Shown: positions 1 to 64,000 of the stretch, piece after piece
Position numbering within the stretch: the first letter of the stretch is position 1
Layout of the letters: each line of letters starts with the position of its first letter
The notes under the pieces: generated by a model
The model's input: the letters and a program-made list of their open reading frames with translations, nothing else
What the model was told of the DNA's origin: nothing
Databases searched by the model: none
Position numbers and translations under genes: made by a program
Assembly: GCA_002709405.1 (NCBI GenBank)
Contig: PAQV01000011.1
Span: 1,936-65,935, forward strand
DNA from: Paracoccaceae bacterium
GTDB lineage: Bacteria > Pseudomonadota > Alphaproteobacteria > Rhodobacterales > Rhodobacteraceae
DNA: 64,000 nt
Direction: 5' to 3'

Positions 1-72
1 CGCATCCCCGTGAACATCGCCGTCACCATGAGCGGCCGGTACTTCTCAGGGCACTTGACCCAAGACGAGTAA
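1..72 (+). CDS. 3' end of an unidentified gene entering from the left edge (partial)
   Basis: Frame 1 is open from nt 1 to TAA at 70-72 (RIPVNIAVTMSGRYFSGHLTQDE). Strong G/C third-position bias as in real genes here. Too short to assign a family. Confidence 0.3.
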   Translation, partial: RIPVNIAVTMSGRYFSGHLTQDE

Positions 73-828
73 GCCCACCGGGACGCCTTCTTCCCGATCG
101 GGCCAGTGGCGGACGAGGCTCGGAACAGGAGAGGAAGCAAACTCCATCGGACGCCGTGACAGACACCGAGCGGGCTGAGCATGAGACGACCGGCCGTCTA
201 CAAGAGTTGGGTCGTCCAGAACCAGTGCCTGCATCTTCAACGCGCCCCCCTTGAGGAGACCTTACAGGGTGGGACGGTCGTCCTGTCCTTGGAAGGCGCC
301 GCGATCCTGTCCTCGGAAATGTGCCATGTGCGAGCGGCTGAAGGTGATCGGGGCGGAGAAGTTGGTAGGGACCGTCCTCATGCGGCAGGAGAAAGGCACA
401 ATCGCGCGTCAGGTCAAGCCCTTGCTTCAATTGAGGTTTGCGCGAATTACCCCGTGCTGACCCCATAAAAAACCCCGTGCGGAATTGGCGTTTTCCTAAG
501 GGGAAAAGCAGATGCGGGACGTCCTAGGTGGCGGCGGCGGACATATGGAGGCACTGCCTGCATCCTGGCCCGGTCCCGGCACGGATCCTCGGATAGCCGA
601 GCGCGCACCCTGAGACCGCCGGAGGGGCTCCATGACGCGTGCCTCTCCCGGTCGCACCCTTGTGTTTCCGGCCAAAACGCAGCTGCCGCACTCAGCGACT
701 CCCGCAGAGCCCATGTGGGGCCACCATGGGTGCGGAGCTCTTCCAAGGTGTTCGCCTCCCAATCCGGCCGAGGGCGTTCACCCCATGACGGTCACTGAGC
801 CTCAGCAACATCAGTCACGGAGACAATC

Positions 829-1329
829 ATGACCACCACCAGCCCCACCGCCCAGATGCTTTCCGCCGCCCTCGATGCCTCGGACCTGCCCCAGAAGGTC
901 GTCGCCGCCCGTGCAGGCTTCAGGAACGCGACCGTCCTTTCGATGATGAAGATCGGCGAGACCAACGTCCCGCTCGCGCGCATCCCCGCACTGGCCAGCG
1001 TACTCGGACTCGACGCGCAAGCGTTCCTGATGACGGCGATCACGTACGACCCGCCTGTTCACGCCGTGCTCTTTGATATCCTCGGGCTGCCTCTGACGGC
1101 CGAGGAGATGGACGCCGCGGCCAGGCTCCGGATGAAGAAGTTGAAACGCGAAGCATTGGAAACGGCGGCCGAGACGCGGACGGTGGAAGGCAAATTTCTC
1201 TTCACATCAGACGGAACAGCTGACGTTCCGAATGAGCCCAAAGGCCGCGACCGGACTGTTTCAGGATCCACCCCGACAGATCGCCAGCGCACCCATGTGC
1301 AGGCGAGAGGACCTGCATTGCCCAGGTAG
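829..1329 (+). CDS. XRE-family helix-turn-helix protein
   Basis: ATG preceded by GGAGA. The N-terminus (QKVVAARAGFRNATVLSMMKIGETNVPLARIPALASVLGLD) has the HTH_3/XRE layout. The C-terminal half is low complexity. Confidence 0.6.
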   Translation: MTTTSPTAQMLSAALDASDLPQKVVAARAGFRNATVLSMMKIGETNVPLARIPALASVLGLDAQAFLMTAITYDPPVHAVLFDILGLPLTAEEMDAAARLRMKKLKREALETAAETRTVEGKFLFTSDGTADVPNEPKGRDRTVSGSTPTDRQRTHVQARGPALPR

Positions 1330-1448
1330 ACCAAAGGGCCCCCGGCCGCTATCGTCTGAAAGGCTCTGTCTGCGAGCGGTAGCCGGCAAACCCGAGGGAT
1401 TTGGCCGGCCCCATCGATCAAGATGCGGCCGGTGCAACTGAGGAGGTC

Positions 1449-2144
1449 ATGACGTTGAACGCCAATCCGTCCGGGCGCCGGAAGGCCCTTTTGCTGGCTG
1501 CCACCCTGACCGTGACCGGACTGATCACGATGTCGCATCCTGCCGCATCGTCCGAGAGCCGCGTCCTTGCCTGGGAAAACCTCGTGCCTGCCGCACCCGA
1601 AATCGACAATCCCTTCGATCGCCTGAGCCGGGATCAGCTGGACCATCTCGGCATCGTTGCCCGAACCCGCGACGTGACCGCCATGGGCAAGTCGTCGGCC
1701 GAACTCCAGGACCGCGCAGACGAGGCAAAACGGGTGCTTGAAGCGCAAGGGCTGGATATCGACGCCCTGCTGACACAGCGCGAAGAGATCATCGCAAGCC
1801 GTATGGCTGCCGCAGAGGCCGTCAACGAAACCCTGGACGGAGCCTCGATCCGGATGCCGGGCTACGTGCTTCCCCTGTCCTTCGACGGAGAGAAGGCGAC
1901 CGAATTCCTGCTGGTTCCCTATGTGGGCGCCTGCATCCACGTCCCGCCGCCGCCGGCCAACCAGATCGTGCATGTGACCTTCGACAAGGGGTTCGAGGTG
2001 CAGGGCCTTTACACCCCGGTCTGGGTCGAGGGCGCGATGAGCGTAGGACTGGGAGAGCATGCGCTGTCGCTGGTGGACGGCACCGGCGACATTCCCGTCG
2101 GCTACAATCTGGAAGCGGTCATCGTGGAGCCGTACAAGGAATAG
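1449..2144 (+). CDS. DUF3299-like exported protein
   Basis: ATG at 1449 preceded by GAGGAGG. Signal-like N-terminus. C-terminal motif EFLLVPYVGACIHVPPPPANQIVHV is typical of DUF3299. Confidence 0.75.
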   Translation: MTLNANPSGRRKALLLAATLTVTGLITMSHPAASSESRVLAWENLVPAAPEIDNPFDRLSRDQLDHLGIVARTRDVTAMGKSSAELQDRADEAKRVLEAQGLDIDALLTQREEIIASRMAAAEAVNETLDGASIRMPGYVLPLSFDGEKATEFLLVPYVGACIHVPPPPANQIVHVTFDKGFEVQGLYTPVWVEGAMSVGLGEHALSLVDGTGDIPVGYNLEAVIVEPYKE

Positions 2145-2159
2145 GTGGATCCTCCGGGG

Positions 2160-2507
2160 TCACTCCGGACCGTCCTTGTGGCCATCCTTGCCAATGCCGA
2201 TCAGCGCCCGGGCGAATTGCGCGAAAAGCGCCACGAAGATGCCGACGCCCACGAAGATGTAGACCACGGTGAAGACCTTGCCGATGTCGGTCTGCGGCGC
2301 CAGGTCGCCCAGCCCGACCGTCGAGATCGTAGTGGCGCAGAAATAGAGCGCGTCGATCCAGCTCCAGCCTTCGACCCCGCGATAGAACAGCGTGCCCGAG
2401 AGCAGGATGATGATGGCCAGGAAAAGGGCGGCGCGGAATTCGGGGATGCTCCAGGACCGGACGATGGCTTTCAGAAGCCGCAGGACGGCCAGGGAGAGGC
2501 TGAACAT
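2160..2507 (-). CDS. Minimal two-TM potassium-channel family protein (Ion_trans_2 type)
   Basis: Two hydrophobic helices flank a pore/selectivity-filter-like TTISTVGLGD. Start chosen at MFSLSL (AGGGGA upstream). The ORF could extend to 2546. Confidence 0.7.
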   Translation of the reverse strand: MFSLSLAVLRLLKAIVRSWSIPEFRAALFLAIIILLSGTLFYRGVEGWSWIDALYFCATTISTVGLGDLAPQTDIGKVFTVVYIFVGVGIFVALFAQFARALIGIGKDGHKDGPE

Positions 2508-2561
2508 GGGCTGTCCCCTTTCATGCAGGATGTTGGCCGCGCCCATCGGGCGCGGATCCGG

Positions 2562-3905
2562 TTACTCGATCTCGTTCTTGTAGACGTGCCCGGCCTTCAC
2601 GATCAGGTCCAGCCGCGCGTCGAAATCCCGCAGGATCGAGATGTCGTCGAGCGGATTGCCGTCGATCAGCAGCAGGTCGGCAAGGGCGCCTTCCTCGATC
2701 ACGCCCACCACGCCCGGATAAGGGCTGCGGTCGCCCGACATCTGCAGCAACTCGCCTGACAGCGATGTCGCCTGGGCCAGGATCTCGGCCGGGGTGAACC
2801 AGCGGGTGCGCTCGACGAATTCGCGGTTCTGATCGGCGCAGGCCTCGGGGTTCACCACCACATCCGTGCCGAAGGCGATCTTGACCCCGTATTGCTTGGC
2901 CAGCCGGAACATCTGGTCGAGCCCTTCCTCGACCATCTTGCCCTTGGCCAGCCGCACGGGCCCCAGGTCCGGCGAGAACGTCAGGTAAACCACGACCTGC
3001 GGGCTCAGCCACACGCCGTTGTCGGCCATCATCTGCGCGATCTCCTCGTCGATGAGATTGCCGTGCTCGATGGACTTCACCCCGTTCTCGATTGCCTGCC
3101 GGATCCCGTCGACGGTGTAGACATGCGCGGTGACATAGGTGCCGAACCCCTCGGCCACCTCGACCGCGGCGCGGATCTCGTCGGCGGTGAACTGGCGGCC
3201 GTCGATCGGGTCGAACTCGGTCCCCACACCGCCGGCAAGGTGCATCTTGATCTGGCTCGCCCCGCGCTTGAGCTGTTCGCGGACCGCCGTCAGAACCTCT
3301 GCCCGGCCGTTGACGATGCGGCTGTAGCCCAGCCGTTCGAGGTTGTTTTCGGGCCCTCCGAATTCGCGCGGGTTCATGAACCGGGGATTGGCATCGCCAT
3401 GTCCGCCGAATTGCGAAATTGCCCGGAGCGAGGGCCAGACCCGCGGCCCGGCGATCTCTCCGCGGTCGGCGGCGAGCTTGGCGCCCCAGGAGGCGCCGCC
3501 GACATCGCGCAGGCTGGTGAAGCCGCGCATCAGGGCCTCTTCGGCGGCGATCCCGGCCTTGATCCCGATGTAATCGAGATCCGGCGCGTTGGACCCGGCC
3601 ATGTCCATGACCGGCACGTTGCAGAGGCTCAGGTGGTAATGCACGTCGATGAAGCCGGGCGTCATCACCCGGCCGCCCGCGTCGATGATCACCGTGCCGT
3701 CAGGGGCGGACAGCTCCGCGCCCATGGCCGCGATCAGGCCATCCTGCACCAGCACATCCTGCCCCTCGATCAGATCGGGGCCGACCCCGTCGAAGATCCG
3801 CGCGCCGGTGATGAGCAGGGGCGGCTCGGCATCAACCTGGGCAAGGCCGGGACCCGCGACGGCGAGCAGGGCAAGGCCCGCCACGAACCGGAAACGTTTA
3901 AGCAT
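2562..3905 (-). CDS. Exported amidohydrolase-superfamily metallohydrolase (paralog C)
   Basis: 447 aa with a Sec-type leader (MLKRFRFVAGLALLAVAGPGLAQV). Has the PGFIDVHYH metal-binding HxH motif. Alignable to the ORFs at 9637-10995 and 11098-12426. Confidence 0.85.
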   Translation of the reverse strand: MLKRFRFVAGLALLAVAGPGLAQVDAEPPLLITGARIFDGVGPDLIEGQDVLVQDGLIAAMGAELSAPDGTVIIDAGGRVMTPGFIDVHYHLSLCNVPVMDMAGSNAPDLDYIGIKAGIAAEEALMRGFTSLRDVGGASWGAKLAADRGEIAGPRVWPSLRAISQFGGHGDANPRFMNPREFGGPENNLERLGYSRIVNGRAEVLTAVREQLKRGASQIKMHLAGGVGTEFDPIDGRQFTADEIRAAVEVAEGFGTYVTAHVYTVDGIRQAIENGVKSIEHGNLIDEEIAQMMADNGVWLSPQVVVYLTFSPDLGPVRLAKGKMVEEGLDQMFRLAKQYGVKIAFGTDVVVNPEACADQNREFVERTRWFTPAEILAQATSLSGELLQMSGDRSPYPGVVGVIEEGALADLLLIDGNPLDDISILRDFDARLDLIVKAGHVYKNEIE

Positions 3906-3949
3906 GACAGTACCTCACTGCGTTGATCGAAGTGGCCGCTCCCGGCGCA

Positions 3950-4831
3950 TCACTTCTTCACCTTCGACTGGATGCCCACCTTGAGCCCCGGGCGCAAAAG
4001 CAGGTCCGGGTTGGGAAATTCCACCCAGACGGTGATCTTTTGGCTGTCTTCCTCGAACTTGTAACCGCCCGAGACGGCCTTGCCCTCGTAGGGATAGACC
4101 TCTCCGTTGGGCAGGATGATCGACAGCGCCAGCCCCTCGATCAGGTCTTCGTCGGTCGGGAACATCTTCTGCCGGGCGGCATAGATGTCATAGGGCACCT
4201 CGCCCACGACCTGGATCGGGTCCAGCTGGGTGATGATGGCCATGGTGATGTCACCGTCGCCCACGTCCTGCCAGCCGTTTTCACGGACCATCGGCGCGCT
4301 CATCATGCCGGCAAAGGGCGCCTTCTGGGTCATCTGCATGACCCCGAGCCCGGCCAGCCCGACATTGGCCTCGGCCGCGGCAAGATTGGCGGAGGCGATG
4401 TCGCGCAGCGCGATGTTCTTCTCCAGCTCCACCTCCGAGACGACATCCCGGTCCTTGAGGATCTCGGCCCGCTTCACGTCCGCGATAGCCTCCTGCAATT
4501 GCGCCTGCGCGGCATCGCGCTGCGCCTCGGCCAGGTCCAGGCGGTACTGGGCGGGGGGCAGGGCGAACTGGAAGAGAACGTCGCCTTCCTCCACGATCTG
4601 ACCCGGCGCGAAGGCGATGTGCCGCAGCCAGCCGCTGACGATCGGCGTGATCTCGGCCTCGCGTGCCGGAACGACGGTACCTTCGAATTCGACCACGTCA
4701 TAGGCGCCGTCCTGAGCCGTGGCCGATGTTCCGGACAGGCCCATCAGCAGGCCGACAAGCGCCGCCGCGCAGACGGAGCCAAAGTGCTTCGGTCCCCGTG
4801 GAGGCCAAAGCTTTTCTCTTTCGAAGGTCAT
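3950..4831 (-). CDS. Membrane-fusion (HlyD/RND periplasmic adaptor) family protein, orphan
   Basis: 293 aa starting at MTFEREK. N-terminal anchor, lipoyl-like segment, coiled-coil (AQAQLQEAIADVKRAEILKDRD..LEKNIALRDIA) and beta-barrel-like tail. The upstream part of the 629-aa track ORF overlaps the dipeptidase gene and is rejected. Confidence 0.7.
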   Translation of the reverse strand: MTFEREKLWPPRGPKHFGSVCAAALVGLLMGLSGTSATAQDGAYDVVEFEGTVVPAREAEITPIVSGWLRHIAFAPGQIVEEGDVLFQFALPPAQYRLDLAEAQRDAAQAQLQEAIADVKRAEILKDRDVVSEVELEKNIALRDIASANLAAAEANVGLAGLGVMQMTQKAPFAGMMSAPMVRENGWQDVGDGDITMAIITQLDPIQVVGEVPYDIYAARQKMFPTDEDLIEGLALSIILPNGEVYPYEGKAVSGGYKFEEDSQKITVWVEFPNPDLLLRPGLKVGIQSKVKK

Positions 4832-4875
4832 GACATGTTTCTCCATTCTCATGGTCCCCGCCGTCCCGGCCCCGC

Positions 4876-6198
4876 TCAGGTCCAGATGTCCGACGCGACG
4901 CGGTAGAGGTTTCCGCCCAGGAACTTGCCGCAATCCGCGTCGGACCAGCCGTTCTCCAGCAGCGTGTCCACCAGCGCCGAGACGATCTGGTAGGGCGCCG
5001 GTGTCGGCACGCCCTTGGCCGACATCGCCCGCAGCACGCCGCCATCGGGAAACAGCAGATCCCCCAGCGGGCTCATCCCGGAAATCGCCGTCTGGGTGAT
5101 GTCGGGGATCCAGTCGGACCCGAAACCGACGTGGTCGATGCCCACCAGGTTCACCATGTGGTCGATATGGCGATAGAGGATCTCGGTCGTCACGATATCC
5201 GGGTTCGTGGGATCGACGAAGCCACCCACCATGTTGATCGAACAGACCCCGCCGCTTTCGCCGATGGCCTTCAGAAGACCGTCGGAATGGCTGCGCTGGT
5301 AGTCGCTGACCGCCTTGGCGACCGAATGCGACGAGATCACCGGCTGCTGGCTGCGCTCGATGGCGTCGAAGGCCGTGCGCTCGCCGGTATGGCTGACGTC
5401 GACGATCATGCCGTAGCGGTTGTAGGCGTCGATCAGAAGCTTGCCGATGCCCGTCAGCCGGCCGTTGTCTTCCTCGAAACAGCCGTCGCCCATGGTGTTG
5501 CGACCGTTGTAGGCCAGCAGGCAATAGCCATAGCCAAGCTGGCGCCAAAGCCCCACCATATCCGGGTTCCCGGCGAAGAGCGCAGTGCCCTGGTGGGTGA
5601 AGAAGATGCCCAGCTTGCCCTCGGCCACCGCCGTGTCGATATCGGCGGTGGTGCGCACCACCTTGTAGCTCTCGGGGCGCTCGTTGATCTTCTTGAGGTA
5701 GAAGTTCAGGGAATTGGCGATCCCGCCAAGGCTGGTATCCAGCGCGTCGGCAGATGGGCAGGCGGCGATCGCCTTGAACCCGGCGGCCTTCAGCTTGTCC
5801 ATCTCGTCGTGGAATTCGGGCGCTTCGGGAGTTGACCACTGGGTGGGCCAGATGCCCGAGAAGAGCGAGTCCATGGTCATGGAGTCCTGCACGACCTGCC
5901 GCGCATGGTCGGAGGCGGGGTATTCGTGCAGCCGCTGGGGGATCTGCGAAAAGTCCGGGCCAGTGGCGCAGATCGCTTCGGGGTCGGCCACATTGGCCAG
6001 CATGTCGCCAGCATGAGCCTCCCGCGCGCCCATGGCCAGGGTGGCCGCGGCCCCCGCAGCGGAGCCGGCGGCCGTGGCGAAGAATGTCCGGCGATCCATA
6101 CCGGCCGGCGCGTTCTCGTCACGATCCACGGAGGGTGCTGCGTCGGTCCCTGTGGCGGTCATCTCTTCCACGAGTTTCTCGAAATCGTCGGGCTTCAT
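4876..6198 (-). CDS. Membrane dipeptidase (peptidase M19) family protein with Tat-type leader
   Basis: Start at MKPDDF with GGGAGAG upstream. Twin-arginine motif MDRRTFFATAAG. M19-like motifs VDVSHTGE and GFGSDW. Confidence 0.8.
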   Translation of the reverse strand: MKPDDFEKLVEEMTATGTDAAPSVDRDENAPAGMDRRTFFATAAGSAAGAAATLAMGAREAHAGDMLANVADPEAICATGPDFSQIPQRLHEYPASDHARQVVQDSMTMDSLFSGIWPTQWSTPEAPEFHDEMDKLKAAGFKAIAACPSADALDTSLGGIANSLNFYLKKINERPESYKVVRTTADIDTAVAEGKLGIFFTHQGTALFAGNPDMVGLWRQLGYGYCLLAYNGRNTMGDGCFEEDNGRLTGIGKLLIDAYNRYGMIVDVSHTGERTAFDAIERSQQPVISSHSVAKAVSDYQRSHSDGLLKAIGESGGVCSINMVGGFVDPTNPDIVTTEILYRHIDHMVNLVGIDHVGFGSDWIPDITQTAISGMSPLGDLLFPDGGVLRAMSAKGVPTPAPYQIVSALVDTLLENGWSDADCGKFLGGNLYRVASDIWT

Positions 6199-6321
6199 CT
6201 GGGTCTCTCCCTTTGAACTGGGCTTGCGTCTGGTTAGGCCTCTTGCCGAAGTGTCTCGGCGCATCACCGGCCATGGGTGTCGTGATCGGGTGACGCGGAG
6301 GTCACCCGCATTGCGTCGGGG

Positions 6322-7684
6322 TTACTCTCCGTTCAGGTACTTCGCGGCCTGCCGCAGGAAGCCCTGGGCGCGGTCTTCGCCGTAGGGCGGGATGTAGCCG
6401 TTGGTCGAGAAGTAGACGCCCACGAAGTCCCGGGCCGGATCGACGTAGAGCCCCTGTCCGACATTGCCGTGCTTGTAGAGCGCGCCGTCCTCAAAGACCG
6501 CGTCCCATTGCAGCGAATTCGCCTTGGGCTCTTCGCCGAATTCATCCGTCAGCCCGGCGAATTTCGACCCGCGCCGGAAGGCCTCCGGATTGCCCGCGTT
6601 CTGCATCCGCTCAAGCACCGCGTCCGAGACGATGTCCTCATGTGCGGTGGCGGCCCAGCTGGGGGTGAAGATCAGGCCGAAGCGGCCGAAATCCTCGAGC
6701 GTGGTCGAGATCAGCCCGTGGGTCACCGCAGTCCCGTCCGGCATCAGGTGGAACATGATGTCCTCGCGCGCCGACCTTGCCCCAGACCCGCTCCTGGAAC
6801 AGGTCCGCCCAGGTCATGTCGTCGATATTCTCGGCCAGCAGCACGCTGACCTGCGTCACCGCCGAGGAATAGCGAAAGACCTCCCCGGGCGCTTCGCCGT
6901 CGATCTTCTCGGCGGTCTTCAGGATGTCGAGCCAGTTCTCGTTCTCCCCGGTCAGCGGGTTGGGCGAGCCGAACTCGGCCGAGAAGAAGCGAACGATGAT
7001 CGAGGACGGGTCGATGATGGCATCCAGCGTTTCCTCCAGCGCCAGCCCCGTCTCCATGTTGGCAGCATCGAGGACCGAGATGCCGTCCCAGTTCGTGCCC
7101 TTCAGCTCGGGCACGTAGTCGACCACGTCCTTCGACATGTCGAGTTTGCCGTCCTCTTCCAGCAGGGCAAGGATCAGCCCGACGGTCGCCTTGCCCGGCG
7201 ACATCCAGGCGTGGCGGTCCATCTGGCCCATCCCCGGGTATTGTTCATAGACGACCTTGCCCTTGTAGATCATCATCATGCCCTGCACCCGGTGGTTGGG
7301 ATGCACGATGTACTCAGACAGCGGCATCTCGTCCTCGGAGGTCGACCAGACCACCTCCGTGCCGATGCTGTCGTCGATGGCGCGGTCCAGCGGGATGTAC
7401 TCGGGATGCGGCGCGGCATAGGCCGTGGGCAGCATCTCGCTGAGGTTCTGGTTGTAATAAAGCGCGTGGTCCCCGCCCATCTGGTAGTGGAAGTTCTCGA
7501 AGGCGGCCCGTGCGTCCCGCGTGAACTGGAGCGACCAAGGCTCCTTGACGGCCTCGACCGGCAGCGTCGTCATGGCGCCGGGGACCGAGAGCTATTTCTC
7601 CAGCGGGTTGTCCTGCGCGAGGGCCGGCAGAGTCAGCGTTCCGAGGACCAGCGCGGAGGCGACAGGCAGCTTGATCATGGGCAT
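6322..7684 (-). pseudogene. Serine hydrolase (beta-lactamase/transpeptidase-like, SxxK) disrupted by an in-frame TAG and a frameshift
   Basis: Three track ORFs (7592-7834, 6638-7573, 6322-6756) tile one protein collinear with its paralogs at 12462 and 13864. The leader MPMIKLPVASALVLGTLTLPALAQDNPLEK ends in TAG (7592-7594), in frame with MTTLPVE. The frame shifts in a GCGCGCG run near 6765-6771. SxxK motif is SPGK. Confidence 0.85.
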
Positions 7685-7862
7685 CGTCGGTTTCCTTCGG
7701 TGGTGCATCCTGGGGATGCGTCTGCGAGGCTGGCCTGACCGGGGCACCGTTTGATAAAGCCCGGAGACACTTTTGTGCGATCGCCGTATCGAGTCGCACA
7801 CCCTCATTCCGATACGTGAGGCGGGCCCGGTCAACCGGAACCGCCCGTTTCAGGACGCGTTC

Positions 7863-9536
7863 TCAGTCGCAGCACCGGATGATGCGCTTGTCGTACTGCG
7901 GCTGCGTGCCGGGAACGCCACCGCCGAAATCCTGTGGCACGTTGTAGAATTTCTGCGTCCAGGCGCTGATCTCCAGCGGCTCCAGAAGGCTGTCCTGCGG
8001 GTCGAACCGGATCGGCTGACCCGGGTTGACGTCCTTTAGCACCTCGGACTCGTCCACGACCACCGTGCCGTTCACGATGACGAAGGGGATGCCGGTCGAG
8101 GGCAGCGTGCCCTGCGCATAGGTTGCGTTGTCGGTGACCGTCTCGGGGTTGAAGATCGTGATGTCGGCCACCATGCCTTCCTGCATCCGGCCGCGTTCCT
8201 GCATCGCCTTCAGCCCCATCTCGCTGAACGGACGGGCCGAATTCTAGCTGCTCTGGGCCACCGTCTGCATCAGTGGAATGCCGTTCTCGCGGCCCATCCG
8301 CAGGGCCTTCGCGAAGCTGCCGGCGCCGCGCGGGTGGCTGTTGGGCAGATCCTCGTAGGGCGTGTCCCAGGGAATATCCCCGAGAACCGGCACGGTATCC
8401 GACGCGATCGCCACATCCGGAAGTTTCAGCCAGTCGACGATGGCCTCGGGGGGCATCTTGTAGACGAGGACGAGGCGGGCGGGTTCCTTCGCAACCATCT
8501 CGGCCCGGCTTTCGGCGGTGTACCACTCCCCAGTCAGCACGTCCTGGATCGTGTCCTCGTAGCGATAGCCAAGCTGGTCGACCCAGACCTCCGGTTCCAG
8601 GAAGACGGCGTTCAGCGCGGTCGAGCCTGCGGCATAGGGATAAAGCTCGCCCCAGACGTTCATCCCGCGCCCGCGCATCCGGGTGAGAAGCTCATGCACG
8701 AGGTTGTAGCCGGGGTTGTTGAAGTGGCAGGCGATGGCGGGCGCGCCGAGGGCTGCGGCGTTGGCCAGCATCTCCTGGATGCCGTTCGACTCCGTCGTGT
8801 CGGTGCCCGGCGAGTAGCGGAAATGGAAGGCCGAGGAGCGGCCATAGTTTCCGGCCGTCTTCTGAAGCTCGAACACCTCGCGGGCGCTTGCCCCGTCACG
8901 CATGTAGCCCAGGGTCGAGCCCATTCCGACCGCGCCGGCGGCAAGCCCCTCGTCGACGACCCGCAGGATGTCATTGCCCTGCGCGAGGTCCGGTCGGGTC
9001 AGGGCCCAGCCGGTCTTCTCCGAGCCGCGGTGGTTCAGCGCCTCGGGCGCGTCCGGGGTGGTAATCCCGTCAAGGACAAGGGCCCGCGCGAATTCATGCG
9101 AGGAGGAGCAGCCGAAATTGATCTGGGTGGTCCCCTCGCGTTCAGCATACCATTCGGCCACCTTGGTGCCGAGCGTGCCCATCTCCAGATCCATCACCGT
9201 CGTCCGGCCGTCCCGCAGTGCCAGCTTGTGGCCCATGGGACGGACCCAGTGGAAATGGGTGTCGATGAAGCCCGGGGCGACCACGTGATCCGTGGCGTCG
9301 ATCTGGCGGGTGCCTTCCAGCGCGTCGGCGCTAATGGCGGTGATCCGGCCATCCTTCACGCCTACGTTCGCGACCTGGTCGAAGCCGGTTTCGGGGTCCA
9401 TCACCCGGCCATTCAGGATCACCAGGTCGAAGGGGGCCGAGGCTTGTGCCATGGCGCGTCCGGCCAGGCTTGCCGCGGCGACGGTGGCGGTTGCACCGAC
9501 GTTGAACTCGCGGCGGGAAATCGGGGTGTCAGTCAT
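7863..9536 (-). pseudogene. D-aminoacylase / N-acyl-D-amino-acid deacylase-type amidohydrolase with an in-frame TAG
   Basis: ORFs 8244-9536 and 7863-8219 are in the same frame (9536-8219 = 1317 = 3x439), separated by TAG at 8244-8246 (..TVAQSS*NSARPFSEMGLK..). Tat leader SRREFNVGAT. PGFIDTHFH motif. Confidence 0.85.
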
Positions 9537-9636
9537 TGGCTTGGTCTCCGGATGTCAGATGATACCCCGGTGCGATGGCACCGGGCGCGCGACGGAATGT
9601 TCGACGGGACGTTCGACGAGGCATGCGACGCATCGC

Positions 9637-10995
9637 TCAGCCCTGCAGCGTGTTCTTGTAGGTCACGCCCCCCTTCATGATCATCGCGAAGTTCGCGTCC
9701 GAATCCGCGACGAGGTTGATGGCTTCCAGCGGGTTGCCATTCACCAGCAGCAGGTCGGCATGGCCGCCCTCGGCCACCACGCTGATGGTGGCCTTGGCAT
9801 AGGGGTCGAGCGGCCCGCAGGCCTGGCACAGCTCGCCCGCCAGCGAGGTGGCCTGCGCCAGCGCCTCGTGGTTGGGGAACCAGCGTCCGAGCTTGGCCAG
9901 CTGCTTGCCCTGTTTCTTAGCCAGCTCGGGGTCGAACAGGGTATCTGTCCCCCAGACCATCTTCACGCCGAGCTCGCGCGCCGTCGTGTAGACGCTTTCC
10001 GTGCCCTCGGTCACCTGAAGGAACTTGCGCTGGTTCTCGGACCCCTCGGGGAAGGGAATGGCATCCTCGTCGTTGAGGATCGCCTGCATCGACAGCCAGG
10101 CCCCCTTGTCCTTCACCATCTGCAACCCGTCGCCGCTCAGCAAATGGCCATGCTCGACGCAGAGCACACCGGCCTCGACCGCCTGCAGGGCCGCCGCCTC
10201 GCCGATGGCATGGACCGTCACGTAGGTGTTTCAGTTCGCGGCGACATCGACGATCGCCTTCATTTCCTCGAAGGTGAACTGCACGACGTCGAGCGGATCG
10301 TTGTTCGAGCTGACGCCACCGCCCGCCATGGCCTTGATCTGCGTCGACCCCATGCGAAGGATTTCCCGCGACCGCTGCATCACCTCGGGCACGCCGTCGG
10401 CCAGCAGGGACATCCCGATGCGCGCGAAAAAGTCGAACTTCTCGCCGGGCCCCGCCGGGACCGCGACAGGCGGGCGGAAGTCTCCGTGGCCGCCGGTCTG
10501 ACCGACATAGGGGCCGCTGGGATAGATGCGCGGCCCGATGATGCGCCCCTCCCGCGTGGCGCGAACCAGCGGGAAGACATTGCCGCCGACATCGCGCACG
10601 GTGGTGAAGCCACGCATGAGCGCATCGCGATTGGTCTCGGCAGCCACCAGCGTGATGTAGGACGGATCGGAATTCAGGACGGTTTCGATCGTGCTCGTCG
10701 CCATCAGGGCATGCCAGTGCATGTCGATCAGGCCCGGCATCAGCGTGCGCCCGTCCGCATCAATCACCTGCGCCCCGTCGGTGGACAGGTTTGCGCCGAT
10801 GCGGGTGACAAGGCCATCCTCGATCAGCACGTCCATCCCGGCCATCAGCTCGGCCGAGGATCCGTCGAAGATGTTGCTGCCCCGGATCAGGATGGGCGTG
10901 GCCCCCTGCGCATAGGCGCCTGCGGGCAGCAGAAGCGACGAAAGGGCGCCGGCCGCCGTTCCCGCCAGGAAGCTGCGTCGGTTGATGTAGGCCAT
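9637..10995 (-). pseudogene. Exported amidohydrolase (paralog A) with an in-frame TGA
   Basis: ORFs 10231-10995 and 9637-10221 share a frame (774 = 3x258). The TGA at 10231-10233 (..IVDVAAN*NTYVTVHAIG..) aligns with Y/F in the intact paralogs (ADTYNTYV, EGFGTYV). Tat leader NRRSFLAG. PGLIDMHWH motif. Confidence 0.85.
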
Positions 10996-11097
10996 GGGCC
11001 AAGTCTACTCGTTAACTGACGTAGGTCTGTCCCGCGAAGCCCCATTGCAGTCCGAGCAAACACGGGAGTGAGGGATTGCGGGACCTATCGCCCGCAC

Positions 11098-12426
11098 TCA
11101 GTCGAGCGTGTTCTTGTAGATTTTGCCGTCCTTCATGATCAGGTCGAAGTTCGCCTCCGGGTCGGCCACGATGTCGATGTCCTCCAGCGGATTGCCATCG
11201 ACCAGGATCAGATCGGCATAGGCGCCCGGCGCGATCACACCCAGGGGGCCTTGCTGGTAGGGGTGGCGCGGGCCGGCGAGGTCGAGGAGCTTCGCGTTGT
11301 TCGATGTCACCAGAACCATGATCTCGGCCGGGGTGAACCACATCTTCATCTTGGCGACAAAGGCGGCCTGCTGGCGCGACAGGACCGGGTCGAAAAGCAT
11401 GTCCGTCCCGAAGGCAAGGTTCACGCCCATGTCCTTGGCCATCCGGATCGTGCGGACCGTGCCGTCGGTGACCTGCAGGAATTTGGCGGTGCTGACCGGG
11501 TCCGAGAACTGGATCGCGTCCTCGTCATTGAGGATCGGCTGCACCGAGAGCCAGGCGTCCTTCTCCTTGATCATGCGAAGGGTCTCTTCGCTCAGGAGGT
11601 TGCCATGCTCGATCGACTTCACCCCGGCCTCAAGCGCGATCTGCGCCGCCGCATCGGTGAAGATATGCGCCAGGACATAGGTGTTGTAGGTGTCCGCCAC
11701 CTCGACGAAGGCTTCCAGTTCGGCCCTCGTGTACTGACGCACGTCCAGCGGATCATAAAGCGACGAGACGCCGCCGCCGGCCGAGATCTTGATCTGGCTG
11801 GCCCCCATGCGCATTACCTCGCGGGTGCGCAGGATGACCTCGGGCACGCCATCGGCCTGCAGCATGACGGCGTTGGCGTACCAGTACCACAGCGAGTCTC
11901 CCGGGTTCGACGGCACCGCCTGGTAGGGGCGATAATCGGTGTGGCCCCCGGCCTGCGTGATCGGCGGCCCGGAGGGCAGGATGCGCGGGCCCACCAGGTC
12001 GCCCTTGTCGATCATCTTCTTGATCGAGAAGGTGTTGCCCCCGGCATCGCGTATGGTCGTGAAGCCGCGCAAAAGCGTTTCCTCGGCCCCGAGCGCGCCG
12101 CGGATCGCAAGTTCAGAGATATCACCCGTGATCACCGTGGTCTGCGCGGCGCAGCAATAGGTGGTGTGCCAGTGCACGTCGATCATGCCGGGGATCAGCG
12201 TCCGCCCGCCGCCGTCGATCACGGTTGCGCCCTCTGACTCGATCGGATCGGTCGAGACGGCCGAGATCAGGTTGTCCTCGATCAGGACATTGGCATTCTC
12301 GATCCGGGTTTCGTTCACCCCGTCGAAGACATGCACGTTGGTGATCAGGGTCTGCGCCGACGCGCCGCCGCAGGCAAAAGCCACGGAAAGCGCCGTGGCG
12401 ACTATGCGTTTCTTGATTGTGTCCAT
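11098..12426 (-). CDS. Exported amidohydrolase-superfamily metallohydrolase (paralog B)
   Basis: Start at MDTIKKRIV (GGAG upstream) with a signal peptide. PGMIDVHWH motif. Roughly half the residues are identical to the 9637-10995 gene along the full length, by eye. Confidence 0.85.
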   Translation of the reverse strand: MDTIKKRIVATALSVAFACGGASAQTLITNVHVFDGVNETRIENANVLIEDNLISAVSTDPIESEGATVIDGGGRTLIPGMIDVHWHTTYCCAAQTTVITGDISELAIRGALGAEETLLRGFTTIRDAGGNTFSIKKMIDKGDLVGPRILPSGPPITQAGGHTDYRPYQAVPSNPGDSLWYWYANAVMLQADGVPEVILRTREVMRMGASQIKISAGGGVSSLYDPLDVRQYTRAELEAFVEVADTYNTYVLAHIFTDAAAQIALEAGVKSIEHGNLLSEETLRMIKEKDAWLSVQPILNDEDAIQFSDPVSTAKFLQVTDGTVRTIRMAKDMGVNLAFGTDMLFDPVLSRQQAAFVAKMKMWFTPAEIMVLVTSNNAKLLDLAGPRHPYQQGPLGVIAPGAYADLILVDGNPLEDIDIVADPEANFDLIMKDGKIYKNTLD

Positions 12427-12461
12427 GGGTCTGGTCTCCGGTTTACTCATCATGGTTTGGC

Positions 12462-13757
12462 TCACTCGAAATGCAGCGCGATCGCGCGGGCCATCGCCTC
12501 GTTCCATTCGCTGCCGTCGCCGTTGGTGAACCACACGGCCACCAGATCGCGCGAGGGCGAGATGTAAAGCCCCTGCCCCCCGACACCGCCTTTGAACAGG
12601 TCGCCATCCGGCAGGATCGCGTCCCACATGTAGGCGTTCGACAGCTGCCCCTCGGCATCCGCGAATTTGGGCGACATCACCTGGCCCACGTAGCCATCCG
12701 GGTAGGCCGCCGGATTGCCGGCGGTCTGGATCCGCTCAAGGACCTCGTCGCTGATCACGTCCGCCCCGGTGACCGTCCCAGCACTTGGCGTGAACATCGC
12801 GCCGAAGCGGGCGAAGTCTCGCAGGGTGACGCTGGTCATGCCGAAAGCCAGCGCGTAGCCGTTCGGGGACATGATGAAAGTGCCGTCGCGATCGGCGCCG
12901 ATGCGGCTCCAGATCCGGTCAGTGAAGATCTCGGCAAAGGGGCGATCCTCGATGGCCTCCGCAACGCGGGCCAGGAGCCAGGTGTTGATCGAATTGTATT
13001 CGAAGACCTCCCCACCCGGCTTGTTGCGCTCCATCGCGCGCAGCACGGCAAAGGTGTCGTCCTCGCCCTGGTTGGGGAAGATGCCCAGCGTCGCGGCCCA
13101 GCGATACCAGATCTGCTGGGGGTTGGTGCGGCTGTCGGGGTTCGGCTCGTCATGCTCGGTGCCGTTGAGGCCGGTCTGCATGTCGGCGACCTGGCGGACG
13201 GTGACACTATCCCAGACCGAACCTTTAAGCTCCTCGACATAGTCCGTGACCGGCTTCGACAGGTCGACCTTGCCCTCCTCCTCGAGCAGGGCGAGGATCG
13301 TCGAGCTGGACACCTTGCTGGCCGAGAAGGTGATGTGGGTGGTGTCCGGCGTCATGGTCTTGTAGCGCTCGTAGACGATCTTGCTGTCCTTCATGACCAG
13401 CATCGCATCCAGCGGCAGCGCCTCGAAATGCTCGGCCACGGTGCGGACGACGCCGTCCTTGCCGGTGAATTCGATCTCGCCGATCGTCTCGTCGATCCCG
13501 GTCTCCAGCACCGTCGGCATTCCCGACCGGACAAAGCGCGCGGTCGGGAAGATCTGCGAGACATGCTGCCAGATGTAATGGGTCTCGGGGCTGGCGAACT
13601 GGAACTTCACCGCGTTGGCCGGATCGCCGAAGAATTCCTGGATCTCCTTCACCCGCGCGAGCGGCGTCTCCGAGGTTGGCGTCTGTTCCTGCGCCAGGCC
13701 CCCCTGTGGCAGGGCCATAGCAGTGGCGATTGCAACTTTCAGTGTCGTGTAACGCAT
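12462..13757 (-). CDS. Exported serine hydrolase (beta-lactamase-like, SxxK)
   Basis: Start at MRYTTLKVAI with GGGAGGG upstream and a signal peptide. FSASKV (SxxK) motif. Collinear with 13864-15168 and the pseudogene at 6322-7684. Confidence 0.85.
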   Translation of the reverse strand: MRYTTLKVAIATAMALPQGGLAQEQTPTSETPLARVKEIQEFFGDPANAVKFQFASPETHYIWQHVSQIFPTARFVRSGMPTVLETGIDETIGEIEFTGKDGVVRTVAEHFEALPLDAMLVMKDSKIVYERYKTMTPDTTHITFSASKVSSSTILALLEEEGKVDLSKPVTDYVEELKGSVWDSVTVRQVADMQTGLNGTEHDEPNPDSRTNPQQIWYRWAATLGIFPNQGEDDTFAVLRAMERNKPGGEVFEYNSINTWLLARVAEAIEDRPFAEIFTDRIWSRIGADRDGTFIMSPNGYALAFGMTSVTLRDFARFGAMFTPSAGTVTGADVISDEVLERIQTAGNPAAYPDGYVGQVMSPKFADAEGQLSNAYMWDAILPDGDLFKGGVGGQGLYISPSRDLVAVWFTNGDGSEWNEAMARAIALHFE

Positions 13758-13863
13758 GGGCTTCCCTCCCGGTTCGGCTGCTTTCGGAGCGCCTGCACAA
13801 GATGCCGCGCGCTGCCGAATGCCCCCTCCTGAGTCGAGCGTAGCCCGGAAGGGGTGCCAAGTC

Positions 13864-15168
13864 TCACTCGTCGAACAGCCCTGACGTCGCGATCTTGCGG
13901 GCAAAGCGGTGGCCCGAATGATCGTCGTTGTTCACGTTGAAATAGACGATGACGAGATCCCGGGAGGGCGAAACATAGAGGCCCTGCGTCATCAGCCCGC
14001 CCTTCCACATGTCGCCGTCCGGCCATACGACGTCCCACTGACGGCTGTTGGCGATGAAGTCGTCCGAACCAAGGAAATCGACGAAAACGGCGCCGTCAAA
14101 GCCGGCCATGACAAACTCGTGTGACCGCACCTCGCTGCGAATGCGCGCGAGGATCTCGTCCGAGACGACCTGTTCGGTCGCGATCTTGTCCCAGCTGGGC
14201 GTGTAGAGCATGCCGAAGCGGGCGAAATCGCGCAGGTTGCTCGACACCAGCCCGTGTGCCGCCACGATGCCATCGGGCGTCAGGTGCAGTTGCAGCGCGC
14301 CCTCGGCGCCGACCTTGGACCAGACGCGGCGATCGAAGATCTGGTGCCAGCGATCTCCCTCCACGTCTTCGGCCAGGAACACCAGCATCTGCGTCAGGCC
14401 GGAGGCATAATGGAACGCCTGGCCGGGCTCTTCGCGCTTGGGCGTGCTTCTGAGCACCTCGCGGAGTGTCTCGACACCCCGTGTCTCGTTCGGAAATCCG
14501 AACTCGGATTCATAGACCCGCCGCGCGATGTTGTCCGGGTCGAACCGGGACTCTTTGGTGTCTTCGAGGTCCATGCCGGTGGCCATGTCCATCACGTCCT
14601 TCACCGTTACACCGTCCCAGGGGGTGCCCTGGAAATCGGTCATGTAGGTGGTGATCGGCGCATTCTCGTCGATCTTGCCCTCGCTGATCAGCTGGTCGAT
14701 CACAAGGCTGGCCGTGGGCTTTGCGGCGGACATCCACAGGTGGGAATCCTCGGGCCGCAGCCTCGGGTATTTCTCGTAGACGATCTCGCCCTTGTGGACG
14801 ACCATGTAGGCCTGCGCGAAATCGGATTGTTCAAGGAACGCGTCCAGGCTGAGCAGCCCTTCGAGACTGCTTTCGGATGTCAGCTCGACCTCGATCTGGC
14901 CTATCTCGGGCATGGGGTTGCTGGCCAGCGGCATCACGCCCGGGCGCGAGGGCAGGATCGCCGTCGGCAGGAACTCGGACGCACGCACGTTAAAATAGGC
15001 GGACGGGTCGCCGCCGCGGAACAGCTCGTTGTAATCCGCGTTCCGCGTCTCGATTTCCAGCTCCATCGGGAAGCCGTCGACGAAGGCGTCCAGTGGCGTG
15101 CGGTCCTGCGCGCCGGCCATTGAAGCCGCCAGAAGCGCCAGGGAGGTCGTCAATATCATGCGTCGCAT
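13864..15168 (-). CDS. Exported serine hydrolase (beta-lactamase-like, SxxK)
   Basis: Start at MRRMILTTSLALLAASMAGAQ (residue 48 of the track ORF). MSAAKP SxxK motif. Tandem paralog of the preceding gene. Confidence 0.85.
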   Translation of the reverse strand: MRRMILTTSLALLAASMAGAQDRTPLDAFVDGFPMELEIETRNADYNELFRGGDPSAYFNVRASEFLPTAILPSRPGVMPLASNPMPEIGQIEVELTSESSLEGLLSLDAFLEQSDFAQAYMVVHKGEIVYEKYPRLRPEDSHLWMSAAKPTASLVIDQLISEGKIDENAPITTYMTDFQGTPWDGVTVKDVMDMATGMDLEDTKESRFDPDNIARRVYESEFGFPNETRGVETLREVLRSTPKREEPGQAFHYASGLTQMLVFLAEDVEGDRWHQIFDRRVWSKVGAEGALQLHLTPDGIVAAHGLVSSNLRDFARFGMLYTPSWDKIATEQVVSDEILARIRSEVRSHEFVMAGFDGAVFVDFLGSDDFIANSRQWDVVWPDGDMWKGGLMTQGLYVSPSRDLVIVYFNVNNDDHSGHRFARKIATSGLFDE

Positions 15169-15271
15169 GGGTCTGGTTTCCTGAGTTATCCTATGTGGAC
15201 TTGCAGTTGGCGCCGGCCGCCATGATCGGAGCGAGCGCCGGGGAGTATGAACGTGCGGACCGGGCCCGCGA

Positions 15272-16027
15272 TTACCGGGCTTTCCAGTTCGGAGCCCGCT
15301 TTTCGGCAAACGCCAGGGCGCCTTCCTTGGAATCCTCGGTCCGCATCAGGAACTCGAAGCTTTCCTTTTCCAGCCGGACCGCCTGTTCCAGCGGCATGCC
15401 GAGGCCCTGCATGACCGTGGTCTTCATCTTCTGGACAGCCAGCGGGGCGCTTTTCACGATTTCGCCGGCGATCTGGCGGGCCTTGTCCAGCAGGTCCTCC
15501 TGCGACACCACGTGATTGACGAGGCCCAGCCGATAGGCATCCTCAGCGCCGATCCGGCCGCCGGTATAGAGCAGCTCGAGCGCCGCCCCCAACGGGATCA
15601 CGCGGGGCAATCGCTGGGTCCCATGGCCACCGGGGATCCAGCCCAGCCGGATTTCCCCCGATCCGAACTTGGCATCTTCCGTGCAGATCCGGATATCGGC
15701 ACCAAGCGCCTGCTCCAGCCCGCCGCCGTTGCAATGGCCCTGGATTGCCGCGATCACCGGCTTGGTCAGGGACAGCAGCCGCGGATAGAGGCGATCGACG
15801 AACCCTTCCGCGTCAGGCGTCTTGACCCAACCGATATCGGTGCCCGTGCAAAACGCCTTCCCTTCGCCGCTCAGGATGCCCACCCGCAGCTCGGGATCGT
15901 TTTCCAGCGCGTCCCAGGCATCCGCGATGGCGTTGTAGGTCTCACCATCACAGGCATTGTAGACCTCGGGGCGGTTGATCCGCACGTGCAGGATGCCCCC
16001 CGATTTCTCGACGATCACCTTGTCCAT
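15272..16027 (-). CDS. Enoyl-CoA hydratase/isomerase (crotonase) family protein
   Basis: 251 aa with the typical crotonase fold signature (GEGKAFCTGTDI..; CNGGGLEQALGADIRI). Confidence 0.9.
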   Translation of the reverse strand: MDKVIVEKSGGILHVRINRPEVYNACDGETYNAIADAWDALENDPELRVGILSGEGKAFCTGTDIGWVKTPDAEGFVDRLYPRLLSLTKPVIAAIQGHCNGGGLEQALGADIRICTEDAKFGSGEIRLGWIPGGHGTQRLPRVIPLGAALELLYTGGRIGAEDAYRLGLVNHVVSQEDLLDKARQIAGEIVKSAPLAVQKMKTTVMQGLGMPLEQAVRLEKESFEFLMRTEDSKEGALAFAEKRAPNWKAR

Positions 16028-16102
16028 GTCTCTTCCCTTCGCACTCGTTGTCGTGAGAGAGGACGCCGGTTCAACAGGCTGTCCGCGTCCCCCATCGCGG
16101 TC

Positions 16103-16879
16103 TTAGTATTTTGTGTAGTTCGGCTTCCGCTTCTCGGCGAAAGCCGCCATGCCTTCCCTCTGGTCGGCCGTGCCGAACAGGCCGTGGAACAGCCGCCGCT
16201 CCAGCTTCAGCCCCGGCGCCAGGAGCGTTTCCGCCTGCTGGTTGACCGATTCCTTGCCCGCCAGAACGGCCAGGCGGGGATTGCCCGCGATGACCGATCC
16301 GATCCGCAGCGCCTCCTCCAGATGCATGCCATCGGGGACGACCCTGGTGATGATCCCCATGCGTTCGGCCTCTTCGGCGCTGATCGTGTCGCCGGTGAGG
16401 ATAAAGTACATCGCCTTCGCCTTGCCGATTGCGCGGGTCAGGCGCGCCGGGCCGCCAGCGCCGGGGATCACGCCCAGCGTGACCTCGGGCAGGCCGAAGC
16501 GGGCCGTCGTGTCGGCCACGATCATGTCGCACATCAGGGAAATCTCGGTGCCGCCGCCGAAGGCGAAGCCGCGCACCGCGGCGATGACGGGTTTGCGCAG
16601 CTCGGCGACCTTGTCCATGTAGGCCCCCAGGTCGGTGCGATAGGCGCTCTCGAAATCCTGGCTCGCGATCCATTTCAGGTCGGCACCGGCACAGAACGCC
16701 TTGTCTCCACCGGCAAGGATCATGCATCCGATGCTGTCGTCCGCGTCGAAGGCAGCCAGCGCATCGGTGACCTCCATCGCCACCTGTTCGTTCAGCGCAT
16801 TCAGCGCCTCGGGTCGGTCGAACGTCACGATGCCGAGGTTGCCCCGGCGCTCGGTCTTCATGAATTCGTAATCGGCCAT
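16103..16879 (-). CDS. Enoyl-CoA hydratase (crotonase family)
   Basis: 258 aa. Motifs GGDKAFCAGADLK and GFAFGGGTEISLMCDMIVA are classic crotonase motifs. Confidence 0.9.
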   Translation of the reverse strand: MADYEFMKTERRGNLGIVTFDRPEALNALNEQVAMEVTDALAAFDADDSIGCMILAGGDKAFCAGADLKWIASQDFESAYRTDLGAYMDKVAELRKPVIAAVRGFAFGGGTEISLMCDMIVADTTARFGLPEVTLGVIPGAGGPARLTRAIGKAKAMYFILTGDTISAEEAERMGIITRVVPDGMHLEEALRIGSVIAGNPRLAVLAGKESVNQQAETLLAPGLKLERRLFHGLFGTADQREGMAAFAEKRKPNYTKY

Positions 16880-16880
16880 T

Positions 16881-17144
16881 TCAGTATTTCCCTTTCCGCC
16901 GGTGTCGCCAGCCCAACAGACCGCCCACCAGGCAGCCCAGAACGAAGGCCCCGGGCATTTTCAGCCAGATGGCGCCGACCAGGATCTTCCCACCCGGATT
17001 GAAGAGCGCGAACACGGCCGCCAGCGCCGCCGCGTAAAGAAGAAGGAACATGCTCGCCCCGGCGTCGCGATTGGACTTGGGGTTCACCAGCAGGAAGGCC
17101 CCCGCGCCTGCCGGCAATCCGACCAGGACCGAAGCAAAGGTCAT
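16881..17144 (-). CDS. Small hydrophobic membrane protein (87 aa), hypothetical
   Basis: MTFASVLVGLPAGAGAFLLVN.. has three hydrophobic stretches. Its stop lies 1 nt from the ATG of the downstream crotonase, suggesting translational coupling. No family recognised. Confidence 0.4.
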   Translation of the reverse strand: MTFASVLVGLPAGAGAFLLVNPKSNRDAGASMFLLLYAAALAAVFALFNPGGKILVGAIWLKMPGAFVLGCLVGGLLGWRHRRKGKY

Positions 17145-17224
17145 GTTCAGCACGGCATCTCTCCCCCGGGTCTGTCGGTCGCAAGCTGGCCGTTTCGGCA
17201 GAGCGCTGTTCCGGAGCCGGACAT

Positions 17225-18817
17225 TCAATCGGCCTCGATCTTCGGCAAGCGGTCGCGCAGCTTGGCCTTGGCGACCCGGTCGAGGGTCGAACGGGGCAGG
17301 TCCTCTTCGATGAAGACCGCGCGGGGCACCTTGAAATCGGCCAGTTTCGCGCGGCAATGGGCGAGGACCTGTTCGGTCAGTTCCTCTGCCGTCAGGGCCC
17401 GCCCGGCATCGGTTCTCGTGACGAAGGCAACGGGGACATCGCCCAGCATGTCATGCTTCTGCGCGACCACGGCGCATTCCAGGATCAGTCCGGTGTCAAG
17501 GATCGCCGTCTCGATTTCCAGCGCGGCCACGTTCTCTCCGCCCACGCGCAGCATGTCCTTGTCGCGGTTGACGAAGAACAGCCAGCCGTCCTTGTCGATG
17601 CGGACGATATCCCCGGTGTCCAGCGCGCCGCTTGCGTCGAAGGCGTCCTCGGTCTTCTCGGGTTGCTGATAGTATTCCTTGAACAGCGACACGCCGCGTT
17701 CGCCCCGGATATAGAGCAGCCCTTCCTCTCCCGGTCCCGCCTGGCTTCCGTCGGGCTTGCGCACTTCGACATCGTAATGCGGCAGCGGCCGTCCCATCGT
17801 GCCCGCAGGTCCCGGGTGGTCTGCATCGGTCATGATGGCGGCGGTGCCGGTTTCGGTCATCCCCCAAAGCGCCATGGTCCGGGTGCGGAACTCGGCTTCG
17901 GCCTCGGGCAGACGGGCGAGCCCGATCAGGGTATGCACCTTGTGCTCGGGCACGGGCCGGCCGCTCAGCGCCTTGAAGGCGAAGGGGATCATCGACACCC
18001 ATGTCACGCCATGGGCGGCGCAGGTGTCCCAGAACCGCGAGGCCGAGAAGCTGGGATGAACCACGACCGTGTTGCCGGCCCAGAGCGCGGAAAAGAACGT
18101 CACCTGCGCATTGGCATGAAACAGCGGCAGATACAGCAGCGTGACGTCCTCGCGCCGCAGCCGCACGTTCATGGCAATCGTCTTGCCGCCCCAGAGCGCG
18201 TTCGCATTGGTCCAGACGGTGGGCTTGGGCCGCGAGGTCGTGCCGGAGGTGAACTGGACGGCGAAGTTCCGCATATGGTCAGGGGCCAGATCCGGCAGAG
18301 GCCTCTCCGAGGCGACCTCGGCAATCGGTATCGCGCCAAGCGCGTCCGCGTCGTAGTCGGTGGCGGGATCGCCGGTGACGATCATCGGCGTGTCGGAGCC
18401 GCAAGCCTCGCGCACCAGCGGCGCAAGCGAGGGCTGGGTGATCGCGACGGCGGGCTGCATCAGCTCGGCGAAATAGGCCACGTTCTCGGCCACGGACCGG
18501 GTATTGGTCGTCACGGGCACCGCGCCAAGGTAGGCGCAACCGAACCACGCGCCCAGGAATTCGGGTGCGTTGTCGTGGTGCATCAGGACGAAATCGCCTT
18601 CCTTCACGCCCCGTTCATGCAGGTCCGCAGCAAAGCGTTTCGCCTCGCGCGCCATCTCGGCATAGGTCCAGTGCCGCGCGGGCTGATCGAAGGGTGCCCA
18701 GGTCACGAAGGTCTTGTCCGGCTGGCGCGCGACCCATTGGTCAAGCAGCCAGGTCACGCTCATGCCCCGGAAGGCATCGCCCTTCGAAGGCGTCGTATGG
18801 GGAATTGATACGGTCAA
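17225..18817 (-). CDS. AMP-dependent acyl-CoA synthetase/ligase
   Basis: 530 aa with the AMP-binding motif QFTSGTTSRPKPT and the C-terminal ..FKVPR.. lysine region. Confidence 0.9.
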   Translation of the reverse strand: MTVSIPHTTPSKGDAFRGMSVTWLLDQWVARQPDKTFVTWAPFDQPARHWTYAEMAREAKRFAADLHERGVKEGDFVLMHHDNAPEFLGAWFGCAYLGAVPVTTNTRSVAENVAYFAELMQPAVAITQPSLAPLVREACGSDTPMIVTGDPATDYDADALGAIPIAEVASERPLPDLAPDHMRNFAVQFTSGTTSRPKPTVWTNANALWGGKTIAMNVRLRREDVTLLYLPLFHANAQVTFFSALWAGNTVVVHPSFSASRFWDTCAAHGVTWVSMIPFAFKALSGRPVPEHKVHTLIGLARLPEAEAEFRTRTMALWGMTETGTAAIMTDADHPGPAGTMGRPLPHYDVEVRKPDGSQAGPGEEGLLYIRGERGVSLFKEYYQQPEKTEDAFDASGALDTGDIVRIDKDGWLFFVNRDKDMLRVGGENVAALEIETAILDTGLILECAVVAQKHDMLGDVPVAFVTRTDAGRALTAEELTEQVLAHCRAKLADFKVPRAVFIEEDLPRSTLDRVAKAKLRDRLPKIEAD

Positions 18818-18844
18818 TTCATCGTCCTCGGCGTCCTTCTCCGC

Positions 18845-19296
18845 TCAGGCGGTCTTCTTCCTGACGTAAAGAAGGTGCTCGACGAAACAGACCGTCTCGC
18901 CACGCTGGTTGGTCGTCGTCTCGGTCTGGGTCAGCACACCATGGGTCGGCTGCTTGGCATCCGTCTTGGCGGCAACCTTGACCTCGGTCTTGATCGTGTC
19001 GCCGATGTAGACCAGCCCGGGGTAGCGGATCTTGCCATAGCCATAGTTCATCACGTTGGCGTTATGCCCTGCGACTGGAAGATCAGCCCGGTGCTGATGA
19101 CGAAGGTCAGGTTGCCATGGGCAATCCGTTCCTTGATCGGCTGCGATGCGGCGAATTCCGCGTCCGTGTGGTGGGGCATGAAATCGCCGGAATGCATGGC
19201 ATGCATCACGATGTCGGTCTCGGTGATGGTGCGGCCGGCGGTCACGTAGGTGTCGCCGATCTCGAAATCCTCGAAGAAATTGCTCTCGTCAGCCAT
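18845..19296 (-). pseudogene. MaoC-like (R)-hydratase/dehydratase split by a 1-nt frameshift
   Basis: An 81-aa ORF (19051-19296) and a 69-aa ORF (18845-19054) together make one roughly 150-aa hot-dog protein (..HGNLTFVISTGLIFQSQG / HNANVMNYGYGKIRYPG..). The frames differ (242 nt offset). The junction GGCAT fits loss of one C from GGC CAT near 19066. Confidence 0.75.
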
Positions 19297-19341
19297 TGTC
19301 GGTCCTCGGTTTGTCTGGGGGAAAAGCGGTGATCGGATGGC

Positions 19342-20556
19342 CTATCTCGGCAGGCCGACCGCCTTTGCCTCTGCCATCGCCTTGATGTCGTCCTCGCTGA
19401 AGCCCACGCCGGTCAGCGCGGCAACGGTATGCTCGCCGACCGCGGGCGGGGTCTGCGTCTTCACCTTCTCGTAGCCCTCGGCGTGGATCTGCATCGGGCT
19501 GTCCACGGTGCGGATGCCCTCCGCGCCCTCGACCTCGGGGAAGCAACCGTTGGCGATCATGTGCGGGTCGCGGGTGTTTTCCTCGGTCGTTTGCGCGACG
19601 CTGAAGTTCACGCCGAATGCCTGCAGCCGTTCCTTCACCACGTCGGGGTCATGCGTCCCGACGATGCCCTGCATCTCGTCGAACAGCGCCTTGGCGTTCT
19701 GCAGCCGGGATTGCGGCGTCGCGAACCGCTCGTCCCCCTTCAGGTGGTCCGCGCCAAAGGCGTCGCGGAGATTGCCGATGTTGTTCGGATTGATCTCCAT
19801 GATGATGACGTAACGGCCATCCTTGGTCCTGAAACGCCCGCCCGAGACCGGGTTCGGCCATTCATCCAGCGCGTATTTCGGCATCGGCGGCGTGCCCACC
19901 AGGGCCGCCTGTGTCATGCAGGAATTCGCCCACAAGCCATTGTGCATCAGCGAGGTAAACACCTCGGAGCCCTGGCCGGTCCGTTCGCGGTGGAACAGCC
20001 CCGCCAGAACCGCGCCCGCCAGGGTCGAGGCGGTCCCCAGGTCGCCCAACCCCACGGGCAGGGCCACCGGGCCGCCGTCCTTGGGCCGAAGCTCCTCCAT
20101 GATCCCGGTCCGGGCGTACCACGCGGTCGCATCGAACCCCGGCGCGTCCTTGTCCGGGCCGGCCTGGCCGAACCCGTTGATCGAGGCGTAGACGATCTTG
20201 GAGTTGACCGCCTTGATGTCTTCGTAGGTGTGTCTCAGGGCCTTCTGCACCGGCAGGGGCGAATTGGTCAGGAAGACATCGGCCGTCGCTGCCAGCTTCA
20301 GCAGCGCCTCCTGCGCCTCGGGCGCCTTGAGGTTCAGCGCAACCGACTTCTTCGTGCGGTTCTGGATGTAGGTCGTCCACGCCACCTTGCTGGGCGGCAG
20401 ACCCGGGGTCATGTGCCCATAGCGCCAGGGATCGCCGCTCAGCGGCTCGACCTTGATCACCTCGGCCCCCAGGTCGGCCAGGATCACCGTTGCATTGGGC
20501 GCTGCGGCCATCGAGGCGACCTCGATCACCTTGATCCCATCAAGAATTCCCACCAT
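19342..20556 (-). CDS. Family III CoA-transferase (CaiB/BaiF type)
   Basis: 404 aa. N-terminus MVGILDGIKVIEVASMAAAPNATVILADLGAEVIKVEP is typical of the family. Confidence 0.9.
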   Translation of the reverse strand: MVGILDGIKVIEVASMAAAPNATVILADLGAEVIKVEPLSGDPWRYGHMTPGLPPSKVAWTTYIQNRTKKSVALNLKAPEAQEALLKLAATADVFLTNSPLPVQKALRHTYEDIKAVNSKIVYASINGFGQAGPDKDAPGFDATAWYARTGIMEELRPKDGGPVALPVGLGDLGTASTLAGAVLAGLFHRERTGQGSEVFTSLMHNGLWANSCMTQAALVGTPPMPKYALDEWPNPVSGGRFRTKDGRYVIIMEINPNNIGNLRDAFGADHLKGDERFATPQSRLQNAKALFDEMQGIVGTHDPDVVKERLQAFGVNFSVAQTTEENTRDPHMIANGCFPEVEGAEGIRTVDSPMQIHAEGYEKVKTQTPPAVGEHTVAALTGVGFSEDDIKAMAEAKAVGLPR

Positions 20557-20827
20557 CGTCGCCTATCCTTTGTCTGACCGATTGCACAAACGCCATGCGC
20601 GTCTTCCGCGAGAGGTGGTCGAGGAATTCATCCTGAAGTCGGTCGAAGATCTTCTGATATTCGTCGGCCCGTTCCGGCATGTCTCTCCACCGGGCCCGCG
20701 CGACATCGGCCATTTCCATCTCTTCGCAGATGGACCGGAAATCGGGATCGTCGCGATGCAGCCTCGTGATGCTCAACTCGAGGCCGGGAAATCGCGCAAT
20801 CAATGTATGAAGATACGTGCCCGCCAT
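20540..20827 (-). CDS. Hypothetical small helical protein, first gene of the cluster
   Basis: MAGTYLHTLIARFPGLELSITRLHRDDPDFRSICEEMEMADVARARWRDMPERADEYQKIFDRLQDEFLDHL.. Overlaps the CoA-transferase start by 17 nt. No family recognised. An alternative start at 20878 is possible. Confidence 0.4.
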   Translation of the reverse strand: MAGTYLHTLIARFPGLELSITRLHRDDPDFRSICEEMEMADVARARWRDMPERADEYQKIFDRLQDEFLDHLSRKTRMAFVQSVRQRIGDDGGNS

Positions 20828-20878
20828 GTGCCCCCTCTCGGCGATCAAGGCATGGCAGACCGCGTCACCGCAGGGCAC

Positions 20879-20896
20879 GTTGGAACATGTTTCAAC
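20879..20896. promoter_or_regulatory. Imperfect 18-bp palindrome in the divergent promoter region
   Basis: GTTGGAACATGTTTCAAC (16 of 18 positions self-complementary). Lies between the cluster's first gene and the divergent TPR regulator gene. Confidence 0.3.
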
Positions 20897-20984
20897 GTAG
20901 AGTCAGCGGCTGTTTCCAAAGTGTTAATGGCCGGAAATTTCGTGCTATGGTCGTAATAACCTTTTGATCGTCGCCGCGGTTCCA

Positions 20985-22766
20985 ATGTTGAAGCCAGAAG
21001 TCACGGCTGATCCGCCGTTCTCCGAGGCGGACGTTCGCCGGCAGCTCGAGCGTATCCTGGTCTTCCCGGAATTGCAGGCCAGCGACCGCCGCCGCGAGAT
21101 GCTGCGCTACGTGGTCGAAGAGGCGCTCGCCGGGCTGTCCGCGCAGATCAAGGCCACGACCATCGCCATGGCAGTCTTTGACCGGGGCGCCGACTTCGAT
21201 CAGCAATCCGACCCGGTGGTCCGTCTCGAAGCCCGCAAGCTTCGGCGGGATCTTGACAATTACTACGCGGACGCAGGTCGGGATGATCCGATAAGGATCG
21301 ACATTCCCAAGGGCAGATACGTCCCGAAGTTCTCTGCGCTGCAGGCCCACGATCGCGCCGCGACACCTGGCATGCCTATGGATCCGCCCGAAGACGCGCG
21401 TGCCCCCACAGACGGGCGCGACATGTCCGTTCGCGCGCCCAGGCGCGCTCCGCTCCGGCTTGCGCTGGCCGGAGCGGTCCTGCTGGGCCTTCTGGGCCTG
21501 GGTCTGATCTGGTACATGACATCCGGCAGGCACGACTATTCCCACGTCGAAATACCGTTCAAGGGACCCAGCATCCTGGTCGAGTCGTTCGATGCAAACG
21601 AGTCCGACAGCGTCACGACACTGGTCGCCGAGCTCTTGGCCCAGGACATTACCTCAGCTCTTCTGAAGTTTCCCGACTTGCGCGCACACACGGCCTTTGC
21701 GGAGTCCGAAACCGAGACGGCGAAGTCAATTGCTCGCTCTCTCGCAGGGCAGGCTCTTTACACGGTGCACGGCAATGTGTGGCGGGAAGAGGGCCAGGTC
21801 TTCGTCCGGGCCGCCCTCTCGCGATACGCGGACGAAGAGCTGCTCTGGTCCGAAAGGTTCGCCGAAAGCGAGCGCGAGCGCGGCATCTCCGCGATCAGTG
21901 ACGAGATTTCGTCCAGGATCGCATCCGTGATCGGCCAGCCGTACGGGATCGCAAGGAGTGAAACCCGGGACAGGCTTCTCGTCGAGACATCGAACCCAAG
22001 CCTCAGAAGTTATGCTTGCATTGCCCGCGCAACGGAATACCGGCGTATCCAGAGCAAGGATCTCTACGCGGACACGCGGGCCTGCCTCGAGGAGACGGTT
22101 CAAAGACAACCCGAATTGTCGCGCGGCTGGGCCATGCTTGCCTACCTTCGCTTTGATGCAACCCGTTTCGGCTACCAGCAGGACCTGACAATCGAAGAAG
22201 GGTACGCGCAGGCGCGTGAGGCCGCGGCTCACGCCCTGACCCTGAATCCCAGGGATACGGATGCGTTGAAGGCAATGTCGCATATCCTCCACTTCGAAGG
22301 ATATCCGGAAGAGTCGATCGACTATGCGCGGCGCGCCGTCGAAACGAACCCGAATGATCCCGAAACCGTCGGCAATCTCGGTGTCATGCTCGGCTATCAA
22401 GGCCGGTTTTCGGAAGCCGAGCCATTGCTGGAATTCACGGTCGAACGCTCGATCTCACCGGCCCCGAGGTACTACATGTTCCTGGCGATGGCTCACCTGA
22501 TGCGCGAGGACTGGGACGACATGCTGTCGGACGCGACCTTTTCCGCCGCAGATGGCGGCAGCATCAGCTACATGCTGTTGGCGATCGCCAACGCCAATCT
22601 GGGCAACGTGGCGGCCGCCAGAACGGATTACCTGAGACTCGAGGAGCGCTGGCCTCTGCTGGCCGAGGACCCCAAAACCGCCTTGAAGATCTACAACGTT
22701 GACCCGACCCTCCTCGACGCGTTTGCCGCCGGGCTTGACCGGGTGCGCGTCGTGATATCGGACTGA
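20985..22766 (+). CDS. Membrane-anchored TPR-repeat regulator-like protein with a winged-helix-like N-terminal domain
   Basis: N-terminal LRYVVEEALAG..IKATTIAMAVFDRGADFDQQSDPVVRLEARKLRRDLDNYY..IRIDIPKGRYVPKF resembles the OmpR/CadC-type trans_reg_C logic. One TM helix (LALAGAVLLGLLGLGLIWY). C-terminal TPR-like repeats. ATG at 20985; the track ORF starts at TTG 20964. Confidence 0.7.
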   Translation: MLKPEVTADPPFSEADVRRQLERILVFPELQASDRRREMLRYVVEEALAGLSAQIKATTIAMAVFDRGADFDQQSDPVVRLEARKLRRDLDNYYADAGRDDPIRIDIPKGRYVPKFSALQAHDRAATPGMPMDPPEDARAPTDGRDMSVRAPRRAPLRLALAGAVLLGLLGLGLIWYMTSGRHDYSHVEIPFKGPSILVESFDANESDSVTTLVAELLAQDITSALLKFPDLRAHTAFAESETETAKSIARSLAGQALYTVHGNVWREEGQVFVRAALSRYADEELLWSERFAESERERGISAISDEISSRIASVIGQPYGIARSETRDRLLVETSNPSLRSYACIARATEYRRIQSKDLYADTRACLEETVQRQPELSRGWAMLAYLRFDATRFGYQQDLTIEEGYAQAREAAAHALTLNPRDTDALKAMSHILHFEGYPEESIDYARRAVETNPNDPETVGNLGVMLGYQGRFSEAEPLLEFTVERSISPAPRYYMFLAMAHLMREDWDDMLSDATFSAADGGSISYMLLAIANANLGNVAAARTDYLRLEERWPLLAEDPKTALKIYNVDPTLLDAFAAGLDRVRVVISD

Positions 22767-23058
22767 ATAGCCGATCAGGCGTTGGTGGCCATTGTCTCGG
22801 ACAAGTTCGGGCATGCGGCGCTCGTCAGTGGCACATCACTGAATCTCCCGCTCACGACCTTTCGTGTCCATGTCAGAACTCCTGCCTGCATCGACCCGGC
22901 CCTGGCTAGGAACAATCCCAAGGCGCACCTCGGATATATGTAAAGCTGGACCCACAGCCCACCGCCCCCGCGTCGCGAACAAGGACCTCCAGGGGTCCAT
23001 AGATCGAAACCGTAGGGCCGCCAGCCAAGCTGGTCATGACGCCAAAAGGAAGGGGACT

Positions 23059-23135
23059 TGGTAGCGGAGGAGGGACTTGAACCCCCGACACGCGGATTAT
23101 GATTCCGCTGCTCTAACCAACTGAGCTACTCCGCC
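23059..23135 (-). tRNA. tRNA with anticodon CAT (elongator Met, or Ile2 if lysidine-modified)
   Basis: The reverse complement folds as a cloverleaf: GGCGGAG/TA/GCTC-AGTTGGTTA-GAGC/A/GCGGA-ATCATAA-TCCGC/GTGTC/GGGGG-TTCAAGT-CCCTC/CTCCGCT-ACCA. CCA is encoded. It lacks the initiator features (no GGG/CCC in the anticodon stem). Confidence 0.9.
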
Positions 23136-23315
23136 AGAAGTGAGCGTGGAGGTAAGGAATGCACCGGGTGGCGTCAAGTGGGAAAAATCGCCCTCGTGGC
23201 AATTCCTCCCCCAGACCGCGACCGACCTCGCGGCAACCGGCAAGCCATACCGATTGCTGCTTCTTTCTCTTCGAAAATACCCGGCCGGACGCCCCCAACA
23301 AGCGCCCCGCCCCGC

Positions 23316-24356
23316 TCAGGAGCGCCCGGATCGCACCGTCTCGATCATCAGCGCCACGTTGTCGGGATCCGCGTCCGGCGTGATCCCGTGGCCGAGATTG
23401 AAGATGTGCGGCCCGCTGGAAAACGCCTCGACGATCCGCCGCGTCTCGTCGACCAGGGCCTGCCCCCCTGTCACCATGTGCGACGAGGCCAGGTTGCCCT
23501 GTACGCACCCGTCGACCTGCACGTGACCGGCCGCCCAGACCGCATCCACCGAATTGTCCAGCGCAACACAATCCACGCCCGTCGCCGCGGCAAACCCCAC
23601 GTAGGCCGTGCCGGCCTCGCGCGGGAAACCGATCACCGGAATGCCCGGGTGGCGCTCTTTCAGGGCGGCGGTGATCTGCCGGCAGGGCTCGACACAGAAG
23701 TCCTGGAAATCGGCCCCCTTCAGGGACCCCGCCCAGCTGTCGAAGATCTTGACCACCTCCGCCCCGGCCTCGATCTGGGCCGAGAGATATTCGATCGTCG
23801 CCGCCGTCACCCGCTCGATCAGGGCCGCGAACAACTCGCGGTTGCCGTCCTTCAGCGCATGGGCCGGCGCCTGGTCCGGCGTGCCTCGCCCGGCGATCAT
23901 GTAGGTCGCCACCGTCCAGGGCGCACCGGCAAAACCGATCAGCGTCGTCTCGGCCGGCAATTCGCGGGTCAGGATCTTCACCGTCTCATAGACCGGGCCC
24001 AGCCGGTCGTGGATGGCATCCACCGGCTTCAGCGCATCGAAATCGGCCTGCCCGGTGATCGTCGACAGCCGCGGGCCCTCGCCGGTCACGAACCACAGGT
24101 CCATGCCCAGGGCCTGCGGAATCAGCAGGATGTCGGCGAACAGGATCGCCGCGTCGAACCCGTAGCGCCGGATCGGCTGCAGGGTCACCTCGGCCGCCAG
24201 ATCTGGCGTATAGCACAGCGACAGGAAGTCGCCCGCCTTGGCTCGCGTGGCCCGGTATTCCGGCAGGTAACGCCCTGCCTGGCGCATCATCCAGATCGGC
24301 GGCACCGGCAGCGTTTCTCCTGCAAGCGCGCGCAAGATCGTCTTTTGTGTCGTCAT
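23316..24356 (-). CDS. hemE: Uroporphyrinogen decarboxylase
   Basis: 346 aa from [11 protein letters not shown]. Motifs [15 protein letters not shown] and FDSWAG are HemE hallmarks. The longer 613-aa track ORF is an upstream extension artefact. Confidence 0.95.
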
Positions 24357-24461
24357 GGGACCCCTCCTGAACGCCCCTGCGTCTCGCCTGAGCGCACCGA
24401 TGTCAACCCGCCACGGCCCAGCCCCGTTGTCACTGCCCCGGGCCGGGCATAGACAGGACCC

Positions 24462-25421
24462 ATGACGCATCCCCTTCCCTCCCCCGCCGCGCCGCTTGGC
24501 ATCGGCACCCGCGGATCGCCGCTGGCGCTGGCCCAGGCCTTCGAGACCCGTGACAGGCTGGCCGCCGCCTTCGACCTGCCGGACGAGGCCTTCCAGATCA
24601 TCGTCATCAAGACCACCGGCGACGACCGGGCCATGATCGAGGCCGACCGCCCCCTGAAGGAAATCGGCAACAAGGGGCTGTTCACCCGCGAGATCGAGGC
24701 CGACCTGCTGTCTGGCAAGATCGACATCGCCGTGCACTCGATGAAGGACATGCCCGTCGAACAGCCGCCGGGCCTGGTGCTGGACACCTACCTGCCGCGC
24801 GAGGACCCACGCGATGCCTTCGTGTCGCCCGAGGTCTCGGGGCTGGCGGGGCTGGCCGCGGGGGCGGTCGTGGGCACATCCAGCTTGCGGCGCAAGGCCC
24901 AGCTGCTGAACCGCCGGCCCGATCTTCAGGTGGTCGAATTCCGGGGCAACGTGCAGACCCGCCTGCGCAAGCTGGCCGATGGCGTGGCCGATTGCACCTT
25001 TCTCGCCATGGCCGGGCTGAACCGCCTGGCCGCCGAGGACGTCCCCGCCACGCCCATCGCCATTGAAGACATGCTGCCCGCCGTGGCCCAGGGGGCCATC
25101 GGGATCGAAAGACGGTCCGACGACAGCCGCGTTGCCGCCATGCTGGAGGCCATCCATGACACGCCCACCGGCCAGCGGCTGGCGGCCGAGCGGGCCTTCC
25201 TGGCGACCCTCGATGGGTCCTGCGAAACGCCCATCGCCGGGCTGGCAGAGCTCGACGGCGGCATGTTGCGCCTGCGCGGAGAAGTCCTGCGCCCGGACGG
25301 ATCGGAATCGGTGTCGGATGACGTGACATGTGCCATCCCGGACGGGCCGGAAGCCGGCCGCCAGATGGCGCTCAGGCTGCTGGAACGTGCCGGCCCCGGC
25401 TTTTTCGACTGGCGGGCCTGA
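24462..25421 (+). CDS. hemC: Porphobilinogen deaminase (hydroxymethylbilane synthase)
   Basis: 319 aa with [24 protein letters not shown] and GSCETPIAG (the cofactor-binding Cys region). Confidence 0.95.
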
Positions 25422-25442
25422 TCAGGGCCTGACCCAATCGCA

Positions 25443-25460
25443 CCCGGCCGCAAGGCCGGG
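25443..25460. terminator. GC hairpin between convergent hemC and the GST gene
   Basis: CCCGGCC-GCAA-GGCCGGG: a 7-bp stem with a GNRA-like loop in a 54-nt convergent spacer. The U-tract is poor, so this is only a candidate. Confidence 0.35.
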
Positions 25461-25475
25461 CGCTTGTGGGCGGCC

Positions 25476-26342
25476 TTATTCGGCCGCTTCGATCTTGTCC
25501 TGGGTCCGGGTGTCGAAATCCGACGCATCGTGGCGTTCGCGCAGCTGGGTTTCCGGCGCGCCCGTGGCCCGGTTGACCATGCGCCCACGCTGGACGGCGG
25601 GGCGGGCGTCGATCTTTTCGGCCCAGGCCAGCACGTTGGTGTAGCTTTTGACGTCGAGGAACTCGGCCGAGTCATACTGCCGGCCCAGCACCAACTGCCC
25701 GTACCACGACCAGATGGCCATGTCGGCGATGGTATAATCCTCGCCCACGATGAAGGGCTTGTCGGCCAGCTCGCGGTCCAGCACATCCAGCTGGCGCTTG
25801 GTTTCCATGGCGAAACGGTTGATCGGGTATTCCCATTTCTCGGGCGCATAGGCGTAGAAATGGCCGAACCCGCCGCCCAGGTAAGGGGCCGAGCCCATCT
25901 GCCAGAACAGCCAGGACAGCATCTCGGGGCGGTCTTCGGGCTTGCCCAGGAACATGCCGAACTTCTCGGCCAGGTGCAGCAGGATCGATCCGCTTTCGAA
26001 CACCCGGACCGGCGTGTCGCCCGAGCGGTCCATCAGCGCCGGGATCTTGGAATTCGGGTTGATGTCGACAAAGCCCGAACCGAACTGGTCGCCGTCGCCG
26101 ATGTTGATCAGCCAGGCATCGTATTCGGCCTCGGTCACGCCGGCGGCCAGCAGTTCCTCGAGCAGGACGGTGACCTTGACGCCGTTGGGCGTGCCCAGCG
26201 AGTAAAGCTGGAAGGGATGCTTGCCGACGGGCAGCTCCTTGTCGTGGGTCGGCCCCGCGATGGGCCGGTTGGTCGAGGCGAAACGGCCTCCGCTTTCCTT
26301 GTCCCAGGTCCAGACGGCGGGCGGCGTGTAGGTGTCGGTCAT
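25476..26342 (-). CDS. yghU: YghU-type glutathione S-transferase-like protein
   Basis: 288 aa. The N-terminus ..STNRPIAGPTHDKELPVGKHPFQLYSLGTPNGVKVTVLLEELL matches the YghU/Nu-class GST pattern. Confidence 0.8.
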   Translation of the reverse strand: MTDTYTPPAVWTWDKESGGRFASTNRPIAGPTHDKELPVGKHPFQLYSLGTPNGVKVTVLLEELLAAGVTEAEYDAWLINIGDGDQFGSGFVDINPNSKIPALMDRSGDTPVRVFESGSILLHLAEKFGMFLGKPEDRPEMLSWLFWQMGSAPYLGGGFGHFYAYAPEKWEYPINRFAMETKRQLDVLDRELADKPFIVGEDYTIADMAIWSWYGQLVLGRQYDSAEFLDVKSYTNVLAWAEKIDARPAVQRGRMVNRATGAPETQLRERHDASDFDTRTQDKIEAAE

Positions 26343-26426
26343 GCGAGGCTTCCCTTTTGTCGATCGCCCCCTAGCTAACGGCCCGCCCGGGGCGGGTCAT
26401 CCGCAATCACGGTCTTGTGTGGGCGA

Positions 26427-27332
26427 TTAAACCCATTTCGCCAGGGGCGGCAGGCTCATGAGCACGGCATTGGCGTCGTGCCCGGTTTCCAGCCCGAATT
26501 TCGTGCCACGGTCGTAGACGAGGTTGTATTCCGCATAAAGACCGCGATGGACCAGCTGGGCGTCCTTGTCGGCCTCGGACCAGTCCTGCACCCGGCGCTT
26601 TTCGACCAGGGGCACGAAGGCCGGCAGGAAGGCCCGGCCGATATCCTGGATCAGGGCAAAGTCGGCATCCCAGTCGCCGGTGTTGTGGTCGTCAAGGAAG
26701 ATGCCCCCGACACCCCGCGCGCGCTTGCGGTGGGGAATGTAGAAATACTCGTCCGCCCAGGCTTTCAGGCGAGGGTAATGGTCGGTCCCGTGCGGGTCCA
26801 GATGGGCCTTCTGGGTGTCATGGAAATGGGCCGTGTCGGCGTCATATTCCAGGCAGGGGTTCAGGTCGGACCCGCCGCCGAACCACCAGGCATGGGGCGT
26901 CCAGAACATGCGCGTGTTCATGTGGACGGCCGGAACGTGCGGGTTCTGCATGTGGGCGACCAGCGAAATGCCCGACGCCCAGAAGCGCGGATCGTCTGCC
27001 ATGCCCGGAATGCCCTTGCGCGCGGCCATGGCCGCCTGGGCCCGTTCGCCAAGGGTGCCGTAAACGGTCGAGACATTGACGCCGACCTTTTCGAAGACCC
27101 GGCCGCCGCGCATGACAGACATCAGGCCGCCGCCCGCATCACCGCCATCGGGCGCGGCGCGCCTGGTCTGCGTCACCTCGAACCGGCCGGGATCCGCATC
27201 GGCCAGCGGGCCCTCGACATGGCTGGTCTCCAGCGCCTCAAATGCGTTGACAATCTGGTCGCGCAAGTCCCGGAACCAATCCGCGGCCCGAGATTTTTCG
27301 TCCGAAAAATCTTCCCAAGTGTCGGAAGTCAT
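26427..27332 (-). CDS. hemF: Oxygen-dependent coproporphyrinogen III oxidase
   Basis: 301 aa with GGGLMSVMRGGRVFEKVGVNVS, WWFGGGSDLNP and YFYIPHRKRARGVGGIFLD. Confidence 0.95.
   Translation of the reverse strand: MTSDTWEDFSDEKSRAADWFRDLRDQIVNAFEALETSHVEGPLADADPGRFEVTQTRRAAPDGGDAGGGLMSVMRGGRVFEKVGVNVSTVYGTLGERAQAAMAARKGIPGMADDPRFWASGISLVAHMQNPHVPAVHMNTRMFWTPHAWWFGGGSDLNPCLEYDADTAHFHDTQKAHLDPHGTDHYPRLKAWADEYFYIPHRKRARGVGGIFLDDHNTGDWDADFALIQDIGRAFLPAFVPLVEKRRVQDWSEADKDAQLVHRGLYAEYNLVYDRGTKFGLETGHDANAVLMSLPPLAKWV
27291..27312. promoter_or_regulatory. 22-nt AT-rich palindrome, copy 1 (inside hemF codons 7-14)
   Basis: AGATTTTTCG-TC-CGAAAAATCT with perfect 10-bp arms. Including flanks it is a 25-nt exact inverted copy of the element at 27368-27389. 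Confidence 0.5.
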
Positions 27333-27367
27333 GTCTGGATATCCCTATCGTATCACACCGTGGCCCA

Positions 27368-27389
27368 AGATTTTTCGGACGAAAAATCT
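27368..27389. promoter_or_regulatory. 22-nt AT-rich palindrome, copy 2 (hemF 5' leader)
   Basis: AGATTTTTCG-GA-CGAAAAATCT, 36 nt upstream of the hemF ATG in the 65-nt spacer after the SDR gene. Confidence 0.5.
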
Positions 27390-27397
27390 CGTCCCGC

Positions 27398-28198
27398 TCA
27401 ATGGGCCGGAGCGGCCACCGGATCCAGCAACGTGCGCCCGCCATCCAGCGTCAGGATCTGCCCGGTCATGAACCCTGCCGCATCGGATGCCAGGAACTGG
27501 ACGGCCTCGGCCAGCTCCGTTGGCGCGGCAATCCGCGACAGGGGGGTATGATCCTCGATGTCGCGCCGGTATTCCCGGTTGTCCTTCAGCGTCGACATCA
27601 GCGATGCGCTCATCACCGACCCGAAGGCCACGGCATTGACCCGGATCCGGCTGGGTGCCAGGGCCACGGCCAGGGATCGGGTCATCTGGTCAAGCGCCGC
27701 CGAGGCCACCGAATAGGCCATCAGGTCGGGATGCGTCCGCCGCGCCGCGATCGAGGACAGGTTGATGATCGACCCCGCCGCCCCCTCGCTCTCGGGATCC
27801 TTCTGCTTGATCATCCGCTTGGCCACCAGCTGCGACAACCGCAGGGACGGCATCAGGTTCTGGTTCAACAGGGCAATCACGCTGTCATCATCGGGATCCA
27901 GCGGGTCCGACGGCACCACCTGCCGGGCGCCATTCACCAGAATATCGACATCGTCGAAGGCATCGATCGTGGCCGACAGCAGGTTGGCAATGGTCAGCTT
28001 TTCGCGCAGGTCGCCGGCAAAGTAGCGCACGTTCTCGGCGTCTTCGGCCTTGCCCAGCTCTTCTTTAAGGCGCTTTTCATCCATGTCGGCGAACATCACA
28101 TTCGCCCCTTTCTCGACAAACAGCCGCCCGATGGCGAGCCCGATGCCATTGGCGGCGCCGGTCACGATCGCGGTCTTGCCGCTGATGGCGAAGGACAT
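27398..28198 (-). CDS. Short-chain dehydrogenase/reductase family protein (divergent active site)
   Basis: 266 aa with the TGAANGIG Rossmann motif. The expected YxxxK region reads AYSVASAAL, with no Lys at +4. Confidence 0.8.
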   Translation of the reverse strand: MSFAISGKTAIVTGAANGIGLAIGRLFVEKGANVMFADMDEKRLKEELGKAEDAENVRYFAGDLREKLTIANLLSATIDAFDDVDILVNGARQVVPSDPLDPDDDSVIALLNQNLMPSLRLSQLVAKRMIKQKDPESEGAAGSIINLSSIAARRTHPDLMAYSVASAALDQMTRSLAVALAPSRIRVNAVAFGSVMSASLMSTLKDNREYRRDIEDHTPLSRIAAPTELAEAVQFLASDAAGFMTGQILTLDGGRTLLDPVAAPAH

Positions 28199-28240
28199 GA
28201 GGCTCTCTCCCCTTTCAGGTCCGGTTCATAGTAACGAGGT

Positions 28241-29251
28241 TCATCGGCCGCGGCGAGAGGGCCGCTCGGCCCGCAGGATCTTGAACCGCCCATCGCCACC
28301 GATTTCCTCGGTGTGGGCGAAGGCCTGGGCCAAGGTCGCCTCGTAGGGCAACTGCCGGTTGGCCACGACATAAAGCTTGCCCGACCCGCTCAGCATCCTG
28401 GCCGCCGCCTGCACAAAGGCCTGCCCCAACGCCGGATCCGCCGCCCGGCCGGTGTGGAACGGCGGGTTCATCACCACCGCATCGGCCGCCGTGTCGGGCC
28501 GCCAGGTCCGGGCATCGGCCCAGTGAAACGCCGCGCGCGGGTCGGCAATGACGGCCCGGGCACAATCGAGGGCCCGCGCATCGGCTTCGACAAGGTCCAG
28601 GCGCCGCAGCCCGTCATCTTCCAGCAACCGGGCCGACAGATACCCCCAGCCCGCGCCCAGATCGACCACGTGCCGGCCCAGAGACCCGGGCAGATGTCCC
28701 GCCAGCAGGGCCGAGGCCGGATCCACCCCGTCGGCAGAGAACACGCCCGGCCGGGTGCGGAACCCGTCAAGCTCACGCCAGCTGTCCTGCCAGTCGGACC
28801 AATCGTCCCCAGCCGACCGGAACCAGGCGATCTTGCCATGGGCCTTCGACAGCGACCCCGCCAGCTCGACCCGCTTGCGCAGGGCCTTCAGGATGGACTC
28901 GATGCCGTCGGTCTTGGCCCCGTCGACGATGACCGGCCCGTCCGACATGGCTGCCGCCCGCGCCAGAAGCGCATGGGCAAGGTCCTTGGCCCTGGGCAGG
29001 TAGACAATGGTCGCCGCGACCCGCAGATCCTCGGGCGGCTCGGGCACCACCTCGATCCCGCGCCGCTCCAACGCCTCGAAATCCGGGCGGAACGGCTGCA
29101 CCGCCAGCACGCGGCCGGGCTCCAAAGCCGACAGGTCTGCATCACCCGGCGGGTGCAACAGCAGGATGCGGCCCACATCGGGCAGCTCCAGCCCTGCATC
29201 AAGGGCCAGGGTCAGGCGCGCGGACATGTCAGGCCGCGCTTGTCGGGGCAA
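28241..29251 (-). CDS. Class I SAM-dependent methyltransferase (RsmC/RlmG-like N2-guanine rRNA methyltransferase type)
   Basis: 336 aa with VVDLGAGWGYLS (motif I) and VVMNPPFH (the NPPF/Y amino-methyltransferase motif). Confidence 0.75.
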   Translation of the reverse strand: MPRQARPDMSARLTLALDAGLELPDVGRILLLHPPGDADLSALEPGRVLAVQPFRPDFEALERRGIEVVPEPPEDLRVAATIVYLPRAKDLAHALLARAAAMSDGPVIVDGAKTDGIESILKALRKRVELAGSLSKAHGKIAWFRSAGDDWSDWQDSWRELDGFRTRPGVFSADGVDPASALLAGHLPGSLGRHVVDLGAGWGYLSARLLEDDGLRRLDLVEADARALDCARAVIADPRAAFHWADARTWRPDTAADAVVMNPPFHTGRAADPALGQAFVQAAARMLSGSGKLYVVANRQLPYEATLAQAFAHTEEIGGDGRFKILRAERPSRRGR

Positions 29252-29281
29252 AGGGGAAACGCATCAGACAGGCGGGACCGC

Positions 29282-29623
29282 TCAGTCTTCCTTTTCCATC
29301 GTGCATTGCAGGGGATGCTGATGGCGGCGGGCGAAATCCATGACCTGGCCCACCTTGGTTTCGGCAATCTCGTGGCTGAACACGCCGACCACGGCCACGC
29401 CCTTCTTGTGCACGGTCAGCATGACCTCGAACGCCTGGGCGTGATTCATGCCAAAGAACCGCTCCAGCACGTGCACGACGAATTCCATCGGCGTGTAATC
29501 GTCGTTCAACAGCAATACCTTGTACAGCGGCGGGCGCTTGGTCTTGGGGCGCGTTTCGACAAGGATCGAGGCATCGGACCCGTCATCTTTCTTGTCCGAC
29601 ATCATCAATGGGGAAGTAAGCAT
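29282..29623 (-). CDS. clpS: ATP-dependent Clp protease adaptor ClpS
   Basis: 113 aa (or start at MSDKK, 29602). Contains [32 protein letters not shown]. The rest of the 353-aa track ORF is an extension artefact. Confidence 0.9.
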
Positions 29624-29707
29624 GGGCAATTTACCCGGATCCGGTTTCGCAGGGCTGATGGACGTTATATAACCGATACGCCCGAATGGAAAACAGAAAG
29701 CTAATGG

Positions 29708-30409
29708 ATGGGTAACAACGTCACCACCATCGGTTTCGATGCCGACGACACGTTGTGGCACAACGAACGGTTCTTCCGCCTGACCCAGGAGAGGTTCACC
29801 GACCTGCTGGGCGATCACGCCGAACCCGACCACCTGGCCGAACGGCTGCTGGACGCGGAACGGCGCAACATCGGGCATTATGGCTATGGTATCAAGGGCT
29901 TCACCCTGTCGATGATCGAAACCGCCATCGAGATCACCGACCAGCGCGTGCCCGCATCCGTCATCGCGGAAATCATGGATGCCGGGCGCGAGATGCTGGC
30001 CCATCCGATCGAACTGCTGCCTCATGCCCGCGCCGCCGTCGAATCCGCCGCCGAAACCCATCGCGTTGTGTTGATCACCAAGGGCGACCTGCTGGACCAG
30101 GAACGCAAGCTGGCCCAGTCGGGCCTGGGCGACCTGTTCGACGCGGTCGAGATCGTTTCGGAAAAGACGCCCGACATCTACCGCCGCATCTTCGACCGCC
30201 ACGGAGAAGGGCCCGACCGCGCCATGATGATCGGCAATTCCATGCGCTCGGACGTGGTGCCCAGCATCGAGGCCGGCGGCTGGGGCGTCTACGTGCCTCA
30301 TGGCCTGGTCTGGGAAATCGAACGGGCCGAACCGCCCGTCCATTCCCCCCGCTTCCGCGAAATCGACGACCTGGCCGGGCTGCCCCGGATCATCTCTGAA
30401 ATCGGCTGA
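29708..30409 (+). CDS. HAD-superfamily hydrolase
   Basis: 233 aa with motif [11 protein letters not shown], and later LITKGD and IGNSMRSDV. Confidence 0.8.
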
Positions 30410-30486
30410 CCCACTCCTCCGCGCGTCTTGCCCGGTAACGTCCCTGCGGTTAGCGTTGCATCACGCACCTGTGACCGGATCCGCCG

Positions 30487-31788
30487 ATGACCCTTCCGAC
30501 ACGCCTGTTATGGAGCCTGCTCTGCGCGGCCCTGGTCATCGGAGGCGTCACCTGGGCCATCCTGCAATTGCGCCCGCCGATGGAAATCGTGCTGGCCGCG
30601 GGGCCCGAGGACGGGGCCTATCACCGGATGGCTGTCAGGTACCGCGCCATCCTCGCCCGCGACGGCATCGCCGTGCGCATCCTCGACACCGCCGGATCGG
30701 GTGAAAATGCCCAGCTGCTGGCCGACGGCACCGCCGATGTCGCCCTGTTGCAAGGCGGCATCGAGGTCCCCAGCGACGCGGTCGAGGCCGTGGGCACGAT
30801 CTTTTACGAACCGCTCATCCTGCTTTACGAAACCAACACGCCGGTCAGTCCGAACCCCACCACCTGGTCGGGCCTGACGATCAACTCGGGCGCCGAAGGC
30901 TCGGGCACGCGCGCGGCCTTCAGCGAATTCGAACGCTCCGTAGGCCTGTCCTTTGACGACAACACCCATACCGGCCTGGGATACGGCGACGCGGTCGAGG
31001 CCCTGCTGGCCAACGACATCGACCTGGCCGTCTTTGTCGCCCCCATCGACGCCCCCTACCTGCGCGACGCCTATGAAAACGGCAATATCGGCGTCCTGCA
31101 GCTGGACTTCATCGAGGCGATCTCGCGCCGGATGGACAGCGCCACCCTGGTCCAGGTCCCCGCGGGCACCGTCAGCCTGGACCCGCCAATCCCCCCGGGC
31201 CCGCGTCAGCTGCTCGCGCTCGAAGCGCGGCTGGCCATCCGCAGCCACCTGCACCCCGCCCTGGTCAACCGGCTGGCCATGGCCGCCCTGGAAATCCACT
31301 CGGGCCGCAACCCCCTGCATGACGAGGGCGATTTCCCGTCGGTCAACATCACCGACATGCCCCTGAACAATGCCGCCCGCCAGCTGATCATGAACGGCCC
31401 CACCGCCTGGCATGACTGGCTGCCCTACTGGATGGCCGCCCAGCTGAACCGGGTGCTGATCCTGCTGCTGCCCCTGTTCTTCGTGGTGCTGCCCATGCTG
31501 CGCGCCCTGCCCGGCCTTTACGCCTATGCCCAGAACTACCGGGTGTGGCAGCACTACCCGCTGATGCGCGATATCGAGGACGAGCTCGAATCAGGCAGCT
31601 CGCCCGAGGCGCTGGACCACATGCAATCGCGCCTGCACGCTCTGGATGAACACCTGGCCCATCTGAAACTGCCCGCCGCTTACAGGCAGACCGCGTTTCA
31701 GGCCCGTGTTCACGTGGACCTGCTGCAAAGACGCATCATATCGGAACGGGAACACATGGGCGCCACTATGCCGCAAGAGGAAGTCTAG
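30487..31788 (+). CDS. TAXI-family TRAP-type solute-binding protein homolog with N- and C-terminal TM segments
   Basis: 433 aa. Contains GSGENAQLLADGTADVALLQGG, typical of TAXI receptors. A C-terminal hydrophobic stretch (VLILLLPLFFVVLPML) is followed by a helical tail. No TRAP permease gene is adjacent. Confidence 0.65.
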   Translation: MTLPTRLLWSLLCAALVIGGVTWAILQLRPPMEIVLAAGPEDGAYHRMAVRYRAILARDGIAVRILDTAGSGENAQLLADGTADVALLQGGIEVPSDAVEAVGTIFYEPLILLYETNTPVSPNPTTWSGLTINSGAEGSGTRAAFSEFERSVGLSFDDNTHTGLGYGDAVEALLANDIDLAVFVAPIDAPYLRDAYENGNIGVLQLDFIEAISRRMDSATLVQVPAGTVSLDPPIPPGPRQLLALEARLAIRSHLHPALVNRLAMAALEIHSGRNPLHDEGDFPSVNITDMPLNNAARQLIMNGPTAWHDWLPYWMAAQLNRVLILLLPLFFVVLPMLRALPGLYAYAQNYRVWQHYPLMRDIEDELESGSSPEALDHMQSRLHALDEHLAHLKLPAAYRQTAFQARVHVDLLQRRIISEREHMGATMPQEEV

Positions 31789-31952
31789 CGGACGAAGGCC
31801 AGCCTGCCCCAACATGTTGATCTGGCCTGTCAAGGGCGTGATCGAATGGGCAACGTCCATGGTTTATTTCGCATTTACCCTGTGTTACGGTTTTTCCAAT
31901 AAACCAACAGGCGCAAAAAAATTGCGCCACGAGGCAGACAGAGGCAAAAATC

Positions 31953-33281
31953 GTGCAGGTTCGGCTATATTCGCCGGCCCGTCTGGGGTTCATGCTATTG
32001 ATCGCGGTGACGTTGCTCGCCGCGCTTCCCGCACTCGCAGCTCCTTACGCGGCCATGGTTATCGACGCACGCACCGGAAAGGTGCTGCATTCCCGCAACG
32101 CGGACGCCCGGCTTCACCCGGCATCCCTAACCAAGATGATGACGCTGTATATCGCCTTCCAGGCGGTTGAAAACGGCGAGATCAGCCTGGATGACAAGGT
32201 CCGCATTTCCTCCAACGCAGCGGCGGAGCCGCCCTCGAAGCTGGGGCTTCGGACCGGTCAGACCATCGCCTTCCGCTACCTGATCCGCGCAGCGGCGGTA
32301 AAATCCGCCAACGACGCGGCCACCGCCATCGGCGAGGCCATTTCCGGCAACGAGGCCGCCTTCGCCCGGCGCATGACCGCCACGGCCAAGCAGCTGGGCA
32401 TGACCCGGACCACCTTCAAGAACGCCCACGGCCTGACGACCGACGGCCACCTGTCGACCGCCCGAGACATGACCACGCTGGGCCGGCACCTGCTGTACGA
32501 TTACCCCGAGTACTACAACCTGTTCTCGCGCCGCTCGACAAATGCCGGGATCAAGGAAGTGCCCAACACCAACCGGCGCCTGCTGGATGCCTACAAGGGC
32601 GCCGACGGCATCAAGACGGGCTACACCCGCGCTGCCGGTTTCAACCTGGTGGCGTCCGCGGAACGCGGGCAAGAGCGCATCATCGCCACCGTCTTCGGCG
32701 GCACCTCGACGGCGGCGCGCAATGCCAAGGTGGCAGAGCTGCTGGACATGGGCTTCAGCCGGGCACCCTCGCGGGCCAAGATCGCCCGCACCACGAAACC
32801 CGCCTACGGGGGCAATGCCATCGCCGGGGCCGGCACCGTGCGCGTGTCCGGCGTGGTCGCGCGCAGCCTGCGCCCGACGGCCCGCCCGCTGCCCGCGGTT
32901 GTCGCCGTGGCCGATGCGTCTCTGCAGGACCAGATCGATTCGCTGGTCGCCGAAACCGCCACCACGGCGGCCAAGACCCCGATCGCCCGCCCGCCCGAGC
33001 CGACCGCAGATCAAGAGGTCGTCACCCGGCTCTCCACCAAGGGCGATGCCCATTGGGGCATCAACGTTGGCCGCTACACCAGCCGCTACCAGGCCGAAAA
33101 GGTGCTGCTGACAACGGCCCTGTCGGAAATGGCCACGCTGGACGGGGTGGAACGGCAGGGGCAGAAAACCTCGCGCGGCTATGACGCGACCTTCCAGGGC
33201 ATGACCCGCGACATGGCCGACTTGGCCTGCCGCCGCCTGCAGGCCCGCAACGTCACGTGCTTCATGATGGGTCCTTCCTAA
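31953..33281 (+). CDS. D-alanyl-D-alanine carboxypeptidase (S11 PBP5/6 type) with a C-terminal SPOR-like domain
   Basis: Motifs SxxK (ASLTKMM), SxN (KSANDA) and KTG (IKTGYT), plus a signal peptide. The tail ..HWGINVGRYTSRYQAEKVL..CRRL is SPOR-like. GTG at 31953 or ATG at 31992. Confidence 0.85.
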   Translation: MQVRLYSPARLGFMLLIAVTLLAALPALAAPYAAMVIDARTGKVLHSRNADARLHPASLTKMMTLYIAFQAVENGEISLDDKVRISSNAAAEPPSKLGLRTGQTIAFRYLIRAAAVKSANDAATAIGEAISGNEAAFARRMTATAKQLGMTRTTFKNAHGLTTDGHLSTARDMTTLGRHLLYDYPEYYNLFSRRSTNAGIKEVPNTNRRLLDAYKGADGIKTGYTRAAGFNLVASAERGQERIIATVFGGTSTAARNAKVAELLDMGFSRAPSRAKIARTTKPAYGGNAIAGAGTVRVSGVVARSLRPTARPLPAVVAVADASLQDQIDSLVAETATTAAKTPIARPPEPTADQEVVTRLSTKGDAHWGINVGRYTSRYQAEKVLLTTALSEMATLDGVERQGQKTSRGYDATFQGMTRDMADLACRRLQARNVTCFMMGPS

Positions 33282-33315
33282 GGACCCATCCTACGCCCTC
33301 GGGCGGGCGTCATGC

Positions 33316-34194
33316 CTACTCGGTCCGGGCCGCCTCTGCCCGGATCCAGCGCACGAAGGCCCTGAGCGGCGGGCGCATCAGGCCAGGACGGGTCACCAGG
33401 TAATAGCCCTTGTGCTCGTCCTCCTCGAACAACAGCCGCAACCGCCCCGCCTGCACATCCTCTGCCACGGCGATGGCCGCCGCGATGGCCACCCCCTGCC
33501 CCTGCCGGGCCGCCTCCAGCAACATGGTCCCCGGCAGCGAGGTCACCCCCCGCGCAAACAGCCCGTCTCCACCGACCTGTTTCATCCAGGCCGATGCCTC
33601 GTTGGTGCCCAGTTCCTGCAGCCAGGGAAAGGCGCTCAGCTCCGACGGCTCGGCGATCTCCGCCTCCCCCACCAGCTCCGGAGACGCCACGATCGCCACC
33701 GGAGACGCCACCAACAGCTCGGCCTCCACCCCCGGCCAGCGCCCGTCCCCATGGCGCAAGGCCGCGTCGATCCCCCCCGGCTCCAGCGGCATCAGAGCCG
33801 CAGAGGGGTCGATCATCATGTGAATGTCGGGATGCGCCTGGCGGAACCGGGGCAGCCGGGGCAGCAGCCAGACGGCGGCAAAGCTCGGCGTCGCCGTCAC
33901 CTGCAACGGCCGGTCGTCCTCGCGCCCGGTCACCGCCGCCACCCCCCGCCCGATCGCCTCGAACCCCTCGCCTAAGGCAAGCGCCAGCTCTGCCCCATCA
34001 GGCGTCAGGGCCATCTGTCGCCCCGACCGGTCCAGCAAGGCCACCCCCAAATGCTCCTCAAGCCGCCGCAATTGCTGGGAAATCGCCGCGTGGCTGACGT
34101 TCAACAAGGCCCCGGCCTCCTCGACCGACCGGGTCTCGGCATAGGCCGCAAAGGCGCGCAACGCCGAGAACGGGGGAAGATCGCGCCAGTTCAC
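33316..34194 (-). CDS. LysR-family transcriptional regulator
   Basis: 292 aa. N-terminal HTH LRAFAAYAETRSVEEAGALLNVSHAAISQQLRRLEEHLGVALLDR, followed by a substrate-binding domain. Confidence 0.9.
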   Translation of the reverse strand: MNWRDLPPFSALRAFAAYAETRSVEEAGALLNVSHAAISQQLRRLEEHLGVALLDRSGRQMALTPDGAELALALGEGFEAIGRGVAAVTGREDDRPLQVTATPSFAAVWLLPRLPRFRQAHPDIHMMIDPSAALMPLEPGGIDAALRHGDGRWPGVEAELLVASPVAIVASPELVGEAEIAEPSELSAFPWLQELGTNEASAWMKQVGGDGLFARGVTSLPGTMLLEAARQGQGVAIAAAIAVAEDVQAGRLRLLFEEDEHKGYYLVTRPGLMRPPLRAFVRWIRAEAARTE

Positions 34195-34292
34195 GTGTAA
34201 CCTCGGCTTAACTATCCAGAAATTTCCTGAGTCGCAGAATGTCCCCGGACGCCTTAATTCACAAGCTATCAGACACAGGAAAGGACAGACCC

Positions 34293-34445
34293 ATGTTCAA
34301 CGTACTTGCACGAAGCTTCCACACGGCCACCCGCCTCGACCCGCCACGCCTGAACGAACGGCCGCCGCAGGAACCGAAACGCTGGAACGCCCCGCGCCAC
34401 TGGCTGAAACCGGCCGCGACCACAAAGACCCCGCCCCGCGCGTGA
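34293..34445 (+). CDS. Possible 50-aa basic/proline-rich small protein divergent from the LysR gene
   Basis: ATG preceded by AGGAAAGGA at suitable spacing (MFNVLARSFHTATRLDPPRLNERPPQEPKRWNAPRHWLKP..). No family recognised and the composition is weakly protein-like. Confidence 0.3.
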   Translation: MFNVLARSFHTATRLDPPRLNERPPQEPKRWNAPRHWLKPAATTKTPPRA

Positions 34446-34605
34446 CCCGCGCCCGAAACGTTTCCCCGAACCAACCGGCCGGGGCGCGCACCCGCCGCGC
34501 CCCGCCCACGCCCGGGACAGTACACCGTCCCCTGACTTCATCTTTGCAAAAATACGCCCGCCGGAGGCTCCCGCAGCCGGCCACGGGCACCACCGTCCGC
34601 CGGGC

Positions 34606-36186
34606 TCAGACCGCCGCCGCCAGAAGCTCTTGCGTGTAGGGATGGCTCGGCCGCTCGAACAACGCCTCTGCCGCACCGCTTTCCACGATGTCCCCCTGCT
34701 TCATCACCAGGATCCGGTGACTCATCGCCCGCACCACCTTCAGGTCATGCGAAATGAACAGGTAGGCCAGCCCGTATTTCCGCTGCAGATCCCGCAGCAA
34801 GTCGACGATCTGCACCTGCACCGTCATGTCCAGCGCCGAGGTCGGCTCGTCCAGCACCAGCAGTTTCGGCCGCAGCACCATCGCCCGCGCAATCGCGATC
34901 CGCTGGCGTTGACCGCCGGAAAACTCGTGCGGATAGCGGTCCATCGCCGCCGGATCCAGGCCCGTTTCCACCATCGCCTCGGCCACCAGCTCGCGCCGTG
35001 ACCGGTGGGCATCGACCTTGTGGATGGTCAACCCCTCCGAGATGATCTCGGCGCAGGTCATCCGCGGGCTGAGCGAGCCGAACGGGTCCTGGAACACGAT
35101 CTGCATGTCCTTGCGCAGCCGCCGCATGTCCCGCCCCGAGGCCGACCGCAGATCGCGTCCCATGAAGACCACCGGCCCCTCGGACGCAATCAGCCGCATG
35201 ATGGCCAGGGCCAGCGTGGTCTTGCCGGACCCGCTTTCGCCCACGATGCCCAGCGTCTCGCCCGCGCGCACGTCGACCGAGGCATCGTTGACCGCCTTCA
35301 CATGCCCCACCGTCTTGCGCAGGAAGCCGCGCTGGATGGGAAACCAGACCTTCAGGTGTTCGGTCCGGACGATCTCGGGCGCATCGGCCGCCACCGGGTC
35401 CGGGGCACCGGTGGGTTCGGCACCCAGCAGTTTCCGCGTGTAGGGATGCTGGGGGTTGGCAAAGATCTCGGCCGCGGGGCCGGTCTCGACGATCTCGCCG
35501 CCCTTCATCACGCAGACCGTGTCGGCAAACCGCCGCACGATGCCGAGGTCATGGGTGATGAACAGCAGCCCCATGCCCTCGCTTTCCTTCAGCGCCGCCA
35601 GCAGTTCCAGGATCTGCGCCTGGATCGTCACGTCCAGCGCCGTTGTCGGTTCGTCCGCGATCAGGATGTCGGGCTTGTTGGCCAGTGCCATGGCAATCAT
35701 CACCCGCTGCCGCTGTCCGCCTGACAACTGGTGCGGGTAGGCGTCCAGCCGGGTTTCAGGATCGCGGATGCCCACCTTGGTCATCAGGTCGATGATCCGC
35801 GCGTCCGCCGCCTTGCCGGTGATCCCCTGGTGCAGCGACAGGATCTCGCCCAGCTGCTTGCGCAGGGTGTGCAACGGGTTGAGCGAGGTCATCGGCTCCT
35901 GGAAGATAAAGCTGATCCGGTTGCCGCGCACCTTGGCCAGCGTGTCGAACCCCGCCCCGATCATCTCGGTCCCGTCGTACCTGGCCGACCCGGCGACCAC
36001 CGCGTTGTCGCCCAGCAGCGACACCGTCGACAGGGCCGACACCGACTTGCCCGACCCGCTTTCCCCGACCAGGGCCACCGTTTCGCCGCGCGACACGGAA
36101 AACGACACGCCCTTGACCGCCGGCACCTCGCGCCCGTCCTGGCGGAACGCCACGGTGAGGTCTTTCACCTCGAGCAATGCAGTCAT
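34606..36186 (-). CDS. yejF: ABC transporter ATP-binding protein with duplicated ATPase domains (YejF type)
   Basis: 526 aa. Two Walker A motifs ([16 protein letters not shown]) and two LSGGQRQR signatures. Last gene of a yejABEF-like operon. Confidence 0.9.
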
Positions 36187-37316
36187 GAGAAGGTCTTTCG
36201 CGGGTCGAAGGCATCACGCACGCCCTCGAAGATGAAGACAAGCAGCGACAGCATGATGGCAAAGGTGAAGAAGGCGGTGAAGGCCAGCCAGGGGGCCTGC
36301 AGGTTGTTCTTGGCCTGCAATGTCAGCTCGCCCAGCGACGGGGCCGAGGACGGCAGGCCGAACCCCAGGAAATCCAGCGAGGCCAGCGACCCGATGGTGC
36401 CCGTGATGATGAAGGGCAGCATGGTCACGGTGGCCACCATGGCGTTGGGCAGCATGTGGCGGAACATGATCGTCCGGTTGCTGACCCCCAGGGCCCGCGC
36501 CGCCCGGACATATTCGAAGTTCCGCGCGCGCAGGAATTCCGCCCGCACGACGCCCACCAGAGAGGTCCAGGAAAACGCCACCAGCAGGAAGACCAGCAGC
36601 CAGAAACTTCGGCCCAGGATCGCGAACATGATGATGATGATGTAAAGCGACGGCGTCGCCGACCAGATCTCGATCACGCGCTGAAAGATCAGGTCCAGCC
36701 AGCCCCCGAAAAAGCCCTGCACCGCCCCCGCCGCGACCCCGATGATGGACGCAAGGCCGGTCACGATGATGGTGAACAGGATCGACAGCCTGAAGCCATA
36801 GATCACCCGGGCCAGCACGTCGCGCTTGGTGTCGTCGGTGCCCAGCAGGTTGTTGCCCCCCGGCGGCAGCGGCGCCGCCCCGGGCCGTTCGACCGATGTG
36901 TCGTAGGAATAGGGAATGATCGGCCAGAGCGTCCAGCCCTTCACGATCTCTTCGCCGTCCACCACGCCGGTCTTTGCCTGTTCCATGATGCCCTCGGGGT
37001 CGTCGAAACAGCTGTCCAGCCCGCCCGACACGATCAGGCATTCGACCTCGGGGTCGCGGTAGATGGCCTCTGTCTGGAAGTCTCCGCCAAAGGCCGTTTC
37101 GGGATAGAAGTTGAAGATCGGCGTGTAGAAATCGCCCCGGTAGTTCACCAGGATCGGCCGGTCATTGGCGATGAACTCGGCGAACAGCGACAGGCCGAAC
37201 AGGACCGAAAAGACGATCAGCGACAGGTAGGCCCGCCGGTTGCGCTTGAAGTTGCGCCAGCGGCGCTGGTTCAGCGGCGACAGGAACGGCCGGCGCTTGG
37301 GTTTCACATCGTCCAT
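36183..37316 (-). CDS. yejE: ABC transporter permease (YejE type)
   Basis: 377 aa polytopic permease of the BPD/OppC-like family. 4-nt overlap with yejF. Confidence 0.85.
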   Translation of the reverse strand: MDDVKPKRRPFLSPLNQRRWRNFKRNRRAYLSLIVFSVLFGLSLFAEFIANDRPILVNYRGDFYTPIFNFYPETAFGGDFQTEAIYRDPEVECLIVSGGLDSCFDDPEGIMEQAKTGVVDGEEIVKGWTLWPIIPYSYDTSVERPGAAPLPPGGNNLLGTDDTKRDVLARVIYGFRLSILFTIIVTGLASIIGVAAGAVQGFFGGWLDLIFQRVIEIWSATPSLYIIIIMFAILGRSFWLLVFLLVAFSWTSLVGVVRAEFLRARNFEYVRAARALGVSNRTIMFRHMLPNAMVATVTMLPFIITGTIGSLASLDFLGFGLPSSAPSLGELTLQAKNNLQAPWLAFTAFFTFAIMLSLLVFIFEGVRDAFDPRKTFS

Positions 37317-37321
37317 GGCCC

Positions 37322-38410
37322 CTACCCCTGCCGGCTTTCAAAGTCGATCCGCGGGTCGACCAGCACATACATCAGGTCGGAAATGATCCCCACCACAAGG
37401 CCCATCAGGCCGAAGATGAAAAGCGTGCCGAAGATCACCGGGTAATCGCGGGCCACCGCGGCCTCGAACCCCAGCCGGCCCAGACCGTCCAGCGAAAAGA
37501 TCGTCTCGATGATGACCGAGGACCCGAAGAAGATGCCGATGAAGGCCGCCGGGAACCCGGCGATCACGATCAGCATGGCATTGCGGAAGACATGACCATA
37601 AAGCACCTGCCGCTCCGACAGGCCCTTGGCCCGGGCGGTGATGACGTATTGCTTCTTGATCTCGTCCAGGAAGCTGTTCTTGGTCAGCAGGGTCAGCGTG
37701 GCAAAGGCCGAAATGGTCGAGGCGATGACCGGCAGCGTGATGTGCCAGAAGTAATCGCCGATCTTGCCCAGCAGGCTGAGGCTTTCCCAATTGTCCGACG
37801 TCAGGCCGCGCAGCGGGAAGATCTGCCAATAGGACCCGCCCGCGAACAGCACCAGCAGCAGCACGGCGAACAGGAAGCCCGGGATCGCGTAGGCCACGAT
37901 GATGATGCCACTGGTCCAGGTGTCGAACTTCGACCCGTCCTTCACCGCCTTGCCGATGCCCAGCGGGATCGACACCAGATAGGCGATCAGGGTCGACCAC
38001 AGGCCCAGCGAGATCGACACCGGCAGCTTTTCGACCACCAGCTCCGTCACCCCGATCGAGCGGAAATAGCTCTCTCCGAAATCGAAGCGCATGTAATTGC
38101 CCAGCATGATCAGGAACCGCTGAACCGGCGGCTTGTCGAAACCGTATTCCTTTTCCAGCTCGGCGATGAATTCCTCGGGCAGGCCCCGGGCCCCGACGTA
38201 CCGGTCCTCAAAGGCGTTTTCGCCGGCCATCTCGGTATCGCCCTGACCGCCGGCAAAGCTGCCAAAGACATCCCCCTGCCCCTGCGCGCGGGCGATGGCC
38301 TGTTCGACCGGCCCGCCGGGCACGAATTGCACCAGCGTGAAGTTGATGATCATGATGCCGAGCAAGGTCGGGATGATCAGCAACAGCCGCCGTAGTATAT
38401 AGGCTCCCAT
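37322..38410 (-). CDS. yejB: ABC transporter permease (YejB type)
   Basis: 362 aa OppB/DppB-like permease ([24 protein letters not shown]..). Confidence 0.85.
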
Positions 38411-38419
38411 GGTCGCGGT

Positions 38420-40336
38420 TTACCTCAGCGCGCCTTCGGCTTTCAGGGTCTCGGCCTTTTCGGCGTTGAACCACCAGAAATCCAGGTAACCCAGGTCCAG
38501 CGGCGGCAGCGGATCGGGGTATTCGTATTCATCGTAATAGGCCACCCAGTAGCTGGGGTTGTACCACAGCGGCACCATGAAGAACTCGTGGCGCAGCGCC
38601 CGGTCAAGCGCCCGCAGGGCGGTGTCCTCGTCGGTTTTGTTGTCGGCGAAAAGGGCCGCGTCGATGATCGCGTCGATCATCGGGCTGGCCAGACCGGCGG
38701 GATTGAAGGTGGAAAACGCGGCCTCGCTGGACCCGAAGCGCTGCATCAGCCCGGTGCCGGCACCCAGGAAGGACGAGTAGCTGTCGTAGATCATGTCATA
38801 GTCGAACTCGCGCTCGCGCAGGGTGTATTGCGAGGGGTCGACCTTTTCCAGCTGGGCATCCACGCCCATGGCCACCAGGTTCTTGACGTAGCTTTCGATC
38901 ACCGAGCCCAGCGTGCCCTCGGCCGCGGTGTTGAAGAGGAAGATGATGGTCAGCGGCTCGCCATCGGCATTGTAGCGCTTGCCGTCATCGCCCACGGGCC
39001 AGCCCGCCTCGTCCAGCAGTTTCATCGCCTGGCGCAGGTTGCGCCGGTCGTTCAGCCGGTCGGGCGAAGAGCTGTGCGGCATCCGGGCCTCGGCGGTCAG
39101 CATCTCGGCCGGGACCACGTCGCCCAGGCTTTCCAGCAGGGCCAGCTCGTCGCCCTCGGGCACGCCGGTGGCCATCAGGGGCGTATCCTGGGTGAAGGAC
39201 GCCCGTTGGCGAAACAGCCCGTATTGCAGGGATTCGTTCGTCCATTCAAAGTTGTAGCCCAGAGCCAAAGCCTCGCGGACGCGCTTGTCCTGCATGATCT
39301 CTCGGCGCAGGTTGAACACGAAGCCAGAGGGCGTCGGCGGCGTGCCGTCCGGCAGGTCGGCCTTGATCACCTGGCCCTTTTCGACCTTGGGGAAATCGTA
39401 GTTGCTGGCCCATTTCTTGGAATCGCCTTCGGTGCGGAAGGTCACCTCGCCGGCCTTGAAGGCCTCGAAGGCGGGGGCATCATCGGCAAAGTATTCGATC
39501 CGGATGGTATCGAAATTGTGCCGGCCCTGGTTCACCGGCAGGTCCCAGCCCCAGTAATCGGGGTTGCGTTTGTAGGTGATGCGGTTGTTCACGTCGACGG
39601 TGTCGACCATGTAGGGCCCGGACCCGGGCGAGGTTTCCAGCCGGCTTTCGTCCAGCCGCGCGCCGCTTTCCTCGTACCACTTCTGAGACCACACCGGCAC
39701 ACCCCCCACCTGGTCGATCAGCGACCGGCGCGAGATGCCCTCGGTGAAGTAGAACTTGACCGTGTGGTCGTCGATGACCTCGGCCTCGGGGATGCGTTTC
39801 TTGACCGCCGCGGCATAGGACGGCAGGCCCTGTTCCAGTAGCAGGTTGTGCGAGAACACCACGTCATGGGCGGTCACCGGCGAACCGTCAGAGAACCTGG
39901 CCTCGGGGCGCATGTGGAAGATGACCCAGGACTTGTCGGCGGGGTATTCGACGCTTTCGGCCAGCAGACCGTAGGCCTCGCCATAGGCATCGGCCGGCCC
40001 GTCGGCCAGCAGGCTTTCGTAGGGGATCCAGCTGAGCGTGCCCGCCCGGCCCTTGATCGTGTAGGGGTTCATGGAATCGAAGGTGCCCAGCCGCGCGAAC
40101 GAGATCTCGCCCCCCTTGGGCGCATCGGGGTTCACATAGTCGTAATGGGCGAAATCGGCGGGGTATTTCAGGTCTCCGTAGAAGGAATAGCCGTGGCTGA
40201 CGATCATCTCGCCGTCGTCCTGCGCCCGGGCGGCCCAGGCGGCGCCGCAGATCAGCAGGCCGCTCAGCAGGGTCAGGCGCAGAGACTTGGGAAGGTCGAA
40301 TGCGCGGGCGGTAACGCCGGCGGAACGTCGTGACAT
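38420..40336 (-). CDS. yejA: Extracellular solute-binding protein, family 5 (YejA type)
   Basis: 638 aa with a signal peptide. Size and layout match a family 5 SBP. First gene of the four-gene operon. Confidence 0.85.
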   Translation of the reverse strand: MSRRSAGVTARAFDLPKSLRLTLLSGLLICGAAWAARAQDDGEMIVSHGYSFYGDLKYPADFAHYDYVNPDAPKGGEISFARLGTFDSMNPYTIKGRAGTLSWIPYESLLADGPADAYGEAYGLLAESVEYPADKSWVIFHMRPEARFSDGSPVTAHDVVFSHNLLLEQGLPSYAAAVKKRIPEAEVIDDHTVKFYFTEGISRRSLIDQVGGVPVWSQKWYEESGARLDESRLETSPGSGPYMVDTVDVNNRITYKRNPDYWGWDLPVNQGRHNFDTIRIEYFADDAPAFEAFKAGEVTFRTEGDSKKWASNYDFPKVEKGQVIKADLPDGTPPTPSGFVFNLRREIMQDKRVREALALGYNFEWTNESLQYGLFRQRASFTQDTPLMATGVPEGDELALLESLGDVVPAEMLTAEARMPHSSSPDRLNDRRNLRQAMKLLDEAGWPVGDDGKRYNADGEPLTIIFLFNTAAEGTLGSVIESYVKNLVAMGVDAQLEKVDPSQYTLREREFDYDMIYDSYSSFLGAGTGLMQRFGSSEAAFSTFNPAGLASPMIDAIIDAALFADNKTDEDTALRALDRALRHEFFMVPLWYNPSYWVAYYDEYEYPDPLPPLDLGYLDFWWFNAEKAETLKAEGALR

Positions 40337-40368
40337 GATGCTCTTCCTCTGTCGGGTCGGAACCGGAA

Positions 40369-40389
40369 CTATTGTCGATTTGACAATAG
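40369..40389. promoter_or_regulatory. AT-rich palindrome upstream of yejA
   Basis: CTATTGTC-GATTT-GACAATAG (perfect 8-bp arms), 33-53 nt upstream of the yejA ATG in otherwise GC-rich DNA. Confidence 0.35.
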
Positions 40390-40557
40390 GCTAAAAGGTC
40401 CGCGTGCCAACATTCAAGTGAGTTTCCGTGAACGCGCGGCACCACCATAGGTTGTTTCGCGCGCGAAACGCAATCCTGATGGTCATGGCCCGGGGCAGGC
40501 GCACAGGAAAAAGGCCGCAAGACAGGCCCGGAACCTGGCCGCACGATAAAGGCCGCA

Positions 40558-40591
40558 AGAAAAAGGCCACCGTGCGCCCCGCACGATGGCC
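40558..40591 (-). terminator. Rho-independent terminator after the cytochrome c gene
   Basis: On the minus strand: GGCCATCGTGCG-GGG-CGCACGGTGGCC (11 of 12 bp paired) followed by TTTTTCTT. It starts 30 nt after the stop codon. Confidence 0.7.
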
Positions 40592-40620
40592 TTCAGAAAT
40601 AACGTTGCCGAAAGGGCCGA

Positions 40621-41127
40621 TCAGCCGCCGATGGTCTGCAGGTAGGCCACCAGGTTGGCCCGGTCGGTGATCTTGTTCAGACCGTTGAAGCTCATGGCCG
40701 TGCCGGGCACGTAGTCGCGCGGCTTTTCGAGGAATTCGTTCAGCGCGTCCGGGGTCCAGTCGCCGCCGTGGCTGGCCATGGCATCCGAATAGCCGAAGCC
40801 GTCCGCGGCGCCGATCGGGCGGCCGACGATGCCGGCCAGCGACGGGCCGGTGGCGTTCACGCCCGGTTCCAGCTTGTGGCAGGCCTGGCACTTCTTGAAC
40901 ACGTTGGCGCCCTTGCCGGCATCGGCGGTGGCCAGGACCTCTTCGAAGGCGGGGCCTTCTTCGACCGGTTCGTCGCCGCCCTCGGCGCTGGCCGTTTCGA
41001 TCACGTAGGATGCTTCACCGTGGCCGCCGACGTGGTAGATCCCCTCTGCGGCCCATCCGGCCAGCATGAAGACCAGCAATGCGCCGCACAGCGAGGCTGC
41101 AACCTTGGTGGAAGTCATCGTGTCCAT
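40621..41127 (-). CDS. Membrane-anchored class I cytochrome c (c552/CycM-like)
   Basis: 168 aa from MDTMTSTK. N-terminal TM anchor, acidic linker, CQACH heme-binding site and distal Met region (PGTAMSF). The remaining 470 aa of the track ORF is antisense to pheA and is rejected. Confidence 0.9.
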   Translation of the reverse strand: MDTMTSTKVAASLCGALLVFMLAGWAAEGIYHVGGHGEASYVIETASAEGGDEPVEEGPAFEEVLATADAGKGANVFKKCQACHKLEPGVNATGPSLAGIVGRPIGAADGFGYSDAMASHGGDWTPDALNEFLEKPRDYVPGTAMSFNGLNKITDRANLVAYLQTIGG

Positions 41128-41241
41128 GGATCGCCTGTCCTTATTGATAGGTGTCGGAGGGATGTCTAAGGCTTCCCCCTTCCTCGCGCAAGGTATAGAC
41201 ACCGCGACCAATCGACCAAAATGCCAGATCGGACACATCTC

Positions 41242-42072
<831 letters not shown>

Positions 42073-42192
42073 CCGCCCTTCGTGCCCCTGCCCCAACCGC
42101 CCGCGGGGGAACAGCGGCGCCGCAACAGGCGTTGTCCTATCATCAGCCCCGGCCGCACTGGCCGGGTGTCTGGCGACCAAGGACCCTATTTC

Positions 42193-42783
42193 ATGAGTGA
42201 CAGTTTCCCTCCCGAGGCGATCACCGACGTGATCGAAGAGATCCACGAGGCGGTCGACGACGGCGAAGAAACCCATGTCGGCGACCTGCTGGAGTCGATG
42301 GGCCGCAGTTCCTTCGTGCCGGTGATGATGGTGCCGGCCCTGGCCGTGGTGTCTCCGCTGTCGGGCGTGCCCGGGTTTTCCAGCGTCTGCGGGATCATCA
42401 TCGCCCTCGTCAGTTTCCAACTGCTGATCGGCCGCCAGGAACTGTGGCTGCCCGACATCATCAAGCGCCGCCGGATCCCCTCGCGCTGGCTGGAACGGGC
42501 GACGCGCAGCCTGTGGCGCCCGGCCCGCTGGTTCGACCGTCACACCAGGCCCCGGCTCAGCTTCCTGGCCGTCGCACCCTTCGACAGGCTGATCTACCTG
42601 GCCTGCACGTTTTGCGGCGTCACCATGCCCTTCATGGAGCTGCTGCCCTTCACCTCGTCGCTGATGGGTATGGCCGTGGTGCTGATGTCGCTGACCCTGC
42701 TGGTGCGCGACGGGCTGTTCGCCCTGGCGGGCTACAGCATGATCGGCCTGCTGGTCACCTCGGGCGCCATGCTGGTCATGTGA
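42193..42783 (+). CDS. ExoD-family membrane protein
   Basis: 196 aa from MSDSFPPE. The pattern ..GDLLESMGRSSFVPVMMVPALAVVSPLSGVPG.. and four hydrophobic segments match the exopolysaccharide synthesis ExoD family. Confidence 0.75.
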   Translation: MSDSFPPEAITDVIEEIHEAVDDGEETHVGDLLESMGRSSFVPVMMVPALAVVSPLSGVPGFSSVCGIIIALVSFQLLIGRQELWLPDIIKRRRIPSRWLERATRSLWRPARWFDRHTRPRLSFLAVAPFDRLIYLACTFCGVTMPFMELLPFTSSLMGMAVVLMSLTLLVRDGLFALAGYSMIGLLVTSGAMLVM

Positions 42784-42804
42784 TCAGGGCCGATCGAATC
42801 CCGG

Positions 42805-43275
42805 TCAGGCCTGCAGGCTTTGGTACCGGGTTTCCATCGTCTTGGCGTAATCCGCCACCTTCAGCTTGAAGCGCTTGGTCAGGTTGGACTTGGCCAGCTT
42901 CAGCGATTGCACCAGAAGCCGGGCCGACAGGGTCTTCGGCTTCAGGTCGACTTCGACCCCCAGCCGGGTCCGCTTGGGCGACAGGGGGGTCAGCTGCATC
43001 GTGACCAGCCCGTGCAGCCCCTGCGTGTCGGACGTGAAATGGATGGCATCGGGCCGGTCATAGGCCGACACCACGATGTCGATGTCCCGCCGCTTGCCGC
43101 GCAGGTCGAACAGCGCATGCCAGGACACGCCCACGCCGGGCGCGGTGCGCGTATCGGTGCGCTGCACCTCGATGCCCCGGCGCATGGCCTGGCGTTCATA
43201 GGCGTCGAAATCCGACAGCATCTCGAACACCTGCTCGATCGGCGCTTCGATATCTTCCTTGGCAGAGAATTTCAT
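42805..43275 (-). CDS. SRPBCC (START/polyketide-cyclase-like) superfamily protein
   Basis: 156 aa. MKFSAKEDIEAPIEQVFEMLSDFDAYERQ.. is a typical SRPBCC N-terminus. Confidence 0.65.
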   Translation of the reverse strand: MKFSAKEDIEAPIEQVFEMLSDFDAYERQAMRRGIEVQRTDTRTAPGVGVSWHALFDLRGKRRDIDIVVSAYDRPDAIHFTSDTQGLHGLVTMQLTPLSPKRTRLGVEVDLKPKTLSARLLVQSLKLAKSNLTKRFKLKVADYAKTMETRYQSLQA

Positions 43276-43312
43276 GGCGGCTGCTCGATTATTATCTTTC
43301 GGATTCTAGGGA

Positions 43313-44293
43313 TTATTCCAGCGTATCTGCAAGCCAGTTCTGCAACAGAAAATGCGCAATTGCGCCTTTGCGCGCCGGCTTGATCACCGGATGGGTGCCC
43401 GCGAAGGCATCCATCATCTCGGAGCGGGGCACCCAGATGGCGTCCTCGATCTCGACCGGGTCGATGGTGATGTCGCGCGTTTCGGCCCGGCCCCAGCAGC
43501 CGAACATCAGCGAGGCCGGGAACGGCCAGGGCTGGCTGGCCAGGTAGCCCACCTCGCCCACCTTCACGCCGGCCTCTTCCCAGACCTCGCGGCGCACGGC
43601 CGCCTCCAGGGTCTCGCCCGGCTCGATGAAGCCCGCCAGCAGCGAATACATGCCCTCGGGCCAGCCCGGAGACCGGCCCATCAGCACCGAGCTGCCATGG
43701 GTGATCAGCATGATGACCACCGGGTCGGTGCGCGGGAAATGATGTGCCCCGCAGGTCGGGCAGGTGCGCTGCCAGCCAGCCTGGGTGATGTCGGACGGAG
43801 CACCGCAGCGGGCGCAGAAGGGGTGGATTTCATGCCAGCTGATCAGGGCCTTGGCCGTGGCCGCCAGTTCCGCATGGCGCGGGTTCAGCCGGGTCATGAC
43901 CTGGCGCAGCTCGGCGAAGACATGGTCGTCGGGAAAGCCCGGGTAACATTGCAGAGAGGTGTCCAGAAAACGGTCAAGTTCGGCCTCGTCCAGCCCCTCG
44001 GGCAGCCAGCCCGACAGGTCGGTGGCGAATAGGGGGCCGGTGTCGTCCTGGCCCAGCAGCACCGGTTCCGTCACCGCCCGGCCGTGGCCTGCCGCCAGCG
44101 CGGGATGCTGCATCGTCACGAAGGCCAGCCGGTCGCCGTCGGACCCGCAGACCATCGGCTTGCCCCGCCACATCAGGATCGACGCCGCATCGGGATGGGT
44201 CCGCGCCTCGGCCAGGGCCTGCGGGTTGCCGCGCAGATGCGCCACCCGATCCAGCCCCGATCCGCCAAATGTCACTTGTTCCGCGTGTTTCAT
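43313..44293 (-). CDS. nudC: NAD+ diphosphatase (NADH pyrophosphatase, Nudix)
   Basis: Zinc ribbon CARCGAPSDITQAGWQRTCPTCG and Nudix box GFIEPGETLEAAVRREVWEEAGV. Start at MKHAEQ. Confidence 0.9.
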   Translation of the reverse strand: MKHAEQVTFGGSGLDRVAHLRGNPQALAEARTHPDAASILMWRGKPMVCGSDGDRLAFVTMQHPALAAGHGRAVTEPVLLGQDDTGPLFATDLSGWLPEGLDEAELDRFLDTSLQCYPGFPDDHVFAELRQVMTRLNPRHAELAATAKALISWHEIHPFCARCGAPSDITQAGWQRTCPTCGAHHFPRTDPVVIMLITHGSSVLMGRSPGWPEGMYSLLAGFIEPGETLEAAVRREVWEEAGVKVGEVGYLASQPWPFPASLMFGCWGRAETRDITIDPVEIEDAIWVPRSEMMDAFAGTHPVIKPARKGAIAHFLLQNWLADTLE

Positions 44294-44552
44294 CGTCACC
44301 CTGCCCCGGTCGGTCTTTTGCCCTGCCCCGGGCGTCGATGGCACTTCTGGCCGCGCAATTCAATCACTGCCTTTCGGGGGTTCGGGGCGGCGTGGCCCCC
44401 GGTTCCCGCCATCTGCCTGCGCCAAACCGCCTCGCCATGACGGGCGACGGCTTGCTTGACAGGCCGCGTCCCGAAGGCTGTAGACTGACGCTCACGCCGG
44501 GCCCCGGCCCGCGCCGGACGACCTCGACTGCCCCCTGCCAGAAAGGCATGCC

Positions 44553-46406
44553 ATGCCCCCGCCGGAGCCCCAGGATGACCGCCCGACCGGCCATGGCGCG
44601 CAAGGGATCGGGCTGCGGATCCTGGCGACGACCGATCTGCACATGCACCTGTGCGCCCACGATTATTATTCCGACAAGCCGCTGGGCCCGACCGGCCTGA
44701 CCTACACCGCCAGCCTGATCCGCGCCGCCCGGGCCGAGGCCGAGGCCCGGGGCGATGTCGTGCTGCTGGTCGACAACGGAGACGTCCTGCAGGGCACGCC
44801 CATGGGCGACGTGGTGATGGCCGACCACGCCCAGGACACGCATCCGGCGATGCAGGCCTTTGCCAGCCTGGGTTACGACGCCATCGGCCTGGGTAACCAC
44901 GATTTCGATTTCGGGGTCGATGCCCTGATGCGCGTCGCGGCCCAGGCCCCCTGCCCGGTGATCTCGACCAACCTGGCCGGCAAGACCGGCCCGATCCGGT
45001 CCGAGGTGCAGCTGACCCTGACCGCTCCGGGCGGCGGGTCGGTCCGGCTGGGGCTGCTCAGCGTTTTGCCGCCGCAGACGGCGCTGTGGAATGCGCACCA
45101 CCTGGCCGGCCGGATCGAGATCGACGACATGGTCGAGGTCGCCCGCCGCGCCAGCGCCCGGCTGAAGGCCGACGGCTGCGACCTGGTGGTCGTGCTGGCC
45201 CATACCGGGCTGGGCAGCGCCACCGAAACCGCCATGGCCGAGCAGGCCGCCATCCCGATCGCGGGGCTCGGATCAATCGATGCGGTGATCGCGGGCCATT
45301 CCCACCAGCTTCTGCCCGGGCCGGTCCATGCCGGGATGGATAGTGTCGATGCCGAGGCCGGCCGGATCCATGACACGCCGGTGGTGCTGCCGGGTTGGGG
45401 CGGGTCTCACCTGGGGCAGATCGACCTGCGCCTGTCGGGCGGAAGCGCGGGGTGGGAGATCTCGGGCGCCGAGGCCCGGCTGATCTCGGTCGCCCCCGAC
45501 ACCCCCGCCGACCCCGAGCTGGCCCGCATCCTGGCCCCGGCCCACGCGGCGACGCGCGCGGCCCTGGACCGGCCCGTCGGGCGGGCAGAGCGGCGGCTGC
45601 ACAGTTATTTCTGCCTCTTCGGCCCCGATCATGCCCTGGCCGTGACCGCCGATGCCCAGGCCGATGCCGTGCGCCCCGCCCTGCAGGCGGCGGGGCTGGA
45701 CGGGCTGCCCCTTCTGTCCTCGGTCGCGCCCAGCAAGTTCGGGGCGCGGGCCGGGCCGGATGCCTACACGGACGTGGCCGAGGGAGAGGTCACCCTGCGC
45801 TCGGTCGCCGATCTGCATGTCTACCGCAACGAATTGCGCGTGCTGCGGCTGAGCGGGGCGGTGCTGGCTGACTGGCTGGAAATGGCGGCGAGCCTGTTCT
45901 GCGAGGTGCCCGAGGGCAGCGCGGATGTGGCGCTGTTTCCCGACGATGTGGCGGGCTACAATTTCGACGTGATCCACGGGCTGAGCTACGAGATCGACCC
46001 GACCCGGCCCGCGCGGTTCACGGCCGAGGGCCGGCTGACAAGCGCCGGGGCCCGGCGGGTGGGCCGGATCTGCCTGGGCGGGTCGGCGCTGGATCCTGGG
46101 CAAGAGGTGCTGGTGGTGACCAACAGCTACCGGGCCGGGGGCGGCGGGAATTTCCTGGGGCTGCGCGGGGCCGGCCAGGTGGCCCTGCCGCCGATCGAAT
46201 TGCAGGAAGCCCTGGCGTCGTATTTCCGGGCGGGCCCGGCTGGTCCCGGATACGCCCCGCCCTGGCGGCTGGCGGCGCGGCCGGGCACCTCGGTGCAGGT
46301 GCGGACCGGGCCCGGGGCGGCGGACCTGCTGGGTGAACTGCCGGGGCCCAGGGAGGACCTCGGGATCGGGGCGGATGGGTTCCTGCACCTGCGGCTGGGC
46401 CTGTAA
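44553..46406 (+). CDS. Metallophosphoesterase / 5'-nucleotidase family protein (CpdB-like 2',3'-cyclic-nucleotide phosphodiesterase/3'-nucleotidase)
   Basis: 617 aa with ATTDLHMHL, DNGDVLQGTP and GNHDFDFG calcineurin-like motifs plus a 5'-nucleotidase C-terminal-type domain. Confidence 0.85.
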   Translation: MPPPEPQDDRPTGHGAQGIGLRILATTDLHMHLCAHDYYSDKPLGPTGLTYTASLIRAARAEAEARGDVVLLVDNGDVLQGTPMGDVVMADHAQDTHPAMQAFASLGYDAIGLGNHDFDFGVDALMRVAAQAPCPVISTNLAGKTGPIRSEVQLTLTAPGGGSVRLGLLSVLPPQTALWNAHHLAGRIEIDDMVEVARRASARLKADGCDLVVVLAHTGLGSATETAMAEQAAIPIAGLGSIDAVIAGHSHQLLPGPVHAGMDSVDAEAGRIHDTPVVLPGWGGSHLGQIDLRLSGGSAGWEISGAEARLISVAPDTPADPELARILAPAHAATRAALDRPVGRAERRLHSYFCLFGPDHALAVTADAQADAVRPALQAAGLDGLPLLSSVAPSKFGARAGPDAYTDVAEGEVTLRSVADLHVYRNELRVLRLSGAVLADWLEMAASLFCEVPEGSADVALFPDDVAGYNFDVIHGLSYEIDPTRPARFTAEGRLTSAGARRVGRICLGGSALDPGQEVLVVTNSYRAGGGGNFLGLRGAGQVALPPIELQEALASYFRAGPAGPGYAPPWRLAARPGTSVQVRTGPGAADLLGELPGPREDLGIGADGFLHLRLGL

Positions 46407-46469
46407 AAGGACGATGCGACAGGATGACGGACGGGTGGTTGCAATCGGCGGCGGATCTGCCTAAGTAGC

Positions 46470-46570
46470 CCGTCGAGAGGTTGGCGCGGGCGAGCGCCTC
46501 GCCAACCCGGTCAGGTCCGGAAGGAAGCAGCCGTAACGAGCCCCGCTTGGGTCGTTGTCCAGCCTCTCAC
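46470..46570 (+). ncRNA. ffs: Signal recognition particle RNA (small bacterial type, 4.5S)
   Basis: Contains the invariant domain IV core GGTCAGGTCCGGAAGGAAGCAGCC (46509-46532). Flanking arms GAGAGGTTGG / CCAGCCTCTC close the helix. Sits on the dnaX side, as in many bacteria. Ends are approximate. Confidence 0.9.
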
Positions 46571-46810
46571 CTTTCCCCCCAGATTTGTCGGATCGGGTGC
46601 CCCTCATGGTGGGCCGCGTACCTGTGGTGCGGGCGGGATCTGGGTATTTTCGAAGAGAAAGAAGCAGCAGGCGGTGTGATGTCCCACGCGTGGGACAGGG
46701 GGCCGGGTGTTTGGTTTCAAGGGGTTACAGGGGCGGTTTTACCCCTCGTTAACCTTTGGGGTTTGGCGGTGGGACCGCGTCACGGGCGGGGGCGGTTGGA
46801 GTTTTGCGCC

Positions 46811-46867
46811 GCGTCCAGCGTGCGTCCCGCGGGGTGGGTGGGTGGGAGCGGGACGCGCGCTGGACGC
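46811..46867. repeat. 20-bp inverted repeat (hairpin) with a G-quadruplex-type loop
   Basis: GCGTCCAGCGTGCGTCCCGC (46811-46830) pairs with GCGGGACGCGCGCTGGACGC (46848-46867): 19 Watson-Crick pairs plus one G-T. The loop is GGGGTGGGTGGGTGGGA. Lies 27 nt downstream of the ankyrin gene stop. Confidence 0.8.
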
Positions 46868-46893
46868 GCCCTGCCACCTTTGTGTCGGCCGGA

Positions 46894-48456
46894 TCAGCCA
46901 GCTGGCCTGTCCACCACCTGGCCGGGGTGCCGCTCGGCCCAATCGGCCAGGAAGGCTGCCATGGCGGCCCCGGCCTCGGCCTTGAGCATTCCCCTGGGCA
47001 GGGCGACGCCCTGGTGCAGGGCCTGTTCCATGCAGCCCAAGTGATCGCGGTCCGCCCGGTGCGGGCAGTTGAGCGAGCCGTGCAGGATGGTGTCCAGCAG
47101 CCCGCCGCCGAAGCGGTTCACGTGGCCCAGGTCCGGGCGCTGGCCGAGGAAGAAGGCGAAGACATCCGCCTGGCCCTCCCACCCAGCCAGCATCAGGGGG
47201 GTCAGCCCCATTTCATCCGTCCCGTTGCTATCGAACCCCATCTCTACCAGCCGTTGCATGTGCCCCAGCGCGCCTGGACGGCCGGACATGCGGCAGAGCA
47301 GCCGGCGGCTTTCGTCGGACAAAACCGCCATATCGATCCAGTCGCGCGGGCCGGCGGTGCCGTCGGCGGCCCGGGCCAGCTGGGCTTCGGGCCCCGAAAG
47401 GGTGGTATCCCCGCCCGCCTGTGCGATGACCTGGGCCACCGCCGCATTGCCGTGCATCCGGGCCAGGGCATAGGCCGTGTGGCCGAAGGCCCGGGCCGAC
47501 GGGTCCGCCCCATGATCCACCAGCATGCGGGCCGTTTTGGCCGAACACATCCGCCGGGCGGCATGGTGCAGGGCGCCGGTCACAAGCTGCGGTTCTTCCG
47601 AGGGCTGTCCGGCGGCAAGCTCGGCCGGGCCGGACCCGGCGGCGAGCAGCAGCGAGACCGCCTCGGCATCGTCGAAATCGAGCGCGCGCAGCAGGGCGTT
47701 GGTCCCTTCGGGCCTGGCTCCGTGCGCGAGCAGAAGGCGGATTCCGCCCCGGTGACCCAGCTCCGTCGCGTGGTAGAGCGATTCGTTGTCGTTGGGGTCG
47801 GCCCCGTGATCCAGCAGCCATTCGGCCAGGGCCATGTTGTTGCCGTGCCCGATCGCCCCGTAAAGCACCGAGAGCCGCTGGTCTGAACCCTGTTCGTCGG
47901 CGATCGTGTCGTTCACATCGGCCCCGGCGGCAAGCAGGGCCTGGGCAACGGCCAGCATGTCGGCTTCGGCCCCGCCGCATTGGTGAAACCGGGAAAAGGC
48001 CAGGTGGGCGATGGGCCTGCGATCGCCGTCGGGGCGGGTGGCGGCGGCGGGGTCTTTGGCCAGCCGGCGGGAGACCTCGGCCACGTCATAGGTGGCGCAG
48101 GCCAGGCCCAGGCTGTCTCGGCCCAGGTCGGGGGTTTCGGCCAGCAGGGCGTCGATCACCCAGGAATGCCCCTGGGTCAGCGCGCGGCCCAGCCGGTCAG
48201 CCCGGGCGGCGCGGTCGAGGGCACGGGCGTCCTCTGCGAAGACCAGTTTGGGCCAGCTGTCGTGCCCGGCCTCTCGGGCCAGCACGTGCAGGGCGTCGGC
48301 ATGGCGCAGGGTCTGCGCCCCGGGCAGCACGGCATGGACCCGGGACACGGCCTGCGGGTCGCTGTCGGCAAAGGCCTTGCGCAGGGACTTGGCGGCGCGT
48401 CTCAGGAATTCCGGGCGCGCCTGGTCCGGGCGCAATTGGGTCGGGGTGTTTGTCAT
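46894..48456 (-). CDS. Ankyrin-repeat protein
   Basis: 520 aa. Repeated ..ALH.A....G....LL..GADPN/D. units (LLAAGADVND, LLDHGADPND, LLAHGARPEG, LVDHGADPSA, ..). No signal peptide is evident. Confidence 0.85.
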   Translation of the reverse strand: MTNTPTQLRPDQARPEFLRRAAKSLRKAFADSDPQAVSRVHAVLPGAQTLRHADALHVLAREAGHDSWPKLVFAEDARALDRAARADRLGRALTQGHSWVIDALLAETPDLGRDSLGLACATYDVAEVSRRLAKDPAAATRPDGDRRPIAHLAFSRFHQCGGAEADMLAVAQALLAAGADVNDTIADEQGSDQRLSVLYGAIGHGNNMALAEWLLDHGADPNDNESLYHATELGHRGGIRLLLAHGARPEGTNALLRALDFDDAEAVSLLLAAGSGPAELAAGQPSEEPQLVTGALHHAARRMCSAKTARMLVDHGADPSARAFGHTAYALARMHGNAAVAQVIAQAGGDTTLSGPEAQLARAADGTAGPRDWIDMAVLSDESRRLLCRMSGRPGALGHMQRLVEMGFDSNGTDEMGLTPLMLAGWEGQADVFAFFLGQRPDLGHVNRFGGGLLDTILHGSLNCPHRADRDHLGCMEQALHQGVALPRGMLKAEAGAAMAAFLADWAERHPGQVVDRPAG

Positions 48457-48739
48457 CGGTGTCCCTCACGATATGCCCGATGGTCCGCTCTCCGGGCTGG
48501 AGTTCAACCGAAATGGTCTGCGTCGTCGTCAGGGGGGTGCCGATACGGCTGTCCGCGGACCCGGTTGCCGCCCCCGCGCGGCTGGGCATGGATAGCCCGG
48601 TCGGGTCGTCGAGACAAGACCCGACCTCCTGTGCCCCTCCCCGGCCCCCGACCCCATCCAGGCGCGAAGTTCGATCGGGGCGCTTGCGGTTCCCCCGGCT
48701 GACCCGGTAGCCTGCGCGCGACCCTGCGAAAGATACCTC

Positions 48740-50524
48740 ATGACCGACCAGCCCGCCTACCAGGTGCTCGCCCGCAAGTACCGCCCCGAGACCTTTGCCG
48801 ACCTGGTCGGCCAGCAGGCCATGGTGCGGACGTTGAAGAACGCCTTCGAGGCCGACCGCATTGCCCAGGCCTTCATCATGACGGGGATCCGGGGGACCGG
48901 GAAGACGACGACCGCGCGGATCATTGCCAAGGGGATGAACTGCATCGGGGTGGACGGGACCGGCGGGCCGACGACCGAGCCTTGCGGGCAGTGCGAGCAT
49001 TGCCGGGCGATCATGGAAGGCCGCCACGTGGACGTGCTGGAGATGGACGCGGCGAGCCGGACCGGGGTGAACGACATCCGCGAGATCATCGATTCGGTGC
49101 GGTACCGGGCGGCCTCGGCGCGGTACAAGATCTACATCATCGACGAGGTGCACATGCTGTCGACCAGCGCGTTCAACGCGCTGCTGAAGACGTTGGAAGA
49201 ACCGCCCGAGCACGTGAAGTTCATCTTTGCGACGACCGAGATCCGCAAGGTGCCGGTGACGGTGCTGTCGCGGTGCCAGCGGTTCGACCTGCGGCGGATT
49301 GAACCCGAGGACATGGGCGGGTTGTTGAAGAAGATCGCGGCGGCCGAAGGGGCGGAGATTGCCGAGGATGCGCTGGGGCTGATCATCCGGGCGGCCGAGG
49401 GGTCGGCGCGGGATGCGACGTCGTTGCTGGACCAGGCGATTTCGCACGGGGCGGGCGAGACGACGGCCGAGCAGGTGCGGGCGATGCTGGGGCTGGCGGA
49501 CCGGGGCCGGGTGCTGGACCTGATGGACATGATCCTGCGGGGCGATGCGGCCGGCGCCCTGACCGAGCTGGGGTCCCAGTACGCCGACGGGGCGGATCCA
49601 TTGGCGGTGCTGCGGGACCTGGCCGAGATCACCCACTGGGTGTCGGTGGTGAAGATCACGCCGGATGCGGCCGAGGATCCGACGGTATCCCCGGATGAAC
49701 GGTCTCGGGGCGTGGCGATGGCCGAAGCCCTGCCGATGCGGGTGCTGTCGCGGATGTGGCAGATGTTGCTGAAGGCGCTGGAGGAGGTCTCGGCCGCGCC
49801 GAACGCGATGATGGCGGCGGAAATGGCGGTGATCCGGTTGACGCATGTGGCGGATCTGCCGTCTCCGGAAGAACTGGTGCGGAAGATCCAGGAGGCGGGT
49901 GGTCCCGTGGGCGGATCTGTTGGGCCTAATGGCGGGGGGTCTGGCGGGGCTGCCCCATCCGGCCCGGCAGGCCGGGCCGAGATGCGCCCGCCCGCCGTGC
50001 CCTATGGCGGTGGCGCGGGTGGCCAACGAGGAGGGCAACGGGGGGGCGGGCCGGCAACGGCGCGGGCCCATGACACCGAAACGGCCCTGGCCCATTACGC
50101 GACCTTCCAGCGGGTGGTGGAGCTGATCCGGTCGAACCGGGACGTGAAGCTGCTGGTCGAGGTCGAAAGCGGCGTGCGGCTGGTGTCCTATGCGCCGGGG
50201 CGGATCGAGTTCTGCCCGGCTCCCGGCGCGCCGGGGGACCTGGCCCAGCGGCTGGGGGGCAAGCTGCAGACCTGGACGGGGCACCGCTGGGCGGTGATCG
50301 TCAGCAACGAGGGCGGCGCGCCGAGCATTGCCGAGGTGCGGGATGCGGAACGGCTGGCGATGGAGGCCGAGGCCGAGGAGACCGAGATGATCCGGGCCGT
50401 GCGGGCGCATTTCCCGCGGGCCAAGATCACCGAGATCCGGACCCATGCACAGCTGACGGCCGTGGCCGAGACCGAGGCCCTGCCCGAGGTCAGCGAAGAA
50501 TGGGACCCGTTCGACGAGGATTGA
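48740..50524 (+). CDS. dnaX: DNA polymerase III subunit gamma/tau
   Basis: 594 aa with ARKYRPETFADLVGQ, Walker A GIRGTGKTTTARI, the zinc module CGQCEHCRAI and the box KIYIIDEVHMLS. Confidence 0.95.
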   Translation: MTDQPAYQVLARKYRPETFADLVGQQAMVRTLKNAFEADRIAQAFIMTGIRGTGKTTTARIIAKGMNCIGVDGTGGPTTEPCGQCEHCRAIMEGRHVDVLEMDAASRTGVNDIREIIDSVRYRAASARYKIYIIDEVHMLSTSAFNALLKTLEEPPEHVKFIFATTEIRKVPVTVLSRCQRFDLRRIEPEDMGGLLKKIAAAEGAEIAEDALGLIIRAAEGSARDATSLLDQAISHGAGETTAEQVRAMLGLADRGRVLDLMDMILRGDAAGALTELGSQYADGADPLAVLRDLAEITHWVSVVKITPDAAEDPTVSPDERSRGVAMAEALPMRVLSRMWQMLLKALEEVSAAPNAMMAAEMAVIRLTHVADLPSPEELVRKIQEAGGPVGGSVGPNGGGSGGAAPSGPAGRAEMRPPAVPYGGGAGGQRGGQRGGGPATARAHDTETALAHYATFQRVVELIRSNRDVKLLVEVESGVRLVSYAPGRIEFCPAPGAPGDLAQRLGGKLQTWTGHRWAVIVSNEGGAPSIAEVRDAERLAMEAEAEETEMIRAVRAHFPRAKITEIRTHAQLTAVAETEALPEVSEEWDPFDED

Positions 50525-50931
50525 ATGGGGGCTGAATGGGCCTGCACCAAGGCCCCTATAATTGAACTTAGCGGCACAATGGGTAACGTCGCCACGATCC
50601 CGCGTTGCAAAGGTCTGCCGCCATCGCCCGTTCTGCCGACCCTGATCCCATATTCCCGCCGGGCTGTGGCCTTTCGGGCCCAGACCGGCCCGCCCCTTGG
50701 GGCCACGGCCTGATGCGAAAGCCTGGCCAGCTATGCGCACGAATTGGACTCGGCCCTGCTGTCGGCGATGATTTCGCCCGGGGTGACGGCGCTCGACCGG
50801 CTATACACCTTCGAGGACCTCGCATTTGACGGGGAGTTCTTATATGAGTACGGCAACACGTTGACCGGCGAGATCCGCAAGGCTGGGCTTCGCATTCCGG
50901 CAACGACAACACTCTTCTGAAGGACGATACG

Positions 50932-51276
50932 ATGCTGAAAGGACTTGGCGGGCTTGGCGACATGGCCAAGATGATGAAGGCCGCGCAGGACATGCAGACC
51001 AAGATGGGCGAACTGCAGGAGCAGATGGCCGAAATGACCGTCGACGGGGAATCCGGAGCCGGGCTGGTCAAGGTCACGGCCTCGCTGAAGGGCGAGCTGA
51101 AGGCGCTGGACATCGACCCGTCGATCCTGGGCGGCGACGACAAGGAAGTCGTCGAGGACCTGATCCTGGCCGCCGTGAAGGATGCCCAGTCCAAGGCCGC
51201 CGAGGCGCAGCAGGCCGAGATGGCCAAGCTGACCGAAAGCCTGGGCATTCCCAAGGACATGAAGCTGCCGTTCTGA
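50932..51276 (+). CDS. ybaB: YbaB/EbfC nucleoid-associated protein
   Basis: 114 aa. Contains MMKAAQDMQTKMGELQEQMAEMTVDGESGAGLVKVT..G.. Canonical position between dnaX and recR. Confidence 0.9.
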   Translation: MLKGLGGLGDMAKMMKAAQDMQTKMGELQEQMAEMTVDGESGAGLVKVTASLKGELKALDIDPSILGGDDKEVVEDLILAAVKDAQSKAAEAQQAEMAKLTESLGIPKDMKLPF

Positions 51277-51297
51277 ACGGCGGGCTGAGCGGACGCG

Positions 51298-51891
51298 ATG
51301 TCGTCGACCCGCGACATAGACGCGCTGATCGAGATGATGGCCAAGCTGCCCGGGCTTGGCCCGCGCTCGGCCCGGCGCGCGGTGCTGCACCTGATCCGCA
51401 AGCGGGCGTTGTTGCTGACCCCGCTGGCGGACCTGATGCAGACGGTGGCCGTGACGGCGCGTGAATGTCGGCGCTGCGGCAACGTGGGCACGGCGGACAT
51501 CTGCGACTTCTGCACCAGTGAAAAGCGGGCCACGGGGGAAATCTGCGTGGTCGAGGACGTGGCCGATCTGTGGGCGATGGAACGCGCGGGGGCCTTCAAG
51601 GGGCGCTACCACGTGCTGGGGGGCACCCTGTCGGCGCTGGACGCCGTGGGCCCCGAGGACCTGCGCATTCCGCAATTGCTGGACCGGGTCATGGATGAAA
51701 ACGTCTCCGAGGTCATCCTGGCCCTGAACGCCACGGTCGATGGCCAGACGACGGCGCATTACATCGCCGACCAGCTGGAAGGCCGGGTGCGGCTGACTTC
51801 GCTGGCGCAGGGTGTGCCGATCGGTGGAGAGCTGGATTACCTGGACGACGGGACGATCTCTGCGGCGCTGCGCGCGCGCAAGGACGTCTAA
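51298..51891 (+). CDS. recR: Recombination protein RecR
   Basis: 197 aa with [11 protein letters not shown] (HhH), the C4 zinc finger [16 protein letters not shown] and a Toprim region. Confidence 0.95.
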
Positions 51892-51895
51892 GGCC

Positions 51896-51971
51896 TGTCC
51901 CATTTTTGGGTGATTGTCCCGGATTGAAGCGGGTGCGTGTGTCCCTGATATGGGTCGTTGTCCCATTTTGG
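51896..51971. repeat. Short dispersed direct repeats (TGTCCC x4; TGTCCCATTTT(T)GG x2)
   Basis: TGTCCC at 51896, 51915, 51940 and 51959. The first and last extend to TGTCCCATTTTTGG / TGTCCCATTTTGG. Located in the 200-nt convergent spacer after recR. Confidence 0.6.
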
Positions 51972-52090
51972 ATGTGCGGCGGCCTGCGGGATGAATTGGA
52001 TAGACAGACCGCCGCACGCCCTGCCGCGTGGGACGCGCGACAGGGCCCCGGGGCGCGCCACGCCCCCGGAATTCAAAGGCTTACTGGGGC

Positions 52091-52504
52091 TTATTGGGCG
52101 GTGATGACGGTCATAACCAGGTTGCCGTCGATCTTGATCGGGCCGTCTTCCTTGGCGCCCAGCGTGTATTCGAACCTGCCGGTTTTCATGCCGCCAGTTT
52201 CGCCGTGCACCATCAGCATCAGCATGTCTCCGGGAGCGACCGCTTCGGTCAGGATCGCGGCGACATCGACGTTTTCACCCTTGCGCAGGGGGGCGTAGCC
52301 GACGACGGGGCCGGGCTTCATCTCGGCATCGGTGCGGTGCACGACCATCCAGCCGTTTTCGCCGGCGGTGATCATGTCGGCGCTGACGACGCCATTGGCG
52401 ACCGACTGGTCCGAGGCCTCGACCGCGGGGGCCATGGCATGCGACGCGGCAAAGGCCGAGCCGGCGGCGAGGATCAAGGCGGAGGCGATAAGTTGGGTCT
52501 TCAT
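52091..52504 (-). CDS. Small secreted protein, hypothetical
   Basis: 137 aa from MKTQLIASALILAAGSAFAAS (signal peptide). The remainder of the 401-aa track ORF is antisense to the sigma factor gene and is rejected. Confidence 0.6.
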   Translation of the reverse strand: MKTQLIASALILAAGSAFAASHAMAPAVEASDQSVANGVVSADMITAGENGWMVVHRTDAEMKPGPVVGYAPLRKGENVDVAAILTEAVAPGDMLMLMVHGETGGMKTGRFEYTLGAKEDGPIKIDGNLVMTVITAQ

Positions 52505-52735
52505 GATGTGTCTCCCGTGTTTTGCGCGGGCCGTTTGCGGCGGCGCTATGTGTTCAGGCACGGGGCGGGCCGGCCGGAAGTTTCGCCAAATCTGCGGGGC
52601 CCGCGCACATTTTCGGTAAGTCCCTGAATTAAAGTCACAATTAATTTCATCGCCTCGCGTCCCCGGTCTGGTATGCAGGGTCTGGTAAGCAGGGGCCGGG
52701 CGCGCGGGGCGCGGACCGTTCCCCCGAGGGAGGCC

Positions 52736-53281
52736 ATGACGGACGACAGGCAAGAGCTTGAGCGGATGCTCGGACGCATCGCCCTTGGCGACCGCCAGGC
52801 GTTTTCCGAGCTGTTCGACCACGCGGGTCCGAAACTTTTCGGGCTCTGCCTGCGTGTACTCAAGGACCGGGCCGAGGCGCAGGACGCGCTTCAGGACAGC
52901 TTCGTGAAGGTCTGGCGCCATGCCGACCGGTTCGAGGTCTCGGACCATCACCCGATGAGCTGGCTCATCACCATTGCCCGCAACACGGCCATCGACCGGC
53001 TGCGGGCGCTCAAAGCGCACGAGGATATCGACGACCACACGCACCACCTGACCGGCCGCGGGGCCGGGCCCGAAGCCGCCGCCATCGCAAGGTCCGAGGC
53101 GGCGCGGATCAGGGCCTGCCTGGCAGAGCTGCCCGAGGACCGGCGCAACGCCGTGCAGAGGGCTTACCTGGAGGGCGACAGCTATGCCGACCTGGCCGAC
53201 CGTTACGGCATTCCGCTGAACACGGTGCGAACCTGGCTGCGGCGCGGGCTGATGGCCTTGAGGGAGTGCATGTCCCGATGA
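52736..53281 (+). CDS. ECF-type RNA polymerase sigma-70 family factor
   Basis: Start ATG after GAGGGAGG. Region 2 (..SWLITIARNTAIDRLR) and region 4 HTH (SYADLADRYGIPLNTVRTWLRRG). Confidence 0.9.
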   Translation: MTDDRQELERMLGRIALGDRQAFSELFDHAGPKLFGLCLRVLKDRAEAQDALQDSFVKVWRHADRFEVSDHHPMSWLITIARNTAIDRLRALKAHEDIDDHTHHLTGRGAGPEAAAIARSEAARIRACLAELPEDRRNAVQRAYLEGDSYADLADRYGIPLNTVRTWLRRGLMALRECMSR

Positions 53282-53991
53282 GTGAAGAGATGCCATTCGA
53301 CGACGACGATCAGATGCTGGCGGCCGAATATGTCCTTGGCCTGCTGTCCGGAGAGGACCTGGCCGAGGCGCGGCGGCGCCTGGCCGGGGACCCGGCCTTT
53401 GCCCTGAGTGTCACCCAATGGGAGATCGAGCTGAGCGAGCTGGCCGTCGATGTCGCCCCGCAACCGGTGCCCGCCGCAGCCTGGCGCGGCCTGGAGACCC
53501 GGGTGTTCGGCGCCCCCGACATGGGCGTCCCGGCCCGGCTGCAGGCGGCGCTGGCCTTCTGGCGCGGGCTGAGCGTGGTGGCCGTGCTGCTGGTGGCGAT
53601 CTTGGGCTACCTGGTGGTCAGCGGGCCGGATGTCGCGCCGGGCTTCGGGCCGTCGGACGGGTTGATGGCGGCTGAAATCACCTCGGACGACGGCAGTTTC
53701 CGCTACCTCGCGGTGCTGGACGAGGATGAAGGCGTGTTGCAAGTCACCCGGATTTCGGGCACCGCTCCGGCGGGGCGGGTGCTGCAGGTCTGGGCTCATG
53801 GCGACGACCAGCCGGCGATTTCTGTGGGTCTGTTCGGGGACGGAGACACCGCCCGCCTGCCCCTGCCCCCCGAATTGCGCCGGGTGACGGGCAATTTCAC
53901 CATGGGCATGTCCGAGGAACCCCCCGGCGGGTCCCAGCAGGACGGGCCGTCGGGCCAGGTCATGGGCCGGGGCGTGATCGCGGGGCTTTAG
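53278..53991 (+). CDS. Anti-sigma factor (RskA-like, single-pass membrane)
   Basis: ATGA overlap with the sigma gene stop. N-terminal anti-sigma helix region (LAAEYVLGLLSGEDLAEARRRLAGDPAF), one TM helix (LSVVAVLLVAILGYLVV) and a periplasmic C-domain. Confidence 0.8.
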   Translation: MSEEMPFDDDDQMLAAEYVLGLLSGEDLAEARRRLAGDPAFALSVTQWEIELSELAVDVAPQPVPAAAWRGLETRVFGAPDMGVPARLQAALAFWRGLSVVAVLLVAILGYLVVSGPDVAPGFGPSDGLMAAEITSDDGSFRYLAVLDEDEGVLQVTRISGTAPAGRVLQVWAHGDDQPAISVGLFGDGDTARLPLPPELRRVTGNFTMGMSEEPPGGSQQDGPSGQVMGRGVIAGL

Positions 53992-54009
53992 GGGCTGTAA
54001 GGCCGGGCT

Positions 54010-54777
54010 TTATTCCGCAGCCGCGCAGGCGGTGGTTCCCTGACCGGCCTCTGGAGTGGACCCGTGCACGGCGTCGATCTCGTCGGCGACCAGTTTCTGC
54101 AGTTTCCACATGTAGCTGTCGTGGATGCCAAGCTGTTCCAGGTGCGTGACCGTGTTGAACAAGTATTCGGCGCAACTGCCGGCATGGCCCACGGCCCGGG
54201 CCAGGCGATGGACCTGGTCCTCGATCGGCAGGCGGATCAGGCGGGCCTCGCCCTTGTGGCGGCGCGAGGTCGGCGGGGTGCAGTAGAACGCCAGCCCCCG
54301 GAAGCTTTCGCCGTTGGCCCGCAGGGTGACCCAGCGGATCCAGGGGATCATTTCCAGGAAGGCCCCTTCGCGTTCGATCAGGCGGATCATGCGGCCCATC
54401 TGGTCGTCCTCGGGCATCTTGAAGCCCACGCCATTGCAGGCCCCGCCATTGTCGAGGGCCAGCATCAGGCCCGGCTGTTCGGGCGTCGCGCGCCAGCCGT
54501 TCATGTCGAGACAGAAGGACCGGTGCCAGCCATGCAGCAGGCAGGGGCGGCGTTCGTCATATTCGAAGGCCGGTTTCCAGATCAGCGACCCATAGGCAAA
54601 GACCCAGAACGGCCGGCCGGCGTTTTCATCCAGCAGGCGGCGGGCGAGGTCTTCCTTGTCCTGGTCCGTCATCGGCGTGTGGGTGGACGAGGGCCCGGGA
54701 TCGGGAACCTCGCGATAGACCCGGTCGACGTGGTCGGCGGTCAGGGCAATGGGGCGGCGGGAGGTGCGGGAGGGCAT
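54010..54777 (-). CDS. ChaC-like gamma-glutamylcyclotransferase family protein
   Basis: Contains FWVFAYGSLIWKPAF and ..LMLALDNGGACNGVGF.., typical of the ChaC family. The start may lie further downstream (MTDQDKED). Confidence 0.75.
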   Translation of the reverse strand: MPSRTSRRPIALTADHVDRVYREVPDPGPSSTHTPMTDQDKEDLARRLLDENAGRPFWVFAYGSLIWKPAFEYDERRPCLLHGWHRSFCLDMNGWRATPEQPGLMLALDNGGACNGVGFKMPEDDQMGRMIRLIEREGAFLEMIPWIRWVTLRANGESFRGLAFYCTPPTSRRHKGEARLIRLPIEDQVHRLARAVGHAGSCAEYLFNTVTHLEQLGIHDSYMWKLQKLVADEIDAVHGSTPEAGQGTTACAAAE

Positions 54778-54875
54778 GGGCGCTCCGGTTTGTCGTGGCT
54801 GGCCATAAGGTCGGGTCGCGGCGACCGAAGGTCAACCCATGCGCCTGCATGGCCGGCGCCCCGGGGCCGGGGTGC

Positions 54876-55352
54876 TCAGGTTCTGGGCGCGGGACGGGGG
54901 GCGCTGCCCCCCTGCGGGCGGCCGAGGCGGCCGGTCAGGCGCAGCCCGTCGCGGAAGCTGAGGCCGAGGAGGGCGATGTTGACGGCGCCGAAGACAAGCT
55001 CGATCCCCTGGACGGCGTAGAAGGCGCTGTCGAGCCGGCCCTGGCCTGCGCGGCTGGTCAGGACCAGGGCCGAGGGCACGAGGATCATCAAGCCGTTGGC
55101 GGCGATCCAGGGCATGCGGGCGCGTTTGGCGGTGATGTGCGGGGTGTGGCGGGCTTTGGCCCGGGCGGTGCCGGTGGCGGCGGTCAGGATCAGGGCGGGG
55201 ATCAGCAGCAGCAGGGCCCAGGGCAGATGCGTCTTGAGCCAGAGGACGGCCTCGCGGCTGCCCATGGTTTCGGTCAGCAGGGTCGAGAGCCAGAAGGCGA
55301 TGATGGTCAGAAGCGCCGTGGTGGCGGCAATGGGGTGCAGGATGCGGGGCAT
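54876..55352 (-). CDS. Integral membrane protein, hypothetical
   Basis: 158 aa with four hydrophobic helices. Divergent from the MarR gene and shares its operator region. Confidence 0.55.
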   Translation of the reverse strand: MPRILHPIAATTALLTIIAFWLSTLLTETMGSREAVLWLKTHLPWALLLLIPALILTAATGTARAKARHTPHITAKRARMPWIAANGLMILVPSALVLTSRAGQGRLDSAFYAVQGIELVFGAVNIALLGLSFRDGLRLTGRLGRPQGGSAPRPAPRT

Positions 55353-55370
55353 GGGATCCTCCGGGGATTT

Positions 55371-55467
55371 ACATAGCAGGCTATTGATCCGGGCGCAGCG
55401 GGGTGTGGCGCGACTCGGGGCGTGCTAGTTACATAGCATGCTATGGGATTATTGCATAGCCAGCTAT
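55371..55467. promoter_or_regulatory. Three copies of a CATAGC-NN-GCTAT(G) palindromic box (likely MarR operators)
   Basis: ACATAGCAGGCTAT (55371-55384), ACATAGCATGCTATG (55431-55445; a perfect 14-bp palindrome CATAGCATGCTATG) and GCATAGCCAGCTATG (55453-55467). All lie between the divergent membrane-protein and MarR genes. Confidence 0.6.
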
Positions 55468-55475
55468 GTTTCCTT

Positions 55476-55952
55476 ATGCCAAGGCGCATGAGCTTTGCCC
55501 GCAAGACCTCGGCCGGTTACCTGGTCAACCACCTGGCCCGGCTGTTCGCGGCCGGGCTGCAGGCGCGGATCAAGCCGCTGGGCCTGTCGACGGGGACCTT
55601 CCCGATCATGTTGCAACTGTGGGAACAGGACGGGCGCAGCCAGCGCGAACTGGTGCAGGCGCTGGGGATCGAGCAGGCCACGGTGGCCAATTCGCTGAAC
55701 CGGATGGAGCGGGACGGGCTGATCCTGCGGCGGCCCGACGATCACGACGGGCGGATCAAGCGGACCTGGCTGACTGCCCATGGCCGGTCCCTGCACGGCC
55801 CGGCGGTACAGGCGGCCGGGGCCGTGAACGACGACGCGCTCGCCGGGTTGTCCCCTGACGAGCGCGTGGTGTTGATCGGTCTGATGTCCAAGGCCATTGC
55901 CACGTTCGGGAAGGACAAGGACGGGCAGGACAAGGACGAGGGGGACGGCTAG
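55476..55952 (+). CDS. MarR-family transcriptional regulator
   Basis: Winged-helix core ..SQRELVQALGIEQATVANSLNRMERDGLILRRPDDHDGRIKRTWLT. Start at 55476 (or 55488). The track start 55443 lies inside the operator box. Confidence 0.85.
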   Translation: MPRRMSFARKTSAGYLVNHLARLFAAGLQARIKPLGLSTGTFPIMLQLWEQDGRSQRELVQALGIEQATVANSLNRMERDGLILRRPDDHDGRIKRTWLTAHGRSLHGPAVQAAGAVNDDALAGLSPDERVVLIGLMSKAIATFGKDKDGQDKDEGDG

Positions 55953-55963
55953 GCGCCTGCCCC

Positions 55964-56707
55964 TTAGCGCGGCTGTTCGTCGTCGTCGCCCGACGGCAGG
56001 TTGAAGAACGAATCCGCGTCGACGATGGGATCGTTGTCCTCTTCGTCGTCGTCATCGGACAGCGAGAACGTCTCCAGGCCCTCGATGGCGGTGGGGATGC
56101 GCGGCTCGGAATCCATTTCCAGCGATTGTTCGGTGCTGACCAGCTTGCGGCGGGCATCGTCGTCCATGACCTCGCCCTCGGCGGCCTTCTTGGCGGCGGC
56201 CTTCTGGACGGCGGCGTCCAGTTCCGACTGCTTGCACAGGCCCAGGGCGACCGGGTCGATCGGCTGGATGTTGGCGATGTTCCAGTGGGTCCGCTCGCGA
56301 ATCGCCTGGATCGTCGGCTTGGTGGTGCCCACCAGTTTCGAGATCTGGGCGTCGGCCAGTTCCGGGTGGAACTTGACCAGCCACAGGATCGAGGCCGGGC
56401 GGTCCTGGCGCTTGGACAGGGGCGTGTAGCGCGGGCCACGGCGCTTTTCCTCGCCTTCGGCGGCGGGGTTCGGCTTGGTCTTCAGCCTGTAAAGCGGGTT
56501 GCCCTCGGCCTTGTCGATTTCGGCCTGGGTCAGCTGGTTGTTGGCGATCGGGTCGAAGCCGCGCACACCTGCGGCGACGTCGCCATCGGCGATGCCCTGG
56601 ATCTCAAGCTCGTGCATGCCGACGAAATCCGCGATCTGCTTGAAGGTCATGGTGGTGTTGTCCACCAGCCAGACCGCCGTGGCGCGCGCGTTGATCAGTC
56701 GTGCCAT
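55964..56707 (-). CDS. DUF1013 family protein (TrcR-like cell-cycle regulator of Alphaproteobacteria)
   Basis: 247 aa. MARLINARATAVWLVDNTTMTFKQIADFVGMHELEIQGIADG.. and the repeat ..ILWLVKFHPELADAQISKLVGTTKPTIQAIRERTHWN match the duplicated DUF1013 module. Acidic tail. Confidence 0.8.
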   Translation of the reverse strand: MARLINARATAVWLVDNTTMTFKQIADFVGMHELEIQGIADGDVAAGVRGFDPIANNQLTQAEIDKAEGNPLYRLKTKPNPAAEGEEKRRGPRYTPLSKRQDRPASILWLVKFHPELADAQISKLVGTTKPTIQAIRERTHWNIANIQPIDPVALGLCKQSELDAAVQKAAAKKAAEGEVMDDDARRKLVSTEQSLEMDSEPRIPTAIEGLETFSLSDDDDEEDNDPIVDADSFFNLPSGDDDEQPR

Positions 56708-56846
56708 GTTTCATGCTCCTTACACACGTACATCTTCCCCGGCGCCTGGAGGGCCAGGCTGCCCGGGTTTTCACCTCGGGCGGGTTTCCGTTGTCGGGGA
56801 ACTTCGCGGCTGTATAGTCGGCAGCAGGCGAAAAGGGAAGAGGCGA

Positions 56847-57521
56847 ATGCTTAAAGGGCTTCACGCATGGATCCGCGGCGGTGTCCTGTCCCTTGGGCTG
56901 ATGGCGGGTGCGGGCCTGGGCGCAGGCTGGGCCGTGGGCCCGGCATGGGCCGACGAACCCGGGGTCTTCGACTATTACGTCATGGCGCTGAGCTGGTCTC
57001 CGAACTGGTGCGCGCTGGAGGGCGACCGCCGCCAGTCGCCGCAATGCGACGAGGATCACGGCTGGATCCTGCACGGGCTGTGGCCGCAATACGAAAGCGG
57101 CTGGCCGGATTATTGCGATACCGCCGAACGGGCGCCTTCGCGGCGGATGACCGGAGAGATGGCGGACATCATGGGCACCTCGGGGCTGGCCTGGCACCAG
57201 TGGAAGAAGCACGGGACCTGTTCGGGCCTGGCGGCGGACGATTACTTTGCCCTGTCGCGGGTGGCCTATGACCGCATCACCCGGCCGCAGGTGTTCCGCA
57301 AGCTGGACGATGCCGTGCGGCTGCCGGCCTCGGTGGTGGAAGAGGCTTTCCTGAAGGACAATCCCGGGCTGGACCCGGACATGCTGACGGTGACCTGCCG
57401 CGACGGCTACGTCCAGGAGGTGCGCGTCTGCCTGACCCGGGGCCTGGAGCCCCGGACCTGCGGGGCGGACACGCGCACCGATTGCACCCTGGACGACGCC
57501 CTGTTCACGCCGATCCGCTAG
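56847..57521 (+). CDS. Ribonuclease T2 family protein, exported
   Basis: 224 aa with a signal peptide. Active-site motifs CAS I ILHGLWPQ and CAS II HQWKKHGTC. Confidence 0.9.
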   Translation: MLKGLHAWIRGGVLSLGLMAGAGLGAGWAVGPAWADEPGVFDYYVMALSWSPNWCALEGDRRQSPQCDEDHGWILHGLWPQYESGWPDYCDTAERAPSRRMTGEMADIMGTSGLAWHQWKKHGTCSGLAADDYFALSRVAYDRITRPQVFRKLDDAVRLPASVVEEAFLKDNPGLDPDMLTVTCRDGYVQEVRVCLTRGLEPRTCGADTRTDCTLDDALFTPIR

Positions 57522-57544
57522 GTGGGGGCTATTTTAGGTGGGGT

Positions 57545-58585
57545 CTATTCGCCCTGGGTCTTGCGCGGCCCTTCGGTGGCCTGCTTGCGCCGCTCGTTGC
57601 GCTTCAGGGCCAGTTCCGGCGTGCGCTGAGAGATCGGGATCGACAGGGCGCGGGCCAGCAGGTCAAGCTGGGCGCTGGAAAAGGCAAAGGTGCCTTCGGC
57701 CGCGGGATCGGGAAAGCGGTCGGCCACGGCATCGAGGGTCGGCAGTTGATAGCCCTCGCCCTCGGGGATCAGCGCCTCCAGGCGCGGGTCGGCCAGGGAG
57801 GTGGTCATGCGATCGAGGAAAGCGGCCAGGTCGGCGCGGGCCAGGGCGGGCTGTTCGGGCTGGATATCGGGCAGGTATTCGCACAGAGGGTCCGAGATCA
57901 CCTGGCTGGACAGGATGCCCAGGTGGGCGTTGAACGCGCGCTGCAATTCCAGCTCTCCGCGGGTCAGGGACCGGTTGACGACGGGCATGTCGGGTTCGGC
58001 GATGGCCCCCGGGTCCAGGCCCAGCCAGGTTTCGAACGTGGCCTTCAGGTCGTCGCGGTGGCGGGAATAGTTGAGGATCGTCAGCTCGCCCTCCAACCCG
58101 CGCACCACCTCGTCCAGCATCAGCAGCCGTTCGGGCCCGTCGTAGCGGCGCAGGAAGGCGGCCAGGTCATCGGTGAACCCGTTGCGCTTGACCACCTGGA
58201 CATAGGACGACACCGCGTGATCCAGCGGGTCTCGGATGTAGTACAGCACCTTCAGGCGGGCATCGGGGAAGGCCTCGCGGATGGACGCGGCGATGGGCCG
58301 GTCGGGCTGGGTCAGGGTCAGGTGCAGGGTCTCGTTCGACCACAGCAGGGTCTGGCTGTCGCGGGCGCCCGGGTAGCGGTCGAGCGTTTCCGACAGCCGG
58401 TCGGTCGGGCGCAGGTTGCCCGACGTCACGCGCCCCAGCCGGGCCCGGGTTTCGGCCCGGGGTTCCAGCGGGTAGTCGATGCCCAGCGCGGCCAGGGACC
58501 GGCGGGCATTGGCCAGGGCGGATTGCAGGTAGGTGCTGCCGGTCTTGCCTGCGCCGACATGCATGTAGATGGTCTGTTCGGTCAT
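57545..58585 (-). CDS. Sulfotransferase-like P-loop protein, hypothetical
   Basis: 346 aa. The N-terminal HVGAGKTGSTYLQS resembles the PAPS 5'-phosphosulfate-binding loop. The rest is not assignable by eye. Confidence 0.5.
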   Translation of the reverse strand: MTEQTIYMHVGAGKTGSTYLQSALANARRSLAALGIDYPLEPRAETRARLGRVTSGNLRPTDRLSETLDRYPGARDSQTLLWSNETLHLTLTQPDRPIAASIREAFPDARLKVLYYIRDPLDHAVSSYVQVVKRNGFTDDLAAFLRRYDGPERLLMLDEVVRGLEGELTILNYSRHRDDLKATFETWLGLDPGAIAEPDMPVVNRSLTRGELELQRAFNAHLGILSSQVISDPLCEYLPDIQPEQPALARADLAAFLDRMTTSLADPRLEALIPEGEGYQLPTLDAVADRFPDPAAEGTFAFSSAQLDLLARALSIPISQRTPELALKRNERRKQATEGPRKTQGE

Positions 58586-58622
58586 TGCGCTCGCGGACCC
58601 CTCGGGCCTTCTTGCCTTAAGC

Positions 58623-59483
58623 TCAAGATACGAAGTCTCCCAGCACGGCGTCCAGTTCCCCGGTCTCGCGCAGATGCTGGGCTATGCCGTGCTTGTCGAA
58701 ATCGTGGCCGTGCAGATGGACCTGCGGATAGCCTTCGATGGCCCGGGCCTGGCGCACGTCGGGCAGGGCCTTGGCTCCGAAATGGATATCGATCCGGCCG
58801 GCGAAATCCGGGTTCATGGCAAAGCTGTTGCGCACGTCGATGTCGGGGCTGCTGAAGTCGATGTCGTGCCGGCGGCTGTCGAAGCTGGCATAGCGGTCGA
58901 AGACACCGGGCAGGACGCGGGTCTGGGGGGCAAAGGCCAGCACCCGGTCGGCGTTCATGCGGATGCCCAGATGCAGCGCGGCGAAGGCCCCAGCGCTGGT
59001 GCCGATGGTCCGCACCGACCGTGTGCCCTTGGGCAGCAGGCCCTGCACCACCTCGACCGTTTCGGACAGGTTGGTGCTGAGCGACAGAAGCCCGCGCTGA
59101 TACCAGCACTGGCGGAAGTCCTTGAGGAAGACCACGTTGCAGCCCCGGTCGACGAAGGAGCGGAAGAACTCCTTGTTGGGCATGCCGAAATGGGTCAGCA
59201 GCCCGGCGCAGGCAACGACGGTGATGTCGGCCCCGGGGGTGCGCAGGATCTCGACCGGAGAAAGCTCGGCCATGGGATCGCCGGTGTCGACGTTGCCGGT
59301 ATCGGAAAAGCGCAGGAACATGGTCTGGACCGACAGAAGCCGTTCCTGCAACTGGCGGATGGCGGCAGCCTGCTTGCGCAGGACGGTGTCGACATCGACG
59401 TCCTTCTGGGCGGCCTTGCGGGCCGGCGTGCCGGGGGTATCCGTGGAGGAGGTGGTGTCCTTGGGCGGGTCCTGGGTCGTCAT
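58623..59483 (-). CDS. Hypothetical protein with an alpha/beta-hydrolase-like nucleophile elbow
   Basis: 286 aa. N-terminal coiled-coil-like region, then ..VRTIGTSAGAFAAL.. (GxSxG). No family recognised. Confidence 0.45.
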   Translation of the reverse strand: MTTQDPPKDTTSSTDTPGTPARKAAQKDVDVDTVLRKQAAAIRQLQERLLSVQTMFLRFSDTGNVDTGDPMAELSPVEILRTPGADITVVACAGLLTHFGMPNKEFFRSFVDRGCNVVFLKDFRQCWYQRGLLSLSTNLSETVEVVQGLLPKGTRSVRTIGTSAGAFAALHLGIRMNADRVLAFAPQTRVLPGVFDRYASFDSRRHDIDFSSPDIDVRNSFAMNPDFAGRIDIHFGAKALPDVRQARAIEGYPQVHLHGHDFDKHGIAQHLRETGELDAVLGDFVS

Positions 59484-59498
59484 CTGTGTCCTTGGGCC

Positions 59499-60014
59499 TT
59501 ATTGGTCGTAGTCGCCGGTCTGGCATTTGCGGGCCGCGGCGATGGCGTCGGCCGTGCCGGTAAGGTCCAGCTGGTAGACCGCCGCGCCCGAGGCGTCGAA
59601 CACGGTCAGGGTCCGGGCCTTGGCGATCTCGTCATAGACCTTGCGGTCGGTGAACACGACCCCTGCCCCGTGCACGGTGCCCATCTGGATCCCCGTAGCC
59701 ACGACCGGCTGGCGCTGGTCGTCCAGGGCGACGACCAGGTCATAGCTTTGGCCCTTGCGCAGGCGTTTCCAGTCGGGATTGAAGATGGCGATATAGCCCT
59801 CGGCCTTGGCCGGATCATAGCCGATGCGGGTCAGGGCCTTGCCGTCGCGGGCCGACTGGATCAGGCAGCCGTTGTTCAGCTCCGGATCCACCATGACGTT
59901 CCAGCCGTTATAGGCCCCGAGGTCGATCAGCTCGGCCCGGGCAAGGCCGGGCAGGGTCGCGGCGCAGGCCAGGACGGCCGCCGTCACCAGGTGTTTCATC
60001 ACGTCGTCCTTCAC
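59499..60014 (-). CDS. Secreted hypothetical protein
   Basis: Signal peptide MKHLVTAAVLACAATLPGLARA (ATG at 59999; the track ORF starts at GTG 60014, overlapping the upstream qor stop by 4 nt). No family recognised. Confidence 0.55.
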   Translation of the reverse strand: MKDDVMKHLVTAAVLACAATLPGLARAELIDLGAYNGWNVMVDPELNNGCLIQSARDGKALTRIGYDPAKAEGYIAIFNPDWKRLRKGQSYDLVVALDDQRQPVVATGIQMGTVHGAGVVFTDRKVYDEIAKARTLTVFDASGAAVYQLDLTGTADAIAAARKCQTGDYDQ

Positions 60015-60985
60015 AATTCGAGGATGGTCGAGCCGGTGGTCTTGCGCGCCTCGAGCGTATCATGGGCCAGGGCGACATCGCGCAGCGGGAAGCGCTGGTC
60101 GATGCGGATCTTCACTGCGCCCGAGGTGACCTTGTCAAAGAGGTGGGCGGCCATTTCCTGGCAGGCCACCGGGTCGGCGATATGGGCAAAAAGCGTGGGC
60201 CGCGTGACCTTGAGCGAGCCCTTCTGGGCCAGCAGCCCGAGGTTGAACGCCTCGACCGCGCCCGAGGCATTGCCGAAGGAAATCATCATGCCCAGCGGCT
60301 TGAGGCTGTCGAGAGAGCCGATGAAGGTGCTTTGGCCGACCGAATCCATGACCACGTCGACACCCTTGCCGTCCGTCAGCTCGCGCACCTTTTCGGTGAA
60401 GTTTTCGGTGTTGTAGTTGATGCAATGCTCGGCCCCGTGCTCCAGGGCCAGGGCGCATTTGGCGTCGGTGCCGGCGGTGCCGATCAGGTGGATGCCCTCG
60501 GATTTCGCCCATTGGCAGGCGATCAGCCCGACGCCCCCGGCGGCGGCGTGGAACAGCACCGTGTCGCCGGCCTTCAGGGGCGTGGTGCGGTGAAAGAGGT
60601 ATTCGACCGTCAGGCCCTTGAGCATCATCGCCGCGGCCTCGTCGAAGGAAATGGCGTCGGGCAGCGGGCAGACCTGGGCGGCGGGCATCACCCGGGCCTC
60701 GCAATAGGCGCCCGGAGGGGCGGCGGCATAGGCGGCCCGGTCACCGGGTTTCAGGTGGGTGACCCCCTCGCCCACGGCCTCGACGATGCCGGCGGCCTCC
60801 ATGCCCAGGGCCTGGGGCAGTTGCAGCGGATACAGCCCGTCGCGCTGGTAGACGTCGATGAAGTTCAGACCGCAGGCCTTGTGAACGATGCGGATCTCGC
60901 CCGGGCCCGGGTCGCCGACCTCGCGGTCCACCAGCTTCAGCTTGTCCGAGCCGCCATGCTCTTCGATGATCGCGGTGAGGGCCAT
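60011..60985 (-). CDS. qor: NADPH:quinone oxidoreductase (zeta-crystallin/MDR family)
   Basis: 324 aa with ..GLNFIDVYQRDGLYP.., ..HAAAGGVGL.. and a C-terminal ..TTGSTILEL typical of Qor. Confidence 0.85.
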   Translation of the reverse strand: MALTAIIEEHGGSDKLKLVDREVGDPGPGEIRIVHKACGLNFIDVYQRDGLYPLQLPQALGMEAAGIVEAVGEGVTHLKPGDRAAYAAAPPGAYCEARVMPAAQVCPLPDAISFDEAAAMMLKGLTVEYLFHRTTPLKAGDTVLFHAAAGGVGLIACQWAKSEGIHLIGTAGTDAKCALALEHGAEHCINYNTENFTEKVRELTDGKGVDVVMDSVGQSTFIGSLDSLKPLGMMISFGNASGAVEAFNLGLLAQKGSLKVTRPTLFAHIADPVACQEMAAHLFDKVTSGAVKIRIDQRFPLRDVALAHDTLEARKTTGSTILEL

Positions 60986-61213
60986 GGGCCACCTCCATTG
61001 TTCCGTGCGGGGGGTGTCCCCCGGGTCCGTCCTCGTCGGGGGCGATCATGTTCATAATCGGACGGGTTTACCAAGACCCCATCTAAATCGGTCAAATTTG
61101 ATCGTTTGGCCAAAAACCGTGCTACGCTTCCTGCATGCGTCGCCGGGCAGATCGGCCAAAGCGACCGATCTCCGCCCGGGGCACCAACCCAATCCAACGG
61201 GAAAGGAGACGAC

Positions 61214-62071
61214 ATGACCCAGACTATCGGAAATCCGCTGAGCTGGACGGCGCAGGCGGTCGGCGCCACGGGGTCTCACCTTGCCGAAACCGCGTCCGAG
61301 ATCGGCAGCGGGGTGGATGCTCACCCACCCCGGATCCAGGTTCTGACCCGAGACGACATTGTCCATGCGTTGCGGGCCGGATGGGACGACATGCAGGCCC
61401 TGCGCGCGGATGCGCTGTGCCTGGTGGCCATCTACCCGCTGATCGGGCTGACCCTGATCACCATGAGCTTCCACGCCGGGCTGATCCCCATGATCGTGCC
61501 TCTGGTCGCGGGGTTTGCCCTGGTCGGGCCGGTGGCCTCGATCGGGTTCTACGAGATGAGCCTGCGGCGGGAAACCGGGCAACAGGTCCACTGGCGCGAC
61601 GCGTTTTCAGTGCTGAAAACGCCTTCGTTCGGATCCATTGCGGCGCTGGCGGTCTACCTGCTGGCGATGATGATGGTCTGGATGATGCTGGCCGGCTGGA
61701 TCTACAACGTGACCCTGGGGCCCGAACCTCCGGCCTCGCTGAGCGCCTTCGCGCGCGACATCTTCACCACCTTCCGGGGTTGGGAGATGATCGCCATGGG
61801 CGCGGTGATCGGCGGCGTGATGGGGGCGGCGGTGCTGGCCGTGTCCGTGGTGTCGGTGCCGCTGCTGGTGGACCGCAAGGTCGGGCTGCCGGTGGCCGTG
61901 GTGACATCGGTCCGGGTGGCGCTGAAGAACCCGGGCGTCATCCTGGCCTGGGGCGGGATCGTGCTGGGCGCGCTGGTGCTGGGGGCCCTGCCCTTCATGC
62001 TGGGCCTGGTGATCGTGCTGCCCGTGCTGGGCCATGCCACCTGGCACCTGTATCGCCGGGCCGTGCCGTAG
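61214..62071 (+). CDS. DUF2189-like integral membrane protein
   Basis: 285 aa from MTQTIG (AAAGGAG upstream). Five or six TM helices. The pattern ..LRAGWDDM.. / ..GPV.A.GFYE.SRR.E.G matches DUF2189 as I recall it. Confidence 0.6.
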   Translation: MTQTIGNPLSWTAQAVGATGSHLAETASEIGSGVDAHPPRIQVLTRDDIVHALRAGWDDMQALRADALCLVAIYPLIGLTLITMSFHAGLIPMIVPLVAGFALVGPVASIGFYEMSLRRETGQQVHWRDAFSVLKTPSFGSIAALAVYLLAMMMVWMMLAGWIYNVTLGPEPPASLSAFARDIFTTFRGWEMIAMGAVIGGVMGAAVLAVSVVSVPLLVDRKVGLPVAVVTSVRVALKNPGVILAWGGIVLGALVLGALPFMLGLVIVLPVLGHATWHLYRRAVP

Positions 62072-62131
62072 AACGGCCACCGGCACCGGCAACGACAAGA
62101 CCGGCAACGACAAGGGTGAAGGTCGCGGGGG

Positions 62132-63118
62132 TTACTCCGCGACCTTCAGGACGATCTTGCCGATATGGCCCGAGCCTTCCATGCGCACATGGGCGGCCGC
62201 GGCCTCGGACAGGGGGAATTCGCTGTCCATGACCGGGGCGACACGCCCGGCATCCAGCAGGGGCCAGACATGGGCGCGCAGATCGTCGGCGATGCGCGCC
62301 TTGGCCAGGTCGCTTTGCGGGCGCAGGGTCGAGCCGGTGATCGTCAGCCGGCGCATCATGACCTGGGCAAAGTTCAACGCGACCTTGGGGCCCTGCAGGA
62401 AGGCGATCTGGACCAGCCGGCCTTCCTCGGCCAGGGCCTTGACGTTGCGGGGCAGGTAATCGCCGCCGACCATGTCGAGGATCAGGTTCGCCCCGCCCTC
62501 GCCGCGCAGCACGTCCACGAAATCCTCGTCGCGGTAGTTGATCGCCCGTTCAGCCCCGAGCGCCAGGCACGCCTTGCACTTCTCGGCCGATCCGGCGGTG
62601 GCAAAGACCCGCGCGCCGAACAGCTTGGCCAGCTGGATCGCCGTCGTGCCGATGCCCGAGGACCCGCCGTGCACGAGGAACCGCTCGCCGGCCTTCAGGC
62701 CGCCCCGGTCGAAGACATTGGTCCAGACGGTGAAATAGGTCTCGGGCAGGCAGGCCGCCTCTTTCAGGCCCAGCCCGTCGGGCACCGGCAGGCAATGGGC
62801 CGCGGGCGTGGCCACGTATTCGGCATAGCCCCCGCCGGGCAGCAGGGCGCAGACCTGGTCGCCCAGGCCCACGTTGGTCACCCCATCGCCCAGGGCCACC
62901 ACCTCGCCCGAGGCTTCAAGGCCGGGCAGATCGCTGGCCTCGGGGGGCGGCGCGTAAGAGCCCGCGCGTTGCAGGGCGTCGGGCCGGTTCACCCCGGCAT
63001 AGGCCACCTTGAGGATGACCTGGCCGTGGCGGGGCTTGGGAATGGGGCGGGTGGTCAGTTTCAGCACCTCGGGGCCACCGGGGGCGGTGATCTCGACGGC
63101 GCGCATGGTGTCGGTCAT
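62132..63118 (-). CDS. NAD(P)H-quinone oxidoreductase (PIG3/MDR family)
   Basis: 328 aa from MTDTMRAVEIT. Motifs ..AGVNRPDALQRAGSYAPPP.. and ..VHGGSSGIGTTAIQLAK... Confidence 0.85.
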   Translation of the reverse strand: MTDTMRAVEITAPGGPEVLKLTTRPIPKPRHGQVILKVAYAGVNRPDALQRAGSYAPPPEASDLPGLEASGEVVALGDGVTNVGLGDQVCALLPGGGYAEYVATPAAHCLPVPDGLGLKEAACLPETYFTVWTNVFDRGGLKAGERFLVHGGSSGIGTTAIQLAKLFGARVFATAGSAEKCKACLALGAERAINYRDEDFVDVLRGEGGANLILDMVGGDYLPRNVKALAEEGRLVQIAFLQGPKVALNFAQVMMRRLTITGSTLRPQSDLAKARIADDLRAHVWPLLDAGRVAPVMDSEFPLSEAAAAHVRMEGSGHIGKIVLKVAE

Positions 63119-63231
63119 GGTCAGTGATCCTTCTGGCTGGCACTGGCCTACCACCCCTAAGGGAAAGCGGAAAGTGCCACCTTTTCGGGGTGTCATGCGT
63201 GGGTGTCGCGGGGTGGGGTGCAGCGCGGCCC

Positions 63232-63300
63232 GGTCAGGAGTGGCAGGTCAGGATTGGCCTGATCAGGACTGGCCTGATCAGGACTGGCGGGTCACTGGCC
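63232..63300. repeat. Tandem 15-bp repeat, about 4.5 copies, containing the palindrome CCTGATCAGG twice
   Basis: GGTCAGGAGTGGCA / GGTCAGGATTGGCCT / GATCAGGACTGGCCT / GATCAGGACTGGCGG / GTCACTGGCC. CCTGATCAGG at 63258-63267 and 63273-63282. Lies between the COQ9-like stop and the quinone oxidoreductase start. Confidence 0.8.
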
Positions 63301-63978
63301 GGAAAAGGGCATGTCCACGTGGCGCGGCTTGCGCATGGGTGCGCGGATCTTCTGGCCCAGCCAGTTGGGCCCGGCCATGAAGGGTTTCAGCAGCGGGTTC
63401 TCGTTCACCTGGGCCTTCAGCTTTTCGACCTGCATGACATTGTCGACCCGGCGGTCGAGAAAGTCCCACGTGGCCTCGGACCCGTCGCTGTCGTCACCCA
63501 GCCAGTAGAGCACCGTGGCCGAGATCACGGCCGTCAGCGAAGCCCGCTTGGTGTACCAGTTGACGTCGTCGGACCTGTCGCCCAGGGCGTCCCAGATCAT
63601 GTCCGCCGTGGTCCAGAGCGCCTTGGCCCCGTCGCCGGCATATTGCGGCAGGGCAAAGAGCGTCATGCCCCGGCGCACGGCCTCCTTGTCGCCGACCTCG
63701 ATCCGGGCGCGCACGGCGGCAATGACCTTGTCGCGGAACCTCAGGTCGGACATGTCCATCGACCGGATCCTGTCCAGCATCTGGCTGTCGCCCCGGGCGT
63801 GGTAGGCCAGGGCCAGGTCGACAGGCCCCCGGGGCAGCACGGCCCGGGCCAGCGCGGGATCGACCCCGGCATCGGCCACCGCGGCCTTGAGCGTTGCGTC
63901 CGACCAGCCGTCGAAGGCCACATGCATCATCGCCGCGTCGAGGATGGCCGACTTTATGTCTTCGTAGGGCGTCGTCAT
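63292..63978 (-). CDS. COQ9-family (ubiquinone biosynthesis-related) protein
   Basis: 228 aa from MTTPYEDIK (GGAGA upstream). The pattern ..ILDAAMMHVAFDGWSD..L..A..., ..R.RIE.. and WY.KR..L..V..AT.LYW is as in bacterial COQ9-like proteins. Confidence 0.7.
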   Translation of the reverse strand: MTTPYEDIKSAILDAAMMHVAFDGWSDATLKAAVADAGVDPALARAVLPRGPVDLALAYHARGDSQMLDRIRSMDMSDLRFRDKVIAAVRARIEVGDKEAVRRGMTLFALPQYAGDGAKALWTTADMIWDALGDRSDDVNWYTKRASLTAVISATVLYWLGDDSDGSEATWDFLDRRVDNVMQVEKLKAQVNENPLLKPFMAGPNWLGQKIRAPMRKPRHVDMPFSGQ

Positions 63979-64000
63979 GGGATGTCTCCGGTCTTGCATG

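Follow-up and report, generated by a model that had tools for sequence, protein, structure and literature searches.

Does the 18-kb run of minus-strand genes carried by this pelagic marine Rhodobacteraceae bacterium form one unit that couples exported hydrolases to an acyl-CoA processing module, as the preliminary description of the DNA had proposed, or has chance placed unrelated genes side by side? We addressed the question within the window, i.e. the whole 64,000-nt stretch that was analysed, and in related genomes. ORF and GC3 analysis bears out the described succession of 16 genes with short gaps or overlaps: the ORFs at 2562–20878 form an uninterrupted minus-strand series with gaps of −17 to about 290 nt. 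Two of them are small and family-less, the one overlapping the CoA-transferase start having no Pfam or NCBIfam match and the 88-aa membrane ORF no Pfam match. The profiles agree with the M19 dipeptidase, the three SxxK β-lactamase-fold hydrolases and the orphan membrane-fusion protein named before, and likewise with the two crotonases, AMP-ligase, MaoC hydratase and family III CoA-transferase. The amidohydrolase families were also correctly recognised, but the four HxH members already include the D-aminoacylase-like Amidohydro_3 protein, which had been listed in addition to them; the other three (AH1–AH3) are of COG1228 type. The twin-arginine motifs MDRRTFF, SRREF and NRRSFL, as well as Sec-type leaders, are present in the translations as reported. 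The cluster comprises two modules rather than a single unit: module A (13864–22766), with the CoA-transferase, MaoC, AMP-ligase, two crotonases, the exported NylB-like hydrolase SxxK-c and the divergent TPR gene, and module B (2160–13757), an exported amidohydrolase battery.

Table 1. Features of the island, ordered from the tRNA gene to the distal end (window coordinates).
Feature	Position	Strand	Basis
tRNA-Met (CAT)	23059–23135	−	ARAGORN and Rfam
Island attachment repeat	23052–23104	−	53 nt, 48/53 identical to distal copy
Divergent TPR membrane protein, putative regulator	20964–22766	+	Pfam TPR repeats
Small ORF, ~95 aa, overlaps CoA-transferase start	20540–20830	−	Conserved, 53–84% identity, alphaproteobacterial versions only
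Family III CoA-transferase, 404 aa, intact	19342–20556	−	Pfam CoA_transf_3, 282 bits
MaoC (R)-hydratase pseudogene	18845–19296	−	Pfam MaoC_dehydratas on joined translation
AMP-forming acyl-CoA ligase, intact, 512 aa per contig gene calls	17225–18817	−	Pfam AMP-binding
Small membrane ORF, 88 aa	16881–17147	−	55% identical to equivalent ORF of L015
Crotonase 2, canonical short-chain enoyl-CoA hydratase type, intact	16103–16879	−	Pfam ECH_1, 243 bits
Crotonase 1, intact	15272–16027	−	Pfam ECH_1, 208 bits
SxxK-c, exported NylB-like serine hydrolase, intact, travels with CoA module	13864–15168	−	Pfam Beta-lactamase
SxxK-b, exported serine hydrolase, intact, first gene of module B	12462–13757	−	Pfam
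AH3, exported COG1228 amidohydrolase, intact	11098–12444	−	Pfam Amidohydro_1
AH2, Tat-exported COG1228 amidohydrolase pseudogene	9637–10995	−	Pfam
D-aminoacylase-like (Amidohydro_3) pseudogene, Tat leader	7863–9536	−	NCBIfam PRK09061, 269 bits
SxxK-a, serine hydrolase pseudogene	6322–7684	−	Alignment to L007 and L008 orthologues
M19 membrane-type dipeptidase, Tat leader, intact	4876–6198	−	Pfam Peptidase_M19, 220 bits
Short orphan RND-type periplasmic adaptor (MFP)	3950–4870	−	TIGR01730, 107 bits (cut-off 94.9)
AH1, exported COG1228 amidohydrolase, intact	2562–3905	−	Pfam
Two-TM K+-channel-like protein	2160–2546	−	Pfam Ion_trans_2
Phage-type integrase gene, 5′ end, extends beyond window; distal end of island	1–182	−	TARA contigs L056–L058

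In module A, the solved proteins most similar to the CoA-transferase are SUGCT (141 bits) and Rv3272 (134 bits); its orthologues are 64–93% identical across phyla, with a dN/dS of 0.07 against Sedimentitalea. MaoC shows the SGDxxPxH hydratase motif. The AMP-ligase, with FadD13 as its best PDB match (180 bits) and PRK06155, a long-chain fatty-acid ligase model and CaiC as its top NCBIfam matches (all below cut-off), is FadD/CaiC-like. Orthologues of crotonase 2 are 71–95% identical, and those of SxxK-c carry signal peptides in seven of the eight inspected. In complete clusters a MarC gene follows the counterpart of the 88-aa membrane ORF (a 92-aa ORF holds this place in Roseibium, L055), and here that gene is deleted. 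Module B has counterparts in Alloyangia: SxxK-b is 86% identical to the copy that heads the hydrolase battery of Alloyangia pacifica, AH1 is 87% and the MFP 81% identical (the latter also sharing its position), an intact 557-aa orthologue of the D-aminoacylase-like protein is 88–93% identical, and the M19 dipeptidase is 61–63% identical to Alloyangia and Opitutaceae copies. The MFP match covers positions 15–246 of the 322 of the model, and a protein identical to AH1 is encoded on 17 metagenome contigs. The best PDB matches of AH3 are two Sargasso Sea proteins, 3mkv (a putative amidohydrolase, 236 bits) and 3feq (a prolidase, 215 bits), followed by ochratoxinase and an Arg carboxypeptidase. In relatives, too, the K+-channel-like gene ends the module (L007 and L008, 69–72% identity). 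No cluster enzyme reached an NCBIfam equivalog cut-off in the profile search, and the substrate assignments below are therefore guesses.

The cluster is cargo of a ~23.7-kb integrase-bearing mobile island located at the tRNA-Met gene. The attachment repeat takes in the 3′ part of the tRNA, starting at the anticodon loop and reaching 7 nt past CCA, and in three TARA contigs (L056–L058) the distal copy lies directly after the integrase gene, ~530–580 nt before window base 1. Past the window edge these contigs run from the Phage_integrase gene into the tRNA repeat, which in L056 and L057 is followed by an rve transposase. In Maritimibacter, the TPR gene is directly preceded by an identical tRNA-Met, and the clusters of Shewanella and Ruegeria have tRNA genes upstream. 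In GC content, island and surroundings do not differ, which counts against the island reading.

Are the two modules linked elsewhere? Using the CoA-transferase as the query and one genome per species, we examined the 21 loci with enough flanking sequence, which come from marine bacteria belonging to five or more phyla. Since the scan relied on peptide patterns from one protein, the following co-occurrence counts, taken within 10 kb, come from close relatives only: MaoC 21/21, crotonase 2 19/21, AMP-ligase and crotonase 1 16/21 each, NylB-like SxxK hydrolase 16/21, COG1228 amidohydrolases 10/21, D-aminoacylase-like proteins 4/21 and M19 1/21. Eleven of the NylB-like hydrolases are at least 60% identical to SxxK-c (67–95%) and often placed between the two crotonases (e.g. 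in L016, L022 and L054). The run of CoA-transferase, MaoC, ligase, crotonase and SxxK-c genes recurs at 65–95% amino acid identity in Alphaproteobacteria (Rhodobacterales), Gammaproteobacteria, Bacteroidota, Desulfobacterota, Campylobacterota and Verrucomicrobiota; we take module A to be a horizontally mobile marine unit, and its complete versions usually also have a MarC-family membrane protein, an OprB-like porin and a second MaoC. Isolates whose clusters are intact include Maritimibacter alkaliphilus, Sedimentitalea xiamensis, Roseibium, Desulfopila sp. IMCC35008, Shewanella marisflavi and Vibrio pacinii.

These loci bear directly on a rather unlikely alternative: that module B serves general periplasmic scavenging of peptides, D-amino-acid peptides and N-acyl-amino acids as a nitrogen source, that the small acid broken down by module A is unrelated to this, and that the two modules share the locus solely as accessory genes, which tend to gather on islands. 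Alloyangia and a related metagenomic organism do have module B alone and intact, accompanied by AraC regulators of its own; 11 of the 21 module A loci have no amidohydrolase within 10 kb, among them those of Ferrimonas, Shewanella, Vibrio and Agarivorans, and M19 is present at only one. The idea of a single 18-kb unit is not supported by these genomes. However, in most phyla one exported SxxK hydrolase lies inside the run of CoA genes, Sedimentitalea (L012) has the A-then-B order of the window, and the CoA module has COG1228 or D-aminoacylase-like genes immediately next to it in Bacteroidota, Verrucomicrobiota, Desulfobacterota, Campylobacterota and Alphaproteobacteria (Maribellus and Opitutaceae have three or four tandem amidohydrolase copies there), making chance an improbable cause. 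The proposed coupling of exported hydrolases to the acyl-CoA module is thus upheld in that, recurring across phyla, the juxtaposition is not fortuitous, and the earlier interpretation as a whole is partly supported; its more specific suggestion of N-acyl-D-amino acids or lactams as the substrate class did not gain support.

In this lineage the system is decaying. Of the 14 enzyme genes, by our count, four are now pseudogenes, with five lesions in all: a 1-nt deletion between 19064 and 19063 in MaoC (aligned with four orthologues), an in-frame TGA at 10231–10233 in AH2, an in-frame TAG at 8244–8246 in the D-aminoacylase-like gene, and, compared with the intact 454-aa orthologues of L007 and L008, both a premature stop just past the signal peptide (7592–7594) and a 2-nt deletion at ~6771/6772 in SxxK-a. 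TARA Oceans contigs that were assembled independently from several samples show identical splits: MaoC (81+68 aa) in L001–L006, AH2 (254+194 aa) in L001, L003 and L056–L059, and the D-aminoacylase-like gene (430+118 aa) and the SxxK-a fragments in L056–L059. The dN/dS of the broken genes (0.04–0.28) resembles that of the intact ones (0.05–0.25), and inactivation is therefore recent; two other Rhodobacterales copies (L026 and L052) retain only fragments. The MarC-family protein, the porin and the second MaoC are all absent from this cluster. That the cluster holds no importer, as had been pointed out, is true of this genome, and, given that complete versions elsewhere carry the MarC-family protein and the porin, reflects loss. 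Given a frameshift in the sole MaoC gene and the lack of transporter, porin and a second MaoC, a working pathway in this organism is not supported, and the CoA branch, read from its genes, is probably non-functional as encoded here.

What would the intact system do? We somewhat favour an explanation in which the island joins two catabolic modules acting in the order of periplasmic hydrolysis, CoA activation and hydration or epimerisation. The reaction order and substrate we infer are as follows. The exported SxxK-c would cleave an ester or amide in the periplasm; the freed carboxylic acid would enter, in complete versions, via the OprB-like porin and the MarC-family protein; the AMP-ligase would prime the pathway by converting the acid to a CoA thioester, with the CoA-transferase subsequently recycling CoA; and the (R)-specific MaoC hydratases and (S)-specific crotonases would act next. 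Since a redox enzyme is present in no version (no locus examined has an oxidoreductase within the core gene run), module A most likely hydrates enoyl-CoA, or epimerises (R)-3-hydroxyacyl-CoA via enoyl-CoA to the (S)-form, and housekeeping β-oxidation would complete the breakdown. Module B, with its aminoacylase/prolidase-like COG1228 enzymes, D-aminoacylase-like protein, M19 dipeptidase and two further serine hydrolases, would act on the same substrates or on related ones, removing their amino-acid or peptide part. As to the identity of these substrates, our best guess is 3-hydroxyacyl or enoyl compounds with amide or ester linkages, for example acyl-amino acids, aminolipid or depsipeptide fragments, or hydroxyalkanoate oligomers. 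A GntP permease is found in the Halioglobus-type variant, and three loci have PLD-like, carboxylesterase or fatty-acid cis/trans-isomerase neighbours. The clues to the substrate conflict: the OprB-type porin and GntP permease suggest small hydrophilic acids, whereas the FadD-like ligase and these neighbours suggest lipids.

The earlier statement that the gene set fits no named pathway holds: neither NCBIfam profiles nor literature searches yielded a characterised operon matching the cluster. In the AcuN-AcuK logic described for Halomonas (PMC5651017), a family III CoA-transferase and a crotonase turn acrylate into 3-hydroxypropionate. We give very little credence to an acrylate/DMSP-related detoxification of this type with the hydrolases as unrelated passengers: while the CoA-transferase directly adjoins crotonase 2 in minimal Halioglobus-type variants, and crotonase 2 scores 238 bits against RdAcuH (5xzd), it scores higher against the generic EchA8 (256 bits) and rat ECH (249 bits), ddd, dmd and acuI genes are absent from the vicinity in loci with annotated neighbours, and the conserved ligase, two MaoC genes and exported hydrolase are left unexplained.

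It is decidedly improbable, in our view, that NylB-like hydrolases and dipeptidases act on oligoamides or dipeptides to free β-alanine, GABA or a similar amino acid, which would then be imported by a MarC-family protein, thioesterified, deaminated as its CoA ester to give acryloyl- or crotonyl-CoA, and hydrated by the crotonases. NylB, which hydrolyses 6-aminohexanoate dimers, is indeed the best solved relative of SxxK-c (90 bits; Ser-x-x-Lys aligns, as does the catalytic Tyr), but the two are only ~25% identical, and SxxK-c has Phe at the place of NylB Tyr170, a residue that matters to amide, not ester, hydrolysis. The grouping of the MarC family with small neutral amino-acid transporters (TCDB 2.A.95) speaks for such a pathway, as do the closeness of crotonase 1 to a 3-hydroxypropionyl-CoA dehydratase (5zai, 183 bits; its best PDB match) and the good score of crotonase 2 against the acryloyl-CoA hydratase AcuH. 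So do related marine β-lactamase-fold enzymes that hydrolyse polyamide-4 to GABA oligomers (PMC13269358). Against it, the MaoC proteins bear the ordinary hydratase motif, their closest solved relative, 4ffu, being labelled only ‘oxidase’ in its deposit, and no aminotransferase or ammonia-lyase signature was found.

Finally, the TPR gene is divergent beside the CoA module in L011, L012, L015, L030 and L055 as well. Its description as a divergent gene for a TPR membrane protein stands, but ‘regulator’ can be kept only as putative: the conserved cytoplasmic N-domain matches nothing in Pfam and lacks a significant structural neighbour in the PDB. A TM helix (residues 157–180) separates this domain from a periplasmic α/β and TPR sensor, and in a Foldseek search with the AF2 model (pLDDT 83) the periplasmic domain matched that of CadC (3ly7–3lya, E ~5e-6); the topology is CadC/ToxR-like.

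Because the window is high in GC (0.63–0.72), we used third-position GC to separate true genes from shadow ORFs and then translated the candidates; this ORF analysis yielded 16 minus-strand ORFs in unbroken succession between positions 2562 and 20878 (see the table for order and for family assignments, made with Pfam and NCBIfam). The families and leaders named in the preliminary description were seen in the translations, including the twin-arginine motifs that it quoted and Sec-type leaders on other hydrolases. While it had also assigned the amidohydrolase families correctly, it counted four HxH enzymes plus a D-aminoacylase, and the HxH enzymes number four in total. In a scan of 16 proteins, no characterised operon was matched at the NCBIfam equivalog cut-offs, which none of the enzymes reached; the only NCBIfam model at cut-off was TIGR01730, a generic RND-adaptor subfamily. 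The small ORFs had no Pfam match, and a promoter and terminator scan of 2000–21500 returned counts at or near chance, with sites inside genes.

Features of the island and its surroundings, the 16 ORFs being listed in order of transcription (SxxK, serine hydrolase; AH, COG1228 amidohydrolase)
Feature	Coordinates	Strand	Remarks
TPR membrane protein	20964–22766	+	divergent to the 16-ORF run
TPR protein, N-terminal domain	20985–21359	+	~120 aa
95-aa small ORF		−	
Family III CoA-transferase		−	
MaoC hydratase		−	
MaoC lesion	19063/19064		1-nt deletion; fragments 81+68 aa
AMP-ligase		−	
88-aa small membrane ORF		−	
Two crotonases		−	
SxxK-c	13864–15168	−	
SxxK-b	12462–13757	−	
AH3	11098–12444	−	
AH2	9637–10995	−	
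AH2 lesion	10231–10233		TGA in frame; fragments 254+194 aa
D-aminoacylase-like Amidohydro_3		−	
D-aminoacylase-like lesion	8244–8246		TAG in frame; fragments 430+118 aa
SxxK-a	6322–7684	−	
SxxK-a lesion 1	7592–7594		early stop, right after signal peptide; together with lesion 2, fragments 30+311 aa
SxxK-a lesion 2	~6771/6772		2-nt deletion within GC repeat
M19 dipeptidase		−	
Short RND-type periplasmic adaptor		−	
AH1	2562–3905	−	
K+-channel-like gene			directly after AH1
DUF3299 gene and 166-aa ORF	829–2144	+	inside island, between K+ channel and integrase; 166-aa ORF without family match
Integrase, first 182 nt	182–1		
tRNA-Met	23059–23135		between TPR gene and hemE
Opp/Dpp-type ABC transporter	34606–40336	−	core genome
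SRP RNA	46475–46571		
Ankyrin-repeat protein	46894–48456	−	520 aa
dnaX	48740–50524		
Vibrio pacinii locus L019, PLD-like/carboxylesterase neighbours	6172–7626 and 4069–6108		locus coordinates
Sulfurovum locus L022, PLD-like neighbour	7992–9596		locus coordinates

The CoA genes, together with SxxK-c and the divergent TPR gene (module A), recur far beyond this genome. A scan that took a single genome for each species and queried it with the CoA-transferase returned 26 loci at 64–93% identity, from Rhodobacterales and Stappiaceae, Gammaproteobacteria (Microbulbifer, Ferrimonas, Shewanella, Vibrio pacinii, Agarivorans, Halioglobus), Bacteroidota (Maribellus, Draconibacterium, Persicobacter, Gaetbulibacter), Desulfobacteraceae, Sulfurovum and Opitutaceae. 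We then ran tblastn of each window protein against these loci and counted occurrences at ≤10 kb from the CoA-transferase in the 21 loci with sufficient flank: MaoC was found in 21/21, crotonase-2 in 19, the AMP-ligase and crotonase-1 in 16 each, a MarC-family protein in 10, an OprB-like porin in seven, the D-aminoacylase-like protein in four and the M19 dipeptidase in one. The linkage of CoA-transferase, SxxK hydrolase and amidohydrolases proposed from this one cluster is borne out, with a NylB-like SxxK hydrolase nearby in 16/21 loci (11 of them at ≥60% identity to SxxK-c) and COG1228 amidohydrolases in 10/21. The complete layout, as annotated in Desulfopila, Roseibium and Ferrimonas, runs CoA-transferase, MaoC, MaoC, ligase, (small ORF), MarC, crotonase-2, SxxK-c, crotonase-1, (4HBT thioesterase), OprB-like porin and amidohydrolases, SxxK-c thus being embedded among the CoA genes; a signal peptide is present in seven of the eight SxxK-c orthologues inspected. 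Module A is pan-phylum and mobile. A divergent minimal variant is carried by Halioglobus-type Gammaproteobacteria (L024, L028, L029, L031); in it the CoA-transferase and crotonase-2 are accompanied by an AraC regulator, a GntP permease, a TonB-dependent receptor, an ABM monooxygenase-like protein and an SxxK hydrolase of 43% identity. Second CoA-transferases occur in loci L029 (59%) and L015 (56%), each adjoining a conserved 384-aa protein without Pfam match that is also found in L024, L025 and L031.

The remaining part of the cluster, the exported hydrolases of module B, has a separate distribution. From SxxK-b through the K+ channel, the genes stand intact and alone in Alloyangia pacifica and in a metagenomic organism related to it, where they have AraC regulators; the CoA module is absent from these 21-kb loci. 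Sedimentitalea has the two modules arranged as in the window. Module B is a hydrolase battery of Rhodobacterales, made up of the enzyme types that flank module A in other phyla. Since it occurs alone in Alloyangia whereas module A is pan-phylum, the window cluster is, judging by gene content and order, a composite of two modules with different histories.

This composite lies in an island bordered by tRNA-Met. A 53-nt repeat (48/53 identical) covering the tRNA from the anticodon loop through CCA plus 7 nt is found ~23.6 kb from the tRNA in three TARA Oceans contigs with the same island (L056–L058). A Phage_integrase gene of 232 aa, the remainder of which was read in TARA contigs extending past the window start, stops 11 nt ahead of the repeat, and the repeat is followed by an IS transposase and then by sequence varying between contigs. 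Beyond the IS element L056 and L057 diverge completely, this island border thus varying between strains. The borders span ~23.7 kb and enclose the TPR gene, all 16 ORFs, the K+ channel, the DUF3299 gene, the 166-aa ORF and the integrase. Maritimibacter alkaliphilus has an identical tRNA-Met before the TPR gene, with a different gene on the other side of the tRNA; Shewanella marisflavi has four tRNA-Gly genes 1.1 kb upstream of the CoA-transferase, and Ruegeria marisrubri has a tRNA-Arg and IS elements upstream of the cluster. The att repeat is absent from the 21-kb loci of all three. As in tRNA-associated catabolic islands, a tRNA marks one border, a tyrosine-recombinase gene and a tRNA 3′ repeat mark the other, an IS element lies alongside and the chromosomal context differs among relatives; unlike in those islands, the window's integrase is short and sits at the border opposite the intact tRNA. 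Current mobility of the window's island is doubtful, because no conjugation or mobilisation genes were seen on it and GC does not mark it (0.63–0.66 over 1–23 kb vs 0.63–0.72 elsewhere in the window). A plasmid origin was also considered and rejected, the module being carried by one plasmid only, in Persicobacter. Along the window, cumulative GC skew drops steeply between ~22 kb and 36 kb, stays level to ~45 kb and then rises; this polarity switch near 40–46 kb, close to the SRP RNA and dnaX, could reflect a replication origin or terminus, or just a change in gene orientation. The ankyrin-repeat gene lies in the window's highest-GC stretch (0.70–0.72).

MaoC, AH2, the D-aminoacylase-like gene and SxxK-a are broken in the window's copy. 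We rejected sequencing error as the cause of the splits: exact-protein look-ups found the same proteins on 17–19 metagenome contigs from several TARA Oceans samples and different assembly pipelines, with fragment sizes common to all those contigs, and the lesions are therefore population-level. A programmed frameshift in MaoC is not supported, as the lesion is a plain deletion relative to four orthologues and a slippery run is absent. The dN/dS values of the broken genes against intact orthologues (0.04–0.28, as compared to 0.05–0.25 for intact neighbours) indicate that the inactivations are recent. Compared with the complete versions, the window copy is also without the MarC gene, just the small upstream ORF being left between the ligase and crotonase-2, and without the second MaoC, the OprB-like porin and the thioesterase; its sole MaoC is the frameshifted one. 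While the earlier remark that the cluster has no importer is correct for this genome, it does not hold as a design of the system, the absence being a loss relative to the complete versions. Genes for a peptide ABC transporter of the Opp/Dpp type, comprising a fused double ATPase, two permeases and a family-5 binding protein of 638 aa, lie ~12 kb beyond the island, and contig L057 has a second such transporter immediately beyond the opposite end. Both are outside the island, and the products of the hydrolases could be imported by either.

Module A was found in fragments only in a 5.5-kb contig of a Rhodobacterales MAG and in Tropicimonas sp. IMCC6043, among the pieces being split crotonase and TPR genes, a truncated CoA-transferase and a MarC remnant of 45 aa. 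Decay of module A in Rhodobacterales seems to be repeated, with one of the two further copies being a MAG in which assembly error is possible. Open-ocean Rhodobacterales are losing the island gene by gene, in the window and in at least two other lineages, which suggests a coastal, sediment or particle substrate as opposed to a pelagic one; the copy in the window fell victim to this gene loss recently.

The divergent TPR protein belongs to a large alphaproteobacterial family labelled TolB-like/TPR in databases (some members are wrongly labelled ‘adenylate cyclase’). Its AF2 model (pLDDT 83) has a compact N-terminal domain, a disordered linker, a TM helix at residues 157–180 and a periplasmic alpha/beta plus TPR domain, which in Foldseek resembles the periplasmic sensor of CadC (3ly7–3lya, E 5e-6 to 2e-5). 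Within the family, which has >500 members, mostly named from Alphaproteobacteria, conservation is highest in the N-terminal domain; modelled alone (pLDDT 89, pTM 0.81), it forms four helices and a beta-hairpin, with no significant structural neighbour in the PDB (best E = 3.3). No OmpR-type winged helix was recognised in it, Pfam giving no match at all at E up to 5. The protein shares a single TM helix and a CadC-like periplasmic domain with ToxR/CadC one-component regulators, which differ in having a recognisable OmpR-type domain. Given its modelled topology and conserved divergent position, it is reasonable to regard it as a putative sensor-regulator.

Turning to the hydrolases, AH1, AH2 and AH3 scored 98–236 bits against 3mkv, 3feq, the Cc2672 Arg carboxypeptidase and ochratoxinase in the PDB; AH1 and AH3 match Amidohydro_1 in Pfam at 106–110 bits, with HxH motifs in the translations. 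The closest entries to the COG1228 proteins are 3mkv and 3feq from the Sargasso Sea, which are the prolidases Sgx9260c and Sgx9260b, followed by ochratoxinase and Arg carboxypeptidase. By similarity, the three are members of the COG1228 aminoacylase/prolidase group, whose known activities consist in taking the C-terminal residue off N-acyl-amino acids or dipeptides. Against the COG1228 equivalog (Caulobacter Xaa-Pro dipeptidase) the cluster proteins reach 212–224 bits, the cut-off being 500, and, unlike for the known enzymes, several exported paralogues occur together. The closest solved relative of SxxK-c is NylB, the 6-aminohexanoate-dimer hydrolase of the Arthrobacter/Flavobacterium nylon-oligomer system, which has the same fold (~90 bits, roughly 25% identity). 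SxxK-c keeps the Ser112-x-x-Lys115 of NylB (HLWMSAAKP aligns with HLLMSVSKS) and the catalytic Tyr215 (FHYASG with FQYCSA). The site of NylB Tyr170, which we take to be needed for amide (Ald) rather than ester hydrolysis, is Phe in SxxK-c (SRFDP vs EDYVDP in NylB) and in all eight orthologues inspected. Unlike NylB, SxxK-c is exported, and it is linked with CoA enzymes rather than with NylA, NylC or aminotransferase genes.

On the CoA side, crotonase-2 is, by its scores against EchA8 (256 bits), rat ECH (249) and the acryloyl-CoA hydratase AcuH (238; 5xzd), a canonical short-chain enoyl-CoA hydratase, and crotonase-1 has 3-hydroxypropionyl-CoA dehydratase as its nearest match. In the MaoC proteins the (R)-hydratase motif is present, the best solved relative being a deposit labelled only ‘oxidase’; the AMP-ligase is FadD/CaiC-like, and SUGCT and Rv3272 are the nearest matches of the CoA-transferase. 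No oxidoreductase lies inside the core gene run in any version examined. On the proposed mechanism, SxxK-c and the COG1228 enzymes would, going by family membership, act in the periplasm. The ligase would prime the CoA ester of an acid, and the family III transferase would recycle CoA as in the carnitine system. The (R)- and (S)-hydratases together would turn an (R)-3-hydroxyacyl-CoA, via the enoyl-CoA, into the (S)-form, as the known stereochemistry of the two families suggests, and ordinary beta-oxidation would then accept the (S)-3-hydroxyacyl-CoA.

The clues to the substrate conflict. A small hydrophilic acid is suggested by the porin, the GntP permease of the Halioglobus-type variant and the short-chain-type crotonases; a lipid is suggested by the FadD-like ligase and, in three loci, by neighbouring genes for PLD-like, carboxylesterase or fatty-acid isomerase proteins. 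PLD-like exported lipoproteins are encoded immediately upstream of the CoA-transferase in Vibrio pacinii and a Sulfurovum MAG, from two unrelated phyla, and V. pacinii also has a 679-aa carboxylesterase upstream of the CoA-transferase. These neighbours are at most a hint of a lipid, and we gave them no weight, as a PLD-like lipoprotein in two loci only and a carboxylesterase in one are too sparse. Tentatively, and at somewhat less than an even chance, the CoA genes with the NylB-like hydrolase, amidohydrolases, MarC and OprB-like porin may constitute an undescribed, horizontally exchanged marine pathway for a widespread amide- or ester-linked 3-hydroxyacyl, enoyl or beta-amino-acyl compound; fragments of bacterial aminolipids or depsipeptides, hydroxyalkanoate oligomers and natural oligoamides are candidates. 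Were such a pathway real, it would provide catabolic genes for a class of marine organic matter that currently has none known. Exchange of the gene set, at 65–95% protein identity, among at least five phyla of marine bacteria, with no enzyme of assignable substrate, points to some compound abundant in the sea that is broken down by an undescribed route. Intact copies in culturable isolates (Maritimibacter, Sedimentitalea, Roseibium, Desulfopila, Shewanella marisflavi and Vibrio pacinii) make this directly testable, and enzymes of the NylB-like and aminoacylase types also hold interest for biocatalysis on polyamides and N-acyl-amino acids.

The Cai system of Enterobacteria has the same triad (CaiB, CaiC and CaiD) and the same logic as the cluster: the AMP-ligase primes the CoA ester, the crotonase hydrates or dehydrates on the thioester and the family III CoA-transferase moves CoA onto fresh substrate. 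The Cai models match the window proteins far below cut-off (CaiB 88/413, CaiC 258/651 and CaiD 180/500 bits), neither a CaiA-type acyl-CoA dehydrogenase nor a CaiT/BCCT transporter was found in the window cluster or the relatives examined, and, unlike Cai, the cluster adds MaoC hydratases and exported hydrolases. The AcuN-AcuK route from acrylate to 3-hydroxypropionate in Halomonas HTNK1 is, like the cluster, marine and pairs a CoA-transferase with a crotonase (AcuN was compared by description only). Crotonase-2 resembles AcuH, with a lower score than against EchA8, and the genes for it and the CoA-transferase are adjacent in L024, L025, L028, L029 and L031. The cluster differs from this route in having no link to a DMSP lyase gene, and it contains periplasmic hydrolases, MaoC genes and a ligase besides. 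The Cai, itaconate (RipB/Ich), mesaconate, PaaZ/PaaF, DpgD, EchA19 and steroid CasG models were all rejected, falling far below their cut-offs. Literature searches on NylB with CoA enzymes, AcuN/AcuK, COG1228, beta-alanyl-CoA lyase, aminolipid catabolism and surfactin hydrolase turned up no account of the gene set. The Cai, AcuN-AcuK, itaconate, mesaconate and steroid side-chain systems each share part of the cluster's logic and fail on scores or missing components; we classify the cluster as an undescribed combination of known enzyme families.
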